This document shows positions 1 to 64,000 of a DNA stretch of 64,000 bases, in pieces. The translations under genes were made by a program, and so were the position numbers. Below the pieces are notes generated by a model. That model was given only the letters and a program-made list of their open reading frames with translations. It had not been told where the DNA came from and searched no databases. Source of the DNA: an uncultured bacterium (GTDB taxonomy: Bacteria > Krumholzibacteriota > Krumholzibacteriia > JACNKJ01); assembly GCA_963695095.1 (NCBI GenBank), contig CAVOFT010000001.1:3200001-3264000 (forward strand), given 5' to 3'. Numbering within the stretch: the stretch's first letter is position 1; every line of letters starts with the position of its first letter.

Positions 1-179
1 AGGGGGCTGTCGCCCTCGTCGCCCTCGGCGCCCATTGCGAAACGCCCGCCGGGGATGGCGACCATTCCCGGCGGCGGGGTGCCGGCCGCGGGTCCGGCGG
101 GGGGCAGGGACCAGGCGGCCCGGGGCGCAACCTCGAGGGCCGCCAGCAGCAGGAGGGCCGGCCAGGGGGTTCCGGACAT
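1..179 (-). CDS. Formylglycine-generating enzyme (SUMF1/FGE-sulfatase) domain protein, 5' part only (runs off window)
   Basis: Own translation from ATG 179 (AGGAG RBS upstream): MSGTPWPALLLLAALE...PPPGMVAIPGGRFAMGAEGDEGDSP. Signal-like N-terminus plus the typical MVxIPGGxFxMG start of FGE domains. Confidence 0.75.
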   Translation of the reverse strand, partial: MSGTPWPALLLLAALEVAPRAAWSLPPAGPAAGTPPPGMVAIPGGRFAMGAEGDEGDSP

Positions 180-235
180 GCTCGTCTCCTCGCGCTCGGG
201 TGGCGCGAGCAGCATACACCCAGGGCCTGCTCTTG

Positions 236-1030
236 TCAGTCGCTTTGGCGGGCGAGCCATTCGTCGAGCTGAGCGAAGAAGTCCACGCGTGCAAACCGCT
301 CCCGCCAGGGGTAGTGGCCGCAGCGCGCGAACTCCCGGTACTCGAGCTGGGGCAGATAGGGAAGCAGGCTGTCTCGAATCAAGGGCCCGGGGTGGGGATC
401 CTCCGCGCCGTGCAGCATGAGCACGGGACAGCGAATCACGGCGAAAGCGGCGGGATAGACGCCCGCCGCCTGCAGGCGCAGCATATCGGCCCAGGTATCG
501 GCGTGGGCGCGCGCATCGAGCGCAGCGTGACTGGTCTCGGGGACCAGATCGACGCCGAAGGCCCTGTCGAAGCGCTCGGCCTTGGCGAGGAGCCGCCTTT
601 CGGGATCGGCCTCGTCGCGCTCCAGGGCCGCGAGCTCGGCGAGAAAGCCCTGGCCGCCGCGCCGCTCGAGCGCGAGCAGGTACTCCCCGCGCGCAGCTCG
701 ATCGAAGGTGCCACAGCCGACGAGGACCAGAGGGCCGAAGGCTTCGGGATCGGCGGCGGCCGCGGCCAGGGCCAGCATGGCGCCCCAGGAGTGACCAACG
801 AGGGCCGGCCGCTCGCCCGGGCACTCGGCGGCGGCGAGCGCCCGCAGATCCGCCACGTGCTGATCGACGGTGAGCGGACCGCCGTCCTCCGCGCCGCGCT
901 GCCAGGGCTCGAGCACGCGGAAGCTCGCGGCGAGACCGCGGGCGAGCCCCGACGCCGAGCCCCGCGCGCCGGGCCCGCCGTGGAGCACGATCAGGTGGGG
1001 TCCGGCCTCGCCGTGGCGATCGAGTCTCAA
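236..1030 (-). CDS. Alpha/beta fold hydrolase
   Basis: LHGGPG oxyanion motif, GHSWG nucleophile elbow, HGAEDP and CGHYPW catalytic Asp/His motifs. Confidence 0.9.
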   Translation of the reverse strand: MRLDRHGEAGPHLIVLHGGPGARGSASGLARGLAASFRVLEPWQRGAEDGGPLTVDQHVADLRALAAAECPGERPALVGHSWGAMLALAAAAADPEAFGPLVLVGCGTFDRAARGEYLLALERRGGQGFLAELAALERDEADPERRLLAKAERFDRAFGVDLVPETSHAALDARAHADTWADMLRLQAAGVYPAAFAVIRCPVLMLHGAEDPHPGPLIRDSLLPYLPQLEYREFARCGHYPWRERFARVDFFAQLDEWLARQSD

Positions 1031-1323
1031 CGCAGGTCCAGCTCGATCCCGCCCACGAGCCGCGCCAGCCCGTTGTAGATGGCCGAGCCCACCACGCCGA
1101 TCAGGAAACCCAGCGCTCCGTAGAGCAGCGGCATCATGATCAGCGCGCCCAGGCCCAGGAAGGCGGCCACGAAGGGGCCGGGCAGGTTCTTGTCCGCGAG
1201 GGCGGCGAAGAGGCCCAGCGTGGCGAAGAGCGAGACGAAGCAGCCGGCGATGAAGCCGATGCAGGCATAGAGCAGGGCAAGCACCTTGCCGGCCGACAGC
1301 ACGCCGATGCGCTTGAGGACCAT
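1027..1323 (-). CDS. Small membrane protein (DUF3566-like)
   Basis: ATG 1323 with GGAGG RBS; two hydrophobic segments; ends YNGLARLVGGIELDL. Confidence 0.7.
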   Translation of the reverse strand: MVLKRIGVLSAGKVLALLYACIGFIAGCFVSLFATLGLFAALADKNLPGPFVAAFLGLGALIMMPLLYGALGFLIGVVGSAIYNGLARLVGGIELDLR

Positions 1324-1442
1324 GATCGCCTCCGGGCTTGGGGTCTGGGAAGATCTCTGGATCGGAACGCCCACTCTACAGGCGGAGGGCCCTCCGATTC
1401 AAAGGCCCAGGCAGGCGTGGATGGCATCGAAAGCCCGGGACA

Positions 1443-2873
1443 TCACTCGCGTGAGGCGCCTCTCGCCTTGGCCGCCCGCCCGGCCGGGGCCAGGCCGCAG
1501 GCGGCGAGCAGGGCGGGCACGTCGGCCACCGGTTGCACGGCGCCGGCCGGCAGATCCTTGCCGAGGGTGGCCGTGGCCGCCACGAGCACGCGCTCGAAGC
1601 CCAGGCGCAGGGCCTCGTGGCAGCGCTCTTCCAGATGGCTGCCCGGGCGCAGGTTGCCGCGCAGGCCCACTTCGCCGAGCACGAGCGTGGCGTCCGGTAG
1701 CGACCGGCCGGCGAAGCCCGAGGCCAGGGCCAGCAGCAGCGCGGCGTCCGTGGCCGGGTCGTCCAGGCGCAGGCCGCCGGCCACGCTGACGAAGAGGTCG
1801 CTGCCGCCGAGTTCGAGACCCGCGCTCCTCTCGAGCACGGCGACGAGCAGGGAGACCCGCCGCGGGTCCACGCCCTGCACCACGCGCGCCGGCGTGCCGT
1901 AGCGCGGCGCGCTCACCAGGGTCTGTAGCTCCACGGCCAGGGGCCGCGTGCCCGTGAAGGTGACGGTGACGGCCGAGCCCAGCTCGCCCTTCAGATGCCG
2001 GCCGCCGAGGAAGCCGGCCGGGTCCTCGACCGCGATGAGGCCGGCGCCGGTCATCTCGAAGAGGGCGATCTCGTGCGTGGGGCCAAAGCGGTTCTTCACC
2101 GCGCGCAGGATGCGGCCCAGGCCCGCCTCCTCGCCCTCGAAGTAGAAGACGGCGTCCACCATGTGCTCGAGCAGGCGCGGGCCGGCGATCTGGCCCTCCT
2201 TGGTGACGTGGCCGATGAGCACCAGCGGAAAGCCGCGCTCCTTGGCCGCGCGGCTGAGCACCTGCGTGACGTGGCGCACCTGCGTGACCGAACCCGTGGC
2301 GGCCTCGAGCTCGGCGTCGCCAAGGGTCTGCACGGAGTCGAGCACGACCAGCGCCGGCGCGAGCTGCTCGATGGCCGCCAGCACCGGCGCCAGCTCGGTG
2401 GCGGCCAGGAAGTAGAGGGCCGGCGCGAGGGCGCCCAGGCGCTCGGCGCGCAGGCGCACCTGGCCGGGGCTCTCCTCGCCGCTCACGTAGAGCACGGGCT
2501 GGCGGCTCACGCCGGCCATGGCCTGCGCAGCCTGGAGCAGCAGGGTGGACTTGCCGATGCCGGGGTCGCCGCCCACCAGCAGCACGGAACCCGGCACGAA
2601 GCCGCCGCCGAGGACGCGGTCCAGTTCGGGAATGCCGCTGGCCAGGCGGCGGCTGGCGTCCAGGGGCAGCTCGGCCAGGGGGCGGGGCACCGCCGCGGGG
2701 CCGATCGTCGCCTGCACGGCGCTGCGCGGGCCACGGGCGGCGGCCTCCTTGCCGATCACGCGGGCCAGCTCGGTGAGGCTGTCCCAGGCGCCGCAGTGCG
2801 GGCAGCGGCCCAGCCAGGTGGCGCTCTCGGTGCCGCACTCCTTGCAGAGGAAACGCGTGTTCTTTCTGGCCAT
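1443..2873 (-). CDS. radA: DNA repair protein RadA/Sms
   Basis: CxxC..CxxC zinc finger, GGDPGIGKSTL Walker A, KNRFG motif, Lon-like C-terminal domain (GEVGLRG). Confidence 0.97.
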   Translation of the reverse strand: MARKNTRFLCKECGTESATWLGRCPHCGAWDSLTELARVIGKEAAARGPRSAVQATIGPAAVPRPLAELPLDASRRLASGIPELDRVLGGGFVPGSVLLVGGDPGIGKSTLLLQAAQAMAGVSRQPVLYVSGEESPGQVRLRAERLGALAPALYFLAATELAPVLAAIEQLAPALVVLDSVQTLGDAELEAATGSVTQVRHVTQVLSRAAKERGFPLVLIGHVTKEGQIAGPRLLEHMVDAVFYFEGEEAGLGRILRAVKNRFGPTHEIALFEMTGAGLIAVEDPAGFLGGRHLKGELGSAVTVTFTGTRPLAVELQTLVSAPRYGTPARVVQGVDPRRVSLLVAVLERSAGLELGGSDLFVSVAGGLRLDDPATDAALLLALASGFAGRSLPDATLVLGEVGLRGNLRPGSHLEERCHEALRLGFERVLVAATATLGKDLPAGAVQPVADVPALLAACGLAPAGRAAKARGASRE

Positions 2874-3002
2874 GGGCACATCCTAGCACAGGCGCGCGCG
2901 CAGGGAACAGGGACCTCGCTTGCCCGCATGGCGCGCGGGCTGCTATCCTACCGGGGTCACGGCCCCGGGCTCCTGCCCGGCGGCCCTCTCGAGAGATCGT
3001 GG

Positions 3003-5636
3003 ATGCCGACGAGCAAGCCGACGCGCCCCCCTCACCGCCGGCTCGCGACCCGGGCCCTCCGGATCGCGCTGGGCATTGCCTTGCTCGGCAGCCTCTGGCT
3101 CGGCCCTGCCGGGCGCGCCGCCGCCCTGCCCCCGCACAGCGAGCAGCATCCGCGCCTGCTCTTCGGCGCCGGCGAGGAGGCCGCCCTCTACGCGGATATC
3201 CAGGCGGATCCAGTGCGCGCGCAGGTCTGGCAGGAGGCCCGAAACGGGGCCTTCGTGCTCGTCACCTGGGATCCCGCCACCCTGCTCGACTACTACTATG
3301 GCTACACCTACATCGAGCAGCTGTCGCTGCTGTCGACACTGGATCCCGGGCCGGCCGCCCTCGACGATGCCCGCGCCGTCATCGATGCGCTCATCTGGCA
3401 GTGCGATACCTACGACGTCGAGCTGGACGGCTTCCTGGCCACGCTCGCGCCGACCCTGCGCCTGCACAACCTGGCCTGGGGCTACGACCTCGCCGGCTGG
3501 GCGGCCACCGAGCCCGAGCGCGAGCAGATCGCCGACGAGATGCTGCTCTACCTCGGCGTCATGGCCACGGACTTCGAGTTCACGCGCTTCCTCTACAACC
3601 CCTACGTCAGCAACAAGGGCATCTCGATCGGGGCGATGATGATGCTCGCCGTGCTCGCCCTCGACGCGGACCTGCCGGGCAGCCCGGAGCTGGCCGCGGC
3701 CCGCGCCGCCGCCGAGCAGTACCTGGGCTTCGGGCTCGGCCAGATGTACAGCGCCGACGGCATCTACCGCGAGGGCCTGGGCTATCAGGTCTGGGCGATG
3801 CGCACGCTGCTGCCCACCTGGCGCGCGCTGGATCGCCTCGAGGGCCGGCCCTGGGATCCCGCCTTGCTCGAGGGGGTGCTCGAGGCCGTGGCCTACCAGA
3901 GCCTGGAGCTGGGCGGGGGGCGCTTCCTCAACCGGAACGACCACAACACGCAGGACTTCATCGTCGGCCGCCACCACAGCCTCTTCGAGTTCGGCACCCG
4001 CTTCGCCCCCGATCCCGACTTCGCGCGCTGGCTCCTGCGCCGCGCCTCGGGCGATCTCGGCCACGGCTGGGGCTTCTTCAGCGACCCCGTCGCCACCCTG
4101 CTCTGGCACGCGAGCGGAGCGGAAAAGGCTCCCGCGCTGCCCGCCAGCCGCTTCTTCGCCGAGGCGGGCTTCTGGGTGCACCGGGTCGGCTGGCCGGGTG
4201 ATCCGCTGCCCGAGACCTTCATGGTCACGCTCGAGGCCTGCGAGTTCCGCGGCGGGCACTATCAGGAGGACGTCGGCCAGTTCACCCTGCGCGCCTTCGG
4301 TCACGGCTTCGCGCTGGACAACGGCGCCGGCAATCCGGCCAAGGAGACGCGGGCGCACAACCTGCCCGTGGTCGGCGGGCGCGGGCAGCACAATGCGGGC
4401 AGCTCCATCGGCACGGACGGCAAGCTGCGCCGCGCGATCGCCGGCCCCCGCTGGGAGCTGCTGCGCGCCGACATGACGGCGGCCTACAGCACCTACTCGC
4501 CCTTCAACGCGCCGGACTGGCCGCTGGAGGGCATCGACTGGTCCTGGGGCTACGACGGCGGCAATCCCATGCGCCGCGCGCTGCGCGAGCTGCTGCTCCT
4601 CGCCGGCGCGCCGGGCGAGCCGCCCACGGTCTTCCTGCGCGATCGCCTGGAGCCCGAGCCCGCCGCGCTGCAGCGCATCGACTGGCGCGTGCATATGGAT
4701 CAGGATCTCGCCATCGCGCAGAGTGCACCCGGCCTCTGGTACGCCGCGGGCGCGAATGGCAGCCTGCGCCTGCAGCTCCACGGCGCGGAGGCGGCGCTCG
4801 TCGACTGGGGCGAGAGCCTCTTCGACAACCAGAACGTGGATCCCGATAGCCGCGTCTTCACGGCGGGGCTGACGGCCACCCAGGCGGACTTCCTCTGGCA
4901 GCTCACGCCGCTGGCGCCGGGCGCGGCCGAGCCGGTGGTGGTCTCCGAGAACCTCCTCGACGGCCGGCGCCTCGTGATCACGGACGGCGCCCGCGAGCGC
5001 AGGCTGCTGGTCGCGGCCGGCGAGCGGCCCTTCATCGTGGATGACACGCTGCTGGAGGGCGACTGGGGTTTGATCGAGCGCGAGGGCGCGGCCACGCGCA
5101 CCCTGCTCGTGGACGGCACGCGGCTCGTCGAGAGCGGCACGCCGCTCATCGAGCTCAGCGCGCGCGCCTCGGCCGGCTGCGAGGGCGACACGGTGCGCCT
5201 GTCCTGCTACGTGCCGGTGTTCCGCATCTGGGCGCCGGAGGCGGTGGCGGTGCTCGCGGCCGATAGCCCGGTGGCCTTCGGGCGCGATGGTGAGTACGTC
5301 TACGGACCCCCGCCCGCGGAAGAGCCGCCGCCTGCCGGCGCCAACGAGAGTGCTCGCCTGCGCGCCTGGCCCAATCCGAGCAGCGCTCCCGTGCAGTTCG
5401 CACTCGCGCCATCGGCCACGGGCCCCCTGCGCCTGGAGATCTTCGACCTCCGCGGCCGGCGCCTCTGCGCGCGCATGATCGATGCCGGCCTCGGCGCCGG
5501 CAGCGACGAGGAGCGCGCGCTGAGCTGGTCGGGCTGCGACGAGGAGGGCGAGCCCGTGCCCAGCGGCGTCTACCTCGCCCGCGCCACGGCGGGCGGCGCC
5601 AGCACGAGCACGAAGTTCGTGCTCCTTAGGCGCTAA
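3003..5636 (+). CDS. Secreted heparinase II/III-like (polysaccharide lyase-like) protein with C-terminal FlgD-Ig/T9SS-like domain
   Basis: Signal peptide; HPRLLF; DGIYREGLGY; GHYQEDVGQF...LDNG...TRAHN; C-terminal WPNP...IFDLRGRRL...SGVYLAR. Start is approximate. Confidence 0.7.
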   Translation: MPTSKPTRPPHRRLATRALRIALGIALLGSLWLGPAGRAAALPPHSEQHPRLLFGAGEEAALYADIQADPVRAQVWQEARNGAFVLVTWDPATLLDYYYGYTYIEQLSLLSTLDPGPAALDDARAVIDALIWQCDTYDVELDGFLATLAPTLRLHNLAWGYDLAGWAATEPEREQIADEMLLYLGVMATDFEFTRFLYNPYVSNKGISIGAMMMLAVLALDADLPGSPELAAARAAAEQYLGFGLGQMYSADGIYREGLGYQVWAMRTLLPTWRALDRLEGRPWDPALLEGVLEAVAYQSLELGGGRFLNRNDHNTQDFIVGRHHSLFEFGTRFAPDPDFARWLLRRASGDLGHGWGFFSDPVATLLWHASGAEKAPALPASRFFAEAGFWVHRVGWPGDPLPETFMVTLEACEFRGGHYQEDVGQFTLRAFGHGFALDNGAGNPAKETRAHNLPVVGGRGQHNAGSSIGTDGKLRRAIAGPRWELLRADMTAAYSTYSPFNAPDWPLEGIDWSWGYDGGNPMRRALRELLLLAGAPGEPPTVFLRDRLEPEPAALQRIDWRVHMDQDLAIAQSAPGLWYAAGANGSLRLQLHGAEAALVDWGESLFDNQNVDPDSRVFTAGLTATQADFLWQLTPLAPGAAEPVVVSENLLDGRRLVITDGARERRLLVAAGERPFIVDDTLLEGDWGLIEREGAATRTLLVDGTRLVESGTPLIELSARASAGCEGDTVRLSCYVPVFRIWAPEAVAVLAADSPVAFGRDGEYVYGPPPAEEPPPAGANESARLRAWPNPSSAPVQFALAPSATGPLRLEIFDLRGRRLCARMIDAGLGAGSDEERALSWSGCDEEGEPVPSGVYLARATAGGASTSTKFVLLRR

Positions 5637-5718
5637 CTTCCCGATGCTGTGAGCTCGAAGAGAGCCTAGCACCAACTCCGGAGTCGGCGTGGACGAAGGG
5701 GGAAGGTCAGCCGACGAC

Positions 5719-7236
5719 TCAATTGGCGGGGTTGCCCTCGGGATCGACCTTCATCAACAGCAGATCGCCGTCGGCGGAGCCGGTGATGAGGATGCCTCCG
5801 TCCACAGACTCGATGACACCCCAGGCCTGCCCAAACCCCCAGTCCGCGTAGACGCGGTGCCAGAGCGGGTCGCCGGTTGCAGCGAGTCTCACGATCGCCG
5901 GCTCGCCACCAGGGTACTCTGGAGAGCGACCGGCCACAATGAATCCGCCATCGGCACTGGCCGTGGCCGCGTGGGGACGGAAATCCCACTGCTCGTAGAC
6001 TCGATGCCAGGGGATCGATCCGGCCTGGAAACCATAGGGACGATTTCCGTAAGCGGTGGCGCTAAACGTGCCGAACAGCAGGTAGCCATTGCCGGGCGCA
6101 GGCTGGAAGTCGCTGGTCTGGAAGACGCTCTCCGAGGAGTGATTCCAGTTATAGAGTGGGCGGCTAGTGCCTACGACGTTGCCATTGGCGTCATACTCCA
6201 CGAGCCAGACGGCCTGGTAATAGGAACCATCACCCCCAGTGTCGTAGGTGCTTGCTGCGAGGCTGCGGCCGCTCGCCAAGGGAATGATGCCGATGAGGAG
6301 GTCGGAGGTTTCAAAACGAGGCTCGTCGGCTGCATCGTGGTAGAATCCGGGACCATCCTCGAGGCTTTCCCAGCGCGGCGCCCCCAGCGAGTCCAGGCGC
6401 GCCAGATAGAGATCGTCGTGCCAGTACTCGCCACCGAAGGAGTCGATGTCCAGGCGGCGCACGCTCCCACCGAGCAGGATATCCCCGTCCGGCAGCACCG
6501 CCACGCGGGGCAAGTGATCCGCCTTGATGCCACCGTAGTTCCGACCCCAGATCGGCAGGCCGGTGGCGTCGATCTCCACCAGGAAGAGGTCGCTCTCGCC
6601 CAGACCCCAGGACTCCACCGTGCCCGCGATGAAGTAGCCACCCGCGGGGTTCGCGACACCGTGCAGGCCGACCTCGTCCTCAGGACCGCCGATCGTGCGC
6701 TGCCACTCCTCGTTGCCATCGGCATCCGTCTTGATCAGCCAGATGTCGCTGCCGCCGCTGCCGAAGGATGTGGTGCTGCCGACCACGAGGTAGCCGCCGC
6801 CGGGCGCGGCAATCAGATGATAGCCGATCTCGTAGCCCGATCCGCCAAAGACCCGCGTGAAAGCGGAGAGGTCGCTGGCCATCACCCGCAGCGTGAGCCG
6901 GGAGCTGAAGAATTCCGGGTAGTCCTCGCCCAGGTCCCAGCGGAATCCCCTGTCTTGCCCCGGTTCCACGCCGGCGCCGAAGTGGGGGGTCTCCATGCCG
7001 GGCAGGGGCAGAACGCTCTGGACGCTGAGGCTCCAGGTAGCGCCGCCGTCCACGCTGGCAGCGGCGGAAACCGCGACGGTCGCGTTGTCAGGGTCGACGA
7101 GATCGTAGATGACGGCGACCTGCTGACTGCCATCGCGCAACTGCGTGACGCGAACGTTGCTCACCGCCGGCGCAATGGCCTTCACCGGCAAAGGGCTTGC
7201 GGCGAGAACGGCTGCGATAATGAGCAGATGGCGCAT
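5719..7236 (-). CDS. Secreted protein: N-terminal Ig-like domain (PAVSNVRVTQLRDGS) plus beta-propeller-like repeats
   Basis: Signal peptide; repeated DGGY/F-x-x-x-G...DIWLIKTDADGNEEWQRT units; locally lower GC. Confidence 0.7.
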   Translation of the reverse strand: MRHLLIIAAVLAASPLPVKAIAPAVSNVRVTQLRDGSQQVAVIYDLVDPDNATVAVSAAASVDGGATWSLSVQSVLPLPGMETPHFGAGVEPGQDRGFRWDLGEDYPEFFSSRLTLRVMASDLSAFTRVFGGSGYEIGYHLIAAPGGGYLVVGSTTSFGSGGSDIWLIKTDADGNEEWQRTIGGPEDEVGLHGVANPAGGYFIAGTVESWGLGESDLFLVEIDATGLPIWGRNYGGIKADHLPRVAVLPDGDILLGGSVRRLDIDSFGGEYWHDDLYLARLDSLGAPRWESLEDGPGFYHDAADEPRFETSDLLIGIIPLASGRSLAASTYDTGGDGSYYQAVWLVEYDANGNVVGTSRPLYNWNHSSESVFQTSDFQPAPGNGYLLFGTFSATAYGNRPYGFQAGSIPWHRVYEQWDFRPHAATASADGGFIVAGRSPEYPGGEPAIVRLAATGDPLWHRVYADWGFGQAWGVIESVDGGILITGSADGDLLLMKVDPEGNPAN

Positions 7237-7243
7237 GTCGCCC

Positions 7244-7957
7244 CTACTTCAGCAGGAGTGCCTTCAGGCTCTGCGTCCCGCCCGGGCACTCGAGTCGGGC
7301 TAGGTAGAGGCCGCTGCTCTGCCCGCGGGCATCCCATGGGCAGGAGTGCCAGCCGGCTGCCAGCGGCCCCGCATGCAGGATTTCGATTCTGCGGCCGCTG
7401 AGCTCGTGCACGGTGACCAGGGCCGATTGGGCCGCGGGCAGGTAGATGCGCAGAGTCGTCTGCGGATTGAACGGATTGGGAAAGCACTCCAATTGCGGAG
7501 TCATCGGAGGCGGCGGCACGTCCGTCCCATCGCCACTTCCGAAGACCGCAAAGCGACCGCTGGTTGCGCTCGCCGCATTGCCGAAGTAGTCGACGACCGA
7601 GACTGACCAGCGCGCGTCCAGGGTGAACAGCGGCCAGACATCGGCAAATCCCAGTGAGTAGTCGGAGCCCGGCTGTGGGGGCGGCGTCCATTCGGCGAAG
7701 AGTTCTTCGCCGTCGAGGAGACGGACAACGATCGGCGCTTGCAGGGGCGGCTCGTCGAAGTCGAGGCTGTCCTCGATCACGCGCCACTGGAGAGCGACGG
7801 ATTCACCGGCGCGGAGGGTGTCGCCGGCCATCGGGAAGATCAACTCGATCTCGGGTAGGCGAGTGTCTACCGCGCAGGGCGCGCCATCCCCCCAGCCCAC
7901 CGCCGCCATCGCGACACTGGGGATGATGATCCCGACGATTCCCAGAAGTCGGCGCAC
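7244..7957 (-). CDS. Secreted Ig-like protein with FlgD-Ig/T9SS-like C-terminal domain
   Basis: Probable GTG start 7957 (MRRLLGIVGIIIPSVAMA signal); C-terminal FPNPFNPQTT...SSGLYLARL...LLLK. Confidence 0.7.
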   Translation of the reverse strand: MRRLLGIVGIIIPSVAMAAVGWGDGAPCAVDTRLPEIELIFPMAGDTLRAGESVALQWRVIEDSLDFDEPPLQAPIVVRLLDGEELFAEWTPPPQPGSDYSLGFADVWPLFTLDARWSVSVVDYFGNAASATSGRFAVFGSGDGTDVPPPPMTPQLECFPNPFNPQTTLRIYLPAAQSALVTVHELSGRRIEILHAGPLAAGWHSCPWDARGQSSGLYLARLECPGGTQSLKALLLK

Positions 7958-8103
7958 CGGCCACCCCGCATGTACTCCAGCATCCCTGCGCAGACACAGT
8001 ATAGACGGCTCCGGCCTGGATGGCAAATCGCTCTGCCTTGCTCCACCTCCCGCCGAACTCGCGGCCGCAGGGCAATCCTCACTGGGGCGCCACGGCCTTC
8101 ACC

Positions 8104-8982
8104 CTAGAACAGCGAGAAGCTGACGAACTTCTTCGGGTTCGCCTTGACCTCGGCGATCAGGCTGTCCAGGCGACCCACGGTGCGCACCAATGAATCGTGC
8201 AGGGCGGGCGAGGCGAGCGCCTTGCCGAGGCTGCCCTCGCCGGCCTCGAGCCCTTCGCTGATTCGGCTCAGGCTCTGGGCGAGCCGCGACAGATCCGTCG
8301 CCAGCGAGTCGGCGCGCAGGGCGGCCTGGCCCAGGTCGGCCACGGTGCGGCTCACGGGCTCGGCATTCTCGTCCAGGAAGCGATCGAAGTTGGCGGTGAG
8401 GCCGTCCACGCGGGCGAGCACGGCGCGGGTCTGCGTGCGGCTCTCGGCCGTCCAGGCGCGCAGCTCGCGCACGCCGCCCTCGAGGTCGCCGGCCAGGCTG
8501 TCCAGGCGGCCGCCCCCGCTCACGCTGTCCAGCCGCGCGGCCAGCGACGACAGGCTGCCCACCAGCTCGGCGCCCTCGCGCATCAGCTGGGCGAAGTCCG
8601 CGCCGCTCTCGCCGCGCAAGCGCGCGCCGGCCTGCACGGCTGCCGTTTCGCGGCCGGGCACGACGCGCAGGGAGGTGGGATCGAAGAGGTCCGTCACCAG
8701 CAGCACGCGCGCATCGGCGCCGATGAAGGTGCCCTCCTCGATCTCGAGCCCCACGCGCACGCGGTCCTGCATCAGCTCCACGCTGCGCACCTTGCCGCGC
8801 ACGACGCCGAGGATCTCCACCGGCGCGCCCGGCTTGAGGCCCGCCACCTGCTCGAACTCCACCGTGAGCGGGAAGGTGGCCACGCTGAACTTGAACTCCT
8901 TGAGGAAGAGCAGCCAGGTGCTCGTGGCCACGATGGCCAGGATGACGAGCAGCCCCACCCGCAGTTCGACGTTGCTTCTCAC
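8104..8982 (-). CDS. mlaD: MCE/MlaD family protein
   Basis: N-terminal TM, VAGLKPGAPVEILGVVRGKV MCE motif, helical C-terminus ending NPKKFVSFSLF. Confidence 0.9.
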   Translation of the reverse strand: MRSNVELRVGLLVILAIVATSTWLLFLKEFKFSVATFPLTVEFEQVAGLKPGAPVEILGVVRGKVRSVELMQDRVRVGLEIEEGTFIGADARVLLVTDLFDPTSLRVVPGRETAAVQAGARLRGESGADFAQLMREGAELVGSLSSLAARLDSVSGGGRLDSLAGDLEGGVRELRAWTAESRTQTRAVLARVDGLTANFDRFLDENAEPVSRTVADLGQAALRADSLATDLSRLAQSLSRISEGLEAGEGSLGKALASPALHDSLVRTVGRLDSLIAEVKANPKKFVSFSLF

Positions 8983-8991
8983 GTGGCCTCC

Positions 8992-9741
8992 CTAACGGAC
9001 CTTGATCGGCCCCTGGCTGCGTCCCTCGATGAACTGGCGCACGAAGGGGTCCTCCGTGGCGCCGAGCTCGGCGGGCGTGCCGGTGAAGATGATGCGCCCC
9101 TCGTAGAGCATGCTGACGCGGTCGGCGATCTTGGTGGCGCTGACCATGTCGTGGGTGACCACCACCGAGGTGATCGCCAGGCGCTTCTGCAGCTCGCGGA
9201 TGAGGTCGTTGATCACGTCCGCCATGATGGGATCGAGCCCCGTGGTCGGCTCGTCGTAGATGACCACGTCCGGGTCCATGGCGATGGCCCGCGCGAGCCC
9301 CACGCGCTTCTTCATGCCGCCCGACAGCTCGGCGGGCTTCTTGTCCTCGATGCCCTCGAGGCCCACCATCGCCAGGCGCTCGCGCACGATGGCGTCGATC
9401 TCCGCCGGCGGCCGCTTCGCGTGCTCGCGCAGGCCGAGGCCGACGTTCTCCCCCACGGTGAGCGAGTCGAAGAGCGCCGCGCCCTGGAAGAGATAGCCGA
9501 AGCGCTGGCGCAGGGCGTAGAGCGCTTCGCCCTTGAGGCCGGTGACCTCCTGGTCATCGAACTTGATGCTGCCCGCGTCGGGATGAATCAGGCCCAGGAG
9601 GTGCTTGACCAGCACGCTCTTGCCGCTGCCGCTCCTGCCGATGATGACCAGGGTCTCGCCGCGCACGATGTCCAGGTCCACGCCCTGCAGCACCGGCTGG
9701 CCGGCGAAGGTTTTGCAGAGCCCCCGCACGCGGATCATCAC
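8992..9741 (-). CDS. mlaF: ABC transporter ATP-binding protein, MlaF/Mkl family
   Basis: GRSGSGKS, LSGGMKKRVGLARA, YDEPTTGLDP. Confidence 0.95.
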   Translation of the reverse strand: MMIRVRGLCKTFAGQPVLQGVDLDIVRGETLVIIGRSGSGKSVLVKHLLGLIHPDAGSIKFDDQEVTGLKGEALYALRQRFGYLFQGAALFDSLTVGENVGLGLREHAKRPPAEIDAIVRERLAMVGLEGIEDKKPAELSGGMKKRVGLARAIAMDPDVVIYDEPTTGLDPIMADVINDLIRELQKRLAITSVVVTHDMVSATKIADRVSMLYEGRIIFTGTPAELGATEDPFVRQFIEGRSQGPIKVR

Positions 9742-10544
9742 TTGCCTCCGGCGAAGAGCATCTGGAAGAGCACCGCGGCCAGGAAGTAGTCGAGGACGAG
9801 GATCATCAGGCAGTTGGCGACCACGGCCTTCATCGTGGCGCGGCCGACGCCCTCGGCGCCGCCGCCCGCGCGCAGGCCGTAGAAGCTACCCGAGGCGGCG
9901 ATGATCATGCCGAAGAAGAGCGCCTTGGTCAGGCCGGCCACCAGGTCCTTCACGTAGAAGTTGAGCTTGACCCCCTCCATGAACAGGTGGTGGGTCATGC
10001 CGTCCACCGTGAGCATGGCGACGATGTAGGCGCCCCCCATGGCCAGCACGTTGGCCAGCGCCGTGATCACGGGCAGCATCAGGGTGGCCGCCCAGAAGCG
10101 CGGCAGCACCAGGTAGCGCACGGGGTCGATGGCCATGGCCTCGAGGGCGTCCACCTGCTCGGTCACCTTCATGGTGCCCAGCTCGGCGGCGATGGAGGCC
10201 GACACGCGCCCGCCCACGACGAGCGCCGTGAGCACCGGCCCCAGCTCGATGATCACCGAGCGGTGCACCGTGCTGCTGAGCAGGATGAGCGGCACCCAGG
10301 CCTGGAACTGGTAGCTGGCCTGCACGGCGGTGACAGCCCCGGTGAACACAGAGACGACGAAGACCAGCGGCATCGAGCGGTTGCCGATCTCGAGCATCTG
10401 ATCGAGGGTGAGCCGCCAGGTCTTGGGCAGCTGCGGCGTCACCTGCAACACGCGCCAGCTCAGGATGGCCCCGCCGCCGATCTCCTCGAGGAGGCCAAGC
10501 AGGCTCCGGCCCAGGTACTGGCTCGTCTGCAGAAGGGTGTTCAC
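9738..10544 (-). CDS. mlaE: ABC transporter permease, MlaE family
   Basis: ELGPVLTALVVGGRVSASIAAELGTMKVTEQVDALEAM signature; GTG start 10544. Confidence 0.95.
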   Translation of the reverse strand: MNTLLQTSQYLGRSLLGLLEEIGGGAILSWRVLQVTPQLPKTWRLTLDQMLEIGNRSMPLVFVVSVFTGAVTAVQASYQFQAWVPLILLSSTVHRSVIIELGPVLTALVVGGRVSASIAAELGTMKVTEQVDALEAMAIDPVRYLVLPRFWAATLMLPVITALANVLAMGGAYIVAMLTVDGMTHHLFMEGVKLNFYVKDLVAGLTKALFFGMIIAASGSFYGLRAGGGAEGVGRATMKAVVANCLMILVLDYFLAAVLFQMLFAGGK

Positions 10545-10809
10545 GGCCCCCTTTGTACGCGCCGGCCGGCGGCGGGTCAACGAAAAGGCCGGCGCAAGCG
10601 GAAAGCTCCCACGGCGAAGCGGATTGGGCAGGCCGCCTCCGACGAGCCCGGCGGGCACCCGGCCTTCCCGGCCGGCTCCGGGCCGGCCGGCGCTTACCCG
10701 CTATGCCGACCCGCTTTGCCGCTTGCGCCGGGCGCCTTCCGCGCTGCGCGGAGATGGGGTATACTGAGCCCGTTCACCCCTCATTTCGGCCGCCAGCAGG
10801 AAGGTCCCC

Positions 10810-12124
10810 GTGCGCTATCTCCTCCTCGTCCTCGCCCTCGGCCTCAGCACCGCACCGGCCCTCGCGCAGGATCCCTACATCGTCAGCCTGCAGAACCAGG
10901 TCGATCGCCTGCGCATGCTCAACAACATCAAGTGGCTGGAGAACATCGGCGATCCCGATCCCGCCGAGCCCGCCCAGGGCACGCGCTTCGTGGGTTCCGA
11001 GCTCGCCCGCACGGGGTGGATCGTGAATGCCCTGCGTGACTCCCTGGTCAGCTACGGCTGGGACGTGGGCCTCGAGCAGTTCACCATCGTGCACGACACG
11101 CTGGGCACGGTGCCCTGCTGGAACGTCATCGCCCGCCGCGACGGACAGAATGCCGACGCCACCATCATCATCGGCGCGCACTGGGACAGCATCAACAGCC
11201 GCAGCTCCCCCACGAGCTGGGACGACCCCGAGGCCCCGGCGCCCTCGGCCAACGACAACGGCAGCGGCGTGGCCACCCTGCTCGAGATCGGCCGCATTCT
11301 CGGCAACAAGCCGTTTCGCCAGGACGTCGAGCTCTGCTTCTTCGGCGGGCGAGGAACTCTGGATGCGCGGCAGCCGTCACCACGTGGACCGTCTCATGGC
11401 CGCCGGCATCAACGTGGCCGGCTACTTCAACGTGGACATGGTGGGCTACGATTACACGCCCGACGCGCAGCCGCCCACGGGCTGGGACATGAAGCTCTTC
11501 TACGACACGCAGAGCACCTGGTTCAAGAACCTCGTCGTGACCTGGATCAACCAGTACAGCGACATCAACGTCGCCGTCGACCACGTCCATTCGTCCTGGG
11601 CCAACAGCGACGTCTTCCCCTTCTGGCAGGCCGACCGCCCGGCTGTGGGCTTCTGGGAAGGCGACGACCATGCGCCCCAGTACGACAACTGCTGCGACAC
11701 CTACCAGAACAGCTACGTCATCGACACCCAGCACAACCTCGCGCTCGGCCGCTTCCTCGAGGAGATGTGCCGCACGGCCCTCGCCGTCTTCTGCGAATGG
11801 AATGTCGCCAACGTGCTCCAGGGATCGGCGGTGGAGCCGCTGCCCGGCAGTTTGGCGGCGCTCAGCGCCTGGCCCAACCCCTTCCGGGCCGGCGAGGGAG
11901 CCAGCCTGCGCCTCACGCTGCCGCCGGGCGCGGGCGAGGCCGCGAGCGTGGAGATTTACGATGTCGGCGGCCGCCGCCTGCGCGCGCTCAAGCTGGACGG
12001 CACGGGCGAAGCCCGCTGGGACGGCCGCGACGACAGCGGCGCGGCCCTGCCCGCGGGCGTGTACCTGGCACGGCCCACGGGCCTGCCCGCGGCGGCCTCG
12101 CAGCGGGTCGTGCTGCTGCGATAG
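10810..12124 (+). CDS. Secreted M28 family metallopeptidase with FlgD-Ig/T9SS-like CTD; frameshift near 11345
   Basis: Frame 1 has GAHWDS and ANDNGSG. After one extra G, the next frame has GEELWM, NVDMVG, NSDVFPF and the CTD (WPNPF...GVYLAR). Confidence 0.85.
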
Positions 12125-12129
12125 CAAGC

Positions 12130-12194
12130 GGAGGCCCGGGGACCTTCCCCTCGCGCGCGAAACAACGCGCGCTCGAGTAAGGTCCCGGGCCTCC
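12130..12194. repeat. Family-1 hairpin repeat (core CGCGCGCG-AAACAA-CGCGCGC), copy 1
   Basis: Arms GGAGGCCCGGGGACCTT / AAGGTCCCGGGCCTCC around the conserved core; starts 6 nt after the stop. Confidence 0.9.
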
Positions 12195-12290
12195 TCACCC
12201 ACACCAGCAGCACGCCTGCAACGCCCCAGCGGGCAGGCCCGCGGTACATCCCCGCGCGGGTCGCCCCTGCCCCGGCACGGCATGAACGGG

Positions 12291-12352
12291 CGCGGCCTGT
12301 TGCCTTCTCGAGCGCGCGTTGTTTCGCGCGCGAGGGGAGGCAACAGGCCGCG
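12291..12352. repeat. Family-1 hairpin repeat, copy 2 (inverted relative to copy 1)
   Basis: Arms CGCGGCCTGTTGCCT / AGGCAACAGGCCGCG around TCTCGAGCGCGCGTTGTTTCGCGCGCGAGGGG. Confidence 0.9.
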
Positions 12353-12373
12353 ACTTGTCCGCGTCGGGCCGGG

Positions 12374-13954
12374 TCAGAGGCGGTAGGCCAGTCGCATCTG
12401 GATCAGATTGCCGGCGCCGATGTCCCCGCCCGTGTGCCCGATGGTCCCCTGCAGGTCGAGCGCCCGGCTCAGGCGCCAGCCGCCGTGGAGGCGCAGCCAC
12501 TGGCCCTCCTGGTCGGCCATCGCGCTTTCGGCCTCCACGCCCTCGTAGCGCATGAGGCCGAGCCCGAGGCCCAGGTCGAAGCGATGCCCGAAGGCGCGGC
12601 TCAGGTCCAGGCTCGGCACATGGCTGCGCGCGAAGCGGCCGTCCGCGTAGGCGTAGTGCAGCGCGGCCTCGACGCCGCTGCCCGCGATGTCCCCCACGCC
12701 GAGATCGCAGCTCGCGAAGACGGGGCGCTTGTCCTCGTCCTCGCGGTCGCGATAGCCGAGGCTCGCGCCCAGGCTCACGCGGTGCGGCAGGCGCAGGGTG
12801 GCGCCGCCCTTGAGGCCCTGCTGCAGGCTCCGCGCGTAGAGGCTGTCCGGGATCTCGCGCGTGAAGAGCGTGCGCACGGGCTCCCAGCGATCGTAGCTGA
12901 GGCTGAGGCGCAGGCAAGGCCTGGCCTGCAGGTGGAGGCCGGCATTGAAGCGGCTCAGCGTCGTGCTCTCGCCCGCCGCCTCTTCGCGCCAGTCGCGGTT
13001 CAGGTCCAGCTCCGCGAGCTGCTGCAGGGTGACGCGCCCGTAGCGCAGCGTGTTGCGCGTGCTCAGGAACTCGCGGCTCGCGAGATGGCCGTCGTACTGG
13101 CCCACCCAGCCCAGACTGCCGCGATAGGCGTTCGCCCCCGGGGCGCCAGCCGAGTACAGCAGGTAGCTGCCGTAGCCTTGCTTGTCTCTGTCGAAGCTGC
13201 TGTCGGCGAGCCCGGGCAGGCTGCCGGCGAGTGCGCCCACGGACCAGCGCGGGTTCAGGCGCACGCGCAGCTCGCCGCCGTCCCAGTTGCCCGCGCCGGG
13301 CAGGTCGCTGCTGGTGAGTCGCCCCGCCGAGGCCCGCAGGCGGCCCTGGGGGCAGTTCCACACGAGCGCCGCCTCGTAGACGCGGTGCAGCCACTCCTCC
13401 TTGGGCCGCTCGCTGTCCAGCGCGCGGCTGCGCTGGTTCTGCTTGCTGCGCAGGTGGAGGCGGAATTCCAGGGGCTGGCCCCAGAGCCGCTCGGCCTTGA
13501 GTCGCGCGGCGAGGGCCGGCTGCGTGAAGTCTTCCTCGGCGTCGCTGTCGTCCGTGAAGCGCCGCCACTCGACCGCCAGTCGGCCGGTCAGAGTGAAGGG
13601 CGGCGCGCCGGCGGGCTCCAGCGCCGGCTTGCCGTGGAGCGGCAGATCCGTGGGAATGGGCTTGCCCTCGCTGCTCGCGAGGCGCAGGCCGCTCTCGGCG
13701 GCCAGCGGCCCGCTCGCGGCGAGCACGGTGCAGGAGGCCGAGTGCGGCGCCGCGTAGGCCACCTGCAGTGTGGCCAGCGGCGCGCCGTCGCGCTCGAGCG
13801 TGACGAGGTCGCCTTCGGCGAGGCCGTCCACGGCCCCCTTGTCGATGTAGACCGAGGCGTCATTCAGGTGAAGGATGGCCGTCTCGGTCGTCGCCGCGCT
13901 GCTTGCGGCCAGGGCGAGAAGGCCGAGCGCCAGCATCGTCGTCGCGCGCTTCAT
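12374..13954 (-). CDS. Outer-membrane beta-barrel protein with N-terminal small beta domain; cytochrome-associated porin candidate
   Basis: ATG 13954 overlaps the cytochrome stop (ATGA); signal peptide MKRATTMLALGLLALAASSAA; alternating amphipathic strands; ends MRLAYRL. Confidence 0.75.
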   Translation of the reverse strand: MKRATTMLALGLLALAASSAATTETAILHLNDASVYIDKGAVDGLAEGDLVTLERDGAPLATLQVAYAAPHSASCTVLAASGPLAAESGLRLASSEGKPIPTDLPLHGKPALEPAGAPPFTLTGRLAVEWRRFTDDSDAEEDFTQPALAARLKAERLWGQPLEFRLHLRSKQNQRSRALDSERPKEEWLHRVYEAALVWNCPQGRLRASAGRLTSSDLPGAGNWDGGELRVRLNPRWSVGALAGSLPGLADSSFDRDKQGYGSYLLYSAGAPGANAYRGSLGWVGQYDGHLASREFLSTRNTLRYGRVTLQQLAELDLNRDWREEAAGESTTLSRFNAGLHLQARPCLRLSLSYDRWEPVRTLFTREIPDSLYARSLQQGLKGGATLRLPHRVSLGASLGYRDREDEDKRPVFASCDLGVGDIAGSGVEAALHYAYADGRFARSHVPSLDLSRAFGHRFDLGLGLGLMRYEGVEAESAMADQEGQWLRLHGGWRLSRALDLQGTIGHTGGDIGAGNLIQMRLAYRL

Positions 13955-15399
13955 CGCGGCACCTCCCAGCGCTTGCCGGCAAGCACGTCGTGCCAGCCTG
14001 TCGGCGTGTGACACCACTCGCAGCTCGTGGGCAGGCCCACGTCCTGGTGATCGGGGTTCTGCGTGCCGGCGTAGTCGGCCGAGTGGCAGAGGAAGCAGTC
14101 GGAGGGCATGCCGGCGTAGATCCCGGACGTGTGGCAATCCAGGCACTCGGCCTGGGCGTGCTGGCCCACCCCGCCCGGGAAGCCCGACGCGGCATGCGCG
14201 TAGCTGTCCACGCCCTCGAAGCTGGTGGGCGTGTGGCAGAGCAGGCAGTCCGTCGGGAAACCGCCGGCCACGTGCGGCGGGTTGTTCGCCCGGTGGCAGG
14301 CGAAGCAATCGTCCGGCGCGGGCAGGGCCTGGCCGGCCACATGGCAGCTCGCGCAGTCCACGCCGGCGTGGCCCTGCGTGAGCGGGAAGCTCGCCGTGTG
14401 CACGAAGCGCGCCTCGTTCCAGAACAAGTGCGAGACCGAGTGGCACTGCTGGCAGTCCATGCCGAAGCCCACCGCGGCGTGGTCGGGGTTCGCCGTGCCG
14501 GCGTGATCAGCGGCGTGGCAGGCGAAGCAGTCGGTCGGCAGGCCGACGAACTCGTCCCGCTGCACGCTGGTGTGGCAGGCCTCGCAGTCGATCAGCGCGT
14601 GGCGGCCCAGCAAGGGAAAGCGCGTCTGCTGGTGCTCGGTGAGGCGGAAGGCCGAGAGCTTCCAGTCGTGGGGCGTGTGGCAGCGCGCGCAGTCGAAGCC
14701 CAGCTCGCCGCGATGGGCGACATCCTGGTGGCAGTCCGCGCAGCGCACGCCGACGCGGGCGAAGCGCGTGTCCTGGTGGCACTCGCTGCAGGCCGCCTCG
14801 GCGTGGGCGCCCTCGAGGACGAAGCCGGTGGCCGCGGCATGGTCGAAGGTGGACGGCGTGCGCAAGTCGGCGAAGCGAGTCGGCTGGTGGCAGTCCGCGC
14901 AATTCAGCGCGCGGCCGTGCGGGCTCTCGTGGCAGCTCGCGCAGTCGGCGTCCAGGCCCTGGAAGCTGTGCGCCGGGTTCTCGCGGTCGCTGGCCCCGGC
15001 CGCCATGCGCTCCATGTTGTGGCAGCGCTCGCAGAGCAGCTTGGCGTGCGTGCCCGTGAGCGTGAAACCCGTGGGGGCATGATCGAAGCGGCGCTTGCTC
15101 GCCTCGTCGCTCCAGACGGCCAGGCGCTGGCCCTCGGCCTCGTGCTCGCGGTGGCAGGCGCCGCAGTCCTGCTGCTTGCCGATGACGCTGGTGTAGTGGT
15201 AGCCGGCGCCCCGGGCCAGGCCCTTCTCGATGGCCGTGTGGCAGCCGAGGCAGTTGGCGCGATCGATGGCCGGATCGCCCTCTTCGACATGGCAGCTCAG
15301 GCAGGCGTCCTCGCCGAGGACGCCCTTGTGCATGTCCTGGGCGGCGGCCCCGCCGGCCGCCAGGACCAGGCAGAGCGCGGCAAGTATAAGTCCTTTCAC
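13951..15399 (-). CDS. Multiheme cytochrome c, 18 CXXCH motifs in six three-heme modules
   Basis: Counted 18 CXXCH motifs; recurring FDH..TGF.L.G.HA spacers; signal peptide. Confidence 0.93.
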   Translation of the reverse strand: MKGLILAALCLVLAAGGAAAQDMHKGVLGEDACLSCHVEEGDPAIDRANCLGCHTAIEKGLARGAGYHYTSVIGKQQDCGACHREHEAEGQRLAVWSDEASKRRFDHAPTGFTLTGTHAKLLCERCHNMERMAAGASDRENPAHSFQGLDADCASCHESPHGRALNCADCHQPTRFADLRTPSTFDHAAATGFVLEGAHAEAACSECHQDTRFARVGVRCADCHQDVAHRGELGFDCARCHTPHDWKLSAFRLTEHQQTRFPLLGRHALIDCEACHTSVQRDEFVGLPTDCFACHAADHAGTANPDHAAVGFGMDCQQCHSVSHLFWNEARFVHTASFPLTQGHAGVDCASCHVAGQALPAPDDCFACHRANNPPHVAGGFPTDCLLCHTPTSFEGVDSYAHAASGFPGGVGQHAQAECLDCHTSGIYAGMPSDCFLCHSADYAGTQNPDHQDVGLPTSCEWCHTPTGWHDVLAGKRWEVPR

Positions 15400-15570
15400 G
15401 GCTTCCACTCCCGGGCTGGGGTTGCCCCGCGGCGGACGGCCAGTCCGGTCCGCAGGTTCGGCCGCCGATCAGAGTAGGACAAGCCTGTCCGGGAGGAAAG
15501 GACAATTTCAGGCAAGGGAAGCAGGATTACCCGGAATCGCCGCCGGGGCCGACCCGGCACGGCCCCAACA

Positions 15571-15636
15571 GACGCGGCCTGCTGTCTCCTCGAGCGCGCG
15601 TTGTTTCGCGCGCGAGGGGAGATGGCAGGCCGCGTC
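15571..15636. repeat. Family-1 hairpin repeat, copy 3
   Basis: Arms GACGCGGCCTGCTGTCTC / GAGATGGCAGGCCGCGTC around the same core; just downstream of the icd stop. Confidence 0.9.
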
Positions 15637-15658
15637 AATTGAGGGCGTGTCGGGTGAG

Positions 15659-16960
<1,302 letters not shown>

Positions 16961-17119
16961 CGACTGCTCCTGAGCGCTGGCGGTGATCGGGGAGCCCCGG
17001 GCGGGCCGCCCCAGGGGGCTAAGCGGACATTGGGATAATGATACTCGCTGGCGGCCCGGCTGCAAGGCACTAGGCCCTGGGCGCGCTTGGGCGCCGACTA
17101 TCGCAACTGCGGGTCGCCC

Positions 17120-18220
17120 CTATTCCGGTTGCGCGTGATCGGCGAGCAGGAGGCCCAGCTCCGCGCAGGCCGCGAGCAGCTCGCGGGGGCTGCCGTAGGC
17201 CTCGCGCAGGGCTTCCCGGCCCAGACGCCCCTTGTGGGCCAGGATGAGCAGGCGGCCCTCGCGGCTGTCCCCGGCCCGCTCCCGAAAGCGACGGCGGCGC
17301 TGGCCGGCCGCTAGCGCCGCGAAGCCCGGCTCGGTCTCCAGCTCAGCGAGCAGCCCCCGGCAGCGCCGGCCCAGGCTCTCGAGCAGGAGGTCCAGGCCGG
17401 CCTCGGCCCGGGCCTGGAAGCGGTGCAGGCGCTCGCGGCGCTCGGCCAGGCCCGCGGGCAGGTCCGCGCGGCAGTCGATCTCGTCGAGCAGCGCCCGCAA
17501 CTCGGACCAGCCGAGATCGGCGTGGGCGGCGAGGTCGAAGCGGCGCAGGGCTCCGTAGTCCTGTCGCTGGAGCTGCCAGTAGCGCGCCCCCGCCTTCACG
17601 CTGATCACCTTGAAGGCCGGGAGCAGGAGGCCCGTGAGCCGCCCGCCCCGGCAGCAGCCCGTGTCCAGACCCCAGATGCGCTCCGCGTGCACGAAGGGCT
17701 TGCCCGTCTGCAGATAGTCGAGATGGCCGACGATGAGCGGCAGCTCGCCATCGTAGAGCTCGTACCAGGGTCGCTCGTGCTGCGACCAGAGCCGCTCGAG
17801 GCCGCCGGGCAGGCCCGTGAGCACGTCCGCGCGCTGGCGCGCGAGAGGACGGCCCGGCTCCCAGTAGGCATGGACGACCAGGGCCTCGTCCAGCGCCCGG
17901 GCGCGGGGCAGGCCGGCCATGTAGCGGCAGGCTTCGCGGTAGTCGCCCTCGCTCCACTGCAGGCGGGCCAGCTCGTGGGCAAGGCCCAAAGGCGTCCGAT
18001 CGAGCGAGCCCTCGAGGTGGCGCTCCTCGTGGTTGCCGCGCAGGCTGGCGGCCTGCGGCGTGTCGCGGAAGAAGGCGAGCACGCGCGGCGAGTCCGGCCC
18101 GCGGTTGACGAGATCCCCCACCGAGAGGATCAGGTCCTCCGCGCCGGGCCCGGCCTTGTCGAGCAGGGCCTGCAACTCGGCCCAGCAGCCGTGGATGTCG
18201 CCGATGACGAGGGTGCCCAT
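17120..18220 (-). CDS. Metallophosphoesterase (ApaH/PrpA-like calcineurin family)
   Basis: GDIHG, GDLVNRG, GNHE and LDTGC motifs. Confidence 0.9.
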   Translation of the reverse strand: MGTLVIGDIHGCWAELQALLDKAGPGAEDLILSVGDLVNRGPDSPRVLAFFRDTPQAASLRGNHEERHLEGSLDRTPLGLAHELARLQWSEGDYREACRYMAGLPRARALDEALVVHAYWEPGRPLARQRADVLTGLPGGLERLWSQHERPWYELYDGELPLIVGHLDYLQTGKPFVHAERIWGLDTGCCRGGRLTGLLLPAFKVISVKAGARYWQLQRQDYGALRRFDLAAHADLGWSELRALLDEIDCRADLPAGLAERRERLHRFQARAEAGLDLLLESLGRRCRGLLAELETEPGFAALAAGQRRRRFRERAGDSREGRLLILAHKGRLGREALREAYGSPRELLAACAELGLLLADHAQPE

Positions 18221-18258
18221 GCCGGCACTCTGTGCGCCGCGCAGCGCCCGGGCAAGCC

Positions 18259-18300
18259 GAAAAAAGGCCCCGGCGCGGATCCGGCGCCGAGGCTCATTTC
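18259..18300 (-). terminator. Probable intrinsic terminator of the C25 gene
   Basis: Minus strand GAGCCTCGGCGC...GCGCCGGGGCC followed by a T-tract. Confidence 0.55.
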
Positions 18301-18310
18301 GCAAGCGAGT

Positions 18311-18355
18311 TCGTGTCCAGGTCGCGCGCGTTGTTTCGCGCGCGGGAGGACGCGG
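18311..18355. repeat. Family-1 hairpin repeat, copy 4 (shorter, degenerate)
   Basis: CGCGCGCG-TTGTTT-CGCGCGCG core with CGTGTCC/GGACGCG arms, 8 nt from the stop. Confidence 0.8.
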
Positions 18356-18362
18356 CGGCGCG

Positions 18363-21300
18363 CTATTTGACGAGCAGCATCTTGCGCTGGATCCGCTCCG
18401 CGCCCACTTCCAACCGGTACAGGTAGACGCCCGTGGCGACCGCGGCGCCCGCGCTGTCGCGGCCGTCCCACTGCAGGTTATGCCAGCCCGCGGGGAACTC
18501 GCCTTCGGCAAGCGTGGTCACCTCGCGGCCGCTCACGTCGAAGATCGTGAGCCGGACGGCCGCGGGCGCCGGCAGACCGAAGCTGATCGCCGTCGTGGGA
18601 TTGAAGGGGTTCGGGTAGTTCTGGCCCAGCGCCAGCGCGGCGGGCGCCGCGTCGGCGGCGGTGCCGTCGCTGTTCACGATGAGCATCACCGGCACGAGCA
18701 GCGGTCCGGCGCTGGTGTTGATGGCCAGCGTGGTCTCATAGCTGCCGATGGCCAGGCCCGTCGCATCGAAGTGGAGCAGGATGCCGGCGCTGCCGCCCGC
18801 GGGCACGCTGCCCGTGCTGCCGATCGCGCCGAGCCAGCCGGGCAGGGGCGCGGTGTCCAGGGCGAAGTAGAGCAGCGAGCCCGCAGCGCCCGTGTTCTGC
18901 ACCTGCAGCGTGCGGTCGGTGCTGCCGCCGATCCACAGCGTCGTCTCCATGCTGGCCGGCAGGGCCGTGGCCTCGGCGATCAGCGCGTCGTTCAAGGGCA
19001 GGAAGCGGATGGCGCGGTTCGCCACCGGATTGCCGGCCGAGGCCGGGTGCTGGTTCCAGTAGCTGATCAGCAGGCCGTCCGTGCGGTCGCCGTTCATCAT
19101 GCCCACCGTGGCATAGCCGTTCTCGCTGTCGACGTTGTTCACCAGCTGGTACTGGAAGATGAACTCGCCGTCGCCGGTCGCCGTCGGGTAGAAGGCCGGA
19201 TCGAGCAGGATCAGCTCGAAGTTCTCCTGCGAGTTGCCCCAGTCGTTGCGCAGGCGGCTCCACTGCACGATGTAGCGGTGGTTGGCCGTGTCCGACAGGT
19301 AGTACACCAGGTCGCTGCCGCTCTGGTAGAGGTTGTCCCAGAAGGGCGCGATCATGTAGGGCGGCCCGCCCACGCCGGGAAGCGGGTAGTTGCGGAAGCC
19401 CACCAGGTAGGTCGAGCCCATCGCCACCCAGCCGTTGGAGCAGATCGAGATGTCGTCGAAGTCCTGCCCGAAGTAGCGGAAGGTGAAGGGCAGGGGCAGC
19501 GTGTTCGTGTCGTCCGAGCTGCCGAAGTCCGTGAGGCCGACGCTCGTGCCCGCGCCGCCGTAGTTGGGCGCGATCTCCACCCAGTTGTAGACGGGCGCCT
19601 GGGGATGGCTCGTGTCCGTGCTCTCGAAGGCGTAGTAGCCGTAGGCGCTGGGACCCGTGGGCGAGCCCAGGCTGGCGCTGCCTACCGTGAGCTGGAACTC
19701 CACCTCTTCGATCGCGCGCTCGTTGTAGCTGAGCAGCAGGCTGAAGCTGGCCAGATGGCCCGGGAAGGCGGCGCTGGACACGCTGAGGGTGAAAGGATCG
19801 CCGGCGTTGTTCCCGCCGGCGCCGAGGGCGAAGTCCGGGAAACTGCCGACAGGGTCGCCGACCGTCACCCAGGGACTGTGGCTGACGAGCGTGGCGCTCA
19901 CCCCGCTGGCGACGGCGCTGCCCGTGTTCTGCAGCGTCAGGCTGAGCGTGCCGCCCTCTCCGGGATCGAGGCCCGCGCCGCCGCTCCAGGCGAAGCTCTG
20001 ATAGTCGAGCGCGGCGCTCGCCACGTCGAGGCGGAGCAGAGAGGTCCAGGTCGACAGGCCGCTGGTGACGGTGACCACCAGATCGACGAGATGGCCGTTG
20101 GGCGCATCGGGCGCGAGGGCGAAGAGGAAGGGCGCATCGCCCCAGACCGTGCCGCCCGCGGGGATGTTCGCGAAGCCCTGCGTTGCTTCCAGGATGCTGA
20201 CATAGGGGTCCGTGCTGCCCAGCTTGGCGCTGACGTTCGTCGCCGCGTTGCTGCCGAGGTTCTCGAGCGCCAGGGCCAGCTCGATGCGCTCGCCGGGTCC
20301 GAGGCGGCCGTCGGCATTGCCGAGGCTCGCGCCCGCGGCGTCGTCGTCGAGCAGGTGATCCGCGAGGGTCGCGTACATCGCCTGCGGGGCGATGTTCATG
20401 CTGCCCAGGTGCGCGAAGAGATTGTGCCCCGACACCGTGACCAGCAGCGCGCCGGCGCTCAGGTTCGTGGGCAGCGGCAGCACGACCTGGCCCTGGCCAT
20501 CGGTGTAGCCCGTCTCGCTGAGAACGCCGCTGCGGTAGAGCGTGACGCGGGCGTCGGCGACGGCCTGGCCCGCGCTCCGCACGCTGACGGGAACGGCGTT
20601 GGCGCCGGGCGGCAGCGTCGGCGGATAGCTGACCGTGAGCGGGGCGGGGTAGCCCGTGTACATGTCGGTGGCCGGATCGCCCATCAAGTTGTTCCACACG
20701 GACCAGATCTCCACCCGGCTCGGCTCCGCGAGCTGATAGGTGCGATAGAGCTCGAGCTTGCCCCGCGTGTGCGCCACGCCGAGGCGGTGATCGCTGCCGT
20801 TGATGGCGCCGTCCCAGCAACCCTTGTAGTAGGTGTTGTTGTAGCGGGTGTGCGTGCCCCAGGTGGCCGTGCCGACCGCGCCGATGCCACCGCCGTTGGG
20901 CGCCTTCGTCCAGGCCTCGGAGATGGCCGTGGCGTCGCTCTTGAAGGAGCCGGTGCCGCAGGTCACCACCACGGCGAAGGGCAGCTCGCCCCCGTTGCTC
21001 AGGGCCTGGATGGCGCTGCTCGTCATGCCGCTCATGTTGAGGTAGCCGCGGTAGCCGAAGACGGTGAGGCCGGCGTTGGCCTGCTGCGTCATCTGGCTGG
21101 CGAAGTTGCCGCTCCAGATGGTGTCCACCTGCGTGTAGCCATGGTCGAGGAGCTGGGTCTTCACCCACTGGTTCACGTAGACCACGCCGATCCCCGACTG
21201 GCTGGGGTCGCCGCAGAGGCTGGCGCGGGTGAACCAGCCGCTGTCGGCCAGCGGCGGGTTGGTCTCGTAGTTGAGGATCTTGGCGACGATGATGTCCAGC

Positions 21301-22356
21301 TCGGTCGTGCTGCGATAGCTGAGGCGCCCGATGTGCACGTCGGCGAGGACGTCGCCGCCCGCCAGCGTGGTGTAGTAGTGGTCGCCTTCGCCGTTGTAGC
21401 CGCTGAGCGTCTCGTTCCAGGTGTTGACCAGATAGGTGCTCGAGGCGTCCCCGGCCAGGGTGACGAACTCCAGCGGCGGACTCACCGTATCGTAGATGTT
21501 CTGGATGTAGTTTTTGATGGCGCCGGTGGTCGTGCCCGTGGTCGGTGGTCGACACCGCGAGGACGTGGTAGCCCTGGCGCAGGCGCAGATCGATGAGCGG
21601 CTGCAGGCGCGTGAGCACGCCGGTGACGTTGGGATAGATGAGCAGATAGGTGCCGGGACCCACCGGCGGATCGCCGGCGCGGTAGAGCTCGCTCTGCTCG
21701 AGGTTCACGACGAGGTCGCGGTAGAGCCGGTCGAAGGACTCGGGGATCAAGGTCGGGCGCTCGGTCAGCGGCGCGGCGGGATCCGGCGTGAACTCGATCT
21801 CGATCTCGAGGCGCTCGGCCACGCGCAGCTCGCCGCTGGCGGGATCGTAGCCCACCGGCTGGAGCGTCAGCGGCACCAGGCGCAAGGCATTCATCGCGCC
21901 CGGCTCGCCGAGCTGGGCGCCGGGCGCCGTGGCCTCACCCGAGGCGTACCAGCTGCGATCAATGACGAAGCGATCGGCGCCGTCGGGCTGCACGGGCAGC
22001 ACGCGGAAGCCGGCGAAGCGCCGCTCGCTCGGCGTCACGGCGACCAGGCGCGCGCGCATGCCCGCGGGCAGCGCGATGAAGCGCGTGAAACTGGGCAGGC
22101 CGGCCCGGCCGTCCTCGCCCGCGATGGCGCCGTCGGCGAGGGTGAGGGCCTGGTAGGTGGCGCCCTCGATGCTGAAGTCCTCGACGGCGAGATTGACCAG
22201 CTCGCAGTCGAGCTTCAGCCTGTCGACGCCGGCCTCGCGCACCGTGAGCACGGGGGCCTGCGCCGCCGACGGCGCGCAGAGCTCCAGCGCGAGGGCCGCG
22301 GCGGGCAGGGTCAGGGAAGCGAGGGCGAACAGGAAGCAGGTAGCAGTTCTCCGCAT
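18363..22356 (-). CDS. Gingipain-like peptidase C25 family protein with propeptide, Ig domains and FlgD-Ig/T9SS-like CTD; frameshift near 21545
   Basis: The 5' ORF gives signal, propeptide and YLLIYP. The second frame gives FVTLAGD, DVHIGRLS, VVTCGTG, NLMGDPA and the CTD LGQNYPNPFNPTT...RKMLLVK. Confidence 0.88.
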
Positions 22357-22507
22357 GGGGATCCTCCGTGGCTGACGGATGCGCGGGGGCCAGGCTGCAG
22401 TGTCGATGGTGGAAGCGCTCCATTATACCCTATTCCTGGCAGTTTTGGATAGCCTCTGCTTGCAGGGACTTCCTCAGCGGGGTGGGGCTTTACCTGACCG
22501 CGCGGCC

Positions 22508-22516
22508 TGCTATACT
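22508..22516 (+). promoter_or_regulatory. Extended -10 promoter element
   Basis: TGCTATACT about 50 nt upstream of the acyl-CoA dehydrogenase start. Confidence 0.45.
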
Positions 22517-22562
22517 GGCCCCGCCCACTCCATCTGCACCCGACACCCAGGAAACGAGGTAG

Positions 22563-23800
22563 ATGATGCTGCCCTTTCTGACCGAGGAGAACCTGCGCTG
22601 GAAGGCGAAGGCCCACGAGATCGCCGAGCAGGTCGTGCGGCCCCTGGCCCGCAAGTACGACGAGCTCCAGGAGTACCCCTGGGAGATCAAGGACGCCCTG
22701 GCCGAGGCCGGCCTGCTCGGCGTCTGGATCCCCAAGGAGTACGGCGGCGCGGGCGCCGGCGTGCTCGACCTCTGCCTCGTGCGTCGAGGAGCTCTCGCCG
22801 CGCCTGCGGCGGCATGGGCGTGGTCTACGCGGTCAACGCGCTCGGCTCGCTTCCCGATCCTGCTCGTCGGGCACGGACGAGCAGAAGAAGAAGTACCTGC
22901 CCGAGATCGCCTCCGGCGAGAAGCTCATCGCCTTCGGCCTCTCCGAGAAGTTCGCGGGCAGCGACGCCGGCAGCCTGCGCACCCGCGCCGAGCAAGACGG
23001 CGACGAGCTACGTCCTCAACGGCGAGAAGAAGTGGACCACCAACGGCGGCGTCGCCGACCTCTACACGCGTCTTCGCCGTCACCGATCCCGAGACGCGCA
23101 GCGCGCGCGGATCTCGCGCCTTCATCGTCGAGAAGGGCGACCCCGGGCTTCACGATCGGGAAGGTCGAGGACAAGATGGGCATCCGCTGCGTGCCCGTCG
23201 TCGAGCTCCACTTCGACGACTGCCGCGATCCCCGAGGACCGCCTGCTCGGCGGCAAGACCGGCATCGGCTTCAAGCACGCGATGATGACGCTCGACCGCG
23301 CCCGCCCCGGCGTGGCCGCCCAGGCGCGTCGGCCTCGCCCAGGGCGCGCTCGAGTACGCCTCGGTCTACGCGAACCGGCGCAAGCAGTTCGGCGCAGCCG
23401 ATCGCGCAGCTTCCAGATGATCCAGGGCATGCTGGCCGACATGGCGACCAAGGTCGAGGCGGCGCGCCAGCTGGTCTACGCCGCCGCCCGCACATCGACG
23501 CCGGCGCCGCCGAACATCACCAAGCTGGCCGCCGAGGCCAAGCTCTTCGCCACCGACATGGCCATGGAGGTGACCACCGACGCGGTGCAGATCTTCGGCG
23601 GCTACGGCTACATGAAGGACTACCCGATCGAGAAGTACATGCGCGACGCCAAGATCACCCAGATCTACGAGGGCACGAACCAGGTCCAGCGCCTGGTGAT
23701 CAGCCGCTGGGTGCTCAAGGAGGCCCGCGAGCACGCCGAGCTGGATGCGTTCATCCCCCGCGAGGTCCAGAAGCACGTGGACCCGGCCGAGGTGAGCTGA
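22563..23800 (+). CDS. Acyl-CoA dehydrogenase with multiple apparent frameshifts
   Basis: [58 protein letters not shown]...[17 protein letters not shown] spread over all three frames. Confidence 0.85.
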
Positions 23801-23831
23801 GCCCGCCGGCTGCCGGCCCTTTCCTTCGCTC

Positions 23832-23865
23832 TGGAGCCCGGCGCCCGCCGGGCTCCTTCTCTTTG
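23832..23865 (+). terminator. Intrinsic terminator
   Basis: GGAGCCCGGCG-CC-CGCCGGGCTCC followed by TTCTCTTT. Confidence 0.65.
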
Positions 23866-23902
23866 CGGCCCGTCCGGGCCCCTCAGCCGGCTGAAAGCGG
23901 AC

Positions 23903-23950
23903 TTGACGCTTGACCTAGTTCCCTGTAGTATTAGTACAACATTGAACTAG
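23903..23950 (+). promoter_or_regulatory. Promoter with palindromic GntR/YtrA-type operator
   Basis: TTGACG/TTGACC -35-like hexamers; TGTAGTATTAGTACA imperfect palindrome (23924-23938) inside CTAGTTC...GAACTAG. Confidence 0.7.
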
Positions 23951-23965
23951 TCCGCCGGAGGGCGA

Positions 23966-24373
23966 ATGAAGAACCAAGCGCGGCCTCTCACCCTGGACAC
24001 GGCGAGCGGGCTGCCCATCTACCGCCAGATCGTCGACTGGGTGAAGCTGAACGCGGCCGGCGGCGGCCTCCCCCCGGGCGTGCAGCTGCCCACGGTCCGC
24101 CAGCTCGCCGTGGACCTGGGCGTCAACAGCAACACGGTGGCGCGGGCCTACCTGGAGCTGGAGCGCATGGGGGTGGTCCACACCCTGCGCGGCAAGGGCA
24201 CCTATGTCGCCGACGGCGAGCCGCCCGTGCCCGATGCCCTGCGCGCGGCCAAGATCCGCGATCTGGTCACCGAGTGTCTCTCGAAGGCAGCGGAATTCGG
24301 CTTCGGCGCGGCCGAGCTGGCGGCGGAACTCACCGATCGCCTGCCCGCCGTCGCCGCGGCCAAGGAGGAGTGA
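23966..24373 (+). CDS. GntR family transcriptional regulator (YtrA subfamily)
   Basis: PIYRQI, LPTVRQLAVDLGVNSNTVARAYLELE...RGKGTYV; short C-terminal domain. Confidence 0.93.
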   Translation: MKNQARPLTLDTASGLPIYRQIVDWVKLNAAGGGLPPGVQLPTVRQLAVDLGVNSNTVARAYLELERMGVVHTLRGKGTYVADGEPPVPDALRAAKIRDLVTECLSKAAEFGFGAAELAAELTDRLPAVAAAKEE

Positions 24374-25495
24374 TGAACATGGTCATCCCGGACATATCCA
24401 AGAAGGCGGCTCCGGAGCTGAGACCGGCCATCAGGGGCGACTTCCGCTTCGGCGCTTTCAACCTGGTCATCCTCATCGCCATCATGGGGCTGGGCGCGGT
24501 GATCCAGCTCCGGCTCGTCCAGCCCGCCGGCGCGACACTGGCGATGCGGCCGGAGGTGCTCAGCGTCGTGGCCGCCATCGTCATGGGCTCGGGGCTGATC
24601 CTGGTCCCCAAGTGGCAGAAGCTGATCGCCCTGGGCGTCGTCTACTGGGTGATCCTGCGCTTCGCCTTCAAGGAGGCCTCCATCTGGCCCCTGCACCTGT
24701 CGGCCTACCTGGGCCTGCTGGCCGCGGCCTCCGTGCAGATCGCCCAGCAGTGGGAGAAGGGCGTCGTGCTGCGCCTGGGCAAGTTCCGCGGCCTCAAGGG
24801 GCCCGGGCTTCTTCGCCATCCTGCCGCTCGTGGAGCGTGTCGACGCCTACATCGATCACCGCGTGCGCTGCACGGATTTCCGCGCCGAGACCACGCTCAC
24901 GCGCGACACGGTGCCGGTCAACGTGGACGCCATCGCCTTCTGGCTGGTCTGGGACGCCAAGATGAGCGTGCTCGAGGTGGAGAACTTCGTCGAGGCCGTG
25001 ATCCTCAGCGCGCAGACCGCGCTGCGGGATGCCATCGGCCGCCACGAACTCTCCGAGATGCTCGCCGACCGCGAGAAGATCGGCCAGCAGATCCAGCAGG
25101 TGCTCGACCGCAAGACCGACCCCTGGGGCATCACGATCCAGAGCGTCGAGATCCGCGACGTGGTCATCCCCAAGGGCCTCGAGGACGCCATGAGCCGCCA
25201 GGCCCAGGCCGAGCGCGAGCGCCAGAGCCGGGTGATCCTGGGCACGGCCGAGACCGAGATCGCCGAGAAGTTCGCCAAGGCCAGCGAGGCCTACCAGAAC
25301 AACCCCGTCGCCCTGCACCTGCGGGCGATGAACATGGTCTTCGAGGGGCTCAAGCAGAAGGGCAGCATGATCATCGTGCCCTCCACGGCCGTCGAGACCA
25401 TGGGCCTGGGCGCCCTGGGCGGCCTGACCGCCCTCGGCCGGCCCGTGCCCGGCGGCAAGGCGGCGCCGGCGGACGAGCCGCCCGCCGAGGCTTGA
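24373..25495 (+). CDS. SPFH/stomatin (slipin) family membrane protein; frameshift near 24808
   Basis: N-terminal TMs, WEKGVVLRLGKFRGLKGPG, then frame change to TLTRDTVPVNVDA...AMSRQAQAERERQSRVI. Confidence 0.85.
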
Positions 25496-25707
25496 TCGCC
25501 GTGCCCCCCTGCGCAGTGGACCCGGGCCGGGAAGCGGCCCGGGTCGCCGCCTCCCCACCGCCGCGATCATTGCTTAACAGAATGCGCATTCTGTCCTAGG
25601 CTCTTCCTCGGGAGCGGAGCTGAACCCGGCGCCCGGCTGCGGCGGCCTCCACGCTGAGGCCACGCTCCCCCAGCCGACCGGAGCGCCAGCACCCAGGGAG
25701 GAACCCG

Positions 25708-27417
25708 ATGAGAGAGCATGCACGGCCCGCGCTGGGCATCCTGCTGGTCCTGGCCCTTGCGGGCCTGGGCTGCTCGAGCAGCGACGACAGCACCTCGCCA
25801 GAACCCACGGTCCCGACGGTGACGAGCGTGACGCCCGCCGATGGGGCCATTCATGTCGACCCCGGGGACGATGTCCTCGTGCGCTTCAGCGTGCCCATGG
25901 ACGAGGCCAGCGTCGAGGCGGCGACGACGCTGAGTTCGCCGACCCGTGTCGATGTCAGCTTCGAAGCCTACTGGCTGGCCGGCATCCTGAGCATCGATCC
26001 CCTCGAAGACCTCGAGCGCGGCGTCGTGTACACCCTGACCGTCGGCACCGGCGCCGAGAGCGCCGAGGGCGAGCCCTTGGCGACGGCCTTCACCAGCAGC
26101 TTCACCACGCTGCCCAGCTACCCGGTGGTGCTCTCCACCAATCCGGCCGACGACGCCACCGGCGTGCCCCTCAATGCCAGCGTCCATGTGCAGTTCTCAA
26201 TGGGCATGGACGAAGCGAGCACGGAGGCGGCCATCAACGTCAACCCGAGCGCTGCCTACACGTTTGAATTCGACGGTGACAACTTCACGCTCGACTTCAC
26301 CGCGAACCTCGCGGCCAGCACCACCTACACGGTCACCATCGACGAGAGCGCGGCGGCCTCGGGCCCGGGCGCCACGCTGAGCGAGGACCACGTCTTCAGC
26401 TTCACGACGGGCTCCGGGGTGGACAATACGCCGCCCAGCATCCTCAGCTACAGCCCGGCCAATGGCGCCACGAATGTGAGCCGCACGATCGGTCAGATCA
26501 CGATCACCTTCTCGGAACCGATTCGGGGCCTCGAGTCTCCGGACGGACTCGACCTGCGCCTCTCCGTCCTCATCTACGACGATCCGACGCTGAGCCCGGA
26601 CGGTACCGTTCTCACCGTGCCGCTCCTGCGCTTGCCGGCCGGGTGCACGCTCTTCGTGGACCTGGGGCCCTTCCAGGACGCGGTCGGCAACTGGAGCGCC
26701 GATCCGCCGGTCTACAGCTTCACCACCGCGGGCACGGCCGACTTCTTCCCCGCCGGGCCGAGCGACTGGTGGGAGTACTACCGCATGGGCGAGGGCTGGG
26801 ATGACGAGTACCTGATCAAGGCCGAGAACGTGACCGGCGGCGATTTCGATCTCTCGCGCTACCGCCCCGACTACGGCGACCGCCAGCCGGAGGACTACAC
26901 CCTGCTCGATCAGATCAGCCACTACAGCCGCACGGCGAGCAGCATCTTCTGGAACGGTCGCAACGAGCTGAACGAGGGGACCTGGGATGCCTTCACCTTC
27001 ACGCCGCCCGTCGAGTGGCTGCACTTGCCGCTCACCCTGGGCCAGAACTGGGCGGGTCAGTCCACCTTCACGATCGACGGCCAGCAGGCCCGCGTCATCT
27101 ACGAGGCAGAGGTGACGGACATCCGCGACGTCGCCCCCGACCTCCTGCGGTCCAAGTCGCGGGCCGGCTGGCGGCCCGGCGGAGAGCGGCAGGGGAGCTG
27201 GGTCTTCCCTGACTGCGCCGAGGTCACGCTCTCCTACACGCTCCAGTCCAATGTCGAGGGTACCTGGGAGACGATGGAAGCGGGCAGCGAGGTCGATCTC
27301 TACTGCCCCGGGCTGGGCCAGATCGCGCTGCACAGCGAGAACACGTCCTACGGCGAAGGCGATCCCGAGCTGAGAGTGGAGGACTCCTACCTGAGCTGGT
27401 GGCTGGTCGGCCAGTAG
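25708..27417 (+). CDS. Lipoprotein with three SbsA/Big_5 Ig-like domains
   Basis: Lipobox LAGLG-C; three P.V.S..PA.GA..V...FS.PM repeats. Confidence 0.85.
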   Translation: MREHARPALGILLVLALAGLGCSSSDDSTSPEPTVPTVTSVTPADGAIHVDPGDDVLVRFSVPMDEASVEAATTLSSPTRVDVSFEAYWLAGILSIDPLEDLERGVVYTLTVGTGAESAEGEPLATAFTSSFTTLPSYPVVLSTNPADDATGVPLNASVHVQFSMGMDEASTEAAINVNPSAAYTFEFDGDNFTLDFTANLAASTTYTVTIDESAAASGPGATLSEDHVFSFTTGSGVDNTPPSILSYSPANGATNVSRTIGQITITFSEPIRGLESPDGLDLRLSVLIYDDPTLSPDGTVLTVPLLRLPAGCTLFVDLGPFQDAVGNWSADPPVYSFTTAGTADFFPAGPSDWWEYYRMGEGWDDEYLIKAENVTGGDFDLSRYRPDYGDRQPEDYTLLDQISHYSRTASSIFWNGRNELNEGTWDAFTFTPPVEWLHLPLTLGQNWAGQSTFTIDGQQARVIYEAEVTDIRDVAPDLLRSKSRAGWRPGGERQGSWVFPDCAEVTLSYTLQSNVEGTWETMEAGSEVDLYCPGLGQIALHSENTSYGEGDPELRVEDSYLSWWLVGQ

Positions 27418-27494
27418 GCCGGCTTCCCACGCCGCGCTGAGCTTGCTAGACTGGGGGCGGCCCTGCCGCCCCCCTTTCATTCCCGAGGAGGCCC

Positions 27495-28397
27495 ATGCCC
27501 GAGACCGTCACCCTCGTCGACGCCATGGCCTACATCTTCCGCGCCTACTACGCCCAGGCCGCACGCAGCGGGCCGGCCGGCCAGCCCACCGGCGCCAGCT
27601 TCGGCTTTCTCGACTTCCTGCTGCGCCTCATCGTGCGCGAGAGCCCCAGCCACCTGGCCGTGGTCTTCGACTCGGGGCCGAAGAGCTTTCGCAATGCCCT
27701 CTACCCCGACTACAAGGCCAATCGCGGCGCTGCGCCGGAGGACCTGCTGCCCCAGTTCGCCCAGTGCGAGGCCCTCGCCGCCGCCCTCGGCCTGCCGGTT
27801 TTCAAGGTGGCCGACCATGAGGCCGACGACGTGCTGGCCACCCTCGCCGCCCGCTGCCGCGCCGCGGGCTGCGCGGTGCGCATCATCTCGGGGGACAAGG
27901 ACCTCGCCCAGCTCGTGGACGAGCAGGTGAGCATCCACGATCCCGCGCGGGGCAAGCGCTTCACGCCGCGCACCGTGCCCAAGCAGTTCGGCGTGGCGCC
28001 GGCGCAGATGGTCGACTACCTCGCCCTCACCGGCGACGCCAGCGACAACGTCCCCGGCGTGCGGGGCGTCGGCCCCAAGACGGCCGCCGCCCTGCTCCAG
28101 GCCCTGGGCAGTCTGGACGGCGTCTACGCCGGCCTCGATGCGGTGCCGGACCTGCCCATCCGCGGCGCCAAGACCCTGGCCGCTCGGCTGGTCGAGCACC
28201 GGGAGGCCGCCTACCTCTCGCAGGAGCTGGTCACCCTGAAGCGCGACCTGCCGCTGGATGTCGCACCGGCGGCGCTCGCCTACACCGGCGCCCCCCGCGC
28301 CGAGTGCAGGGCCCTCTTCGCCGAGCTGGGCTTCGAGCACCTGATCCCCTTCGTGCCCCGCTGGCAGGGGGAGGCGGCGCCCGCAGCCGGCGCTTGA
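27495..28397 (+). CDS. Stand-alone 5'-3' exonuclease / flap endonuclease (Pol I N-terminal domain family)
   Basis: LVDAMAYIFRAYY, YPDYKANR, EADDVL, SGDKD, GDASDNVPGVRGVGPKTA. Confidence 0.93.
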   Translation: MPETVTLVDAMAYIFRAYYAQAARSGPAGQPTGASFGFLDFLLRLIVRESPSHLAVVFDSGPKSFRNALYPDYKANRGAAPEDLLPQFAQCEALAAALGLPVFKVADHEADDVLATLAARCRAAGCAVRIISGDKDLAQLVDEQVSIHDPARGKRFTPRTVPKQFGVAPAQMVDYLALTGDASDNVPGVRGVGPKTAAALLQALGSLDGVYAGLDAVPDLPIRGAKTLAARLVEHREAAYLSQELVTLKRDLPLDVAPAALAYTGAPRAECRALFAELGFEHLIPFVPRWQGEAAPAAGA

Positions 28398-28500
28398 ACG
28401 CCTGCGCCGGGCGTGCTTAGGTGCGGGGGCGCGTCGGGAACCTCGCCCCCGGGCGAGGTTTGAACCGGCCTCGCCCCTTCCGCCTGCCAAGGAGAAACCG

Positions 28501-29097
28501 ATGACCGGCCTGCGCCGCAGCCTCCTGCTCACCGCTCTCGCCTGCCTGCCGGCTGCCGCCCTGGCCGATGCCGGACAGCCGCCCTCGATCGCGCCCTTCG
28601 TCGGCACCTGGCGGATCAACTTCGAGCTGAGCTACCTGCGCGCCTTGGCGGACGAGCATTTGCCCCAGCGGGACCCGACGGCGCTGCGCAATTATGTGGA
28701 CACGATGAGCCGCATCATCGAGCTGAGCATCGGCGACAGCCTGATCACCTACTCGCGCGGGCGCCACACGAAGAGCTTTCCCTTTGCGATCACCGGGGAG
28801 GAGAACGGCAAGATCAGTCTGATTGCCGATCCCCAGGGCCAGTCCGCCGCCTGGGTGCTGGAGCTGATGCCCGAGGGCACTCTCTACCTGCGCTCCACCG
28901 CCACGCAGATGACGGACTTCTATGTCTACGAGCGCGGGCGCATTCCCCGCGATGAGAACGGCCTGCCCGTCTTCCTGGCGCCGCCGCCCCGCCTGCCCGG
29001 CGAGTGGACGCCCCCGCCGACGGCGCCGGCGGACACGGCCACTCCCACCGCCCCGGCGGATTCGGCGGCTGCCCTGCCGGCACCGCCGCGCGGCTGA
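28501..29097 (+). CDS. Hypothetical secreted protein with Pro/Ala-rich tail
   Basis: AGGAG RBS, signal peptide, GC-biased codon usage. Confidence 0.7.
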   Translation: MTGLRRSLLLTALACLPAAALADAGQPPSIAPFVGTWRINFELSYLRALADEHLPQRDPTALRNYVDTMSRIIELSIGDSLITYSRGRHTKSFPFAITGEENGKISLIADPQGQSAAWVLELMPEGTLYLRSTATQMTDFYVYERGRIPRDENGLPVFLAPPPRLPGEWTPPPTAPADTATPTAPADSAAALPAPPRG

Positions 29098-29116
29098 ACC
29101 GCTCCCCCAAGAAAAT

Positions 29117-29140
29117 GGGACCCCGGTTGCCCGGGGTCCC
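29117..29140. terminator. Bidirectional intrinsic terminator
   Basis: GGGACCCCGG-TTGC-CCGGGGTCCC between convergent genes. Confidence 0.7.
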
Positions 29141-29188
29141 GCGTCGTTTCAGGCTCGATCACCCGCAGGGGGCGACCGCCTCGCGAAG

Positions 29189-29875
29189 CTAGTACAGGCT
29201 CTTGACCTGGCTCAGCGTCGCTTCCTCGGTAGCCGTGAAGCCGAGGGATTTGAACTGCTGGAGGCCGGTGCGGCCGTAGCCCACATCGCTGTCCCAGTAG
29301 CTCACGTACCAGCCGATGGTCTCCACGCCATTGTAGCTGATCTGGCCGCAGAGGCCGGCATTCTCGTAGCCCCAGGCCATCGACTGGCCGGCGGGCAGGA
29401 CCAGGCCCTCGCCGCTGATGTCGATGATGGAGTACACGGTCGGCGGCGAGGTGTCGATGACGCCCGCGGGATAGAAGGTCCCCACGCCGTCCCAGGCCCA
29501 GGTGTAGGGATTGGTGACGTTGTAGATGCTGGTCTGGTTCAGATCGACGTTCCACTCCACCGGCATGACGATGGGATCGCTGCTGTACTCGTTGGTGGGG
29601 AAGCCCAGCTCGACGAGGGTCTGGGGCTCGCCCGTGTTGTTCGTCCAGATGTGCAGCGTGTAGTAGGCCCAGCCAGAGGCCGAACCGTTGGTGGTCGCCG
29701 GCGTGTTCATGGCGCCGCCGGTGTTGTACATCACGTCAGTGCGATCGCCAATGGGCTGATCCACCGCGGTGCCGTTGGGGATGGTCACCACGGAGCCGTC
29801 CTTGGACGCCACGAGCGCAAAGGCCGGCGCGGCAATCGCCAGGATGGCGAAGGCAACGAATAGCTTTTTCAACAT
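29189..29875 (-). CDS. Secreted protein with short C-terminal tail ATEEATLSQVKSLY (paralog A)
   Basis: GGAGGAG RBS, signal MLKKLFVAFAILAIAAPAFA, aromatic-rich beta body. Confidence 0.85.
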   Translation of the reverse strand: MLKKLFVAFAILAIAAPAFALVASKDGSVVTIPNGTAVDQPIGDRTDVMYNTGGAMNTPATTNGSASGWAYYTLHIWTNNTGEPQTLVELGFPTNEYSSDPIVMPVEWNVDLNQTSIYNVTNPYTWAWDGVGTFYPAGVIDTSPPTVYSIIDISGEGLVLPAGQSMAWGYENAGLCGQISYNGVETIGWYVSYWDSDVGYGRTGLQQFKSLGFTATEEATLSQVKSLY

Positions 29876-30097
29876 GGTCTCCTCCAGGAGAAATTTGCTG
29901 TCAGTTCACAGACGTCCGTTGGTGCGTCCATCGGCCCTCGGAGGAGAGGATCCGCTGACGCACCGCTGGGCACAGTATAGCATAGCGGGTCCGGGCAATC
30001 TATAGAGGGTCTTGGGGGGCGGGCTTTCGGGGGAGGATTTCGGCCAAGCCAGGTTAGAATCGCGGGGTTGCCTGTATCAAGGGTGTATCAAAGCAGA

Positions 30098-30125
30098 GGA
30101 CCCCCGGCATGGGGCCGGGGGTCCA
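30098..30125 (-). terminator. Intrinsic terminator of paralog B
   Basis: GGACCCCCGGC...GCCGGGGGTCC, followed by TCTGCTTT on the minus strand. Confidence 0.6.
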
Positions 30126-30167
30126 GAAAGCGGCAAAAACTCCTGGAGGAAGAGCTTCAGCTAGGGA

Positions 30168-30857
30168 CTAGTAGAGGCTCTTGACCTGGCTCAGGGTGGC
30201 CTCCTCGGTGGCCGTCGTCAGGTAGTCGGCCGTGAACTGCTGCAGACCGGTGCGGCCGTAGGGCTCGTCGCTGTCCCAGAAGCTCACGTACCAGCCGATG
30301 GTCTCGACGCCATTGAAGGTGATCTGCCCGCAGAGGCCGGCATTCTCGTAGCCCCAGACCATGGAAGCGCCCGCGGGGAGCACCAGGTTGGCGGCGGAGA
30401 CGTCGACCACGCTGTACACGGTCGGCGGCGAGGTGTCGATGACGCCCGTGGGCGTGAAGGTGCCCACGCCGTCCCAGGCATGCGTGTAAGGATCCGCCAC
30501 GGAGTAGACGTCGTTGTTGTTCAGGTCGATGTTCCACTCAACGGGCATCACGATGGGGTCCGCGCTGTTCTCGTTGGTGGGGAAGCCCAGCTCGAGGAAC
30601 TCGATGTCCTGGGCGGCGCCGTTGGTGTAGACGTTCATGGTGTAGTAGGCCCAGCCGGAGGCATTGCCCGCGGTGGTTGCCGGGGTGAACATGGCGCCGC
30701 CCGTGTTGTACTCGACGTCCGCGCGGTCGCCCAGAGGCTGATCCACCGGGCTGCTGTTCGGAATGATGACCACTGAGCCGTCCTTCGACGCCACAAAGGC
30801 AAAGGCCGGCGCCGCGATCGCCAAGACGGCGAGCGCAACAACTAGCTTTCTCAGCAT
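30168..30857 (-). CDS. Secreted protein with short C-terminal tail ATEEATLSQVKSLY (paralog B)
   Basis: AAGGAGG RBS; colinear with paralog A (YNTGGAM, ELGFPTNE, WGYENAGLCGQI, YGRTGLQQF). Confidence 0.85.
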   Translation of the reverse strand: MLRKLVVALAVLAIAAPAFAFVASKDGSVVIIPNSSPVDQPLGDRADVEYNTGGAMFTPATTAGNASGWAYYTMNVYTNGAAQDIEFLELGFPTNENSADPIVMPVEWNIDLNNNDVYSVADPYTHAWDGVGTFTPTGVIDTSPPTVYSVVDVSAANLVLPAGASMVWGYENAGLCGQITFNGVETIGWYVSFWDSDEPYGRTGLQQFTADYLTTATEEATLSQVKSLY

Positions 30858-31330
30858 TGCGAGTCCTCCTTGAGGAACAGATGATGTCAAACCAAGGTGA
30901 AACGCACCCGAGTCAATCCAGAATCGGATCCCGAGAGCGAATCTCTCATGGCTCGGAGTCTAGCAGATGGGCGATTGTCATGTCTAGGTTACAGTTGTAA
31001 AGCCATGTAAATCAATCGGATCTGATCGATGGCCGAGGCAGGTCGGACGATGGGGCTCGCGTTTCGGCCGGGAAGCCGCCGCCCGCCAGGCCGGGGGCCA
31101 AGCGCTGACAACTAGGCTTGACGCATGGAAACAATCGGCGACAGCCCGTCCCGAGGCCCCGGCCGCGGCTCGACAGCGGTCCGCAATCGCTGCGTTTGCA
31201 ACAGGGTCGCCGGCCCGCTATTTTGGAGGCGGGCGGTTGCAATCCCGAGAACCCTGCGCTAGACTGCCCCGGTTTTCCGACTCCCCTCGCCCCACCAGCT
31301 GAGACCCTAGGGATGGCGGAGGTGCGCCCG

Positions 31331-32584
31331 ATGGCCGAATCCCGCATGCGGATAGCTATCCACAAGCAGGGGCAGGACTGCCAGGTCCGCGTCCGTGCCT
31401 TTTCCGGCAAGGAAGAGAAGCAGCTCCGGGCGAAGCTCAATCTTTGCCCCGCCGACGAGGCGCTGACGCGCATGGAGTCCTACGAGGATCTCCGTGCAGA
31501 CGAGTACTTCACGGTGAAGAGCGCCGGCGGCCCCGAGCTCTGCTTCGGCTGCCCGCCCGGACGCCTCGTGCGCCTGCGCGAGTTCCTCGACGAGACGCGT
31601 GGCGCCGCCGTGACCGACGGCGCCGAGCACGTGCCCAGCACCGAGGATGCGCGGCGTGCAGTCAGCCTCGAGGACAACTTCGCCGAAGAGCTCACGCACA
31701 TCATCGATTCCAATCTGCCCTTCTACAAGCGGGGCCCGGCGGCCTTCGCCAAGGGCGTGGGGATGCGCCTCGGCGTGCTGCTGCTGCTCGCCATCGTGGG
31801 GCGCGTCGTCTACCTCGGCCGCGCGGATCACTACGTCAGCCGCAGCCTGCAGAGCATCATGAAGACGGCGGAGACGCCCTATGCCGGCCAGAGCTATCTC
31901 TCCTACTTCTTCGAGCCCAACTACAGCCACCGCTCCAAGCTGATCATCAAGCGCCCCCTCTACATCCGCGGTAACCGGGTGATTCTCGAGGGCGGCTTCT
32001 ACGTGCAGATCGAGGGCATCGGCAACCTGAAGGCCTCCATCGAAGCCCACAACAACGAGCCCGTGACCCTGCGCGTGGACGCGCGGGAGGGCCGCATGCA
32101 GCTCGCCGGCATCTTCGTCGGCGGGGACCAGGTCGCCCCCAAGGGCGAGCTGCGTTACCAGGGCAAGGTGCCGGTGGCCGGCGCGGCGCCCAGCCGCGTC
32201 GACGCCCTCGACACCGACGCGCAGGGCGCCTACGTCCGCGTGCGCGACGCCGACCCCGAGGAGGACGGCACCTTCGGCTGGATGCTGGGACAGACGGTGA
32301 GCGTGACGGGGAACCTGACCAACGACGTCGACCGCTACCTGATCGGCACGGACGACTTCAAGTTCGCGATCGAGCGCAGCAGCGTGAAGCCGGAGATCCA
32401 GGAGATCCTCGACCTCGCCGCCGGCAGCAGCGAGCGCGCCATCGTCGACATGCGGCTCGCCAATCGGCCCTTCAATCTCATCGATCGGCGCAATCCGCGC
32501 GAGGGTCGGCGGGAGACGCGCATCATCTCGATGGGCACGGCCCACTACATCACCGTGCAGAGCGCGGTGCTGAAGAACATCTAG
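31331..32584 (+). CDS. Hypothetical single-pass membrane protein
   Basis: GGAGGT RBS; one TM (LGVLLLLAIVGRVVYL); strong GC3 bias; no recognised motif. Confidence 0.75.
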   Translation: MAESRMRIAIHKQGQDCQVRVRAFSGKEEKQLRAKLNLCPADEALTRMESYEDLRADEYFTVKSAGGPELCFGCPPGRLVRLREFLDETRGAAVTDGAEHVPSTEDARRAVSLEDNFAEELTHIIDSNLPFYKRGPAAFAKGVGMRLGVLLLLAIVGRVVYLGRADHYVSRSLQSIMKTAETPYAGQSYLSYFFEPNYSHRSKLIIKRPLYIRGNRVILEGGFYVQIEGIGNLKASIEAHNNEPVTLRVDAREGRMQLAGIFVGGDQVAPKGELRYQGKVPVAGAAPSRVDALDTDAQGAYVRVRDADPEEDGTFGWMLGQTVSVTGNLTNDVDRYLIGTDDFKFAIERSSVKPEIQEILDLAAGSSERAIVDMRLANRPFNLIDRRNPREGRRETRIISMGTAHYITVQSAVLKNI

Positions 32585-32590
32585 CGTGAA

Positions 32591-32654
32591 GCGGGCATGA
32601 GGGGCTCCCGCTCGCGCCGCTTCACAGGCGCTCGCAGAAGCCCCTCATGCCCGC
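32591..32654. repeat. Family-2 hairpin repeat (core GCGCC-TGTGAAGC-GGCGC), copy a
   Basis: Arms GCGGGCATGAGGGGCT / AGCCCCTCATGCCCGC; 7 nt after the stop. Confidence 0.9.
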
Positions 32655-32736
32655 CCCGCGCACGTTCCCCCATAGCACCGCGCTCTGCACGCATCCCTTG
32701 CGCTGGGGGCATTCACTTCGGCATGCTTTGCGGCGA

Positions 32737-32799
32737 GGCGTCTCTGGTTCTTCTGCGAGCGCCTGTGAAGCGGCGCGAGCGGGAGAAGCCAGAGACGCC
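32737..32799. repeat. Family-2 hairpin repeat, copy b (inverted relative to a)
   Basis: Arms GGCGTCTCTGG / CCAGAGACGCC around TCTGCGAGCGCCTGTGAAGCGGCGCGAGCGGGA. Confidence 0.9.
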
Positions 32800-32812
32800 C
32801 CGGAGGTCACGA

Positions 32813-33218
32813 ATGAGCGGACGCGAATGCCCCCAGCCTGAACATCCTGCTCCTGAGCGGCGACCGCGATCGGGCGCTCACCGCGCTCAACCTGGCTGCG
32901 GCCGCCCTGGCCCTGGGCAGGCCGACCGCGCTCTTCCTGACCTGGGAAGCGGTGGCGCGCTTCGCCGCGAACAGCCTCGACGAGGGGCCGCTGCCGGCCT
33001 TCGTCGCGGGGCCGGCAGCGGCCGCCCTGGCCGGGCAGCCGGGCATTGCCGAGAGCCTGGAGGCGCTGCGCAAGCGCGGGCTCAAGCTCTACGCCTGCGC
33101 GGGGACCCTGCAGCTGCTGGGGATCGATGCGAGCGCCCTCGCTCCGCGCGTCGATGCCGTCGCGGGCGCGGCCAGCTTCCTCGCCGAAGCCGCCGCGGGG
33201 CAGATCGTCAGCCTCTAG
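32813..33218 (+). CDS. DsrE/DsrF/DrsH-like family protein; apparent frameshift just after the start
   Basis: ATG 32813 with GGAGG RBS is out of frame with SLNILLLSGDRDRALTALNLAAAALALGRPTALFLTWEAV...LKLYACAGTL. Confidence 0.7.
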
Positions 33219-34110
33219 GCCCGCCGTCGGCGCCGGCCTCGCTCTCGCTGCCGCGCAGCTCGAGATAGCGACCCTCGAAGAAGTAGCCCAGCCGCGGCGG
33301 ACGGCCATGCCGCGCCGCCGCGCGATCGATGGCGTCCAGGATGTCGCGCTTGAGGTGGCGGCCGGACAGGTGGATGAGCACGAGGTGCTTCACGCCGGCC
33401 GCGGCAGCCGTGGCGAAGCTGGCGTCGATGTTGGCATGGCGGCTGCCGGCCATCTCCTCGGCGTCGAGATAGGTGGAATCGATGAGCAAGAGGTCCGCGC
33501 CCGCGCAGGGCGCCGGATCGCGGAGCGGCTGCGTGTCGCCCGTGTAGACGAGCAGGGGATGCCAGACGGTCTCCACCACGGCCTCGCGGCCGCGCGCCAG
33601 GATGAGCGCCTTGACCTCCCGCGGATCGGCGCCCGCCAGCTCGGGGCGCAGGGCCTGCCGCCGCTCCTCGATGCGATAGCCGAGGCTCTGCCAGCCGCGC
33701 GTGTGGTCGACGGCGAAGGCGCTCACCCGCGTGCTGCGGCGGGTGATGTCCACCACCACCTCGTCGCCCGGCGCCAGACAGTGCCAGGTCAGGGCGTACT
33801 GCAGCCGATGGCGCTGCTTCTTGTCCAGGTACTCGCGCAGGTAGCCGATGAAGGGGTCCCCGGCCGGGTAGTGCACGGCCAGCGGAATCTCCCGATCCCC
33901 GTTGCTCAGGTTGCGCAGGTTGACCAGGCTGGGCAGGCCGGCGATGTGGTCCTCGTGCCCGTGCGTGAGGAAGACCTTGCGGATGCCGAAGATGCGCTTG
34001 CCGAGCGAGTGGATGATGCCCTCGCCCGCGTCCAGGAGGAGGCGGGCGGGCTTGTAGTAGAACCAGGAGGCATAGAGCGCCTTCGAGTAGCCGGCCAGGA
34101 TGTTCTGCAT
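33208..34110 (-). CDS. rnz: Ribonuclease Z, Thermotoga (TM)-type metallo-beta-lactamase
   Basis: GYSKALYASWFYY, DAGEG, LTHGHEDHIAGL, short TM-type arm (EERRQALRPELAG), YTGDT, HANI, IHLSGRH. Confidence 0.75.
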   Translation of the reverse strand: MQNILAGYSKALYASWFYYKPARLLLDAGEGIIHSLGKRIFGIRKVFLTHGHEDHIAGLPSLVNLRNLSNGDREIPLAVHYPAGDPFIGYLREYLDKKQRHRLQYALTWHCLAPGDEVVVDITRRSTRVSAFAVDHTRGWQSLGYRIEERRQALRPELAGADPREVKALILARGREAVVETVWHPLLVYTGDTQPLRDPAPCAGADLLLIDSTYLDAEEMAGSRHANIDASFATAAAAGVKHLVLIHLSGRHLKRDILDAIDRAAARHGRPPRLGYFFEGRYLELRGSESEAGADGGPRG

Positions 34111-34283
34111 GGGCAACACCTTAGCCGCGCGAGGGCGCCCGCGCAAGGCGGGAAGCGCGGGCGGGCATCTTGACTTTGGCCGCAACCCCTTTATCATGCG
34201 CTCGTTACGATTCCCTGGCGGGGTCTTCCCGCGCCCCTTCCGGCGGCGTGGACGCGACTCGGCCCTGATCCGAGGTCCACTCC

Positions 34284-35669
34284 ATGGCAAGGAAGAAGAT
34301 CATCATCATGGGCGCGGCCGGCCGCGACTTCCACAACTTCAACTGCCTCTACCGCGACAACGCGGACGTCGAGGTGGTCGCCTTCACCGCCACCCAGATT
34401 CCCGACATCGAGGGCCGGCGCTATCCGGCCGAGCTCGCCGGCAAGCTCTACCCCAAGGGCATCCCCATCCACGAGGAGGAGAGGCTGGGCGAGCTGATCG
34501 AGGAGCACGAGGTGGACGAGGTCGTCTTCGCCTACAGCGACGTCACCCACGAGCACGTCATGCACGCCGCCTGCTTCGTCAACGCGATGGGACCGAGCTT
34601 CACGATGATCGGCACCCAGGACACGATGATCGAGAGCACCAAGCCGGTCATCTCCATCTGCGCCACGCGCACCGGCTGCGGCAAGAGCCAGACCACGCGC
34701 AAGGTGATGGAGATCCTCAAGGACATGGGCAAGAAGGTGGTCGCGGTGCGCCACCCGATGCCCTACGGCGATCTCGCCAAGCAGGCCGTGCAGCGCTTCG
34801 CCACCCTCGACGATCTGGTCAAGCACGACTGCACGATCGAGGAGATGGAGGAGTACGAGCCGCACATCGCCGCCGGGCACGTCGTCTACGCCGGCGTGGA
34901 CTACGAGGCCATCCTGCGCGAGGCGGAAAAGGAGGCTGACGTCATCCTCTGGGACGGCGGCAACAACGACACCAGCTTCTACCTGCCCAACCTGCTCATC
35001 GTCGTCGTCGATCCGCTGCGCCCGGGGCACGAGATCGGCTACTTCCCCGGCGAGACCAACCTGCTGCAGGCCGACGTGATCGTCATCAACAAGATCGACA
35101 GCGCGAGCCTGGAGGACATCGAGGCGGTGCGGGCGACGATCCGCGAGCTGAACCCCGAGGCCATCGTGGTCGACGCCGCCAGCCCCATCAGCGTGGAGGA
35201 TCCGGAGCTGATCGCCGGCGCCCGCGTGCTGGTGGTGGAGGACGGCCCCACGCTCACCCACGGCGAGATGAAGCTGGGCGCGGGCATGGTCGCCGCCCTC
35301 AAGTTCGGCGGCGAGCCGGTGGATCCGCGGCCCTACCTGGTCGGCAAGCTCAAGGAGACCTTCGCCAAGTACGAGGACATCGGCGTGCTGCTGCCGGCCA
35401 TGGGCTACGGCGGCCAGCAGAAGCAGGATCTCGAGGCCACCATCGCCGCCGTCGACTGCGACGCGGTGATCATCGGCACGCCCATCGACCTGCGGCGCAT
35501 CATGACGATCAAGCAGCCCTCGACGCGCGTCACCTACGAGCTGGACGAGATCGGCCGCCCCGACATGGACGACATCATCAGCGCCTTCCTGCAGCAGCTC
35601 GAGAGCGAGGACGAGGAAGCGCAGGATCACGAGCACAAGCCCGGCGACGGCCACAAGCACGCGCACTAG
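34284..35669 (+). CDS. COG2403 P-loop NTPase (cyclic 2,3-diphosphoglycerate synthetase-like / arginine synthetase ArcE-like)
   Basis: MGAAGRDFHNFN, ATRTGCGKSQT, RHPMPYG, WDGGNND, VEDGPTLTHG, LPAMGY; His-rich tail. Confidence 0.85.
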   Translation: MARKKIIIMGAAGRDFHNFNCLYRDNADVEVVAFTATQIPDIEGRRYPAELAGKLYPKGIPIHEEERLGELIEEHEVDEVVFAYSDVTHEHVMHAACFVNAMGPSFTMIGTQDTMIESTKPVISICATRTGCGKSQTTRKVMEILKDMGKKVVAVRHPMPYGDLAKQAVQRFATLDDLVKHDCTIEEMEEYEPHIAAGHVVYAGVDYEAILREAEKEADVILWDGGNNDTSFYLPNLLIVVVDPLRPGHEIGYFPGETNLLQADVIVINKIDSASLEDIEAVRATIRELNPEAIVVDAASPISVEDPELIAGARVLVVEDGPTLTHGEMKLGAGMVAALKFGGEPVDPRPYLVGKLKETFAKYEDIGVLLPAMGYGGQQKQDLEATIAAVDCDAVIIGTPIDLRRIMTIKQPSTRVTYELDEIGRPDMDDIISAFLQQLESEDEEAQDHEHKPGDGHKHAH

Positions 35670-35695
35670 GCCGCCGCTCGCCATCGCGCCAAACG

Positions 35696-35728
35696 AAAAA
35701 CGCCGGGGCCCGAAAGCCCCGGCGTTTG
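35696..35728. terminator. Bidirectional intrinsic terminator
   Basis: AAAAACGCCGGGGC-CCGAAA-GCCCCGGCGTTT between convergent genes. Confidence 0.8.
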
Positions 35729-35762
35729 GCATGGGAGGCTGTGAAGGAAGATAGCAGGGGAA

Positions 35763-37283
35763 TCAGGGTGTGACCAGCGTGCTCGCCTCGCGGTTGCGGC
35801 TGCGCGCCGGCAACAGCGCGCAATCGGTTTGGCCGAAGAGCCGGTAGAGCCACCAGCCGGAATCCAGGCCATGGCTCTCCATGAGCACGCGCTGGGCATA
35901 CTGCAGGGCCTCGCCCACCGTGGCCCCGCCGAGCAGGCGCTCGTAGAGGGCGGCGCGGAAGGCGTCGCGCTCGCTCACCTCGCGGAAGGGCGCCAGGGGC
36001 ACGAGCACGTGGCGACAGCCGTGGGCGAGCAGCTCGCCGGCGCGTTCGCCGAGCAGGTCGGGGTCGCCGGCCTCCTGGCCGCCGCCCGGGGGCAGGTCCA
36101 GCAGAACGAGTTCGCAGTCGGGCCGGCCCTCGGCCAGCAGGCTTTCCAGGGCCGAGGCGTCGAGGCAATGGATGAGGCGGGCGCTGGCCTCCTGCTCGGT
36201 GCTCCAGTAGACATCCAGGCCCTTGGTCTCCACCAGTTCCTGGATGCCCTGGGCGAGCCGGCGCGCCGCGCCGCTCTCCCCCACCACGCGCAGGCTCGTG
36301 CGCAGGCCGTCGGTCTCGGGGCGCAGATTGCGGCGGCGGAAGTGGAGGAAGTTGGTGCCGCGGGTGAACAGGTGCGTCTCGCCGAGGAAGACCCCATCGC
36401 GCTGGCTGGGCAGCAGCTCCCAGGGCAGGCGCAGGACCACCGGCGCGCCGAGCACGCGCAGGCGCTCGCCGAGTCCGTCTTCGCCGCCACGCTGGGCCAG
36501 GCCGGCGGCCAGGGCCGCTGCCATGGGGCCGACGAGGCGCAGGCGGTTCTCGCTCGGGTCGCGCGCTTCGCTGTAGTCCGCAAGCAGGTCCGCCAGGGCC
36601 GCTTCCATCTGCTCGGGCGCGGGCAGCAGCTCGCTCAACTCGAGACTGAGCACTTGCTCGGTCGCCAGGCCGGGGGCGCGCAAGGGCCTCGGCAGCGGCT
36701 GCCTGGCGCCCGGCGGCAGGGGTGTGGCGAGCACCGGCTCCTCGCCCTCCCAGCGCCGGTCCTCGAGCTGCTTGCGATCCAGGAAGTGGCGCAGGTACTG
36801 GCCGCGCAGGTCGCGGTCGTCGACGAGGAAGAGCAGGCGGCGCGGCCCGCGCTCGCGACTGAGGAACTCCCGGCTCGTCGTCCAGACGCGCGTGACGAGA
36901 TCCGAGAAGCTCTCCACATAAGGGGAGAAGTCGAGGATGGCGATGGCCACTTCGCGCAGGCCGAGCAGGCCGGCCTGGAAGAAGCACTCGCGGAAGCGGT
37001 CCTCGAGCACCGCCAGGTCGGCCTTCTCCTCGGCCGGCAGGCAGAGATGAAAGAGGAAGCGCTGGGGCAGATCTCCGCTCGAGGTGAGCATCACCTCGCG
37101 CTCGCCGCCATACTCGGCGATCTCGCCCAGGACCGTCTCGCCGGCCATCTTCAGCACGGCGCTGGGCGGGCGGGGCGAGTCCGGCCCCGACCAGGGCAGC
37201 ACGAGGGCGTCCACCCTCAGCTCGGAGGCCTGCTGGGTCGAGAGCGCGATGGCGCGGTTGCCGATGCCGTAGTTGCGGATCAT
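35763..37283 (-). CDS. Degenerate Macro domain fused to degenerate CHAT (caspase-like) domain
   Basis: N-terminal VDALVLP...TSSGDLPQRFLFH...EVAIAIL follows macro topology; C-terminal LRLPWELL...TVGEALQYAQ...WWLYRLFG follows the CHAT pattern. Confidence 0.6.
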   Translation of the reverse strand: MIRNYGIGNRAIALSTQQASELRVDALVLPWSGPDSPRPPSAVLKMAGETVLGEIAEYGGEREVMLTSSGDLPQRFLFHLCLPAEEKADLAVLEDRFRECFFQAGLLGLREVAIAILDFSPYVESFSDLVTRVWTTSREFLSRERGPRRLLFLVDDRDLRGQYLRHFLDRKQLEDRRWEGEEPVLATPLPPGARQPLPRPLRAPGLATEQVLSLELSELLPAPEQMEAALADLLADYSEARDPSENRLRLVGPMAAALAAGLAQRGGEDGLGERLRVLGAPVVLRLPWELLPSQRDGVFLGETHLFTRGTNFLHFRRRNLRPETDGLRTSLRVVGESGAARRLAQGIQELVETKGLDVYWSTEQEASARLIHCLDASALESLLAEGRPDCELVLLDLPPGGGQEAGDPDLLGERAGELLAHGCRHVLVPLAPFREVSERDAFRAALYERLLGGATVGEALQYAQRVLMESHGLDSGWWLYRLFGQTDCALLPARSRNREASTLVTP

Positions 37284-37463
37284 CACCCGGCAGCAAAGCA
37301 AGGGCGATGACAAACCGCCGCGGCAGGCGGGCCGGCCCGCCGATCCGGGCGGCGCGGGGGCAGCGGCTGCCCATGGATGCCTTGGGATGCCCGCCCGGGC
37401 GGCGCGCGGGCCGGCCGGCGCGGAGGATGGGCGGCGAGGGCGCAGGCGGACGCGCGAAGCCGT

Positions 37464-38276
37464 CTATTCCTGTTCTTCGCGGACGATCTCGCGGCCGGTG
37501 CCGAATTCGTAACGGCGCTCGGCGCACTGGCTATCGCTCACTCGGCAACGATAGCAGGCAAAATTCACGTCGCAGATGGGCGCCAGTCCGATGCGCGCGT
37601 CGCCCGAGGCGAAGAGCTGGAGCAGGAAGTCCACGGTCTCCTCGTCGCGGCCGGAGGCCGCCGCCAGCGCGACGATGGCGGCGCGAATGCCGGCCGCGTC
37701 GATCGAGCCGTCCACGAGGTCGCGCATGCGGCTGAGCACGCGGCGCACGGCGGGGCTCGAGCCGGGCGTCTTCCAGCCCATCTCGCGGGTGAACTCGACG
37801 GCGCCCTCGTCCTTGATGTAGCTGAACATCTCCTCGACGCCGGCGGCCAGGTCCTCCTCGCTCTCGAAGGAGGAGAGGAAGTCCACGACGCTGCCGAAGT
37901 CCTTGCGCAGCGTGCGCATGGTGCGGGCGTTCTTGGCGATGGAGCGGACGCGCTGGAGATTGAGCTCGAGGCCCTCCACCTCGGCGAGCTTGCGCTTGCC
38001 CTTCTCGTCGAGGTCGGCCAAGGCCTCGAAGTCCGCCAGGTGCTCCTGCAGCAGGGGCTGCTTGTCGTAGGTGAAGCCGTAGTTGCCGAATCCGAAGCGC
38101 AGCATCTGGAGAATGAGCGAGAACCAGATGCCGTCGTCGCTCTTCCGGGCCGCCTTCCAGCGCAGGACCTCTTCCTCCACATAGTGGAGCGGGTCGATGC
38201 TCGAGCCCTGGCGTTTCATGTCCTCGCGCAGGGTGGTCACGATCTCCTCGAAGAGATCCTTCATGCGGTCCGCCAT
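37464..38276 (-). CDS. DNA glycosylase-like helical protein (Tag/HhH-like) with C-terminal 4-Cys Fe-S loop
   Basis: SDDGIWFSLILQML...RVRSIAKNAR...DFGSVVDFL; C-terminal CDVNFACYRCRVSDSQC similar to the endonuclease III FCL motif. Confidence 0.55.
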   Translation of the reverse strand: MADRMKDLFEEIVTTLREDMKRQGSSIDPLHYVEEEVLRWKAARKSDDGIWFSLILQMLRFGFGNYGFTYDKQPLLQEHLADFEALADLDEKGKRKLAEVEGLELNLQRVRSIAKNARTMRTLRKDFGSVVDFLSSFESEEDLAAGVEEMFSYIKDEGAVEFTREMGWKTPGSSPAVRRVLSRMRDLVDGSIDAAGIRAAIVALAAASGRDEETVDFLLQLFASGDARIGLAPICDVNFACYRCRVSDSQCAERRYEFGTGREIVREEQE

Positions 38277-38482
38277 GGGCACACTCCGATCTTGAACTGA
38301 TCGTTCACTACACTACAGCAAATGGAGTGGGAATGAAGAGGGAGATCCAGACTATAGGCGATTCCGGTCGCCAGCGCCAGCCGGAAAGTCGCCGACTTGT
38401 CAGGGACCGCGCCCGGATGCTAGGCTGGCCGCCAGCCGGAGCGGGCGCGCCCCGGCCCACCGCCGCACCGAAGGGGTTACCG

Positions 38483-39532
38483 ATGAGCTCTGCCATCCGC
38501 CTTGGCCGCATGGCCTTGACCGCCTGCTTCCTGCTGATCGCCTTCGCCGCGGCCCTTGCCCTGCCGGCCGCCGCCCAGGCTCCGGAGGCGGTCCCCGCGC
38601 CGGCAGCGGCTCCCGATACCAGCGGCCTCAGCTCCCTGCAGAAGGTGATGCTCCAGGCCCAGCAGCTCAGCGGCAAGCGGCCGGCCGCCCCGCCCGATTC
38701 GGTGATCCTGCCGCCGGGTGTGCGCCGGCTGACGCACACGGACGCTGACGAGGGCCCCTGCGCCTGGAGTCCCGACGGCAAGACCCTCTACTACGATGCT
38801 CTCGACGGCGGTCCGCGCACTCTCCTGCGCATGGACCTGGCCACGGGCGAGGTGGGCCCCATCGCCGATACTCCCCGCGAGGGTTTCAACGCGGCCGTCT
38901 CGCCGGATGGGCGCTACCTCGTCTTCGCGCGCACCCTGCCCAATCTCCGGCACAAGCTCTGGGTGATGCGCCTGGAAGACGGCGAGGAGGCCAAGCTGAC
39001 CACCGAGGGCGGCAACCTGTACGAGGGCGACCCCGCCTGGAGCGTGAGCGGCGGGCTCATCTACTACTCCCTCTCGAACAACGGGACTCCCAATGCCACG
39101 CCGATGGTGATCTCCCGCACGGGCGACAACCTGCAGCCTCTCGAGCAGGGGAACGGCAGCTACCAGAGTCCCCGGCCCAGTCCGAGCGGCAGCAAGATCG
39201 CCTGGGTGCTGCGCGTGGGTGCGACGGCCGGCCTGCGCATCGTCGATGCCCGCATCAGCGCCCTCAGCGAGGATTACGAGTTTCCCGGCTACTTCCTGAG
39301 CAGCGTGGACTGGCTGCCCGGCGAGCGGCGGCTCGTGGTTTCCTACCTGACCCTGAGCGCCCCCGCGGAGGGCTACCGGATCGGGATCGTCGATCTCGAC
39401 AGCTTGCAACTCGAGCCCTGGCTCGACATGCCGGCGGCCCTGGATCCCCGCGTCTCGCCCGATGGGCGGCAGCTGGTCTTCCGGTCCCGGGTGGGCAAGA
39501 ACTACGAGCTCTACCTCGCCGACCTGCCGTGA
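38483..39532 (+). CDS. TolB-like beta-propeller (PD40 repeat) protein
   Basis: Signal peptide; WSPDGK, VSPDGRY, PSPSGSKI, VSPDGRQLVF repeats. Confidence 0.85.
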   Translation: MSSAIRLGRMALTACFLLIAFAAALALPAAAQAPEAVPAPAAAPDTSGLSSLQKVMLQAQQLSGKRPAAPPDSVILPPGVRRLTHTDADEGPCAWSPDGKTLYYDALDGGPRTLLRMDLATGEVGPIADTPREGFNAAVSPDGRYLVFARTLPNLRHKLWVMRLEDGEEAKLTTEGGNLYEGDPAWSVSGGLIYYSLSNNGTPNATPMVISRTGDNLQPLEQGNGSYQSPRPSPSGSKIAWVLRVGATAGLRIVDARISALSEDYEFPGYFLSSVDWLPGERRLVVSYLTLSAPAEGYRIGIVDLDSLQLEPWLDMPAALDPRVSPDGRQLVFRSRVGKNYELYLADLP

Positions 39533-39676
39533 GGCCCGGTCTCGCCAGGCTGGCCTGAGCGCGGCCGCGCACTTGGCGGCGGCCGCAAAGATGGGTTCGC
39601 CCTGCCCGCCGCTTTGATGTATCCTGGCGTCCGCTGCAGGCGCCGAGCCGACTCGCGCCATCGCGCAAGGAGCCCC

Positions 39677-40543
39677 ATGCCCAGGGACAAGGTCATCGTC
39701 GTCATGCCGGCCTACAACGCCGAGACCACCCTCGAGCGCACCCTGGCCGACATCCCGGCCGGCAGCGTGGACGAGATCATCCTCGTCGACGACTGCAGCA
39801 AGGACGGCACGGTGGATCTGGCCCGGCGCCTGGGGCTCACCGTCATCGAGCACGAGACGAACAAGGGCTACGGCGGCAACCAGAAGACCTGCTACGCAGC
39901 GGCCCTGGAGCGCGGCGCCGATGTCGTGGTGATGATCCACCCGGACTATCAGTACGACGCCCGCCTGGTGCCCCACCTGGCGGGCCTGCTCAGCGCCGGC
40001 CACGTGGACGTGGTGCTGGGCAACCGCATCCGATCGCGGCGGGAGACCCTGGCCGGCGGCATGCCGATCTACAAGTACCTGGCCAACCGCGGGCTCACGA
40101 TCGTCGAGAACCTCTGGCTGGGCCAGAACCTGGGCGAGTTCCACAGCGGCATGCGCGGCTATCGGCGCGAGGTGCTGCAAACCCTGCCCTGGGAGCGCAA
40201 CAGCGACGACTTCGTCTTCGACAGCCAGTTCCTGGCCCAGGCCGTCTACTTCGGCTTCCGCGTGGGCGATATCCCCGTGCCCGTGCGCTACATGGAGGAG
40301 GCGAGCAGCATCAACTTCGCGCGCAGCCTCGAGTACGGCCTGCTCACCCTGGAGACCCTGGCCCGCTACGCCCTGCACCGCCACGGGCTGATGCAGAGCG
40401 ACATCTTCGAGCCCCGCGAGGGAGCGCCCGCCCCCAGCGGCGGCCCCAAGCGCGCCCGCCGGCTGGTGGACAAGGCCCGCCAGCTGGCCGAGGGCAGCCC
40501 GGGCAAGAGCGAGCCCATCGCTGGAAACCCCCGGCAACAGTAA
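39677..40543 (+). CDS. Glycosyltransferase family 2 (DPM/DPG synthase-like)
   Basis: [33 protein letters not shown]. Confidence 0.93.
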
Positions 40544-40662
40544 ACCTTCTATTTCCGGTATCAATATAGTGAATCTCTTGGCGAGCGGCTAAGCTGGCCT
40601 CTAATTTGGATCTATGAGTCCGGTTGGAAGCAGCTGACCCTACCCTCACCCCAGAGGTCACC

Positions 40663-41190
40663 ATGAAGCGCACGGCTATCATCCTCTTTGCCTTCTTCCT
40701 GTCGATCGCGATGGCCGGTTCCGCCTTCGCCTACCCCAGCTATTTCACGAACCGCTGTGCGAGCTGCCACAGCGACGACACGCCCACCTGCAACGGCTGC
40801 CATCAGCACCGCGGCAACGTGCAGGCCAGCCTGGACGCTGCCAGCTACCTGCCCGGCGCACCCGTGAGCGTCACCCTCACCGGGGGCGCCGAGGAGGGCT
40901 GGATCCGGGGCATCCTCTACGACCACAATGACGTCGTCGTCGCCCTGGCCACCGGGCCCACGGGCACGGGTGACGATGGCGGCGCCAGCGCCGTGGAGTT
41001 CCCGGTCGGCCTGCAGGCCAGCGCGCCGGCAAGCGCCGGCGACTATGCCTGGGAGGCGGCCTGGTTCGGAGGCGCCACGGCCGGCGGCGGCGCTCACGAG
41101 GAGCGGCGGCGGCCCCTGACGGTGCACGTGGAGGGCGTCAATACCGCGGTCGCCGGCGGAAGTTGGTCGGCCATCAAGCGCCTCTACTAG
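40663..41190 (+). CDS. Small secreted protein with two CXXCH motifs, Reeler/Ig-like domain and short C-terminal tail (TAVAGGSWSAIKRLY)
   Basis: Signal MKRTAIILFAFFLSIAMAGSAFA; CASCH and CNGCH motifs. Confidence 0.75.
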   Translation: MKRTAIILFAFFLSIAMAGSAFAYPSYFTNRCASCHSDDTPTCNGCHQHRGNVQASLDAASYLPGAPVSVTLTGGAEEGWIRGILYDHNDVVVALATGPTGTGDDGGASAVEFPVGLQASAPASAGDYAWEAAWFGGATAGGGAHEERRRPLTVHVEGVNTAVAGGSWSAIKRLY

Positions 41191-41244
41191 TCGCGGTCTT
41201 TGCGATCACGATCGAGGAGCCGGGCGGCGACGCCGGCTCTTCTG

Positions 41245-42036
41245 CTAGCGGGCGAAGCCGGACAGGCGCAGGTAGGCCGCGATGATCGGCGGCCCCCAGA
41301 AGAGCGACACCAGGCCGCCCACCGCCAGGAAGGGCCCGAAGGGGATGGCCAGCCGGCCGATGCCCTGCCCCTTGCGGGCGCGGGCGATCATGACGAGGCC
41401 CACCACCGCGCCCGCGGTCACTCCCACCAAGAATGCGAGCAGCACGCCGCCCAGGCCGGTGTGGGCGCCGATCATGGCGAGGAGCACGAAGTCCCCACCG
41501 CCCATCCCCGCCTGCCCGCGCACGCGCTTGTAGCTGAGGCTGAGCAGGAGCGGCAGCAGGTAGCCCACGCCGGCGCCGATCAGGGCCCGCGGCCAGTGCG
41601 GGCCGACGCCGAAGGCGGCGAAGGCGAGCCCGCTCGCCACGCCGGTCAGGGTGAAGCGGTGGGGCAGCTCCATGGTGTCCAGGTCGATGAAGCTGAGCAC
41701 CGCGAGCAGGCTGATGAAGAGGGCGTCGCGGGCGAAGAGCGGCGTGGGGCCGTCCCGCCAGGCGGCGAGGATCAGCAGCGCCGGCACCAGCAGCTCGAGC
41801 AGCAGGTAGCGGAAGGCCACCGGGGCGCGGCAGTGCCGGCAGCGGCCGGCGAAGACGAGCCAGCCGAGGATGGGCAGCAGCTCGGGCAGGCCCAGCGCGT
41901 GGCCGCAGGCCGGGCAGTGGCTGCGGCCTGCCACCCAGCCCTCGCGGCGCGGGATGCGATAGATGAGCACGGAGAAGAAGCTGGCCAGGAAGGGCGAGAG
42001 CACCCCGACGAGGACGAGAAAGAGCGTGCGGTCCAT
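41245..42036 (-). CDS. pilD: Prepilin peptidase / N-methyltransferase (A24)
   Basis: RSHCPACGH...GRCRHC, FIDLD, GMGGGDF, IPFGPFLAVG. Confidence 0.93.
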   Translation of the reverse strand: MDRTLFLVLVGVLSPFLASFFSVLIYRIPRREGWVAGRSHCPACGHALGLPELLPILGWLVFAGRCRHCRAPVAFRYLLLELLVPALLILAAWRDGPTPLFARDALFISLLAVLSFIDLDTMELPHRFTLTGVASGLAFAAFGVGPHWPRALIGAGVGYLLPLLLSLSYKRVRGQAGMGGGDFVLLAMIGAHTGLGGVLLAFLVGVTAGAVVGLVMIARARKGQGIGRLAIPFGPFLAVGGLVSLFWGPPIIAAYLRLSGFAR

Positions 42037-42112
42037 GACCGCAGACTAGGCGGTCGGAGCCCAGACCGGCAAGCAGGACTTGTCACGTGACGAGAGCCGA
42101 GCCGGCAACATG

Positions 42113-42140
42113 AAGGGGGGAGCCACCGGCTCCCCCCTTT
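42113..42140. terminator. Intrinsic terminator downstream of the peptidase cluster
   Basis: AAGGGGGGAGCC-ACC-GGCTCCCCCCTT. Confidence 0.7.
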
Positions 42141-42153
42141 GCTTGGCGAAATC

Positions 42154-42218
42154 AGAGCGCGTGCGTGTCGCAGCCGGGCGCCTGTGAAGCGGCGCCCGGT
42201 GCGACACGCGAGCGCTCT
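42154..42218. repeat. Family-2 hairpin repeat, copy c
   Basis: AGAGCGC..GCGTGTCGCA / TGCGACACGC.AGCGCTCT arms; overlaps the stop codon. Confidence 0.88.
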
Positions 42219-45180
42219 ATTTGAGCAGGACCATGCGCTTGCTCACCGTCTGCTCCGTCGTCACGAGACGATAGAAGTAGACGCCGCTCGCGGCGCGCTG
42301 GCCTGCGCTATCCGTGCCGTCCCAGACGATGCTCTGCGGACCGGCCTCGAGCTTGCCCTCCGCCAGGCTCTTCACCAGGCGACCCTGGGCATCGAAGATG
42401 CGCAGGCTGGCCTGGCCGGCCTGCTTCAGGCTGAAGCGGATCTCCGTCTTCGGGTTGAAGGGGTTGGGGCTGTTCTGGTCCAGGCGCGTGACGAAGTGCG
42501 TGCTCACGCCCTCGTCCACGCCCGAGAGATCGAAGCTGCCCATGAGCAGGAAGTCGTCCACCAGCGCCTCCACCAGGGAGCCGCTGCCGGCATCCTCCGC
42601 CTTGAAGCGCAACTGCACCGTGCCCGGGGTGGCGTAGTAGGTGTCCAGATCGAAGACGATGTTCACCCAGGCATTGCTGCTGGCCGTCGTGTACTCGACG
42701 TTGGTCCAGGTAGCGCCGCCGTCGTTGCTGACCTGCACGGTCCAGTAGTCCTCGCCGGGGGCGTTGCCCTGGTCGTTCGAGTACCAGCGCCAGTAGCTCA
42801 CGGAGACATCCGAAGCGCCAGCCAGCTCGAACTTCGGCGAGTAGAGCAAGGTCGCGCCGCCGTCGACGTCGTAGCTGCCGGCGCCGGTGCCTGCCAGCGC
42901 GCCGGTCACCCAGCACAGCGTGCCGATCGCCGTATGGTCGTTTTCAGGCTGGGCGGTCGTCTGCTGCGGATCCGCGCGCTCCCAGTTGCCGGTGCCGGCG
43001 GTCTCGCCGGTCACGGTGCTGAGATGCCAGGCGGTCGGCAGCTCCATCTCGTCCGCGAAGCCGTCGTCGACCTCGAAGTAGTGCAGGGCCGCCGGCGCCG
43101 CCGCCGGGCTGGTGCCCGTCGCACCCAGGGTGTTGGCCGCCTCGATGTAGTACTCGACCTTGCTGCCCCAGGCCTGCGCCGGGATCGTGGCCGCGAACTC
43201 GTCGGGGTTGCCGGTGCCGTTCATGAGCACGGTGCTGAAGCCGCCGCCGTTCACGCGATAGTTCAGCTCCACGCTGCCGCCCACGATGCTGCCGCCGCCC
43301 AGGGACACGGCCTGGCCGATCACGGGATAGCCCACGCTCTGGCTGGACGAGTAGGGACGGGACTCGTGGTAGACGAAGACGCCGACCAGGATCGCGGGAC
43401 AATCGAAGCCGTGGTTCTCGGCCGCCTCGCAGAGCTGCGCATGGTGCGGCGTGCCGTCGTCCATGTTGGCGTTGTCGTCATCGGCGAAGAAGGTGGCGAA
43501 CACCTGATCCGCCTGGTAGAAGGGGTGCATGAGCACGCGGCCGTAGTGCCAGAGCTCTCCGCTCTTGACCGTGCCGGGCGCATCCCAGCTGCCGCCGCCG
43601 TAGAGGCCCTGCAGCAGCACCATCGCGTCCCAGTTGAAGCCGGCGATCACCTGGCCGGCGTAGTGGATCTCCTGGCCCACCACGTCGCCCGGGTACTGCA
43701 AGGTGTTCAGCGAGTTGCGAATCCCGCTCACGCAGTTGCCCACGTAGAAGCCGCGGCCGATGATCGGATCCTGGGTCATCAGGTTGCCGATGATGTCGCC
43801 GTTGCCCTCGCCCAGGCCCTCGTTGCCCTGGCTGCCGAGAATGGCGGCCTGGATGCCGTGGCCGAACTCGTGGTGCACGACCTGCTGCAGCTCGCCGGTG
43901 TTGCCGTAGCTGGCGCTGCCGGCGCAGAAGTTGATGGTGCCGTCCCACCAGGCGTTGCCCGGGCAGTAGCCGTCCGAGCGGTTCACGTAGGCGTTGATGT
44001 GCGCGTTGCGTGTAGCCGAAGCCCGGCGTCGAAGAGATCGAAGAAGTCGTGGATGTCGTTGATGGCATCGAAGACGTCGCGCTCGTCCTGGCGGGCGTTC
44101 GCGTCCGTGAAGGCCACGGTGAAGGGCACGTTCTCCTGCGCCGTGCCGCGAGAACGCCGCCTCGGCGCCGTTGTAGTTGAACACCGTGATGTAGGGACCG
44201 ATCAGGCCGGCCGTCACCGTGCGGTTCCCGCCCGTGCCGGCGATCGACCAGCTGCCGTCGGCGAGGCTATTGGTGCTGCCCACGCCGCTCACGTTGATCG
44301 TGAGGTAGGGAATGTCGGTCATCGTCGAGCCGTCGCAGTAGCCGTAGATCTGGGCCTCCGCGGAGGTGTCGCCCCCATAGGCGAAGTCGATGTTGTTGAT
44401 CCGCTGCAGGATGTCGCCGCTGTGGGCGTCCACATCCGTCACCCACTCGCCGAAGGGCTCATAGGTCTTCACCGACAGGCGCCAGACGAGGTGGTACTCG
44501 ACCTCGGTCTCGCTGAGCGCCACGGGCAGCACGAGCAACCGCGGTTTCTCGGTGACGCTGTCCGTTGCCGGATCGAAGGGCAGGGCCTGGATGGCGATGG
44601 CCTCGGCCGCCGCCGCGCCGAGCGCGGGGGTTGTCGACAGGCCGCTGATCTGATGGTAGTCCGAACCCATCAGGAGCAGCTTGCCCGTGTCGCTGAAGGC
44701 CACGCGCACCTGCGCGCCCTCGACGTCCACGCCGGCATAGGTCTGCTGGAAGTGGGCCACCCACTTGCCCAGGGCGTGCGGGGTGGAGTCCAGGCGGAGC
44801 TGGCTGCCCTCCGCGCGCAGCACGTCGGCGTTGGCGGCGATGACCTGGCGGGCCAGGCTCTCCAGGCTCGCCGGGCCGCTGATGCCGCTCGCCATCGGCA
44901 CGCTGGTGCCGAAGACGTGCCGGGGCGTGTCGCTCAGGTTGTTCCAGGCGTAGACGCTCCAGCGACCCCCGTAGCGGGCCTCCAGGGTCTGGGCGGTCTC
45001 GAGCATGCCGACATCGCGGCCATAGCTCTGGGCGACGAGGGTGTTGAACGCCGGTAGCCGGATCTCATAGAGATCGTTCTGGCTGACCGGGGTGAAGGCC
45101 AAGGCGCTGACGGCCGCGAGCAAGAGACTTGCTGCGACGAGCAGGGCCCAGCCGGGGGTCCCGAAGATCCGAGATCTCAT
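42217..45180 (-). CDS. Secreted M4/M36-like zinc metallopeptidase (FTP/PepSY propeptide) with FlgD-Ig CTD, paralog 1; local compensated frameshifts about 44010-44150
   Basis: HFQQTYAGVDV, VDAHSGDIL, HHEFGHG, GLGEGNGD, QNSPNPFNPKT...KRMVLLK. Confidence 0.88.
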   Translation of the reverse strand: MRSRIFGTPGWALLVAASLLLAAVSALAFTPVSQNDLYEIRLPAFNTLVAQSYGRDVGMLETAQTLEARYGGRWSVYAWNNLSDTPRHVFGTSVPMASGISGPASLESLARQVIAANADVLRAEGSQLRLDSTPHALGKWVAHFQQTYAGVDVEGAQVRVAFSDTGKLLLMGSDYHQISGLSTTPALGAAAAEAIAIQALPFDPATDSVTEKPRLLVLPVALSETEVEYHLVWRLSVKTYEPFGEWVTDVDAHSGDILQRINNIDFAYGGDTSAEAQIYGYCDGSTMTDIPYLTINVSGVGSTNSLADGSWSIAGTGGNRTVTAGLIGPYITVFNYNGAEAAFSRHGAGERALHRGLHGRERPPGRARRLRCHQRHPRLLRSLRRRASATRNAHINAYVNRSDGYCPGNAWWDGTINFCAGSASYGNTGELQQVVHHEFGHGIQAAILGSQGNEGLGEGNGDIIGNLMTQDPIIGRGFYVGNCVSGIRNSLNTLQYPGDVVGQEIHYAGQVIAGFNWDAMVLLQGLYGGGSWDAPGTVKSGELWHYGRVLMHPFYQADQVFATFFADDDNANMDDGTPHHAQLCEAAENHGFDCPAILVGVFVYHESRPYSSSQSVGYPVIGQAVSLGGGSIVGGSVELNYRVNGGGFSTVLMNGTGNPDEFAATIPAQAWGSKVEYYIEAANTLGATGTSPAAAPAALHYFEVDDGFADEMELPTAWHLSTVTGETAGTGNWERADPQQTTAQPENDHTAIGTLCWVTGALAGTGAGSYDVDGGATLLYSPKFELAGASDVSVSYWRWYSNDQGNAPGEDYWTVQVSNDGGATWTNVEYTTASSNAWVNIVFDLDTYYATPGTVQLRFKAEDAGSGSLVEALVDDFLLMGSFDLSGVDEGVSTHFVTRLDQNSPNPFNPKTEIRFSLKQAGQASLRIFDAQGRLVKSLAEGKLEAGPQSIVWDGTDSAGQRAASGVYFYRLVTTEQTVSKRMVLLK

Positions 45181-45447
45181 GGGTTGCACTCCTTCGCTGA
45201 GTTGCCGTCTAGACGGTGGGCGTCGAAGGCAGGCGAAAACCTGACCTGCGTTGTGGGGCACGAGAAGGCGGGAAGCACTTCATTATAGCATACTTGGAAT
45301 GCAGCCGACAAAGAGGCAAAGCAACGCCCACGCGGGAAACTCGAGCCCACCCGCCCCCGGGGGCGGCCTCAGGTCGCGGGATGGGGCCTGCTACCGCATC
45401 GTAGAGCTGCGGCGGGCCGCTCGCGAGGCGCTTGTTCCCAAGCGGAA

Positions 45448-45512
45448 AGCCGCTGCGCGGGTCGTGGCCGGGCGCCTGTGAAGCGGCGCCAGGCACGACC
45501 CGCGCGGCGGCT
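45448..45512. repeat. Family-2 hairpin repeat, copy d
   Basis: AGCCGCTGCGCGGGTCGTG / CACGACCCGCGCGGCGGCT arms; overlaps the stop codon. Confidence 0.9.
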
Positions 45513-48432
45513 ACTTGATCAGAAGCATGCGCTTCGCCTGCGTCCCCGCGGCCGTCTCCAGGCGGTAAAGGTAGACGCCGCTGGCCACTGCGCGGCCCTC
45601 GCCGTCCCGCCCGTCCCAGCTCACGCTGCCCGGCCCGGCCGGCTGCTCGCCCGCGAAGAGCACCCTGAGCAGGCGGCCCCGGGCATCGTAGACCGCCAGA
45701 CGCGCCCGCCCGGCGCTGGGCAGGCTGTACTTGATCTCCGTCACCGGATTGAAGGGATTGGGCCGGTTCTGCTCGAGCCGCTGCGGGAAGGCGATCTCCA
45801 GGCCGTCGCCCACGCCGGTCAGGTCCTCGAAGCTGGCGAGGATGGCGATGTCGTCCACGGCCGCCTCCACCTCGTTCACGGCGCCGAAGTCCTCGGCCGT
45901 GATCTTCAGGCGCAGCAGCTCCAGCGCGGGGAAGTGGGCGCTGAGATCGTGAATCACGTTCTCCCAGCCCGGAGTGCCGCTGGGATCGTGCTCCACGCGC
46001 AGCCAGGTGGCGCCGCCGTCGTTGGAGAGCCAGAGATCGAACTCGTCGTTCGTGCTGTCGGTGACGAACCACTTCCAGTAGCGCAGCGAGGCGCTGGTCG
46101 CGCCCGTGAGATCGTAGACCGGCGAGAGCAGCGTGGTGCGGCCGTTGTCGACGTCGTTCGTCTGGCCGGTCACCCAGCAGAGCGTGCCCGCCGGCGTGTG
46201 GTCGTCCTCGGGCTGGATGTTGGTGCCGATGGGATCCACGTGCACCCAGGCGCTGCTGGCCGCGGCGGCATCGGTGCCGTCGGGGTCCACGGTCCAGCCG
46301 TCGGCGGACTCGAGCGGATCGATGAGCCAGGCCACCACGAAGCTGTGGAAGGCCGCCGGCGCATCGTCCGGCTCGCTGCCCGGCGTGCCCAGCTCGTCGG
46401 CGGCGCTCAGGTAGTAGTCGACCTGGGCCGCTTCCTGGGCCGGAATGCTCGCGCTGTAACTGTTGCCGCCCGCCGGCGCCATCGTCAGCTCGGTCCAGGT
46501 GCCGCCGTCCACGCGCCAGGTAAGTGTCACCGACGCAGGATTGATGGGTGCGTAGGTGGAGATGACCTCGGCCGTCACCGCATAGTCGTTCTCCGCGTCC
46601 GTCGTGTCCCCCACCGGGGTATGCGTGAAGAGCACGCCGATCAAGCGCTCGGGGCACTCGAAGCCGTGGTTCTCGGCCGCGGCGCAGAAGCTGTCGAAGT
46701 GCGGCGTGCCGTCGTCCATGTTGTCGTTGTCGTCATCAGCGAAGAAGGTGGCGAAGACCTGATCGGGCTGCGTGGTCGGCAGCAGAAGCAGGCGCCCGAA
46801 GTGCCAGCGCTCGGCCGAAGCGATGGTGCCGGGGCTGTCCCAGGCGGCGCCGCCGCCGAGTTCGGCCTGCAGCAGCACCATGGCGTCCCAGTTGAAGCCG
46901 GCGATCACACGGCCGGCGGCGTGGATCTCCACGCCCAGCACGTCGGCCGGGTACTGCAGGGTGTTCAGCGAATTGCGGATGCCGCTCACGCAGTTGCCCG
47001 CGAAGAAGCCGCGGCCGATCACCGGATCCTGGGTGATCAGGTTGCCGAGGATGTCCCCGTTGCCCTCGCCCAGGCCCTGATCGCCCTGGTAGCCGAGAAT
47101 CGCCGCCTGCACGCCGTGGCCGAACTCGTGGTGCACCACCTGCTGCAGCTCGCCGGTGTTGGCGTAGCCGGCGCCGGCGGCGCAGAAGTTGATGGTGCCG
47201 TCCCACCAGGCGTTGCCAGGACAGTAGCCGTCGGTGCGATTCACGTAGGCGTTCATGCGCACGTTCGGATAGGCGAAGCCGGGGTCGAAGAGCGCGAAGA
47301 AGTCGTGGACGTCGTTCACGGCGTCGAAGGTGTCGCGCTCGTCCTGGCGCGCATTCGAGTCGTCGAAGCGCACGGTGAAGGGCAGGTCCTCCATGGCCAG
47401 GCCGCTGAAGGCGGCCTCGTCGCCGTTCTGATTGTAGACGCGCACCCAGGGGCCGAAGAGATCGGAAGTCACCGTGCGCGCGCCGCCGCTGCCCGCCACG
47501 CTCCAGTCGCCGGCCGCGTTGCTCGTCGTGCTCCCGGCGCCGTCGACGCTGATGCGCAGGTAGGGCATGGGCACATCGCTCGGCCCGTCGCACCAGCCGT
47601 AGACCTGGGTGTCGGCCGCAGTGTCGCCGCCGTAGGCGAAGTGGATGTCGTTCGTTCGCTGCAGGATCTCGCCCGTGTGGGCGTCGACGTCCGTCACCCA
47701 GGCGCCCAGGGGCTGCGCGGTGCGCAGGGTCAGCCGCCAGACGAGGTGGTACTCCACCGCGGTGTCGCTGAGTGCCACGGGCAGCACGAGCAGGCGCGGC
47801 TGGGCGCTGACGCTGTCCGTCGTCGGGTCGAAGGGCAGGGCCGCCTTGGCGATGGCCTCCGCCGCCGCCGCGCCGAGGGCCGGCGTCGGCGAGAGCGCAA
47901 TGTCCGCATGGTAGTCCGAACCCATCAGGAGCAGCTTGCCCGTGTCGCTGATCGCCACGCGCACGCGGGCGCCCTCGACGTCGATGCCCTGCCAGGTCTG
48001 CTGGAAGTGGGCCACCCACTTGCCCAGCGCATGCGGCGTGGCGGCGAGGCGGAGCTGCGCGTTGTCCGCGCGGAGCAGCTCCGCGTTGGTCGCGATCACC
48101 TGGCGCGCGAGGCTCTCCAGCGCCGCCGCGTCGTCGACGCTCGCCGCCAGCTGCACGCTGCTGCCGTAGACATGCCGCGGCGTTCCGCTCAGGTTGTTCC
48201 AGGCGTAGACGCTCCAGCGGCCGCCGTAACGGGTCTCGAGCGCCCGCGCGGTCTCGAGGATGCCGACGTCGCGTCCGTAGCTCTGCCCGCCCAGGGTGTC
48301 GTACTCGGGCAAGCGGATCTCGTAGAGCGCGTTCTGATCCGCGGGCGTGAAGGCGCCGGCCGGCGCGAGGAAGGTGGCGAGCAGCAGGCCGAGAATGCCC
48401 AGCGCGGCTGCGAACTTCAGGATGCCCGTCAT
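45511..48432 (-). CDS. Secreted M4/M36-like zinc metallopeptidase with FlgD-Ig CTD, paralog 2
   Basis: HHEFGHG, GLGEGNGD, QNRPNPFNPVT...KRMLLIK. Confidence 0.9.
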   Translation of the reverse strand: MTGILKFAAALGILGLLLATFLAPAGAFTPADQNALYEIRLPEYDTLGGQSYGRDVGILETARALETRYGGRWSVYAWNNLSGTPRHVYGSSVQLAASVDDAAALESLARQVIATNAELLRADNAQLRLAATPHALGKWVAHFQQTWQGIDVEGARVRVAISDTGKLLLMGSDYHADIALSPTPALGAAAAEAIAKAALPFDPTTDSVSAQPRLLVLPVALSDTAVEYHLVWRLTLRTAQPLGAWVTDVDAHTGEILQRTNDIHFAYGGDTAADTQVYGWCDGPSDVPMPYLRISVDGAGSTTSNAAGDWSVAGSGGARTVTSDLFGPWVRVYNQNGDEAAFSGLAMEDLPFTVRFDDSNARQDERDTFDAVNDVHDFFALFDPGFAYPNVRMNAYVNRTDGYCPGNAWWDGTINFCAAGAGYANTGELQQVVHHEFGHGVQAAILGYQGDQGLGEGNGDILGNLITQDPVIGRGFFAGNCVSGIRNSLNTLQYPADVLGVEIHAAGRVIAGFNWDAMVLLQAELGGGAAWDSPGTIASAERWHFGRLLLLPTTQPDQVFATFFADDDNDNMDDGTPHFDSFCAAAENHGFECPERLIGVLFTHTPVGDTTDAENDYAVTAEVISTYAPINPASVTLTWRVDGGTWTELTMAPAGGNSYSASIPAQEAAQVDYYLSAADELGTPGSEPDDAPAAFHSFVVAWLIDPLESADGWTVDPDGTDAAAASSAWVHVDPIGTNIQPEDDHTPAGTLCWVTGQTNDVDNGRTTLLSPVYDLTGATSASLRYWKWFVTDSTNDEFDLWLSNDGGATWLRVEHDPSGTPGWENVIHDLSAHFPALELLRLKITAEDFGAVNEVEAAVDDIAILASFEDLTGVGDGLEIAFPQRLEQNRPNPFNPVTEIKYSLPSAGRARLAVYDARGRLLRVLFAGEQPAGPGSVSWDGRDGEGRAVASGVYLYRLETAAGTQAKRMLLIK

Positions 48433-48535
48433 GCGATCACTCCCTTGGATGAATGCGCGCGCCGACGATCAGCGCGCGTCGATGCCAAGAACCGAGCCGC
48501 CGGGGCGCAGGCGAGGCGCCGGCTCCTCGGCGGGG

Positions 48536-48600
48536 AGCCGCTGCAGGGGTCGTGGCCGGGCGCCTGTGAAGCGGCGCCAGGCACGACCCCTGCAGCGGCT
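48536..48600. repeat. Family-2 hairpin repeat, copy e
   Basis: AGCCGCTGCAGGGGTCGTG / CACGACCCCTGCAGCGGCT arms; overlaps the stop codon. Confidence 0.9.
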
Positions 48601-51523
48601 ACTTGATGAGCAGCATGCGCTTCGCCTGCGCCCCCGCGGCCGTCTCCAGGCGGCAGAAGTAGACGCCGCTGGCCACCGGGCGGCCGGCGCCGTCCCGCCC
48701 GTCCCACTGCAGCCGGTGCTGGCCCGCGGCGTAATCGCCCGCGGCCAGCTCGCGCAGGCGGCGGCCCTGGGCATCGAGCACTTCCACGCGCACCCGGCCG
48801 GCAGTGGCCAGGCTGAAGCGGATCTCGGTGACCGGGTTGAAAGGATTGGGCACGTTCTGCTCGAGCAGCGTGGGCAGCCCGATCTCGAAGTCCTCGCCGA
48901 CGCCGGTGGTCTCCCAGATGGCGAGCAGCGTGACATCGTCCAGGCCGCCTTCGACCAGATGGTCCGCGTCGATGTCGTAGACCTCCCAGCGGAAGGCCAT
49001 CTGATCGGGGACGGGGAACAGGCCCAGCATGTTCACCGTGAAGGGCACCCAGGCGTTGGACGGCGTGCCGCTGAACTCCATCGTGTACCAGGTGCTGCCG
49101 CCATCGTTGGAGGTCTTCGTCTTCCAGTAGTCCGTGCTGCCCGCGGCGCCCTGGTCGTTGGAGAACCACTTCCAGTAACGCAGGGTGACCGTCGAGGCGC
49201 CGCTCAGGTCGTAGACCGGGCTGGTCAGCGTGACCCAGCCGCCATCCACGTCGTCGGCGTCCACCGGCTGGCCGGCCGTGTGCTGGCCGGTGATCCAGCA
49301 GGAGTTGCCCAGCAGCGAGTGGTCGTGCTCGGGCTGCGCGATCGTGCCCACGGGATCCACCCGCGTCCAGCCGCCGGCGGGATCGGCGCCGCCGGAGATG
49401 GCCGTCGTCCAGCCCGCGCCCGACTCGCCATCCGCGAGCCGCCAGGCCACCATGAAGTCATGGGGCCCGGCCGGGCCGGTGCGCGGCTCCATCGCCGAGG
49501 CGCCGGTGATGTCCTCGGCGCTGAGGTAGTACTCGACGATCCCGGGCTGCTGCGCGGGCATCAGGCCCTGGTAGGAGTCGCCGAGGCCGGTGGGCAGCAT
49601 CGCCGCGCTCTGCCAGGCCTCGCCCACGCGACGCCAGTAGAGCCGCACGCCGTCGGCGGCGATGAGCCCGTTGCTGGAGGTCGCGATGGCCGTCACCGCA
49701 ATCGGGTTGGGAGAGGTCTCGCGGTCCGGCAAGGGCGTGTGGCCGATCGCCACGCCCGTCTCGATGAGGTCGCAGGCAAAGCCGTGATTCAGCGCGGCGG
49801 CGCAGTAGGCGAAGTAGTCCGGGGTGCCGTTGGCGAGGTCGCCGTCGTCGTCATCGGCGAGGAAGGTGGCGAAGGCCTGATCGGGTTGCAGGGTCGGGTG
49901 CATGAGGACGCGGCCGTAGTGCCAGGTGCCGGCCGCCCGCAGGGTGCCCTCGGCCACACCGTGGACCTCCTGGAGCACGACCATGGCATCCCAGTGGAAG
50001 CCTGCGATCACCCGCCCCGCGTTGTGGATCTCCTGGCCGACGACATGATCCGGGTAGACCAGGTTGTTGTCCGAGTTGCGGATGCCCGTCGCGCAACTGC
50101 TCGTGTAGAAGCCGCGGCCGATGATCGACTCCTGCGTGATCATGTTCGCGAGCACGTCCCCGTTGCCCTCGCCCAGGCCCTCGTTGCCCTGCCAGCCGAG
50201 AATGGCCGCCTGCACGCCGTGGCCGTACTCGTGCTGCACGACGCCCTGGATCTCGCCCGTGTTGGCGTAGTTGCCCGAGGCGGCGCAGAAGTTGATGCTG
50301 CCGTTCCACCAGGCGTTGCCCGGGCAGTAGCCGTCCGTGCGGCTGACGTAGCCGTTGATGCTGCCGTTCGCATACGCGAACTCGGGCGCGAAGCTCTGGA
50401 AGAAGAGGTGGATGTCGTTCACCGCATCGAAGACGTCCCGCTCGTCGGCCTGGGAGTTGGCATCCGTGAAGGCCACCGTGAGCGGCGCGCCGTCGGCCAC
50501 CGAGCCGCTGAAGAAGGCCTCGGCGCCGCCGAGATTGTCGGCGACGTGGATGTAGGGACCCTGCAGGTCGCAGCTCGCGGTGCGGGGCAGGCCGCTGCCG
50601 GCGATGCTCCAGTCGCCCGCGGCGTCGCTCGTCGTGCTGCCCAGCCCGCTGACGTCGACGCTGAGGTAGGGCATGGGCGCGATCACCTCGCCGTCGCACC
50701 AGGTGACGGGCTGGGTGCCGCTGGCCGTGTCGCCGCCGTAGGCGAAGTGGATGTCGTTGTAGCGCCACAGCAGCCGGCCGTCCCGAGCGTCCACATGCGT
50801 GACCCAGAGGCCCAGCGGGTCCTCCGTGCGCAGGCTGAGCCGCCAGGCCAGGCGCAGATCGGCGCCGCCCGCCGCGCGAGGCAGGGGCAGCACCATCAGC
50901 TCGGGCGCGCCCTCGAGCACGGAGGCCGCCGGCAGGGCGGCGGCCGCGATGGCCAGGGCCTCGGTCGCAGCGAGCGCGGGCGTCGGATCGAGCGCGATGT
51001 CGCTGAAGAGGTCCGAGCTCGCGAACATCAGGCGGCCGTCGTCGGCAAAGCCGAGCCGCGCCCGGGCCTCCCAGATCTCGAGTCCCTGCCAGGTCTGCTG
51101 GAAGTGGGCCACCCACTTGCCGCGGGCGTGGGGCGCCGCACTGAGGACGAGGCCCTCCAGGTCGCCGGGGAAGAGCTCGGGCAGCGCGGCCATGGCCTGC
51201 CGTGCGAGGCGCTCGAGGCCGGCGGCGTCGCCGGGCGCCTCGCCGAGGGCAAAGCTCGGCCCGTGCACGAGGTGCGCGCTGCCCGACACGCGGTTCCAGG
51301 CGCTGACGCGCCAGGGCAGGCCCAGGCGGGCCTGCAGGCGCTGCTCGGTTTCGCGGGCGGCGATCTCCGTGGCGTAGTCGCCGGTCAGCATGGCCTCGCC
51401 GAGGCCGAGCGGGATCTCGAGCGCCTGCTGCGGAACGGGCTGGAAGGCGAAGGCCAGGGTCGGCAGGGCGAGGAGACAGCAAGCAATGCGCAGCACGAGC
51501 GCGCGGGGGGCGGCCAGGGTCAT
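48599..51523 (-). CDS. Secreted M4/M36-like zinc metallopeptidase with FlgD-Ig CTD, paralog 3
   Basis: QHEYGHG, GLGEGNGD, QNVPNPFNPVT...KRMLLIK. Confidence 0.9.
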   Translation of the reverse strand: MTLAAPRALVLRIACCLLALPTLAFAFQPVPQQALEIPLGLGEAMLTGDYATEIAARETEQRLQARLGLPWRVSAWNRVSGSAHLVHGPSFALGEAPGDAAGLERLARQAMAALPELFPGDLEGLVLSAAPHARGKWVAHFQQTWQGLEIWEARARLGFADDGRLMFASSDLFSDIALDPTPALAATEALAIAAAALPAASVLEGAPELMVLPLPRAAGGADLRLAWRLSLRTEDPLGLWVTHVDARDGRLLWRYNDIHFAYGGDTASGTQPVTWCDGEVIAPMPYLSVDVSGLGSTTSDAAGDWSIAGSGLPRTASCDLQGPYIHVADNLGGAEAFFSGSVADGAPLTVAFTDANSQADERDVFDAVNDIHLFFQSFAPEFAYANGSINGYVSRTDGYCPGNAWWNGSINFCAASGNYANTGEIQGVVQHEYGHGVQAAILGWQGNEGLGEGNGDVLANMITQESIIGRGFYTSSCATGIRNSDNNLVYPDHVVGQEIHNAGRVIAGFHWDAMVVLQEVHGVAEGTLRAAGTWHYGRVLMHPTLQPDQAFATFLADDDDGDLANGTPDYFAYCAAALNHGFACDLIETGVAIGHTPLPDRETSPNPIAVTAIATSSNGLIAADGVRLYWRRVGEAWQSAAMLPTGLGDSYQGLMPAQQPGIVEYYLSAEDITGASAMEPRTGPAGPHDFMVAWRLADGESGAGWTTAISGGADPAGGWTRVDPVGTIAQPEHDHSLLGNSCWITGQHTAGQPVDADDVDGGWVTLTSPVYDLSGASTVTLRYWKWFSNDQGAAGSTDYWKTKTSNDGGSTWYTMEFSGTPSNAWVPFTVNMLGLFPVPDQMAFRWEVYDIDADHLVEGGLDDVTLLAIWETTGVGEDFEIGLPTLLEQNVPNPFNPVTEIRFSLATAGRVRVEVLDAQGRRLRELAAGDYAAGQHRLQWDGRDGAGRPVASGVYFCRLETAAGAQAKRMLLIK

Positions 51524-51736
51524 GGGGATCGTCCTTCCTGGAGCGAGAAGCGGCGGGCGGCGAGCGTTGCGGCCGGCGGCAGCGGGGAAGGCCGGGCCAG
51601 CAAGCGATCATCATTGTAACCCAGGAGCGCCCATGCTGGCCACGCCGGAATGTCCGCCGGCATTCAGGATCCGGATTCTCGCAACTCTCGCGGCGAGTGA
51701 GGCCACGCCCGCGGGCCTCGCGACGCTGGGCGGGTG

Positions 51737-51800
51737 GCGCCGCTGAGACCCTTCTGCGAGCGCCTGTGCAGCGGCGCGAGCGGGAGGGTCTCAGCGGCGC
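51737..51800. repeat. Family-2 hairpin repeat, copy f
   Basis: GCGCCGCTGAGACCCT / AGGGTCTCAGCGGCGC arms around TCTGCGAGCGCCTGTGCAGCGGCGCGAGCGGG. Confidence 0.9.
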
Positions 51801-51807
51801 TGGAGGT

Positions 51808-52458
51808 TCAGCGCCGGAGAAGCTTGAAGGCGTGCCCCCACTCGCCGCGCAGGAAGCCCGGAATGCACCAGAGCATGCACAGGGGCTCGATGGCTCGCGC
51901 TCCCACGGCGCCCCCCATGTCCTCGCTCTCCCAGCCGAACTGCTCGAGCAGGGCCGTCACGCGCGCCTTGGCCTCGGCGTCGTCGCCGCAGATGAACATC
52001 GTGGGCTTCACGCCGTCGAAGTCCGGGTTGACCATGTGCGCGTTCCCCACCGAGCTGAAGGCCTTCACGAAGCGGGCCTCCGGGCTGTGGCGCTGCAGCC
52101 GCTCCATCAGCGAGTCCTCGAGGTCGGTGGTGAAGTGCAGCACGCCGCCCTCGGGCGGGGCGTCGGCAATCGGATTGCAGGTGTCGATGACCACCTTGCC
52201 CGCCAGGTGCCTGGCCTGCGCCAGATCGAGCGCGGCCGTGGCCGCCGTGCCCTTCACGGCGAGCACGAGCAGTTCCCCGTGCTGGGCCGCCTCCTCGAAG
52301 CTGCCCAGCTTGACGCCCTTGCCCGCCGCCTGATGCCAGCCGCCGAGCTTGCCCGTGTCGCGCGTGCCCAGCATCACGTCGTAGCCGTGCTTGACGAGGC
52401 CCGCGGCCAGCACCTGGGCCACGACGCCGGAGCCGAGCACGCCAGCCTTCTTCGCCAT
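51808..52458 (-). CDS. NADP oxidoreductase, F420-dependent NADP reductase family
   Basis: GVLGSGVVA Rossmann motif, VIDTCNP, VKAFSS, ICGDD, ARAIEPL. Confidence 0.9.
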   Translation of the reverse strand: MAKKAGVLGSGVVAQVLAAGLVKHGYDVMLGTRDTGKLGGWHQAAGKGVKLGSFEEAAQHGELLVLAVKGTAATAALDLAQARHLAGKVVIDTCNPIADAPPEGGVLHFTTDLEDSLMERLQRHSPEARFVKAFSSVGNAHMVNPDFDGVKPTMFICGDDAEAKARVTALLEQFGWESEDMGGAVGARAIEPLCMLWCIPGFLRGEWGHAFKLLRR

Positions 52459-52481
52459 CGCTTGCTCCTTTGCAGCCTGGG

Positions 52482-53120
52482 CTAGCGCCTCCAGCCCAGC
52501 AGGAAGGGATTCGTCGCCGCTTCATCGGCGAGCGTGCTGTCGGGCCCGTGGCCGCTGTGCAGGATCGTCGCCGCCGGCAGCGGCTCGATGAGTCGCTGGA
52601 AGATCGAATCCATCAGGGTGTCGAGGTCGCCCCCCGGCAGGTCCGTGCGGCCGATGGAGCCCGCGAAAAGGGTGTCGCCGGCGAAGAGGTGCCCGCCGAC
52701 GAGCAGGCAGCAGCCGCCCGGCGAATGGCCGGGCGTGTGGATCACGCGCACGGCGAGCGCACCCACGGCGAAGGTTTCGCCGTCGGCCAGGGGCGGCGCA
52801 TCCAGGGGCGGCTTGGCCAGGGGAGCCATGCCGAACATGGCCGCCGCCTCGTCGGCGTGCTCGACGAGGAAGTGGTCGTCGGCATGCAGCCGAAAGGGGA
52901 TGCCCAGCTGCGCCGCCAGTTCGCCGGCGCCGGCGATGTGGTCGATGTGCCCGTGCGTGTTGACGATGGCCTTGAGCGTGAGCCGATGCGCCGCCACCCG
53001 CGCCAGCAAGCGCTCGCTCTCGCCGCCGGGGTCGATGACGATGGCCTCCCCGCCCGGCGCCTCGGCCAGCAGCCAGGTGTTCTCCTGAAAGGGCCCCACC
53101 GTGAAGCACTCGACGATCAT
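52482..53120 (-). CDS. MBL-fold metallo-hydrolase (glyoxalase II / YcbL-like)
   Basis: THGHIDH, HTPGHSPG, GDTLFAGSIGRTD, SGHG. Confidence 0.93.
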   Translation of the reverse strand: MIVECFTVGPFQENTWLLAEAPGGEAIVIDPGGESERLLARVAAHRLTLKAIVNTHGHIDHIAGAGELAAQLGIPFRLHADDHFLVEHADEAAAMFGMAPLAKPPLDAPPLADGETFAVGALAVRVIHTPGHSPGGCCLLVGGHLFAGDTLFAGSIGRTDLPGGDLDTLMDSIFQRLIEPLPAATILHSGHGPDSTLADEAATNPFLLGWRR

Positions 53121-54122
53121 TCAGCCTCCCACCCGCACCAGGGAAAAGAGCTCGCCGTCGTCCATCTCCTCGAGGCGGTGATGCTCGGGCTTGCGCAGAA
53201 TCGCCGTGCGCAGCGCGCGCTCGATGGCCGCTGGCCACTCGACCTCGGCCAGCAGGTGGCGCAGCGGCAGGTTGCCGGCCCCGAAGAGGCAGTTGCGCAG
53301 CTCGCCCTTGTGCGTGATGCGCACGCGATTGCAGTTGGAGCAGAACTTGGGGCTGAGCGGGTCGATGATGCCCACGGTGAGCCCGTCCGCCGTGCGCCGG
53401 TAGCGGCGGGCAGGGCCGTCGGCAAGGCCCCGCGGGAGCTGCTCCCAGTGGCCGTGCTCGGCGAGGAGGGCGATCAGCTCCTCGCCGCCCAGGTGCTGCG
53501 CGGCATGCGTCTCGCGCGCGACCTCCAGCGGCATCAGCTCGATGAAGCGCAGCTCGAGCTGCTCGCGCACGGCGAGGTCGAGCAGCGCGCCGATCTCGTC
53601 GTCGTTCACGCCGCGCAGCGGCACGGTGTTGAGCTTGATCGGCGTCAGCCCCGCCGCCCGCGCGGCGGCGATGCCGGCCAGCACGCGGTCCAGAGCGTCG
53701 CGGCCGGCGATGCCCGCGAAGCGGGCGCGGTCCAGCGTGTCCAGGCTGATGTTCACCCGCTTCAGGCCGGCGGCGGCCAGCGGCGCCGCCAGGGGCGCCA
53801 GGAACATGCCGTGGGTGGAGAGCGACAGGTCGTCCAGCCCGGGCAGGGCCGCCAGGCGCTGGACGATCTCCAGGAGATCCCGGCGCAGCGTGGGCTCGCC
53901 GCCGGTGAGGCGGAGCTTGCGCACGCCGAGCGCCACGAAGACCGAGACCAGGCGCTCGATCTCCAGCGGCGTCATCTCGTCGCGGGGGCCGACGGGCAGC
54001 ACCGGCCCATGGGGCTGGCAGTAGCTGCAGCGGAAGTTGCAGTAGGGCGTCACCGAGAGGCGGACATAGCTGATGCGGCGGCCGAAGGGGTCCACCAGGG
54101 GCGGGCGCTCGTTCGCAGGCAC
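53121..54122 (-). CDS. moaA: GTP 3',8-cyclase MoaA
   Basis: YVRLSVT..CNFRCSYC, LTGGEP, FCSNCNRVR, C-terminal GG; GTG start with AAAGGAG RBS. Confidence 0.95.
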   Translation of the reverse strand: MPANERPPLVDPFGRRISYVRLSVTPYCNFRCSYCQPHGPVLPVGPRDEMTPLEIERLVSVFVALGVRKLRLTGGEPTLRRDLLEIVQRLAALPGLDDLSLSTHGMFLAPLAAPLAAAGLKRVNISLDTLDRARFAGIAGRDALDRVLAGIAAARAAGLTPIKLNTVPLRGVNDDEIGALLDLAVREQLELRFIELMPLEVARETHAAQHLGGEELIALLAEHGHWEQLPRGLADGPARRYRRTADGLTVGIIDPLSPKFCSNCNRVRITHKGELRNCLFGAGNLPLRHLLAEVEWPAAIERALRTAILRKPEHHRLEEMDDGELFSLVRVGG

Positions 54123-54281
54123 GGGGCTCCTTTCCAATGCGGGAGGCGCCGCCGTTTCCCGCGGCACCCTGTCGGCCTCAGGCCCTTTGCCGCGCGGCGG
54201 CAGGCAGGCCCTTCGGCTCGGAACCTACCCCAGGATAGTGTGGGAGGAAACCGAGGTCAATCCCCGCGTCGGCGCCAGGAA

Positions 54282-54566
54282 TCAGTGCCAGTGACCGGGC
54301 AGCCAGATCCAGCCCCGCGGGCGCTTCATCCAGTGGCCGTCCTCCCACTCCGCCCCCGGGGGCGCCGGGAGCCAGCGCCCCTCGATCCAGGCGTAGCGGC
54401 GGCCCGTCCATTCCCAGTGGCCCGGCAGCCAGCGGTACCCGGGGTCGGGTGGCGGCGGCGGCACTTCCACGACAAGGGGCGGCGGCGGGCTGGGCTGCAG
54501 GGTCTGGCGAGCGCAGCCGCCCGCCGCCAGGGCCGCGAGGAGCGAAAGCAGGGCGGCGACTCTCAA
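54282..54566 (-). CDS. Small lipoprotein with YXWGXW (WXXGXW) repeats
   Basis: TTG start with GGAGG RBS; lipobox AAGG-C; WLPGHW, WIEGRW, WEDGHW, WLPGHW. Confidence 0.85.
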   Translation of the reverse strand: MRVAALLSLLAALAAGGCARQTLQPSPPPPLVVEVPPPPPDPGYRWLPGHWEWTGRRYAWIEGRWLPAPPGAEWEDGHWMKRPRGWIWLPGHWH

Positions 54567-54583
54567 GCGTCCTCCAGGCGGCC

Positions 54584-55774
54584 TCAGATGGGGAGCCGGC
54601 GCCAGCCGGCCGGCAGGTCCAGCTGCTCGGCGCCGACGAAGCCCGCCAGATCCCGCAGGGACTCGGCCAGGCCCGCCTCGAGCAGTGGATCCCGGCGCAC
54701 GGCGGGCTCCAGATGGATGGCGTTGATCCGCAAGCGCCCGGCCTGCCGGTCCAGGCGCGGGTCGAGCCGGCCGACCAGCCGCCCCTCGTGCAGGATGGGC
54801 AGCACGTAGTAGCCGAAGCGGCGCTTGGCCTCCGGCGTGTAGATCTCGATGCGGTAGCGGAAGTCCAGCAGCTCCTCGGCCCGGCGCCGCTGCCAGAGCA
54901 GCGAATCGAAGGGGCAGATGAGGTGGGTGCCGCGCGGGGCGGGCAGGTCGAGACCGCCGTCCAGATGCTCGGGCAGGGCATAGGCCGGCTCGCCCAGGCC
55001 CGGCACCTGCACCGCCACGATGCGCTTGGCGCGCAGCAGGCGCGCGAGCACGGCCGGGCGCAGGGCGGGGGCGAGGCGCGGCGCGGTCATGTAGTTGTCC
55101 AGGTGCCGCAGCGTGGCCACACCGTTGCCGGCCAGGCCGACGAGGACCCAGCTGTCCTCGTAGGCGCGGCGGCTGGCCGTGGGCCCGGGCGGGTAGACGC
55201 GCTCGGCCAGGTCGTAGACGCGGCGGAAGTGCCGCCGCTCCCGCACGGCGAGCTGTCCCTGGCGCCACAGCAGCTCCAGGGCCATCTTCGCCTCCTTCCA
55301 GCCCCACCAGCCACCGCTCCCCCCTTTGCCGTCGCCCTCGAAGTCAGCGCTCTCCAGGGGACCCTCGTCGCGAATGCGCCGCAAGACGCGCCGCTTCACC
55401 GCCAGCGGCGACTGCATGCTCGCCCACCACTTGCCGCTAGGATCCCAGTCGCGCATGTACCGCCGGCTCAGGGCCAGACTGCCGGCTGGGAGGATGCTCG
55501 CCTCGTGGCCCCAGAACTCGTAGGCCAGCTTCTCCTTGTAGACCCAGCGGTCGAGCGCGGCCGGCGCATAGGTGCCGTAGCGGCTCCAGAGGGTGAGCAG
55601 GTGAGCGCGGGCCAGGGCGTTGACGCTGTCGAGCTGCAGAGCCCCGCAGCGCTCGAGGTGATCGAGAAACTGCGCGCGAGTGAGCCGCCGGCCGCGCGGG
55701 CCGAGGAGTCCCTGGCGGGCAAGCCAGAGGCGGATCATCTGTTCGCGCTCGATGCGGGGCAGCGGCTTGGGCAT
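54584..55774 (-). CDS. ycaQ: YcaQ/AlkZ family (HTH_42) crosslink-repair DNA glycosylase
   Basis: LQLDSVNAL.RAH...WSR, EFWGHEAS, ICPFDSL, YRIEIYTP..KRRFGYYVLPIL. Confidence 0.88.
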   Translation of the reverse strand: MPKPLPRIEREQMIRLWLARQGLLGPRGRRLTRAQFLDHLERCGALQLDSVNALARAHLLTLWSRYGTYAPAALDRWVYKEKLAYEFWGHEASILPAGSLALSRRYMRDWDPSGKWWASMQSPLAVKRRVLRRIRDEGPLESADFEGDGKGGSGGWWGWKEAKMALELLWRQGQLAVRERRHFRRVYDLAERVYPPGPTASRRAYEDSWVLVGLAGNGVATLRHLDNYMTAPRLAPALRPAVLARLLRAKRIVAVQVPGLGEPAYALPEHLDGGLDLPAPRGTHLICPFDSLLWQRRRAEELLDFRYRIEIYTPEAKRRFGYYVLPILHEGRLVGRLDPRLDRQAGRLRINAIHLEPAVRRDPLLEAGLAESLRDLAGFVGAEQLDLPAGWRRLPI

Positions 55775-55849
55775 TGGCCGAAGCTAGCAGCTCGGGGACC
55801 GCGCGGGAAAGAGCTTCAGCGAGCGGCGCGGCCGGGCTACGCTGGGGGC

Positions 55850-56587
55850 ATGGACATCTACGGCCGCCTGGCCCCCCACTACGATCAGCTCTTTCCCGTG
55901 AGCGAGATGCAGGCCGCCTTCCTGCGCGCTCGGCTTGCGGCGGCCGGCGCGCGCCTCGTGCTGGACGCGGGCTGCGGCACGGGCCGCCACCTGGAGCTCT
56001 TGCGCGACTGGGGACTCGCCGCGGCGGGCCTGGAGCCCGATCCCGCCATGGCCGCGCTCGCTCGCAAACGCCTGGGCGCCGGCACGCCGGTGGCCGTGGT
56101 CGGCCTCGAGGCCGCTGCCGCTGCGCTGAAGGGCCCCTTCGAAGCCGCGCTCTGCCTGGGCAATACGCTGGCCCATCTCGTGGCGCCGGGTGCGCTCGCG
56201 GCTGGGCTGGCCGGCCTGGCCGCGCTGCTCGCGCCGGGCGGGCTGCTGATCACCCAGACGGTGAACTTCGACCGCGTGCTCGCTGCCGGTCGCGCCGATT
56301 TCCCCGAGCGGCAGATCCCGGACGGCAGGGGCGGCACCTTGCTCTTCCGCCGCGACTATGACTTCGCCGCGGCGCCCGCGCAGCTGGGCTTTCGGCTCTC
56401 GCTCACCGGGCCGGGGCTGGCGCTCGCCGATACGATTCCCCTGCTGCCCCTGGTCCGCGCCGAGCAGGAGGCCGCGCTCGTCGCCGCCGGCTTCGCTCCG
56501 GGCGAGGCCTGCGGGGACTGGGACGGCTGCCCCTGGCGGCCGGACTCCCCGGCCACGATCCTCAGCGCTCGGCATCGAGAAGAATAG
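55850..56587 (+). CDS. Class I SAM-dependent methyltransferase
   Basis: VLDAGCGTG, CLGNTLAHL, LAPGGLLI. Confidence 0.9.
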   Translation: MDIYGRLAPHYDQLFPVSEMQAAFLRARLAAAGARLVLDAGCGTGRHLELLRDWGLAAAGLEPDPAMAALARKRLGAGTPVAVVGLEAAAAALKGPFEAALCLGNTLAHLVAPGALAAGLAGLAALLAPGGLLITQTVNFDRVLAAGRADFPERQIPDGRGGTLLFRRDYDFAAAPAQLGFRLSLTGPGLALADTIPLLPLVRAEQEAALVAAGFAPGEACGDWDGCPWRPDSPATILSARHREE

Positions 56588-56731
56588 AGCTGGGCGGCCT
56601 GCGATCCCCCTTGCAGCGCGATCAGATTTAGCCTAAAATTGTCCGCTATACCGCGTATTCGGTGCCGGATGTCTGGTATCGAGGCGGGCCTGCGCCATCC
56701 AAAAGCACCCTAACCAACTGAGGCTACAGCC

Positions 56732-57439
56732 ATGTTCGCGATCAAGCATCGTGTGCGTCGCCTTCTCCCCTCGCTCTTCACCTTGTCGCTGGGACTGCTC
56801 TGGCTTGGCGATGCCAGCGCCGCCGAGCTGATCACCCTGCGCAGCGGCAACGCCCTGCCCGGCAATCCGGATCCGCAGATCAGCCTGCTCCTGGGCACCG
56901 GCGGCGCGGCCCTCTCGGCCAATCCCTTCACGTCGGCGGATTTCGCCGCCGCCTGCGGCCCCCGCAGCGCCGTCGTCATCACGACGCCCATCGGTCCCTG
57001 GCTCCAGCAGCTCGCCTGCGACCCGCTGGCCAGGTGGGTCGGCACCGATGCCCTCGCCACGCCGGCCTCGGGCCTCTACTGCCAGAACTTCGACGTGGAG
57101 ACCTGCTGCATCGAGTCGGCCGTGCTGAGCTTCTGCTTCTCCACGGACGACGCGCTGGGCGACGGCATCTATGGCGGGCCCAACCTCGACGGCGTCTACC
57201 TCAATGGTGTTGCCGTGACGCCGAGCATCAACACCGGCAGCTACGCCACCGAGACCCAGGTCGGGCCCGTTGACGTGACCGGCCTCATCGCTTGCGGCAG
57301 CAACCAGCTGCAGGTCTACAACCGCGACGCGGCCCTCGTCGTCAGCGGCGTCATCTACAGCGCCACGATCGACATCACCGAGTGCGCGGTGCCCACCGAG
57401 GACAGCAGCTTCGGCAGCGTCAAGTCGCTGTACCGCTAG
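56732..57439 (+). CDS. Secreted Cys-rich beta protein with short C-terminal tail (VPTEDSSFGSVKSLYR)
   Basis: Signal peptide; mature AELITLRSGN; tail shared with three other proteins in the window. Confidence 0.8.
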   Translation: MFAIKHRVRRLLPSLFTLSLGLLWLGDASAAELITLRSGNALPGNPDPQISLLLGTGGAALSANPFTSADFAAACGPRSAVVITTPIGPWLQQLACDPLARWVGTDALATPASGLYCQNFDVETCCIESAVLSFCFSTDDALGDGIYGGPNLDGVYLNGVAVTPSINTGSYATETQVGPVDVTGLIACGSNQLQVYNRDAALVVSGVIYSATIDITECAVPTEDSSFGSVKSLYR

Positions 57440-57447
57440 ATGCCCGC

Positions 57448-57477
57448 CGGGCCGTGGCGCGAGGGCGCCACGGCCCG
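57448..57477. terminator. GC hairpin between convergent genes
   Basis: CGGGCCGTGGCGC-GAGG-GCGCCACGGCCCG; no U-tract. Confidence 0.45.
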
Positions 57478-57488
57478 CCGCGGCTGAC

Positions 57489-59510
57489 TCAGCGCAGGAG
57501 CACCCAGCGCCGGGTGACCGAGGCCTGACCATCGCAGGCGCGGACCAGGTAGATCCCGGCGGGCAGCGATTCCCCCTCGGTATCCTTGCCATCGAGCTGG
57601 AAGTCCCGCATCCCCGGCGTGCCGCGACCGCGATGGAGCGTGCGCAGCCGCCGGCCCTGAATGCTGAACAAGGCAAGATCAAGCTCCCGCTCCCCCGACT
57701 GCTGTAGCGTGAAGCGGCTGCCCGCGCGACCTGGATTGGGATGGATTGCGCCCAGGAACAGCGCGAGTGCTGCCGGCGGCGCGGCACTGCTCGCCTCGGT
57801 CGTGAAGCTCGCGGGGGCCGAGAGGAAGCTATCGCCATCGCTGTCGATGAGCGCGTAGCGATACTGGTAGGTCGTGCCCGGAAGCAGTTCGCTCAGGGCG
57901 AATGCCAGGGTCATTTCGGCTGCGTCGACGTGCAGGGTATCGCTGAGTTCGCCGGTCCCGTAGGCCAGCCATCCGGCGCAGAGCTCGCTGCAATCCACGC
58001 GAAGCAGGGCATGAGAACCTCCGACCTGAAGGTCCTCCCCGCGCGGCTCCGGAGCTTCGTCGGTGGCGATAAGGGCACTCGTCACGTCCCAATCCCAAGC
58101 GGCTTGAGCCGTCCACAGATCCTGATAGCCGCCGAGGACTACGAGCAGCGGATCGCCATGTTCGCTCATCTGAATGGTGTTGGCATCGCTGCTGAGCGCA
58201 TTGGCCGCGGGCGTTACAGGCGCGCTGATCTCGTAGGCCATGGCCCCACCGCGATACTCGTTGCCATACCAACGAGATCCCCTGACCTCGCGCCCCGCTG
58301 CATCATCGTTGCAGAGCCGGGCGCAACGCCCGCGGGCAGTATCGATGCTATTCCCATGGAACTCGCAGTCCCAGCCGGCCTTGTCGAGAATCCCATTGCG
58401 CCAGGTCCCCGCAATCGAGTTGTCGCGGACGTCTGCCCCATCATTCCCCTTGATGACCAGCCCGTAGCCCCCGCCAATGATCTCGTTGTCATGCACGCTG
58501 GGCTGGAGAGTATAGCCCACGAAGAGGTCGTGCTTGGCGGTGTCCGCCACCGGTATCGGCAGGGAAACGCGGTTGTGAGCGATCTCAACGCCGCGGTACT
58601 CGATCGCGACGGGCGCTTCCGAGCCCACCATGATCCCGTACTGATTCGCCAGCGACGTTGAATAGAGCGTGTTGCCGGCTATGGTCGCGCTGGTGATCGA
58701 AAGGGCGCCCGCGGGGAAGCCAAGACCGTGCCCCGCACCGAGGAAGAGAGCATTGTCGCTCACCTGGACGCGATCCGAGTTCGCCACGAACACCGCCCAC
58801 TGCGACCCGAGGTCGAGCGGCTGCTCGGGGCAGCCGAAGTCGTTGGCGGTCAGACAGAGGTCGCCGCAGCGATTCGCGAGCAGGACCCCGGCCCCAACCA
58901 CGAAGAAGTCGCAATCCGCGATGCGCACGGCGGCGCAGTCGAGCAGGCGTACCGCTGTGGCGACGAGGGGCGCGGCCACCGTTCCGAATTCGCAGCCATC
59001 AACAATCAGACCGCCGCCGCCGGTGAAGTCCAATCCGGCGATCAAGGCGCAGACGAATCGGCAGCCGCGAAACTCCACCGAGAACGGGGCACCCCGCACC
59101 AACTGGGCGCATGAATCGGCACCGTGAACGGTGAAGCCGAAGAAGCTCGGATCCGCGGCTGTCGCAATGTCCATGACGCAGGCGCTCGGCGCTTGTGCCT
59201 GCAGGATCACCTCGCCATCGGCAATGTAGGCCAGATCCGCCAGCGGGGATTCGAGGCGAAGGTATCCAAGCCCGGCGGAATTCTCGCGATAGACGCCCGA
59301 CGCCACATGGATCTCCGCGCCGGAGGGCGCCATTTCATCGGCTCGATCCAGCGTTTGCCAAGCGGTGGCTGGCGTAAGGCCGTCGGCTGCATCATCGCCA
59401 CTGGCGCTCACGAAGCGGAGTGGCGCATCAGCTAGAGGGGTGGATGTCAGAAGACATGACAGTGCACAGGCAAGTAGATAGCCCTTGGTGCAGCAGCCAC
59501 GCCAGCCCAT
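57489..59510 (-). CDS. Secreted right-handed beta-helix protein with FN3-like and FlgD-Ig CTD
   Basis: FVSASGDDAADGLTPATAWQTL, IHVASGVYRE, repeated I..N.I..., LLPGTTYQYR, HPNP...AGIYLVR; lower GC. Confidence 0.8.
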   Translation of the reverse strand: MGWRGCCTKGYLLACALSCLLTSTPLADAPLRFVSASGDDAADGLTPATAWQTLDRADEMAPSGAEIHVASGVYRENSAGLGYLRLESPLADLAYIADGEVILQAQAPSACVMDIATAADPSFFGFTVHGADSCAQLVRGAPFSVEFRGCRFVCALIAGLDFTGGGGLIVDGCEFGTVAAPLVATAVRLLDCAAVRIADCDFFVVGAGVLLANRCGDLCLTANDFGCPEQPLDLGSQWAVFVANSDRVQVSDNALFLGAGHGLGFPAGALSITSATIAGNTLYSTSLANQYGIMVGSEAPVAIEYRGVEIAHNRVSLPIPVADTAKHDLFVGYTLQPSVHDNEIIGGGYGLVIKGNDGADVRDNSIAGTWRNGILDKAGWDCEFHGNSIDTARGRCARLCNDDAAGREVRGSRWYGNEYRGGAMAYEISAPVTPAANALSSDANTIQMSEHGDPLLVVLGGYQDLWTAQAAWDWDVTSALIATDEAPEPRGEDLQVGGSHALLRVDCSELCAGWLAYGTGELSDTLHVDAAEMTLAFALSELLPGTTYQYRYALIDSDGDSFLSAPASFTTEASSAAPPAALALFLGAIHPNPGRAGSRFTLQQSGERELDLALFSIQGRRLRTLHRGRGTPGMRDFQLDGKDTEGESLPAGIYLVRACDGQASVTRRWVLLR

Positions 59511-59631
59511 CGTTGTCCCCTTCGAGGCGCCCGGTCCGCACCCTCGTCCCAATCATACCGGACTTCAGCTCCTAAGTTAAGAGCTGTGATGTGAGGGAGC
59601 GGGGAAAAGCGACGGCTTCGCGCAAGAGTCG

Positions 59632-59899
59632 CTACCCATCGGCGGCTGCCGGATTCCGCAGCAAGATGATGACCTCGCTGCGCTCGATCGGCATCCGGTT
59701 CAGGCTCAGCGCGAGCGTCAGGCCCGCCTGCTTCGCCCAGCGGCGCAGCGCACGAAAGCGGATTGCCCCGCGCATGCAGGTCTTGAAGGGGCCCACGTCG
59801 CCGATGCCGGCCGCAGCCCGCCTCGAGGACGCGCAGGGATGAGCGATCCCGCAGCTGGCCGTCGACGAACCGGCGCAGGCGATCGATGTGATCCGTCAT
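59632..59899 (-). pseudogene. Internally deleted class I SAM methyltransferase remnant
   Basis: MTDHI...LRVLEAGCG (motif I) joined out of frame to GDVGPFKT...ALRRWAKQAGL...ADG*; only about 90 codons. Confidence 0.6.
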
Positions 59900-59917
59900 C
59901 GTGATTTCCTTGGCCGC

Positions 59918-61432
59918 CTAGATCGGGAACACTCGCCGCCGGAGAGCGCCGTTCAGGTGCTCGCGCTCGCTCCGGGTGAAGACCGGCAGACGCCAGGCGA
60001 GCAGTCCGTAGATGATCACCCCCAAGGCCACGGCCATCAGCAAGCGCGGCACGCTGCTGATCCAGCCGGAGGCCAGGACCGGCCAGATGGCCAGCGCCAT
60101 GATCCCCGAGTAGGCGAAGATCCGGAAGGTGGCCGCCCAGGGAATGCGGATGGGGATCACCCGCTTCACCATCAGGTAGGTGAAGATGTAGCCCATCGCC
60201 ATCGCGCTGCCGGTGGCGATGGCCGCGCCCATGATGCCGTAGGGCGGAATGAGCACGATGTCCATGATCACGTTGTAGATGACGAAGATGCGGCTGTAGA
60301 GCGTGATCTCCGGGCGCTCGAGCACCACCAGCAAGAAGCTGCTCGTGTTGCAGAAGTAGAAGACGAACATCCCCAGGAAGAACACGCGAAAGGCCGGCAC
60401 CGAAGGCAGGAACTTGGGATCGAAGATCAGGGCCGTGATCGGTGTCGCGAGCAGGAGCGAGCCCACCAGCGTGGGGGCGAGGAAGGTCGTCACCACCTTG
60501 TTGAAGAAGGCGAAGACGCGGATGAGTTGCTGCGGATCCTGTCGCTTCGTGTACTCCCGCACGTAGACCGGCACCAGCACCGAGAGCAGGAAGCTCGTCG
60601 GCACCAGGTTCGCCAGCATGTGCACGTTTCTGGCTGCGAAGCCGTAGAGGCCGGCCGCCTCCGTGTTGTGGTAGTGGGTGATGAACCAGATGTCGATGTC
60701 GGCGAAGAAGCCGACCAGCGTGAGCGTGGTCGTGTAGCGCAGCAGGCCGTAGCGGATCATGCGCCGCCAGGGCAGGGGCTCGTCCACGCCCTCCGGCAGA
60801 TCCCGATTCAAGCCCAGCGCGCGCGTCATCATCAGGCCCAGCAGGAGCGCGTTGCTGAGGACGAGGTAGAGGATCACCGTCTCGATCGAACCGTCCTGGG
60901 GCAGGGCTAGCCAGAAAAGCGCGAACTTCAGGGCCTGAAAGCCGGCCAGGGCGAGGTTGCGGAACTTCTGGCTGCGGTGGGCGGTGAGCATTTCCTCGTA
61001 GATGAATGCCTCGAACTTGAACAGCATGAAGAGGAAGAAGTAGGGCAGGAGCCCTGGAAACTCGGGCGCATTGAGCCAGACGGCGAGCGGGTCCTGGAAG
61101 CCCCAGCAGACGGCGGCGATGATGAGGCTGGCCACCAGGTGGACCAGGGGGGCGATGCGCTTGAGCGTGATTGCGCCCTGCCGGTTGCCGCGGGCGATCA
61201 GCTCGGGCAGGTAGCGCTGGATGATGGCCTGTGCCCCCAGCGAGAAGAGCAGGGTGCCCATGGCATAGGTTGACAGCATCACCGAGTAGAGGCCGTAGTT
61301 GGCCAGGCTGAGCTTGCGCACGAGCACCAGGTTGATCAGCAGCGAGAAGCCCTGCGTCGCGTAGGAGCCGAAGGCGACGTAGAAGGAGTCGCCGAGCAGG
61401 GAGCGCAGCTTGCCGCCGGTGGCTTCGCCCAT
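59918..61432 (-). CDS. Oligosaccharide flippase (Wzx/MOP family)
   Basis: Many TM segments, LSLANYGLYS, AAGLYGFA, LIPPYGIMGAAIAT. Confidence 0.9.
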   Translation of the reverse strand: MGEATGGKLRSLLGDSFYVAFGSYATQGFSLLINLVLVRKLSLANYGLYSVMLSTYAMGTLLFSLGAQAIIQRYLPELIARGNRQGAITLKRIAPLVHLVASLIIAAVCWGFQDPLAVWLNAPEFPGLLPYFFLFMLFKFEAFIYEEMLTAHRSQKFRNLALAGFQALKFALFWLALPQDGSIETVILYLVLSNALLLGLMMTRALGLNRDLPEGVDEPLPWRRMIRYGLLRYTTTLTLVGFFADIDIWFITHYHNTEAAGLYGFAARNVHMLANLVPTSFLLSVLVPVYVREYTKRQDPQQLIRVFAFFNKVVTTFLAPTLVGSLLLATPITALIFDPKFLPSVPAFRVFFLGMFVFYFCNTSSFLLVVLERPEITLYSRIFVIYNVIMDIVLIPPYGIMGAAIATGSAMAMGYIFTYLMVKRVIPIRIPWAATFRIFAYSGIMALAIWPVLASGWISSVPRLLMAVALGVIIYGLLAWRLPVFTRSEREHLNGALRRRVFPI

Positions 61433-62179
61433 CTACCAGACCACCACCCAGCCGGCGCTCAGATCCCAGCTGCGGTCGAGGTCCAGGTCCGGCGGCGGCG
61501 CCACGGATCGCGCCTCGAGGATCAGCTCGGTGGTCTTGCCGAGCATGCGATTGAAGCCGATGGCCCAGCTCTCCGTGCGGCGGCCGTCGGCGAGGCTCTG
61601 GTAGCCGGCCAGGCTCTCCTGCCGCAACTCGGCCAGCAGCCGGCCGGCCGGGCCGACGCCCAGGTGCAGGCCGTAGCTGAAGCGCCGCCGCCGGCCGATG
61701 ACGGCCTCGTCCTCCGGGTCCACATCGCGCTCCCAGTGCTGTGTCCCCCGCCAGTAGAGGCCGCCGCGGGGACCGTCGTAGTTCACTTCGACGCCCACGC
61801 CGCGGCGGGCCTCGCCCAGGCCCGCGCCGTAGGCGCTGAGTTCCGCCCAGCCGTCCAGGGAAAAGGCCGTCTGCGCCATCAGCGTCTGGAAATAGCCGAG
61901 CGTGAGGTAGTCGAGGCCGCCCTCGTGGCGGTCAGTGCTGGACAGGCCCGTGAAGACATAGGCATGCGAACGCGCGGAGATGCCGACCGCCGCGCCGGTG
62001 ATCGCCAGCATTCCGCGCAGGTCCTCGCTGTCGGCGCCCTGGCCGTAGCGCACCAGGTAGGCCTCGGCCGCCTTCAAGCCGAGCGGGTAGACCTCGTAGG
62101 TATCGAGGGCGAGCGCCGGCCGCAGCGCCGCCAGGCAGAGCGCGCAGGCGAGCAGGGCCCGCAGCAGGATCGCAGACAC
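61433..62179 (-). CDS. Putative small outer-membrane beta-barrel protein
   Basis: Signal peptide, amphipathic strands, C-terminal WDLSAGWVVVW. Confidence 0.6.
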   Translation of the reverse strand: MSAILLRALLACALCLAALRPALALDTYEVYPLGLKAAEAYLVRYGQGADSEDLRGMLAITGAAVGISARSHAYVFTGLSSTDRHEGGLDYLTLGYFQTLMAQTAFSLDGWAELSAYGAGLGEARRGVGVEVNYDGPRGGLYWRGTQHWERDVDPEDEAVIGRRRRFSYGLHLGVGPAGRLLAELRQESLAGYQSLADGRRTESWAIGFNRMLGKTTELILEARSVAPPPDLDLDRSWDLSAGWVVVW

Positions 62180-62509
62180 GGCGACACCTTTCCCGGGGTC
62201 GGGCCCCGTCCGGTTCACGGTCGCGAGCGGGCGCAACCGGCGTCAACGCTGAGGAACTGCCCGGGAGGCCCCGAACAGCCGGATGATCCGCCCGCCGGGC
62301 CGCAGGTCCAGGCCCAGCCCCCCCACGCCGACCGCGCTCTGCCACTCAGTAGCCCCGTGCGCCGGTCCGGTCAAGGAAATCACGCGATGGGAAGCCCTTC
62401 GGCATCCGGATTGCTGTTGCCACCCCGACTGCGTAGATTGCCGCGGCCTCGCACCGCGCCCGGATCTCCCGAGGCCGTCTGGGCAATCACGAGGAATCGG
62501 GAGGCAGGC

Positions 62510-62914
62510 TTGATCCGCCGGGTGCTGCACATCCTTTTTGCCGCCGCCAGCTGGATCCTCTTCGTCGACTACTGGATCCTCGTGCTGGGCCAGCCCATGA
62601 GCAGCGGGCTGCGGGTGGCCTTGGGCTTCGTCGCCATCACCCTGGTGCTGGTGCCCCTGCTCGTTTACCTCTGGATCCTGCACAACTTGAGTCTCGCCAG
62701 GCGCTGGCGGCAGCGCCGCCAGGGCCGCCGCGACCCGGGCGAGGACTTCTTCGAGGACTTCCTCGGCCGCTCGCTCGCCGGCACCGATCTGCGCAGCTTG
62801 CAGACGGCCCGTGAGCTGACCATCGAGATCGACGGCGAGCGCAAGCGCTATCGCGCCGTCACTGATGCGCCGAAGGGCGACCAGCCCAAGCCGGGCATGG
62901 AGGAGGCGCGCTAG
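62510..62914 (+). CDS. pgaD: PgaD-like poly-GlcNAc synthesis accessory membrane protein
   Basis: TTG start with GGAGG RBS; two TMs then WILHN..RWRQRR; directly upstream of a PgaC-like gene. Confidence 0.55.
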   Translation: MIRRVLHILFAAASWILFVDYWILVLGQPMSSGLRVALGFVAITLVLVPLLVYLWILHNLSLARRWRQRRQGRRDPGEDFFEDFLGRSLAGTDLRSLQTARELTIEIDGERKRYRAVTDAPKGDQPKPGMEEAR

Positions 62915-62915
62915 C

Positions 62916-64000
62916 ATGGACCTCCTGCACCTGCTCGATATCGTCGAGCATTCGCGCATCTACTTCATCGCCCTGGTGTTCTTCGCCTGGTATCCGGTCT
63001 TCTCCTCCATCATCTGGATCGTCACCTCGCTCTTCTATGCCGGCCGCCGGGAGCGCGATCCCGAGACGGACTTCTACGAGCTGCCCGAACCACCACCCTC
63101 GGTAACGGTGCTCATCCCGGCCTTCAACGAGGCCGCGGGCCTGCCGAACACGCTGGCCGGCTGCGCCGAGATCGACTATCCCGACCTGGAGATCGTCGTC
63201 GTCGACGATGCCTCCACGGACACCACCGTGGCCGCCGTGCGCCCCTTCCTCGCCGATCCGCGCTTCCGCCTCGTGCGCAAGGTCTTCAACGAGGGCAAGG
63301 CGATGGCGATGAACGATGCCATCCCCGTGACGCGGGGAGAAATCATCATCATCATCGACGCCGACGCACGGCCCTGCCCCGAGCTGGCGCGGGTGATGGT
63401 GCCGCACTTCAAGACGCCGCGCGTGGGCGCCGTCACCGGCAACCCACGGGTGGCCAACCGCACCACCTTCCTCGCCAAGCTGCAGACCATCGAATTCACG
63501 AGCATCATCAGCCTGCAGCGGCGCTCCCAGCGCATCTTCGGCCGCATCATGACGATGAGCGGCGTGGTCGGCGCCTTCCACCGCTGGGCCCTGCTCGACG
63601 TCGGCCTCTATCGCCCGGAGATGGCCACCGAGGACATCGACCTCACCTGGCGCCTGCAGCTGCGCCACTGGGACATCCGCTACGAGCCGCGCGCCGTGGT
63701 CTGGATGAACGTGCCGCGGAGCCTGCGCGGCCTCTGGCACCAGCGCCGGCGCTGGGCGCTGGGGCTCGCCCAGGTGCTCCGCGCCCATGGCGGCCGCGCG
63801 CTGAGCTGGGAGCATCGCCGCCTTTGGCCCGTGCTTTCGGAGAGCCTGCTGTCCATGCTCTGGGCCTACGACTTCGTCATCCTCACCGCGATCTGGATTT
63901 TGAGCTATGCGATGGGCTACCCTCCCGTCGGCGCGAGCCCGATCCCGAATCTCTGGGGCATGATCATCGCCACGATCTGCCTGCTCCAGCTCGGCACGGG
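62916..64000 (+). CDS. pgaC: Poly-beta-1,6-N-acetylglucosamine synthase PgaC/IcaA-like GT2 (runs off window)
   Basis: Own translation: VLIPAFNE, VDDASTD, NEGKAMA, IDADA, GAVTGNPRVANR, TEDIDLTW, QRRRW. Confidence 0.85.
   Translation, partial: MDLLHLLDIVEHSRIYFIALVFFAWYPVFSSIIWIVTSLFYAGRRERDPETDFYELPEPPPSVTVLIPAFNEAAGLPNTLAGCAEIDYPDLEIVVVDDASTDTTVAAVRPFLADPRFRLVRKVFNEGKAMAMNDAIPVTRGEIIIIIDADARPCPELARVMVPHFKTPRVGAVTGNPRVANRTTFLAKLQTIEFTSIISLQRRSQRIFGRIMTMSGVVGAFHRWALLDVGLYRPEMATEDIDLTWRLQLRHWDIRYEPRAVVWMNVPRSLRGLWHQRRRWALGLAQVLRAHGGRALSWEHRRLWPVLSESLLSMLWAYDFVILTAIWILSYAMGYPPVGASPIPNLWGMIIATICLLQLGT

Follow-up and report, generated by a model that had tools for sequence, protein, structure and literature searches.

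What kind of element places a long, stable hairpin behind one gene after another, and to which known class, if any, does it belong? The window (the whole stretch of DNA analysed, 64 kb from a contig some 3.61 Mb long) contains exactly ten copies of such a hairpin repeat, 61-66 nt in length, as the first-pass annotation had said in reporting ten hairpins of constant length.

Ten hairpins and the genes they follow

Copies are listed with the strand that carries the form with G-T and G-A pairs, the apical module (F1 or F2), the z-score of folding on that strand, and the offset of the hairpin foot from the stop codon of the adjacent gene.

12130..12194, minus strand: c1, 65 nt; F1, GA frame; -54.5 kcal/mol, z = -7.7; foot at +5 nt, past the TAG of an M28 peptidase gene with an FlgD_ig C-terminus (11027..12124, plus strand).
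12291..12352, plus strand: c2, 62 nt; F1, GA frame; z = -9.8, weaker pairing continuing to 12268-12375; foot at +21 nt, past the TGA of a gene at 12374..~13950, minus strand.
15571..15636, plus strand: c3, 66 nt; F1, GA frame; z = -10.5, in an imperfect palindrome at 15552-15655; foot at +22 nt, past the TAG of isocitrate dehydrogenase (15659..17065, minus strand).
18305..18365, plus strand: c4, 61 nt; F1 apical module only, frame degenerate, stem weak; z = -2.7; foot at -1 nt, overlapping the TAG of a C25 peptidase gene with FlgD_ig (18363..21485, minus strand).
32591..32654, minus strand: c5, 64 nt; F2, GA frame; z = -9.5; foot at +6 nt, past the TAG of a gene at 31118..32584, plus strand.
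32737..32800, plus strand: c6, 64 nt; F2, GA frame; z = -8.3; inverted partner of c5, 109 nt off.
42154..42218, plus strand: c7, 65 nt; F2 apical module only; z = -8.4; foot at -2 nt, overlapping by 2 nt the TAG of a protease paralog gene with FlgD_ig (42217..45261, minus strand).
45449..45511, plus strand: c8, 63 nt; F2 apical module only; z = -7.9; foot at -1 nt, overlapping by 1 nt the TAG of a gene at 45511..48432, minus strand.
48537..48599, plus strand: c9, 63 nt; F2 apical module only; z = -8.1; foot at -1 nt, overlapping by 1 nt the TAG of a gene at 48599..51523, minus strand.
51737..51800, plus strand: c10, 64 nt; F2, GA frame, one loop substitution; z = -8.2; foot at +7 nt, past the TGA of a gene at 51808..52458, minus strand.

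Two apical modules divide the copies into four F1 and six F2; the F1 module, GCGCGCGTTGTTTCGCGCGC, is matched exactly at four places in the window, the F2 module, GCGCCTGTGAAGCGGCGC, exactly at five and with one substitution at a sixth, and no other hairpin of the window matches either. The shared frame of a tandem GA/GA mismatch with G-T wobbles, reported earlier, was recovered: it is matched six times in the window against none in 100 shuffles. In the six framed copies a tandem G-A mismatch is joined by two G-T wobbles, c1 and c3 showing variants. The stems of c8 and c9 have a bulged G plus G-A. Each unit is a stem of about 28 bp, the outer part of which consists mostly of perfect Watson-Crick pairs and differs in sequence from copy to copy.

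The G-T strand is the more stable one in nine of the ten copies, and folding on it gives z-scores of -7.7 to -10.5 in nine, with none of 200 shuffles as good; c4 is degenerate. An 80-nt sliding fold scan of the plus strand (window mean -31.0 kcal/mol, sd 7.0) gives -52.7 to -66.4 kcal/mol over the same number of copies, c4 falling short of the listing threshold of -42. Exact cores of 18-36 nt are shared among the ten copies (0 expected in shuffles), and identical cores of 32-36 nt follow the unrelated genes for isocitrate dehydrogenase, an M28 peptidase and an oxidoreductase. Homology of c2 to c3 extends over about 85 nt, c5 and c10 are probably related, and c7-c9 are paralogous; the ten copies from one 64-kb window thus amount to about six independent events. 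Two inverted doublets are present, spaced 109 and 129 nt. The core was not found in a search of 185,579 species genomes, and Rfam gave no family at the gathering threshold, only sub-threshold matches to miRNA-like hairpins.

Several genes of the window look frameshifted, and the assembly may carry indel errors. A chance pattern or assembly artefact nevertheless has next to no probability, being already refuted by the shared cores, by z-scores down to -10.5, by the consistent placement described below and by compensated changes between paralog copies.

Position, pairing and strand

The hairpin foot lies between 2 nt inside the stop codon and 22 nt behind it in nine of the ten copies, in line with the earlier statement that nine start within about 25 nt of a stop. 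Under random placement in intergenic DNA, a position within 22 nt of a stop has p = 0.133, and at least nine of ten copies at a stop has P = 1.2e-7 (2.2e-4 for five of six, with related copies collapsed); the distance between stop and core ranges from 12 to 38 nt. Polarity relative to the gene is identical in all nine stop-associated copies, the G-T/G-A form being antisense to the gene and the mismatched form being in the mRNA; the fixed orientation reported before holds as to polarity and is corrected as to the strand on which each form lies. TAG stops occur in 7/9 element genes versus 17/37 others, a difference that is not significant (p = 0.14) and speaks neither for nor against a mechanism that targets TAG. 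The exception is c6, with no stop before it: it lies upstream of a DsrE-like ORF and ends 12 nt ahead of an ATG (position 32813), with GGAGG at 32802-32806 directly after it.

Ordinary U-tract terminators were considered and ruled out. A hairpin-plus-T-tract scan of both strands called none of the ten copies, as expected from the first-pass remark that they lack U-tracts, against six clear sites elsewhere in 12000-51999; ordinary terminators in the window have stems of 9-13 bp with T-tracts. Of two separate terminator-like hairpins noted earlier downstream of copies, the first proved canonical on the gene's strand, while the T-run of the second lies off it:

18267..18293, minus strand: ordinary intrinsic terminator on the gene's strand, downstream of c4 and separate from the repeat; 10-bp stem then CTTTTTT.
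42113..42139, no strand assigned: separate 12-bp hairpin downstream of c7; T-run TTTGCTT on the plus strand, the gene's strand carrying only TTCATGTT.

Behind c8 and c10 the spacers gave calls of promoter-like sites for the next gene, but of no further terminator-like site.

Pairing is actively maintained in c7-c9, which stand behind tandem paralogous protease genes. Among their 28 pairs, ten are altered on both sides and 96.4% of cells are paired; none of 500 shuffles matches ten compensated pairs, and slid controls reach at most two. Both the structure-selected pairing proposed at first and the outer stems said to vary while staying complementary are supported by these compensated changes. 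Identity among the three copies is 61-87% in the outer arms, much as in the adjacent coding sequence (63-82%), 46-53% in the distal flanks and 96-100% in the apical 26 nt. What is conserved is the tip and not the hairpin as a whole, a point that the first reading had missed.

Non-Watson-Crick pairs are unevenly divided between the strands: in the hairpin zone G-T stands against A-C at 21 to 1 and G-A against C-T at 18 to 0, the same counts in the flanking zone being 41:37 and 41:24. New non-Watson-Crick pairs also favour the antisense strand; most of the count comes from the inherited frame, and elsewhere the asymmetry is modest (by eye, about 4-7 G-T versus 0-1 A-C).

These observations bear on a purely RNA-level, TRIT-like 3'-end signal, in which a tip-reading factor on the mRNA hairpin would end transcription or define or protect the 3' end, and copies would spread only by gene duplication and conversion with no ssDNA enzyme. 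The foot at the stop in nine copies with one polarity, a tip conserved while stems covary, the absence of U-tracts in spacers (those of c8 and c10) where no other terminator-like site is called ahead of the next promoter-like ones, and the clear travelling of c7-c9 with their genes are all consistent with it, and the authors of the TRIT study proposed a factor that binds a conserved double-stranded motif (PMC3152330). Yet it is the antisense strand, and not the mRNA strand, that tolerates wobbles and G-A pairs, an asymmetry that sits badly with a purely mRNA-level role in the 3' UTR; identical cores behind unrelated genes need a means of spread to new loci; c6 precedes a start codon; and a canonical terminator follows c4. 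We hold a purely RNA-level signal to be unlikely, though with an appreciable chance of being right.

The same asymmetry could mean that the element acts on the antisense strand, as a polar block to backward transcription into gene ends or as an attC-like site for bottom-strand recombination. The folded and better-conserved strand is indeed antisense to the gene, a short T-containing run follows the hairpin on that strand in 7/10 copies (e.g. ATTTGA, ACTTGA, AATTGA), and attC sites, too, are imperfect palindromes right behind stops with fixed polarity and a functional fold on the strand antisense to the gene, variable in sequence and conserved in structure. But the T-runs have only 2-3 T and in four copies simply reflect the gene's own Lys codon and stop, and neither strand of any copy passed the terminator scan. 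The attC cores (consensus R'' RYYYAAC, R' GTTRRRY) occur within 25 nt of 0/10 copies; no integrase or cassette array was found among the ORF translations of the window, the genes being large, housekeeping or paralogous and on both strands; and attC has a conserved base and a variable tip, the reverse of these copies. Antisense-strand action is accordingly given little credence.

Extended palindromes and the spread of copies

Flank symmetry continues past the hairpin into the adjacent coding sequence, above the 95th percentile of 1398 random centres in nine of ten copies and above all 1398 in four; among ordinary terminator-like hairpins only 1/12 exceeds that percentile. The first-pass annotation had passed over these palindromes. 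Individual extents are as follows (no strand assigned):

12078..12241: c1 extended palindrome; score 17.5, above all 1398 random centres; 12205-12214 (10/10) and 12229-12241 (13/13) are inverted copies of coding 12109-12118 and 12078-12090.
32554..32691: c5 extended palindrome; score 18.0, above all nulls; 32674-32691 matches coding 32554-32571, which encodes the conserved C-terminus, as an inverted copy at 18/18 positions.
32702..32837: c6 extended palindrome; score 13.5, reached by 0.07% of nulls; inverted pair 32702-32714 and 32825-32837, 13/13.
45414..45546: c8 extended palindrome; score 9.5, reached by 2.4% of nulls; enters the coding sequence by 35 nt (71% complementary).
48496..48640: c9 extended palindrome; score 20.5, above all nulls; 81% over 64-nt arms, distal 48496-48519 mirroring coding 48617-48640 (22/24 by eye).
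51689..51848: c10 extended palindrome; score 16.0, above all nulls; distal 51689-51709 mirrors coding 51828-51848 (18/21 by eye).

The coding arm is ancestral, the last nine residues being identical or nearly so in 26/26 homologs found, down to 44% identity; the gene-distal arm is the derived one, an inverted copy of the end of the coding sequence. Between the patches that match beyond the hairpin and the hairpin itself lie 11-28 nt of unmatched sequence, and template switching can produce patches separated in this way.

Strong palindromes might persist and grow as a neutral by-product, through arm-to-arm template switching alone and without selection for either structure or sequence. Such switching, where inverted repeats are imperfect, is reported to make their arms more alike and to lengthen them (PMC13100816, PMC8604942, PMC3820800, PMC7202029), and mostly perfect Watson-Crick outer stems and the patchy extension into flanks agree with this. 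It cannot, however, hold an unpaired 8-nt loop and the tip at 96-100% identity while the arms drift to 61%, or spare the G-A and G-T mismatches of six copies from correction, and it leaves position and polarity at stop codons unexplained; we find this neutral account improbable.

Signatures of mobility were sought at the feet and in the gene content. The RAYT/TnpA(Y1) gene that had been suggested as a search target did not appear: among 183 ORF translations of the window compared with Pfam, there was no RAYT, HUH, Y1_Tnp or other transposase. Feet vary between copies with no conserved GTAG, which is present at c8 and c9 only, as a Lys codon plus the TAG stop; a direct repeat of at least 3 nt at the feet, as a target-site duplication would leave, occurs in 1/10 copies and is a trivial CGG. 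TTG lies at most 7 nt from the gene-side foot in 7/10 copies, the background frequency of TTG being 0.0077 per position. The earlier designation as a repeated, REP-like element holds in a broad sense, and so does the link, with a single polarity, to the 3' ends of genes.

A selfish palindrome that does nothing for the host, mobilised as ssDNA by a RAYT, an IS200/IS605-like or some unknown enzyme, would owe its place at stops to target choice plus the purging of harmful insertions. Its imperfect hairpin with conserved mismatches and loop, the strand asymmetry, two subfamilies in one genome and the two inverted doublets would all be expected, and the TTG could be a cleavage or target motif. The window has no enzyme and no GTAG, however; for REPINs a random distribution over extragenic space is described (PMC3116915), which these copies do not show; and in c7-c9, which are old, tip and pairing have survived while the outer arms diverged by 13-39%, which suggests selection at the level of the host and not decay. 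We consider an element with no host function quite unlikely.

The explanation that we prefer, tentatively and at somewhat less than even odds, is a lineage-specific gene-end palindrome under selection, REP/TRIT-like but in neither family, with a DNA hairpin that drives template switching; what we infer is how it acts in 3' ends and how it spreads. The fixed tip, an apical stem-loop of either module that may or may not be accompanied by the G-A/G-T frame, would presumably be read by a protein, and the lower 15-20 bp would accept any sequence that pairs. The selected fold would be that of the strand antisense to the gene, most likely as ssDNA, on which a hairpin-specific enzyme may copy or move the unit, as RAYT does for REP. 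Copies would persist only just behind stops, in the polarity that places the weaker, mismatched hairpin in the mRNA, where it may end the transcript or protect its 3' end. The very stable DNA hairpin would hold its flanks side by side, and polymerase template switching could transfer sequence in patches from the coding arm, which is constrained, to the distal arm, which is free, keeping the stem perfect and lengthening the palindrome. Against this gene-end palindrome count the small number of independent events, the modest asymmetry outside the frame, the unmatched sequence between hairpin and patches, the near-constant length of the perfect stem, for which it gives no reason, and the absence from the window of an enzyme, a GTAG foot or a target duplication.

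Comparison with known systems

Intrinsic terminators share a GC-rich hairpin downstream of genes; the present copies differ in having a U-tract in 0/10, stems two to three times longer, a tip common to the copies and extended flank symmetry. Integron attC sites differ in their R''/R' cores, integrase and cassette array, and in the end of the hairpin that is conserved, here the tip over a variable base. From MITEs the copies differ in their variable termini and in the near-absence of target-site duplication. Quasipalindrome template-switch mutagenesis gives perfect, unique stems and symmetry patches reaching into flanks, as here; it is a mutational process and not an element family, and does not account for conserved tip, retained mismatches or position at stops.

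The tuberculosis Rho-independent terminator motif (TRIT) is a hairpin conserved in sequence and structure within a very narrow range at the stop codon, reported only in Mycobacterium (PMC3152330), and such a narrow range is also found here. Further likenesses are a high-GC genome, a palindromic gene-terminus hairpin that overlaps the stop, no emphasis on a U-tract, and restriction to one lineage. Compared by description and not by sequence, TRITs are mostly bidirectional, whereas the copies here have a polarity, given by their asymmetric loop and mismatches; neither a lower stem of variable sequence nor coding ends copied in inverted form are described for TRIT in the available text (PMC3152330).

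REP/BIME sequences with their RAYT (TnpA-REP), and REPINs, are likewise short, repeated, imperfect palindromes, extragenic and near gene ends, with conserved stem mismatches, several sequence groups per genome and occasional inverted doublets. A RAYT gene is typically flanked by its repeats; the copies here have neither a RAYT in the 64-kb window nor a 5' GTAG foot, and are about twice as long as a REP. The REP hairpin has a conserved tetranucleotide at its 5' foot (GTAG in E. coli) and is bound as an imperfect ssDNA hairpin by TnpA-REP, an HUH enzyme that requires the mismatch (PMC3479197). A REPIN consists of two conserved inverted REPs around a less conserved spacer, and is described as random in extragenic space; in its variable part, too, compensatory changes preserve the pairing (PMC3116915). 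In a REPIN the outer REPs are conserved and the inner spacer is variable; here the tip is conserved and the base variable. The present copies are tied tightly to stops in one polarity, and around each of them extends a longer palindrome in which the coding end is copied.

Hairpin repeats and their constraints

The ten-copy hairpin family proposed in the first-pass annotation was recovered, nine copies folding strongly and one (c4) being degenerate; fuzzy searches with both tip motifs gave exactly ten copies in the window. Two apical (tip) modules are distinguished, F1 (c1-c4) and F2 (c5-c10). The frame, a tandem G-A mismatch with two G-T pairs, is present in six copies (c1-c3, c5, c6, c10); the other four (c4, c7-c9) keep the tip alone.

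Hairpin repeats, with tip positions from the fuzzy motif search; (-), reverse strand.
c1, 12130-12194 (-): F1 tip at 12153 (-), framed
c2, 12291-12352: F1 tip at 12312, framed
c3, 15571-15636: F1 tip at 15594, framed
c4, 18305-18365: F1 tip at 18324, frame degenerate
c5, 32591-32654 (-): F2 tip at 32614 (-), framed
c6, 32737-32800: F2 tip at 32759, framed
c7, 42154-42218: F2 tip at 42178, frame absent
c8, 45449-45511: F2 tip at 45472, frame absent
c9, 48537-48599: F2 tip at 48560, frame absent
c10, 51737-51800: F2 tip at 51760, framed

Copy length is 61-66 nt. Repeat finding within the window gave cores of 32 and 36 nt that are 100% identical at far-apart sites, and the shared frame pattern matched six times vs. 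none in 100 shuffles. Folding z-scores are -7.7 to -10.5 for nine copies and -2.7 for c4; 80-nt folds spanning the nine reach -52.7 to -66.4 kcal/mol (window mean of the 80-nt sliding fold -31.0, sd 7.0), and that of c4 stays above the listing threshold of -42. The sample is one window with ten copies, or about six independent events. MAFFT alignments of all ten copies, and of the six F2-type copies separately, were kept out of all counts because structural register was lost in both.

Copies c7, c8, and c9, behind three tandem paralogous protease genes, form a natural experiment parting three layers: a frozen tip, a free but paired stem, and decaying flanks. In their gapless alignment 96.4% of cells are paired, and both sides have changed in 10 of 28 pairs (reached by 0 of 500 shuffles; slid controls at most 2), which bears out the covarying stems noted earlier. 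Identity is 96-100% in the apical 26 nt, 61-87% in the outer arms (similar to the adjacent coding sequence, 63-82%), and 46-53% in the distal flanks, on the side away from the gene. Constraint thus falls on the sequence of the tip, but on the stem only through its pairing. Copies c2 and c3, behind unrelated genes, have approximately 85 nt in common and differ by further compensated and wobble changes (by eye).

Up to 30 positions from the loop, non-Watson-Crick pairs are one-sided (G-T vs. A-C 21:1; G-A vs. C-T 18:0); in the flanks the ratios are 41:37 and 41:24. The hairpin excess is largely the inherited frame, and outside it about 4-7 G-T stand against 0-1 A-C (by eye): the strand asymmetry is real yet modest. 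When flanked as in C-GA-G, tandem G-A forms a stable sheared motif.

Placement at gene ends

In nine of ten copies the hairpin base (foot) lies between 2 nt inside and 22 nt past a stop codon, so the reported placement near stops holds: with a per-copy chance of 0.133 under random placement in intergenic DNA, P = 1.2e-7, or 2.2e-4 with related copies collapsed (5/6). Likewise, polarity relative to the gene is identical in all nine, as had been stated; the mismatched form falls on the mRNA strand, and the antisense strand has the G-T/G-A form (the G-T strand), which folds better in 9/10 copies. The exception, c6, sits upstream of a DsrE-like ORF and ends right ahead of GGAGG and an ATG at 32813. 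Every one of the ten copies has a coding boundary on the 3' side of its G-T strand.

Two ideas on placement were dropped: TAG stops as target (7/9 element genes vs. 17/37 others, p = 0.14), and a constant stop-to-core spacing reflecting a ribosome footprint (distances vary from 12 to 38 nt). Stop codons of the 46 predicted window genes are TAG (24), TGA (20), and TAA (2), TAG being frequent for a genome of 70% G+C. On the G-T strand, TTG occurs at most 7 nt past the gene-side foot in 7/10 copies (e.g., 12353-12359, 15637-15643, 42219-42225; background 0.0077 per position); four copies owe it to the gene's Lys and stop codons read backwards. Across the whole window the element is overrepresented behind genes with a C-terminal FlgD_ig domain (5/6 vs. 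4/40 others; Fisher p = 0.0005, or 0.01 with paralogs collapsed).

The hairpin repeats are distinct from the organism's ordinary terminators. A terminator consensus scan of either strand called 0/10 copies, in agreement with the missing U-tracts noted before; within the same 40 kb it does call hairpin-plus-T-tract sites of the ordinary kind, among them one immediately downstream of c4. Behind c8 and c10 alike, a promoter-like site was called for the gene that follows, and no other terminator-like site between it and the hairpin. Insertion into pre-existing terminator loops was rejected, the outer stems having no T-tract after them; a C-rich Rho-loading region behind the hairpins was dropped (C/G ratio inconsistent, 0.71-1.82).

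The window is bacterial chromosome of approximately 70% G+C; it encodes housekeeping proteins as well as several secreted peptidases with a FlgD_ig-type domain at the C-terminus. For its isocitrate dehydrogenase the nearest named relative (82% identical) is from a MAG with the label Candidatus Latescibacteria; for a second protein, one homolog at 56% identity has the label Candidatus Krumholzibacteriota. Close relatives have proteins at 96%, 92%, and 91% identity.

Neighbouring features; (+), forward strand; (-), reverse strand.
10810-12180 / 11027-12124: M28 peptidase, N- and C-parts in separate frames
18363-22356: Propeptide_C25 and Peptidase_C25 in separate frames
22379-23800: acyl-CoA dehydrogenase, N- and C-domains in separate frames
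29189-29875 and 30168-30890 (-): adjacent tandem duplicates (78-81% DNA identity), function unassigned, each followed by an ordinary T-tract terminator
32802-33218 (+): DsrE-like ORF (frame of 32817), no in-frame ATG/GTG/TTG before residue 46; GGAGG and ATG at 32813 out of frame with it
32986-33023: 38-nt hairpin within the DsrE-like ORF (perfect 14-bp stem, 10-nt loop), outside the repeat family, no extended flank symmetry
35698-35727: hairpin at a convergent gene pair, A-run on one side and T-run on the other, a bidirectional terminator; stem 12-13 bp
42217-51523 (-): three tandem FTP / M36-like peptidase paralogs (approximately 1000 aa, C-terminal FlgD_ig), with F2-type hairpins (c10, c9, c8, c7) on both sides of each
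45311-45282 and 51642-51613: promoter-like sites
54111-54235 (-): molybdenum-cofactor riboswitch (Rfam RF01055, 56.5 bits, gathering 36), directly upstream of a MoaA-like radical-SAM gene (53121..54167)
57448-57477: hairpin between convergent genes, no T-tract; stem 12-13 bp

The three genes that look split are either real frameshifts or assembly indel errors. The shared F2 hairpins could have mediated the peptidase tandem duplication.

Inverted copies of coding ends

When one flank is compared with the reverse complement of the other, symmetry reaches far past the hairpins into neighbouring coding sequence. Matching patches are 18/18 in c5, 13/13 in c6, and 10/10 plus 13/13 in c1, and c9 and c10 have long symmetric patches; 11-28 nt of unmatched sequence, holding the stop codon (in c6, the start region), part each patch from its hairpin. 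A C5 run (32830-32834) is inside the c6 patch, and the c6 palindrome therefore overlaps the start of the DsrE-like gene. Nine of ten copies, all except c7, exceed the 95th percentile of 1398 random centres, four of them every null value; 12 ordinary terminator-like hairpins score at background (1/12 above the 95th percentile). The difference points to template switching, seeded by the hairpins, as one origin of intergenic sequence, and warns that perfect "covarying" stems need not imply selection at the RNA level.

The coding arm is the original and the distal arm the copy: all 26 homologs found keep a C-terminus (near-)identical to the one that the c5 patch encodes, and the c1, c4, and c7-c9 coding arms fall within a shared C-terminal domain. 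A larger conserved element as source of the gene C-terminus was rejected: the extended arms are locus-specific and the coding arm ancestral. The distal arms of c8 and c9 have one derived substitution in common (by eye), which suggests that the inverted copy is older than the duplication of these genes.

Interpretation and known analogues

A frame-pattern scan of 185,579 species-representative genomes gave 56 loci, all judged chance: single matches in unrelated sequence (one locus with a tandem pair), none with an F1 or F2 tip or hairpin context; the framed core is therefore absent from these representatives. Queried against plasmids by blastn, the c5-c6 and c1-c2 spacers had one irrelevant 63-nt Streptomyces match between them. 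Rfam has no family for the hairpins at the gathering threshold (sole window match, the Moco riboswitch elsewhere), and up to E = 5 only sub-threshold miRNA-precursor-like matches; a literature search with four 12-nt loop words gave nine papers, none relevant by title. No transposase, HUH enzyme, integrase, or reverse transcriptase was found among 183 window ORF translations, no GTAG foot as a conserved feature of the ten copies, and no attC cores or target-site duplications at them.

The favoured reading combines a tip-read single-stranded DNA hairpin, persistence at stop codons, and template switching. A putative tip-specific factor would read the hairpin, most naturally as single-stranded DNA of the antisense strand. 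Copies would survive solely right behind stops, oriented so that the weaker hairpin is the one in the mRNA, and this hairpin may end or protect the transcript. REP elements affect mRNA decay, and Liang, Rudd and Deutscher reportedly described how REPs near stop codons influence translation. In the favoured reading, the highly stable hairpin in DNA would promote template switching, which would keep the arms perfect and copy coding-end patches onto the distal side. Such switching is documented for quasipalindromes (portions of PMC13100816, PMC8604942, PMC3820800, and PMC7202029).

That the repeats form a new class, strand-specific DNA hairpins folded on the template strand at gene ends, with a conserved tip read by an enzyme, copying coding ends into 3' DNA, we consider unlikely. 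In that case new 3' intergenic DNA would arise as fold-back or template-switch copies of the neighbouring coding end, inverted gene-terminus copies would be written into bacterial 3' regions by small palindromic repeats, and the apparent covariation would be partly a product of copying, not of RNA selection.

The closest analogues, as far as the portions of the sources used here describe them, are REP/REPIN palindromes with their RAYT transposase (PMC3479197, PMC3116915) and the mycobacterial TRIT, the tuberculosis Rho-independent terminator motif (PMC3152330). The repeats act like all of these but, the mismatched hairpin apart, lack the features of REP and REPIN membership that were tested. 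After TRIT they are a second independent case of sequence-conserved hairpins locked to stop codons in a high-GC genome, here in an uncultivated lineage, which suggests a recurrent way of marking gene 3' ends.

Follow-up and report, generated by a model that had tools for sequence, protein, structure and literature searches.

Unrelated exported proteins in a genome of Ca. Krumholzibacteriota end in a common tail of ~17 residues, which on balance we interpret as an additional sorting signal, of peptide size, in a pared-down type IX system (T9SS), used in a PorU-T/tail route. The tail has a characteristic C-terminal position, is portable between families, is exchanged with T9SS-type CTDs and is restricted to small cargo, and its genes are linked to PorU-T, a PorU paralogue present in addition to canonical PorU.

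Four tail proteins in the window

An earlier note on a 64,000-nucleotide stretch of this genome (the window) had described a shared tail on four signal-peptide proteins from three unrelated families. The genes and their tails are as follows.

29189..29875, minus strand: exported protein of no known family, 228 aa, tail at its end
29192..29239, minus strand: tail FTATEEATLSQVKSLY, linker T-A-T-E followed by an amphipathic helix with an invariant Lys
30168..30857, minus strand: tandem paralogue of the 29189..29875 product, 229 aa, tail at its end
30171..30218, minus strand: tail TTATEEATLSQVKSLY
40663..41190, plus strand: exported protein, 175 aa, two CxxCH motifs, tail at its end
41140..41187, plus strand: tail NTAVAGGSWSAIKRLY
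56732..57439, plus strand: Cys-rich exported protein of no known family, 235 aa, tail at its end
57386..57436, plus strand: tail AVPTEDSSFGSVKSLYR

All four tails were found at the stops with the sequences that had been given, and heuristic calls placed an N-terminal signal peptide in every protein and a transmembrane helix in none. All-against-all BLAST identified the first two genes as paralogues and the other two as singletons, and the count of three families was therefore correct. The pattern shared by the four tails is far beyond chance. The 40663..41190 product is likely a dihaem cytochrome c; it also gave a weak choice-of-anchor V match, below the cut-off.

Genome-wide distribution and shape of the tail

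The source genome contains ~69 tail ORFs. A position-blind regular expression applied to its 2,865 called genes revealed 57 terminal versus 4 internal matches. Among the matrix hits of at least 20 bits, 59/62 lay within 6 residues of the stop (terminal windows represent 1.6% of all windows), a test that is partly circular because the scoring matrix was trained on the 57 terminal matches. As an independent check, the tail profile was run against a database, and 117 of the 120 best hits peaked no more than 2 residues from the C-terminus. Signal peptides were identified in 57/61 called tail genes and the 63 tail-protein bodies grouped into 39 families, in agreement with a C-terminal tag that is portable between unrelated exported proteins. 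We also looked for the findings that would speak against a sorting tag (confinement to a few paralogues, equal occurrence at internal positions or in cytoplasmic proteins, membership of a known sorting family) and encountered none of them. The C-terminal position was borne out as the rule but not as a strict one, the exceptions being tandem domain-tail-domain-tail proteins, a copy directly behind a signal peptide, and mini-proteins composed of signal plus tail. Some tail-bearing proteins were lipoproteins.

The tail comprises a cleavage-type linker of the form [V/I/T]-small-[T/V/N]-E, followed by an amphipathic helix of 9 residues with the pattern [ST]-W-G-x-[IV]-K-x-L-Y. Its hydrophobic moment was 1.21 at 100 degrees compared with 0.41 at 170 degrees, which represents helical periodicity, and no transmembrane segment was detected; the initial description of an amphipathic helix that is neither PEP-CTERM nor LPXTG was therefore upheld. 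The Lys position was K in 217/221 tails and R in 0, whereas the equivalent CTD position was K in 99 cases and R in 41. The tail profile was present in 146/151 genomes of the phylum, and the remaining five have variant tails. No Pfam or NCBIfam model matched the tail, and no paper on such a tail was found. TIGR04183, PF18962 and PF13860 gave 0 matches to the four proteins plus 44 tails, whereas the window CTD proteins were matched. An Atlas search with the tail alone as the query returned only hits below 0.9, and no recurring neighbour family was observed among 85 neighbours of tail genes in the source genome.

Exchange of the tail with T9SS-type CTDs

Proteins of the window that carry a CTD form the comparison class.

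18363..21485, minus strand: C25 peptidase with FlgD-Ig/T9SS type A CTD, linker GTAAD
42217..51523, minus strand: three tandem M36/M4-like metallopeptidases of ~970-1010 aa with CTD, linkers LSGVD, LTGVG and TTGVG
57489..59552, minus strand: beta-helix protein with CTD
1995..12124: three more CTD genes with stops at 5636 (plus), 7244 (minus) and 12124 (plus), linkers including GTDVP and GSAVE

The six CTD linkers quoted previously were all present in the window. The C25 peptidase at 18363..21485 is distinct from the candidate tail enzyme PorU-T.

No protein of the source genome carried both a tail and a T9SS-type CTD, and none had a tail placed directly before a CTD. Paralogous beta-helix proteins changed tag immediately after C-x-x-T-[GA]-V-E (junction CVLTGVE), and a linker of this type was located ahead of 76/131 CTDs (12.1 expected). 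Mutual exclusion and the swap at the same junction thus substantiated the proposal that the tail and the FlgD-Ig CTD are interchangeable. The two tags differed in cargo size: 4/61 tail proteins exceeded 400 aa compared with 96/118 CTD passengers, and tail cargo reached at most 460 aa compared with a median of 667 for CTD cargo. The longest of 120 database tail hits was 413 aa (75-2,000 aa searched).

PorU-T and its linkage to tail genes

PorU-T is a full-length second PorU paralogue encoded outside the window (G000 C1:2524937-2529050) and was identified in 150/151 genomes, mostly in single copy. Its His-Cys pair was intact, with 14/14 aligning with the PorU His and Cys, and its C25 domain corresponds to PF01364. 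HHalign revealed homology to PorU in both the N-terminal region (99.7%, 449 columns) and the C-terminal CTD (99.8%, 124 columns); its best PDB sequence match was PorU, and PorU-T has a gingipain fold. PorU-T was unlisted for NF033707 at E 1e-15, with canonical PorU the only gene above the cut-off in the source genome (51/130 candidates scored). PorU-T shares the layout of the PorU sortase (NF033707, PDB 6ZA2), comprising a long N-terminal region, C25 His-Cys and an Ig/CTD end, but belongs to a separate clade with ~25% identity, has no adjacent PorV gene and lies behind tail genes. It possesses Q-[GSA]-H-[AM]-N and G-C-H motifs and an invariant Glu, compared with GHG and C-[NST] in PorU. A Kgp-style cut after the invariant Lys was considered but found no support: the position aligned with Kgp D516, a residue with an S1 role (PMC6426963), is Asn in both PorU-T and PorU, in a weak part of the alignment.

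Same-strand tail genes were located upstream of PorU-T in 11/13 discovery genomes, in 47/50 held-out genomes (45 by profile, 2 with a variant tail) and at 31/34 metagenome PorU-T loci with enough flank. As controls, tail genes were located upstream of canonical PorU in 0/9 cases, and the source genome gave 8/158 for CTD genes and 1/11 for other C25 loci. Out of 63 metagenome PorU-T loci, the 55 cleanly translating ones taken forward all fell inside the clades of the phylum. By single linkage, 115/118 tail genes adjoining PorU-T belonged to one diverged family (clusters of 87, 26, 2 and 1 without signal peptides), so the linkage may reflect that family and not the tail. In family f2, tails and PorU-T were present, yet the linkage was 0/3 in held-out genomes plus G110. 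The earlier note knew of no machinery for such tails; judged by gene linkage, PorU-T is now the best candidate for the reader of the tail.

The conserved core tail substrates in the PorU-T operon are 1-5 tandem domains of ~145 aa, which occur singly with a tail or repeated in large ORFs, one of them ending in a CTD. A gene for an X-module plus dockerin-like protein was present in the operon at 37/50 held-out loci, with PDB profile hits to 2b59_B and 4wi0_B; calcium-loop/helix repeats were visible in this partner and dockerin profiles hit it, with EF-hand proteins scoring equally and no Pfam hit. The core ~145-aa domain proteins probably display this dockerin-bearing partner. A cohesin identity for the ~145-aa domain found no support in profile searches, with no match to PF00963 or solved cohesins. 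The pairing of an X-dockerin-like protein with small surface-sorted domain proteins resembles cellulosome X-module/dockerin and cohesin scaffoldins, but the partner domain has no cohesin match, the host is a diderm, and anchoring would be by the tail, not SLH or sortase.

These partners bear on an alternative that we consider unlikely, namely that the tail stays uncleaved and serves for docking, its helix sitting non-covalently on a scaffold at the surface or in the periplasm (the ~145-aa domain, for instance), as a dockerin helix on cohesin, while PorU-T acts on another operon product. Tail copies that are internal, behind a signal peptide or alone on mini-proteins would suit docking, as would the tail-bearing lipoproteins, the amphipathic helix, and the pattern that the tail helix shares with the helices of the X-dockerin-like protein. 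However, the conserved linker, which keeps a fixed spacing and in this genome matches the CTD cleavage linker, would be superfluous for pure docking, the cohesin identity is unsupported, and the tandem copies are equally compatible with polyprotein cleavage.

Comparison of tail and CTD linkers

A single processing site shared by the tail and the CTD had also been proposed. This held in part: the linkers are alike in the source genome, where T-[AG]-[VTA] was identified in 32/65 tails and 67/126 CTD linkers, but they differ in families f4 and f7 (tail V-[SADPG]-N-E and T-D-x-E; CTD S/T-[AG]-V-[ED]) and phylum-wide, where the tail linker is [V/I/T]-[A/P/G/D]-[T/V/A/N]-E. Co-variation of the linkers by family was observed in f1, partly in f7 and not in f4; the tail sets of f4 and f7 contain false positives from shadow ORFs, and in f1 GC (70%) is a confounder that may account for part of the tail-CTD match. 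The f1 linker resembles the PorU cleavage site PT/GI, which has a small residue at +1 (PMC11969387). The divergence of the linkers, together with the tie between PorU-T and tail genes, is better fitted by two related sites and two related enzymes, making separate enzymes for the tail and the CTD likelier. PorU specificity has been reported as low (PMC5445135). With linkers as alike as those of the source genome, canonical PorU could equally read both.

It is rather improbable that the tail is instead a minimal CTD handled by canonical PorV and PorU, with PorU-T a mere neighbour. The common junction in paralogues and the common T-[AG]-[VTA] pattern would agree with this, as would the functional CTDs of only 40-51 aa in Prevotella intermedia (PMC11969387); however, the linkers diverge in f4 and f7, the match in f1 is possibly GC-driven, the tail has neither a beta-strand pattern nor motifs B and D of the CTD set B, D and E (PMC11969387), its Lys is never replaced by Arg, and its genes follow PorU-T and not PorU. 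The T9SS type A CTD (TIGR04183, PF18962; FlgD_ig PF13860 in this genome) does resemble the tail in combining a signal peptide with a C-terminal signal on unrelated passengers, in its small and acidic linker residues and conserved Lys near the end, in sharing genomes with SprA, PorU and PorV, and in being exchanged with the tail. In contrast, it is a beta-sandwich of 70-100 residues (shortest described 40-51), and the ~17-residue tail is a helix, carries cargo only up to ~460 aa and is linked to the second PorU paralogue.

Proposed route across the outer membrane

In the two-signal interpretation that we favour, tail proteins would be exported by Sec via the signal peptide and would fold in the periplasm. 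A carrier would then capture the tail helix, and the protein would cross the outer membrane by way of SprA. PorU-T would likewise be exported and would stay bound via its own PorU-like CTD; it would cleave the linker and attach the newly formed C-terminus to an acceptor on the surface, comparable to PorU and A-LPS. Large multidomain cargo would use the CTD, PorV and PorU, and small single-domain cargo the tail and PorU-T.

SprA was identified in 150/151 genomes of the phylum; SprA, PorV and PorU are all present, PorV in several paralogues. A scan for SprA over named genomes returned two close relatives. GldM, GldN and PorP were detected in 0/10, 0/5 and 0/5 genomes, respectively, in searches run without a positive control, and the phylum seems to use SprA without the known motor. 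Full-length PorZ was found in none of 5 genomes (CTD-part matches only, in 2/5), and the PorU2 orthologue (NF052324) gave no above-cut-off match in 5 genomes. The suggested profiling against T9SS components was run inside the phylum but did not discriminate: the tail, SprA, PorU, PorU-T and V10, an orphan PorV paralogue, are all near-universal, so presence and absence cannot separate them.

V10 is a candidate for the tail carrier. It has a PorV fold and was single-copy and intact in 59/61 genomes; across 34 loci it had no CTD or tail neighbour, whereas other PorV paralogues adjoin a CTD partner. In the source assembly V10 is split by a frameshift. A low-depth contig of a relative spans this site and differs in length by a net amount not divisible by three, but is too weak to use; sequencing runs for the region gave small shares only, with no RNA run among those listed. 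Barrels resembling V10 have names from outside the phylum as well (KSB1, Cloacimonetes and Fidelibacterota). When V10 and the tail were modelled as a complex, the score was 0.00 twice and the controls did not fold, so that the result speaks neither for nor against binding. PorV binds a beta-sandwich signal (PMC10994853). The 9-residue tail helix is unlike such a signal, which counts against the favoured explanation.

A distinctly improbable role for PorU-T is that of a coat- or fibre-building transpeptidase, which would cut the linker and join it to the tail Lys of another protein or to tandem operon proteins. If true, ~2% of the genes of the genome would encode modules of a surface layer with covalent cross-links, comparable in a diderm to sortase-assembled pili and built through a motor-less SprA with V10. 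Such a reading would agree with a position restricted to Lys, with tandem paralogues as core substrates and with tail copies at internal sites. Finally, a tail unrelated to outer-membrane crossing (a tag for periplasmic retention, chaperone binding or degradation) is improbable. The missing GldM, GldN and PorP leave the energy source for export unaccounted for, and a 2014 study reported no Por structural genes in single-cell genomes of Poribacteria (PMC3909097), but in paralogous families the tail takes the place of a T9SS-type CTD at one and the same junction, and it is linked to a PorU paralogue bearing its own CTD.

Relation to known sorting signals

LPXTG, PEP-CTERM, GlyGly-CTERM and MYXO-CTERM are, like the tail, short portable tags with many copies per genome and a dedicated endopeptidase or transpeptidase gene beside the substrates. 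Tripartite signals of this kind have a transmembrane helix and then a basic cluster (10.1101/2023.06.07.544157), whereas the tail has neither, and the candidate enzyme PorU-T belongs to the soluble C25 peptidases rather than to the intramembrane proteases or class A sortases. The T9SS type B CTD (SprB/SprF, PorP) likewise combines its own signal with its own carrier barrel at SprA, a logic that the many PorV-partner gene pairs found here follow; unlike the tail, type B signals are folded, carrier-anchored domains. The T9SS signals that we found described in the literature were all folded beta domains. If the favoured interpretation is true, the tail would represent a new signal class, a helical tag of 17 residues served by a PorU paralogue of its own, and the first case found of two sortases splitting cargo by size, and a destination would be explained for 60-70 otherwise unannotated proteins per genome. 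An orphan motif thereby becomes testable, with one enzyme, one peptide substrate and one candidate carrier. With so few residues, the tag would also lend itself to surface display or to protein ligation.

A short C-terminal tail on secreted proteins of many families

The four tail-bearing proteins reported from the window in the earlier note were confirmed together with their tails. None of the four matched a sorting family in a scan with Pfam and NCBIfam models, in contrast to the window's CTD proteins, which matched TIGR04183/PF13860 in the same scan, and 44 isolated tails matched no NCBIfam model. A full-text literature search, with subscription papers mostly outside its scope, found no description of the tail or of PorU-T, the candidate enzyme described below. 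Organism names attached to homologues of one conserved gene assign the host to the phylum Ca. Krumholzibacteriota. Gene calling across the whole host genome (3.64 Mb, 93.5% completeness) yielded 2,865 genes, in which a position-blind search with the tail pattern revealed 57 terminal and 4 internal matches. With a matrix built from the 57 terminal tails, 59 of 62 strong matches in the genome fell at a stop, and 69 tail ORFs exceeded the working threshold. Signal peptides, called by a crude rule applied identically to every gene, were present in 57/61 called tail genes compared with 864/2,646 other genes (54/61 and 841 others with a narrower start window), in line with the co-occurrence anticipated earlier. 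The 63 tail bodies longer than 100 aa formed 39 BLAST families, and 11 of 39 bodies scanned matched Pfam (beta-helix, lamin-tail, PD40, MAM-like, PPC, DUF7901). Among the best 120 of 555 matches to the tail profile in the protein database, the best match was C-terminal in 117, a signal peptide was present in 97 of the 108 Met-starting proteins, and the 117 bodies formed 41 families. Organism names among the database matches included Krumholzibacteria, Eisenbacteria and Latescibacteria; similar tails presumably also occur in Poribacteria. The tail helix showed alpha periodicity when computed on database matches. The tail is real.

The expectation of a strictly C-terminal position held for most strong matches in the genome and database, but tandem and post-signal-peptide copies also exist. 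In SnoaL-like lipoproteins with two domains in tandem, a tail followed each domain. In two proteins (one is P0143) the tail sat immediately behind the signal peptide, ahead of the domain, and two mini-proteins comprised little beyond a signal peptide and the tail, joined by a short spacer. Examples in this genome were:

C1:2926429-2929891: cluster (L012) of tailed SnoaL/NTF2-like lipoproteins, some domain-tail-domain-tail (also P0124, P0130, P0176), upstream of a gingipain-like C25 gene
C1:501400-501900 (-): tail just after the signal peptide
C1:736712-736906 (-): mini-protein, Arg replacing the tail Lys
C1:2770432-2770680 (+): mini-protein

Because such tandem, post-signal-peptide and mini-protein copies exist, an uncleaved docking peptide stays alive as an explanation of the tail, albeit an unlikely one; polyprotein cleavage would explain the tandem copies equally well. 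The mini-proteins are possibly decoys, regulators or remnants.

Tail and CTD are alternative tags

The genome contained 174 terminal CTD matches, and no ORF in it carried both tail and CTD. Tail proteins were small (median 224 aa, maximum 460 aa) and CTD proteins larger (median 667 aa). A CTD-bearing homologue was found for 21/63 tail bodies, and alignments within the beta-helix family extended to the tag, where CVLTGVE led into the tail in one gene and into a CTD in another; the proposed interchangeability of the two tags was therefore upheld. The proposal of one shared processing site stood only in part. In this genome the linker pattern preceded 76/131 CTDs (12.1 expected) and 34/69 tails, and it resembles the measured PorU cleavage site, PT/GI (PMC11969387). 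However, tail and CTD linkers differed in family f4 (V-[SADPG]-N-E and S/T-[AG]-V-[ED], respectively), as did the phylum-wide tail linker, [V/I/T]-[A/P/G/D]-[T/V/A/N]-E, and we consider it quite improbable that the tail is a minimal CTD read by PorV/PorU. The tail Lys was also strict: among 221 operon-family proteins, selected by body and not by tail, 217 had Lys at this position, none had Arg and the remaining four lacked the tail, whereas the basic position of the CTD comprised 99 Lys and 41 Arg.

A second PorU paralogue adjoins tail genes

In a listing of C25 peptidases from 13 genomes, one paralogue per genome adjoined tail genes, usually in the order X-module/dockerin-like protein, one to five tail genes, C25 gene and often murQ. 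The copies of this candidate enzyme in the host genome were:

C1:2524937-2529050: candidate enzyme gene
near C1:1281414: second, frameshifted copy, no tail neighbours

The enzyme was identified in 150/151 phylum genomes, and His and Cys were retained in 14/14 sequences. PorU was its best PDB sequence match and shares its N-terminal region, its fold resembles that of gingipains, and it clustered separately from PorU.

Linkage was measured in 50 held-out genomes with long contigs, from nine families and none used for discovery. The profile identified same-strand tail genes upstream of the candidate enzyme in 45/50, and two more had a variant S-F-D-x-V-K tail there; the three negative genomes were all f2. 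No tail genes lay upstream of canonical PorU (0/9), and the background in this genome was 8/158 CTD genes and 1/11 other C25 loci with tail neighbours. Of the metagenome loci with enough flank, 27/34 were positive by profile and four carried the variant tail; 8/63 metagenome loci were partial matches and were excluded. The main weakness of this evidence is that the tail neighbours mostly belong to one diverged family, so the linkage reflects one inherited operon and not many independent recruitments. This family had no cohesin match. Its domain was also repeated in large ORFs, one with a terminal CTD, again pairing small with tail and large with CTD.

A large frameshifted, scaffoldin-like region (C1:3378326-3387298 (-)) contained at least seven operon-domain repeats and CTDs. 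Family f2 retained PorU-T and tails without the operon link, PorU-T adjoining murQ where seen (L173, L192-L194, L244, L245). An f4 subclade had the variant tail S-[FLM]-D-x-[VIL]-K-x-[LM]-Y-R, with Gly replaced by Asp (L208, L210, L281, L282, L292, L304), which is useful for mapping co-evolving residues of the reader.

A proposed T9SS-linked route for small cargo

SprA was identified in 150/151 phylum genomes and the tail in 146/151 at E 0.001; the other five had variant tails. PorU and PorV genes were in tandem in this genome, and the PorV family had 7-13 matches per genome in 10/10 genomes. GldM (0/10), GldN (0/5) and PorP (0/5) went undetected in a search without a responding positive control, and PorZ matches were confined to its CTD. 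Most PorV paralogues adjoined a CTD partner in an order conserved across f1, f5 and f7. The paralogue V10 had no CTD-partner neighbour in 34 loci, was single-copy and intact in 59/61 genomes, and had a PorV-like fold. Its gene was split in this assembly, as were 2/52 tested genes (orthologues); frameshifts are fairly common and CTD fragments many throughout the assembly, so broken genes here need caution. V10-like barrels also occurred in other lineages; rather than a carrier, V10 could be a housekeeping barrel resembling PorQ.

We lean, by a little, towards the tail being a second T9SS-linked signal. Small tail-bearing cargo would be exported through a T9SS-linked route, perhaps with V10 as carrier, and the PorU paralogue would cut the tail and anchor the cargo. 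We predict the export route, the carrier, the cleavage and the acceptor by analogy with the carrier model (PMC10994853) and the PorU transpeptidase model (PMC5445135). We give very little credence to a periplasmic tag. Tail sorting is best read as a variant of T9SS/sortase sorting with the candidate enzyme.

Every PorV paralogue except V10 adjoined its own atypical-CTD partner (L016-L020, L115-L134), and two such pairs lay in operons with ExbB/ExbD/TonB, which might stand in for the undetected GldLM motor. In several families PorU-PorV-M6-like was followed by four conserved genes without Pfam or NCBIfam matches (L017:1969-7890 (-)), three ending like outer-membrane barrels; these are candidates for further T9SS parts.

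Other genes in the window

40663-41190 (+): tail-bearing protein with two CxxCH motifs
13951-15408 (-): CxxCH-type motifs, likely multihaem cytochrome
12374-14446 (-): secreted protein with a barrel-like outer-membrane ending, following the preceding gene
42217-51523 (-): tandem array of three paralogous M36/M4-like metallopeptidases carrying an FTP propeptide and a CTD

Given its two CxxCH motifs, the first is a candidate surface electron-transfer protein, and a c-type cytochrome may therefore be sorted by the tail. The genes at 12374-15408 (-) form a possible porin-cytochrome pair.
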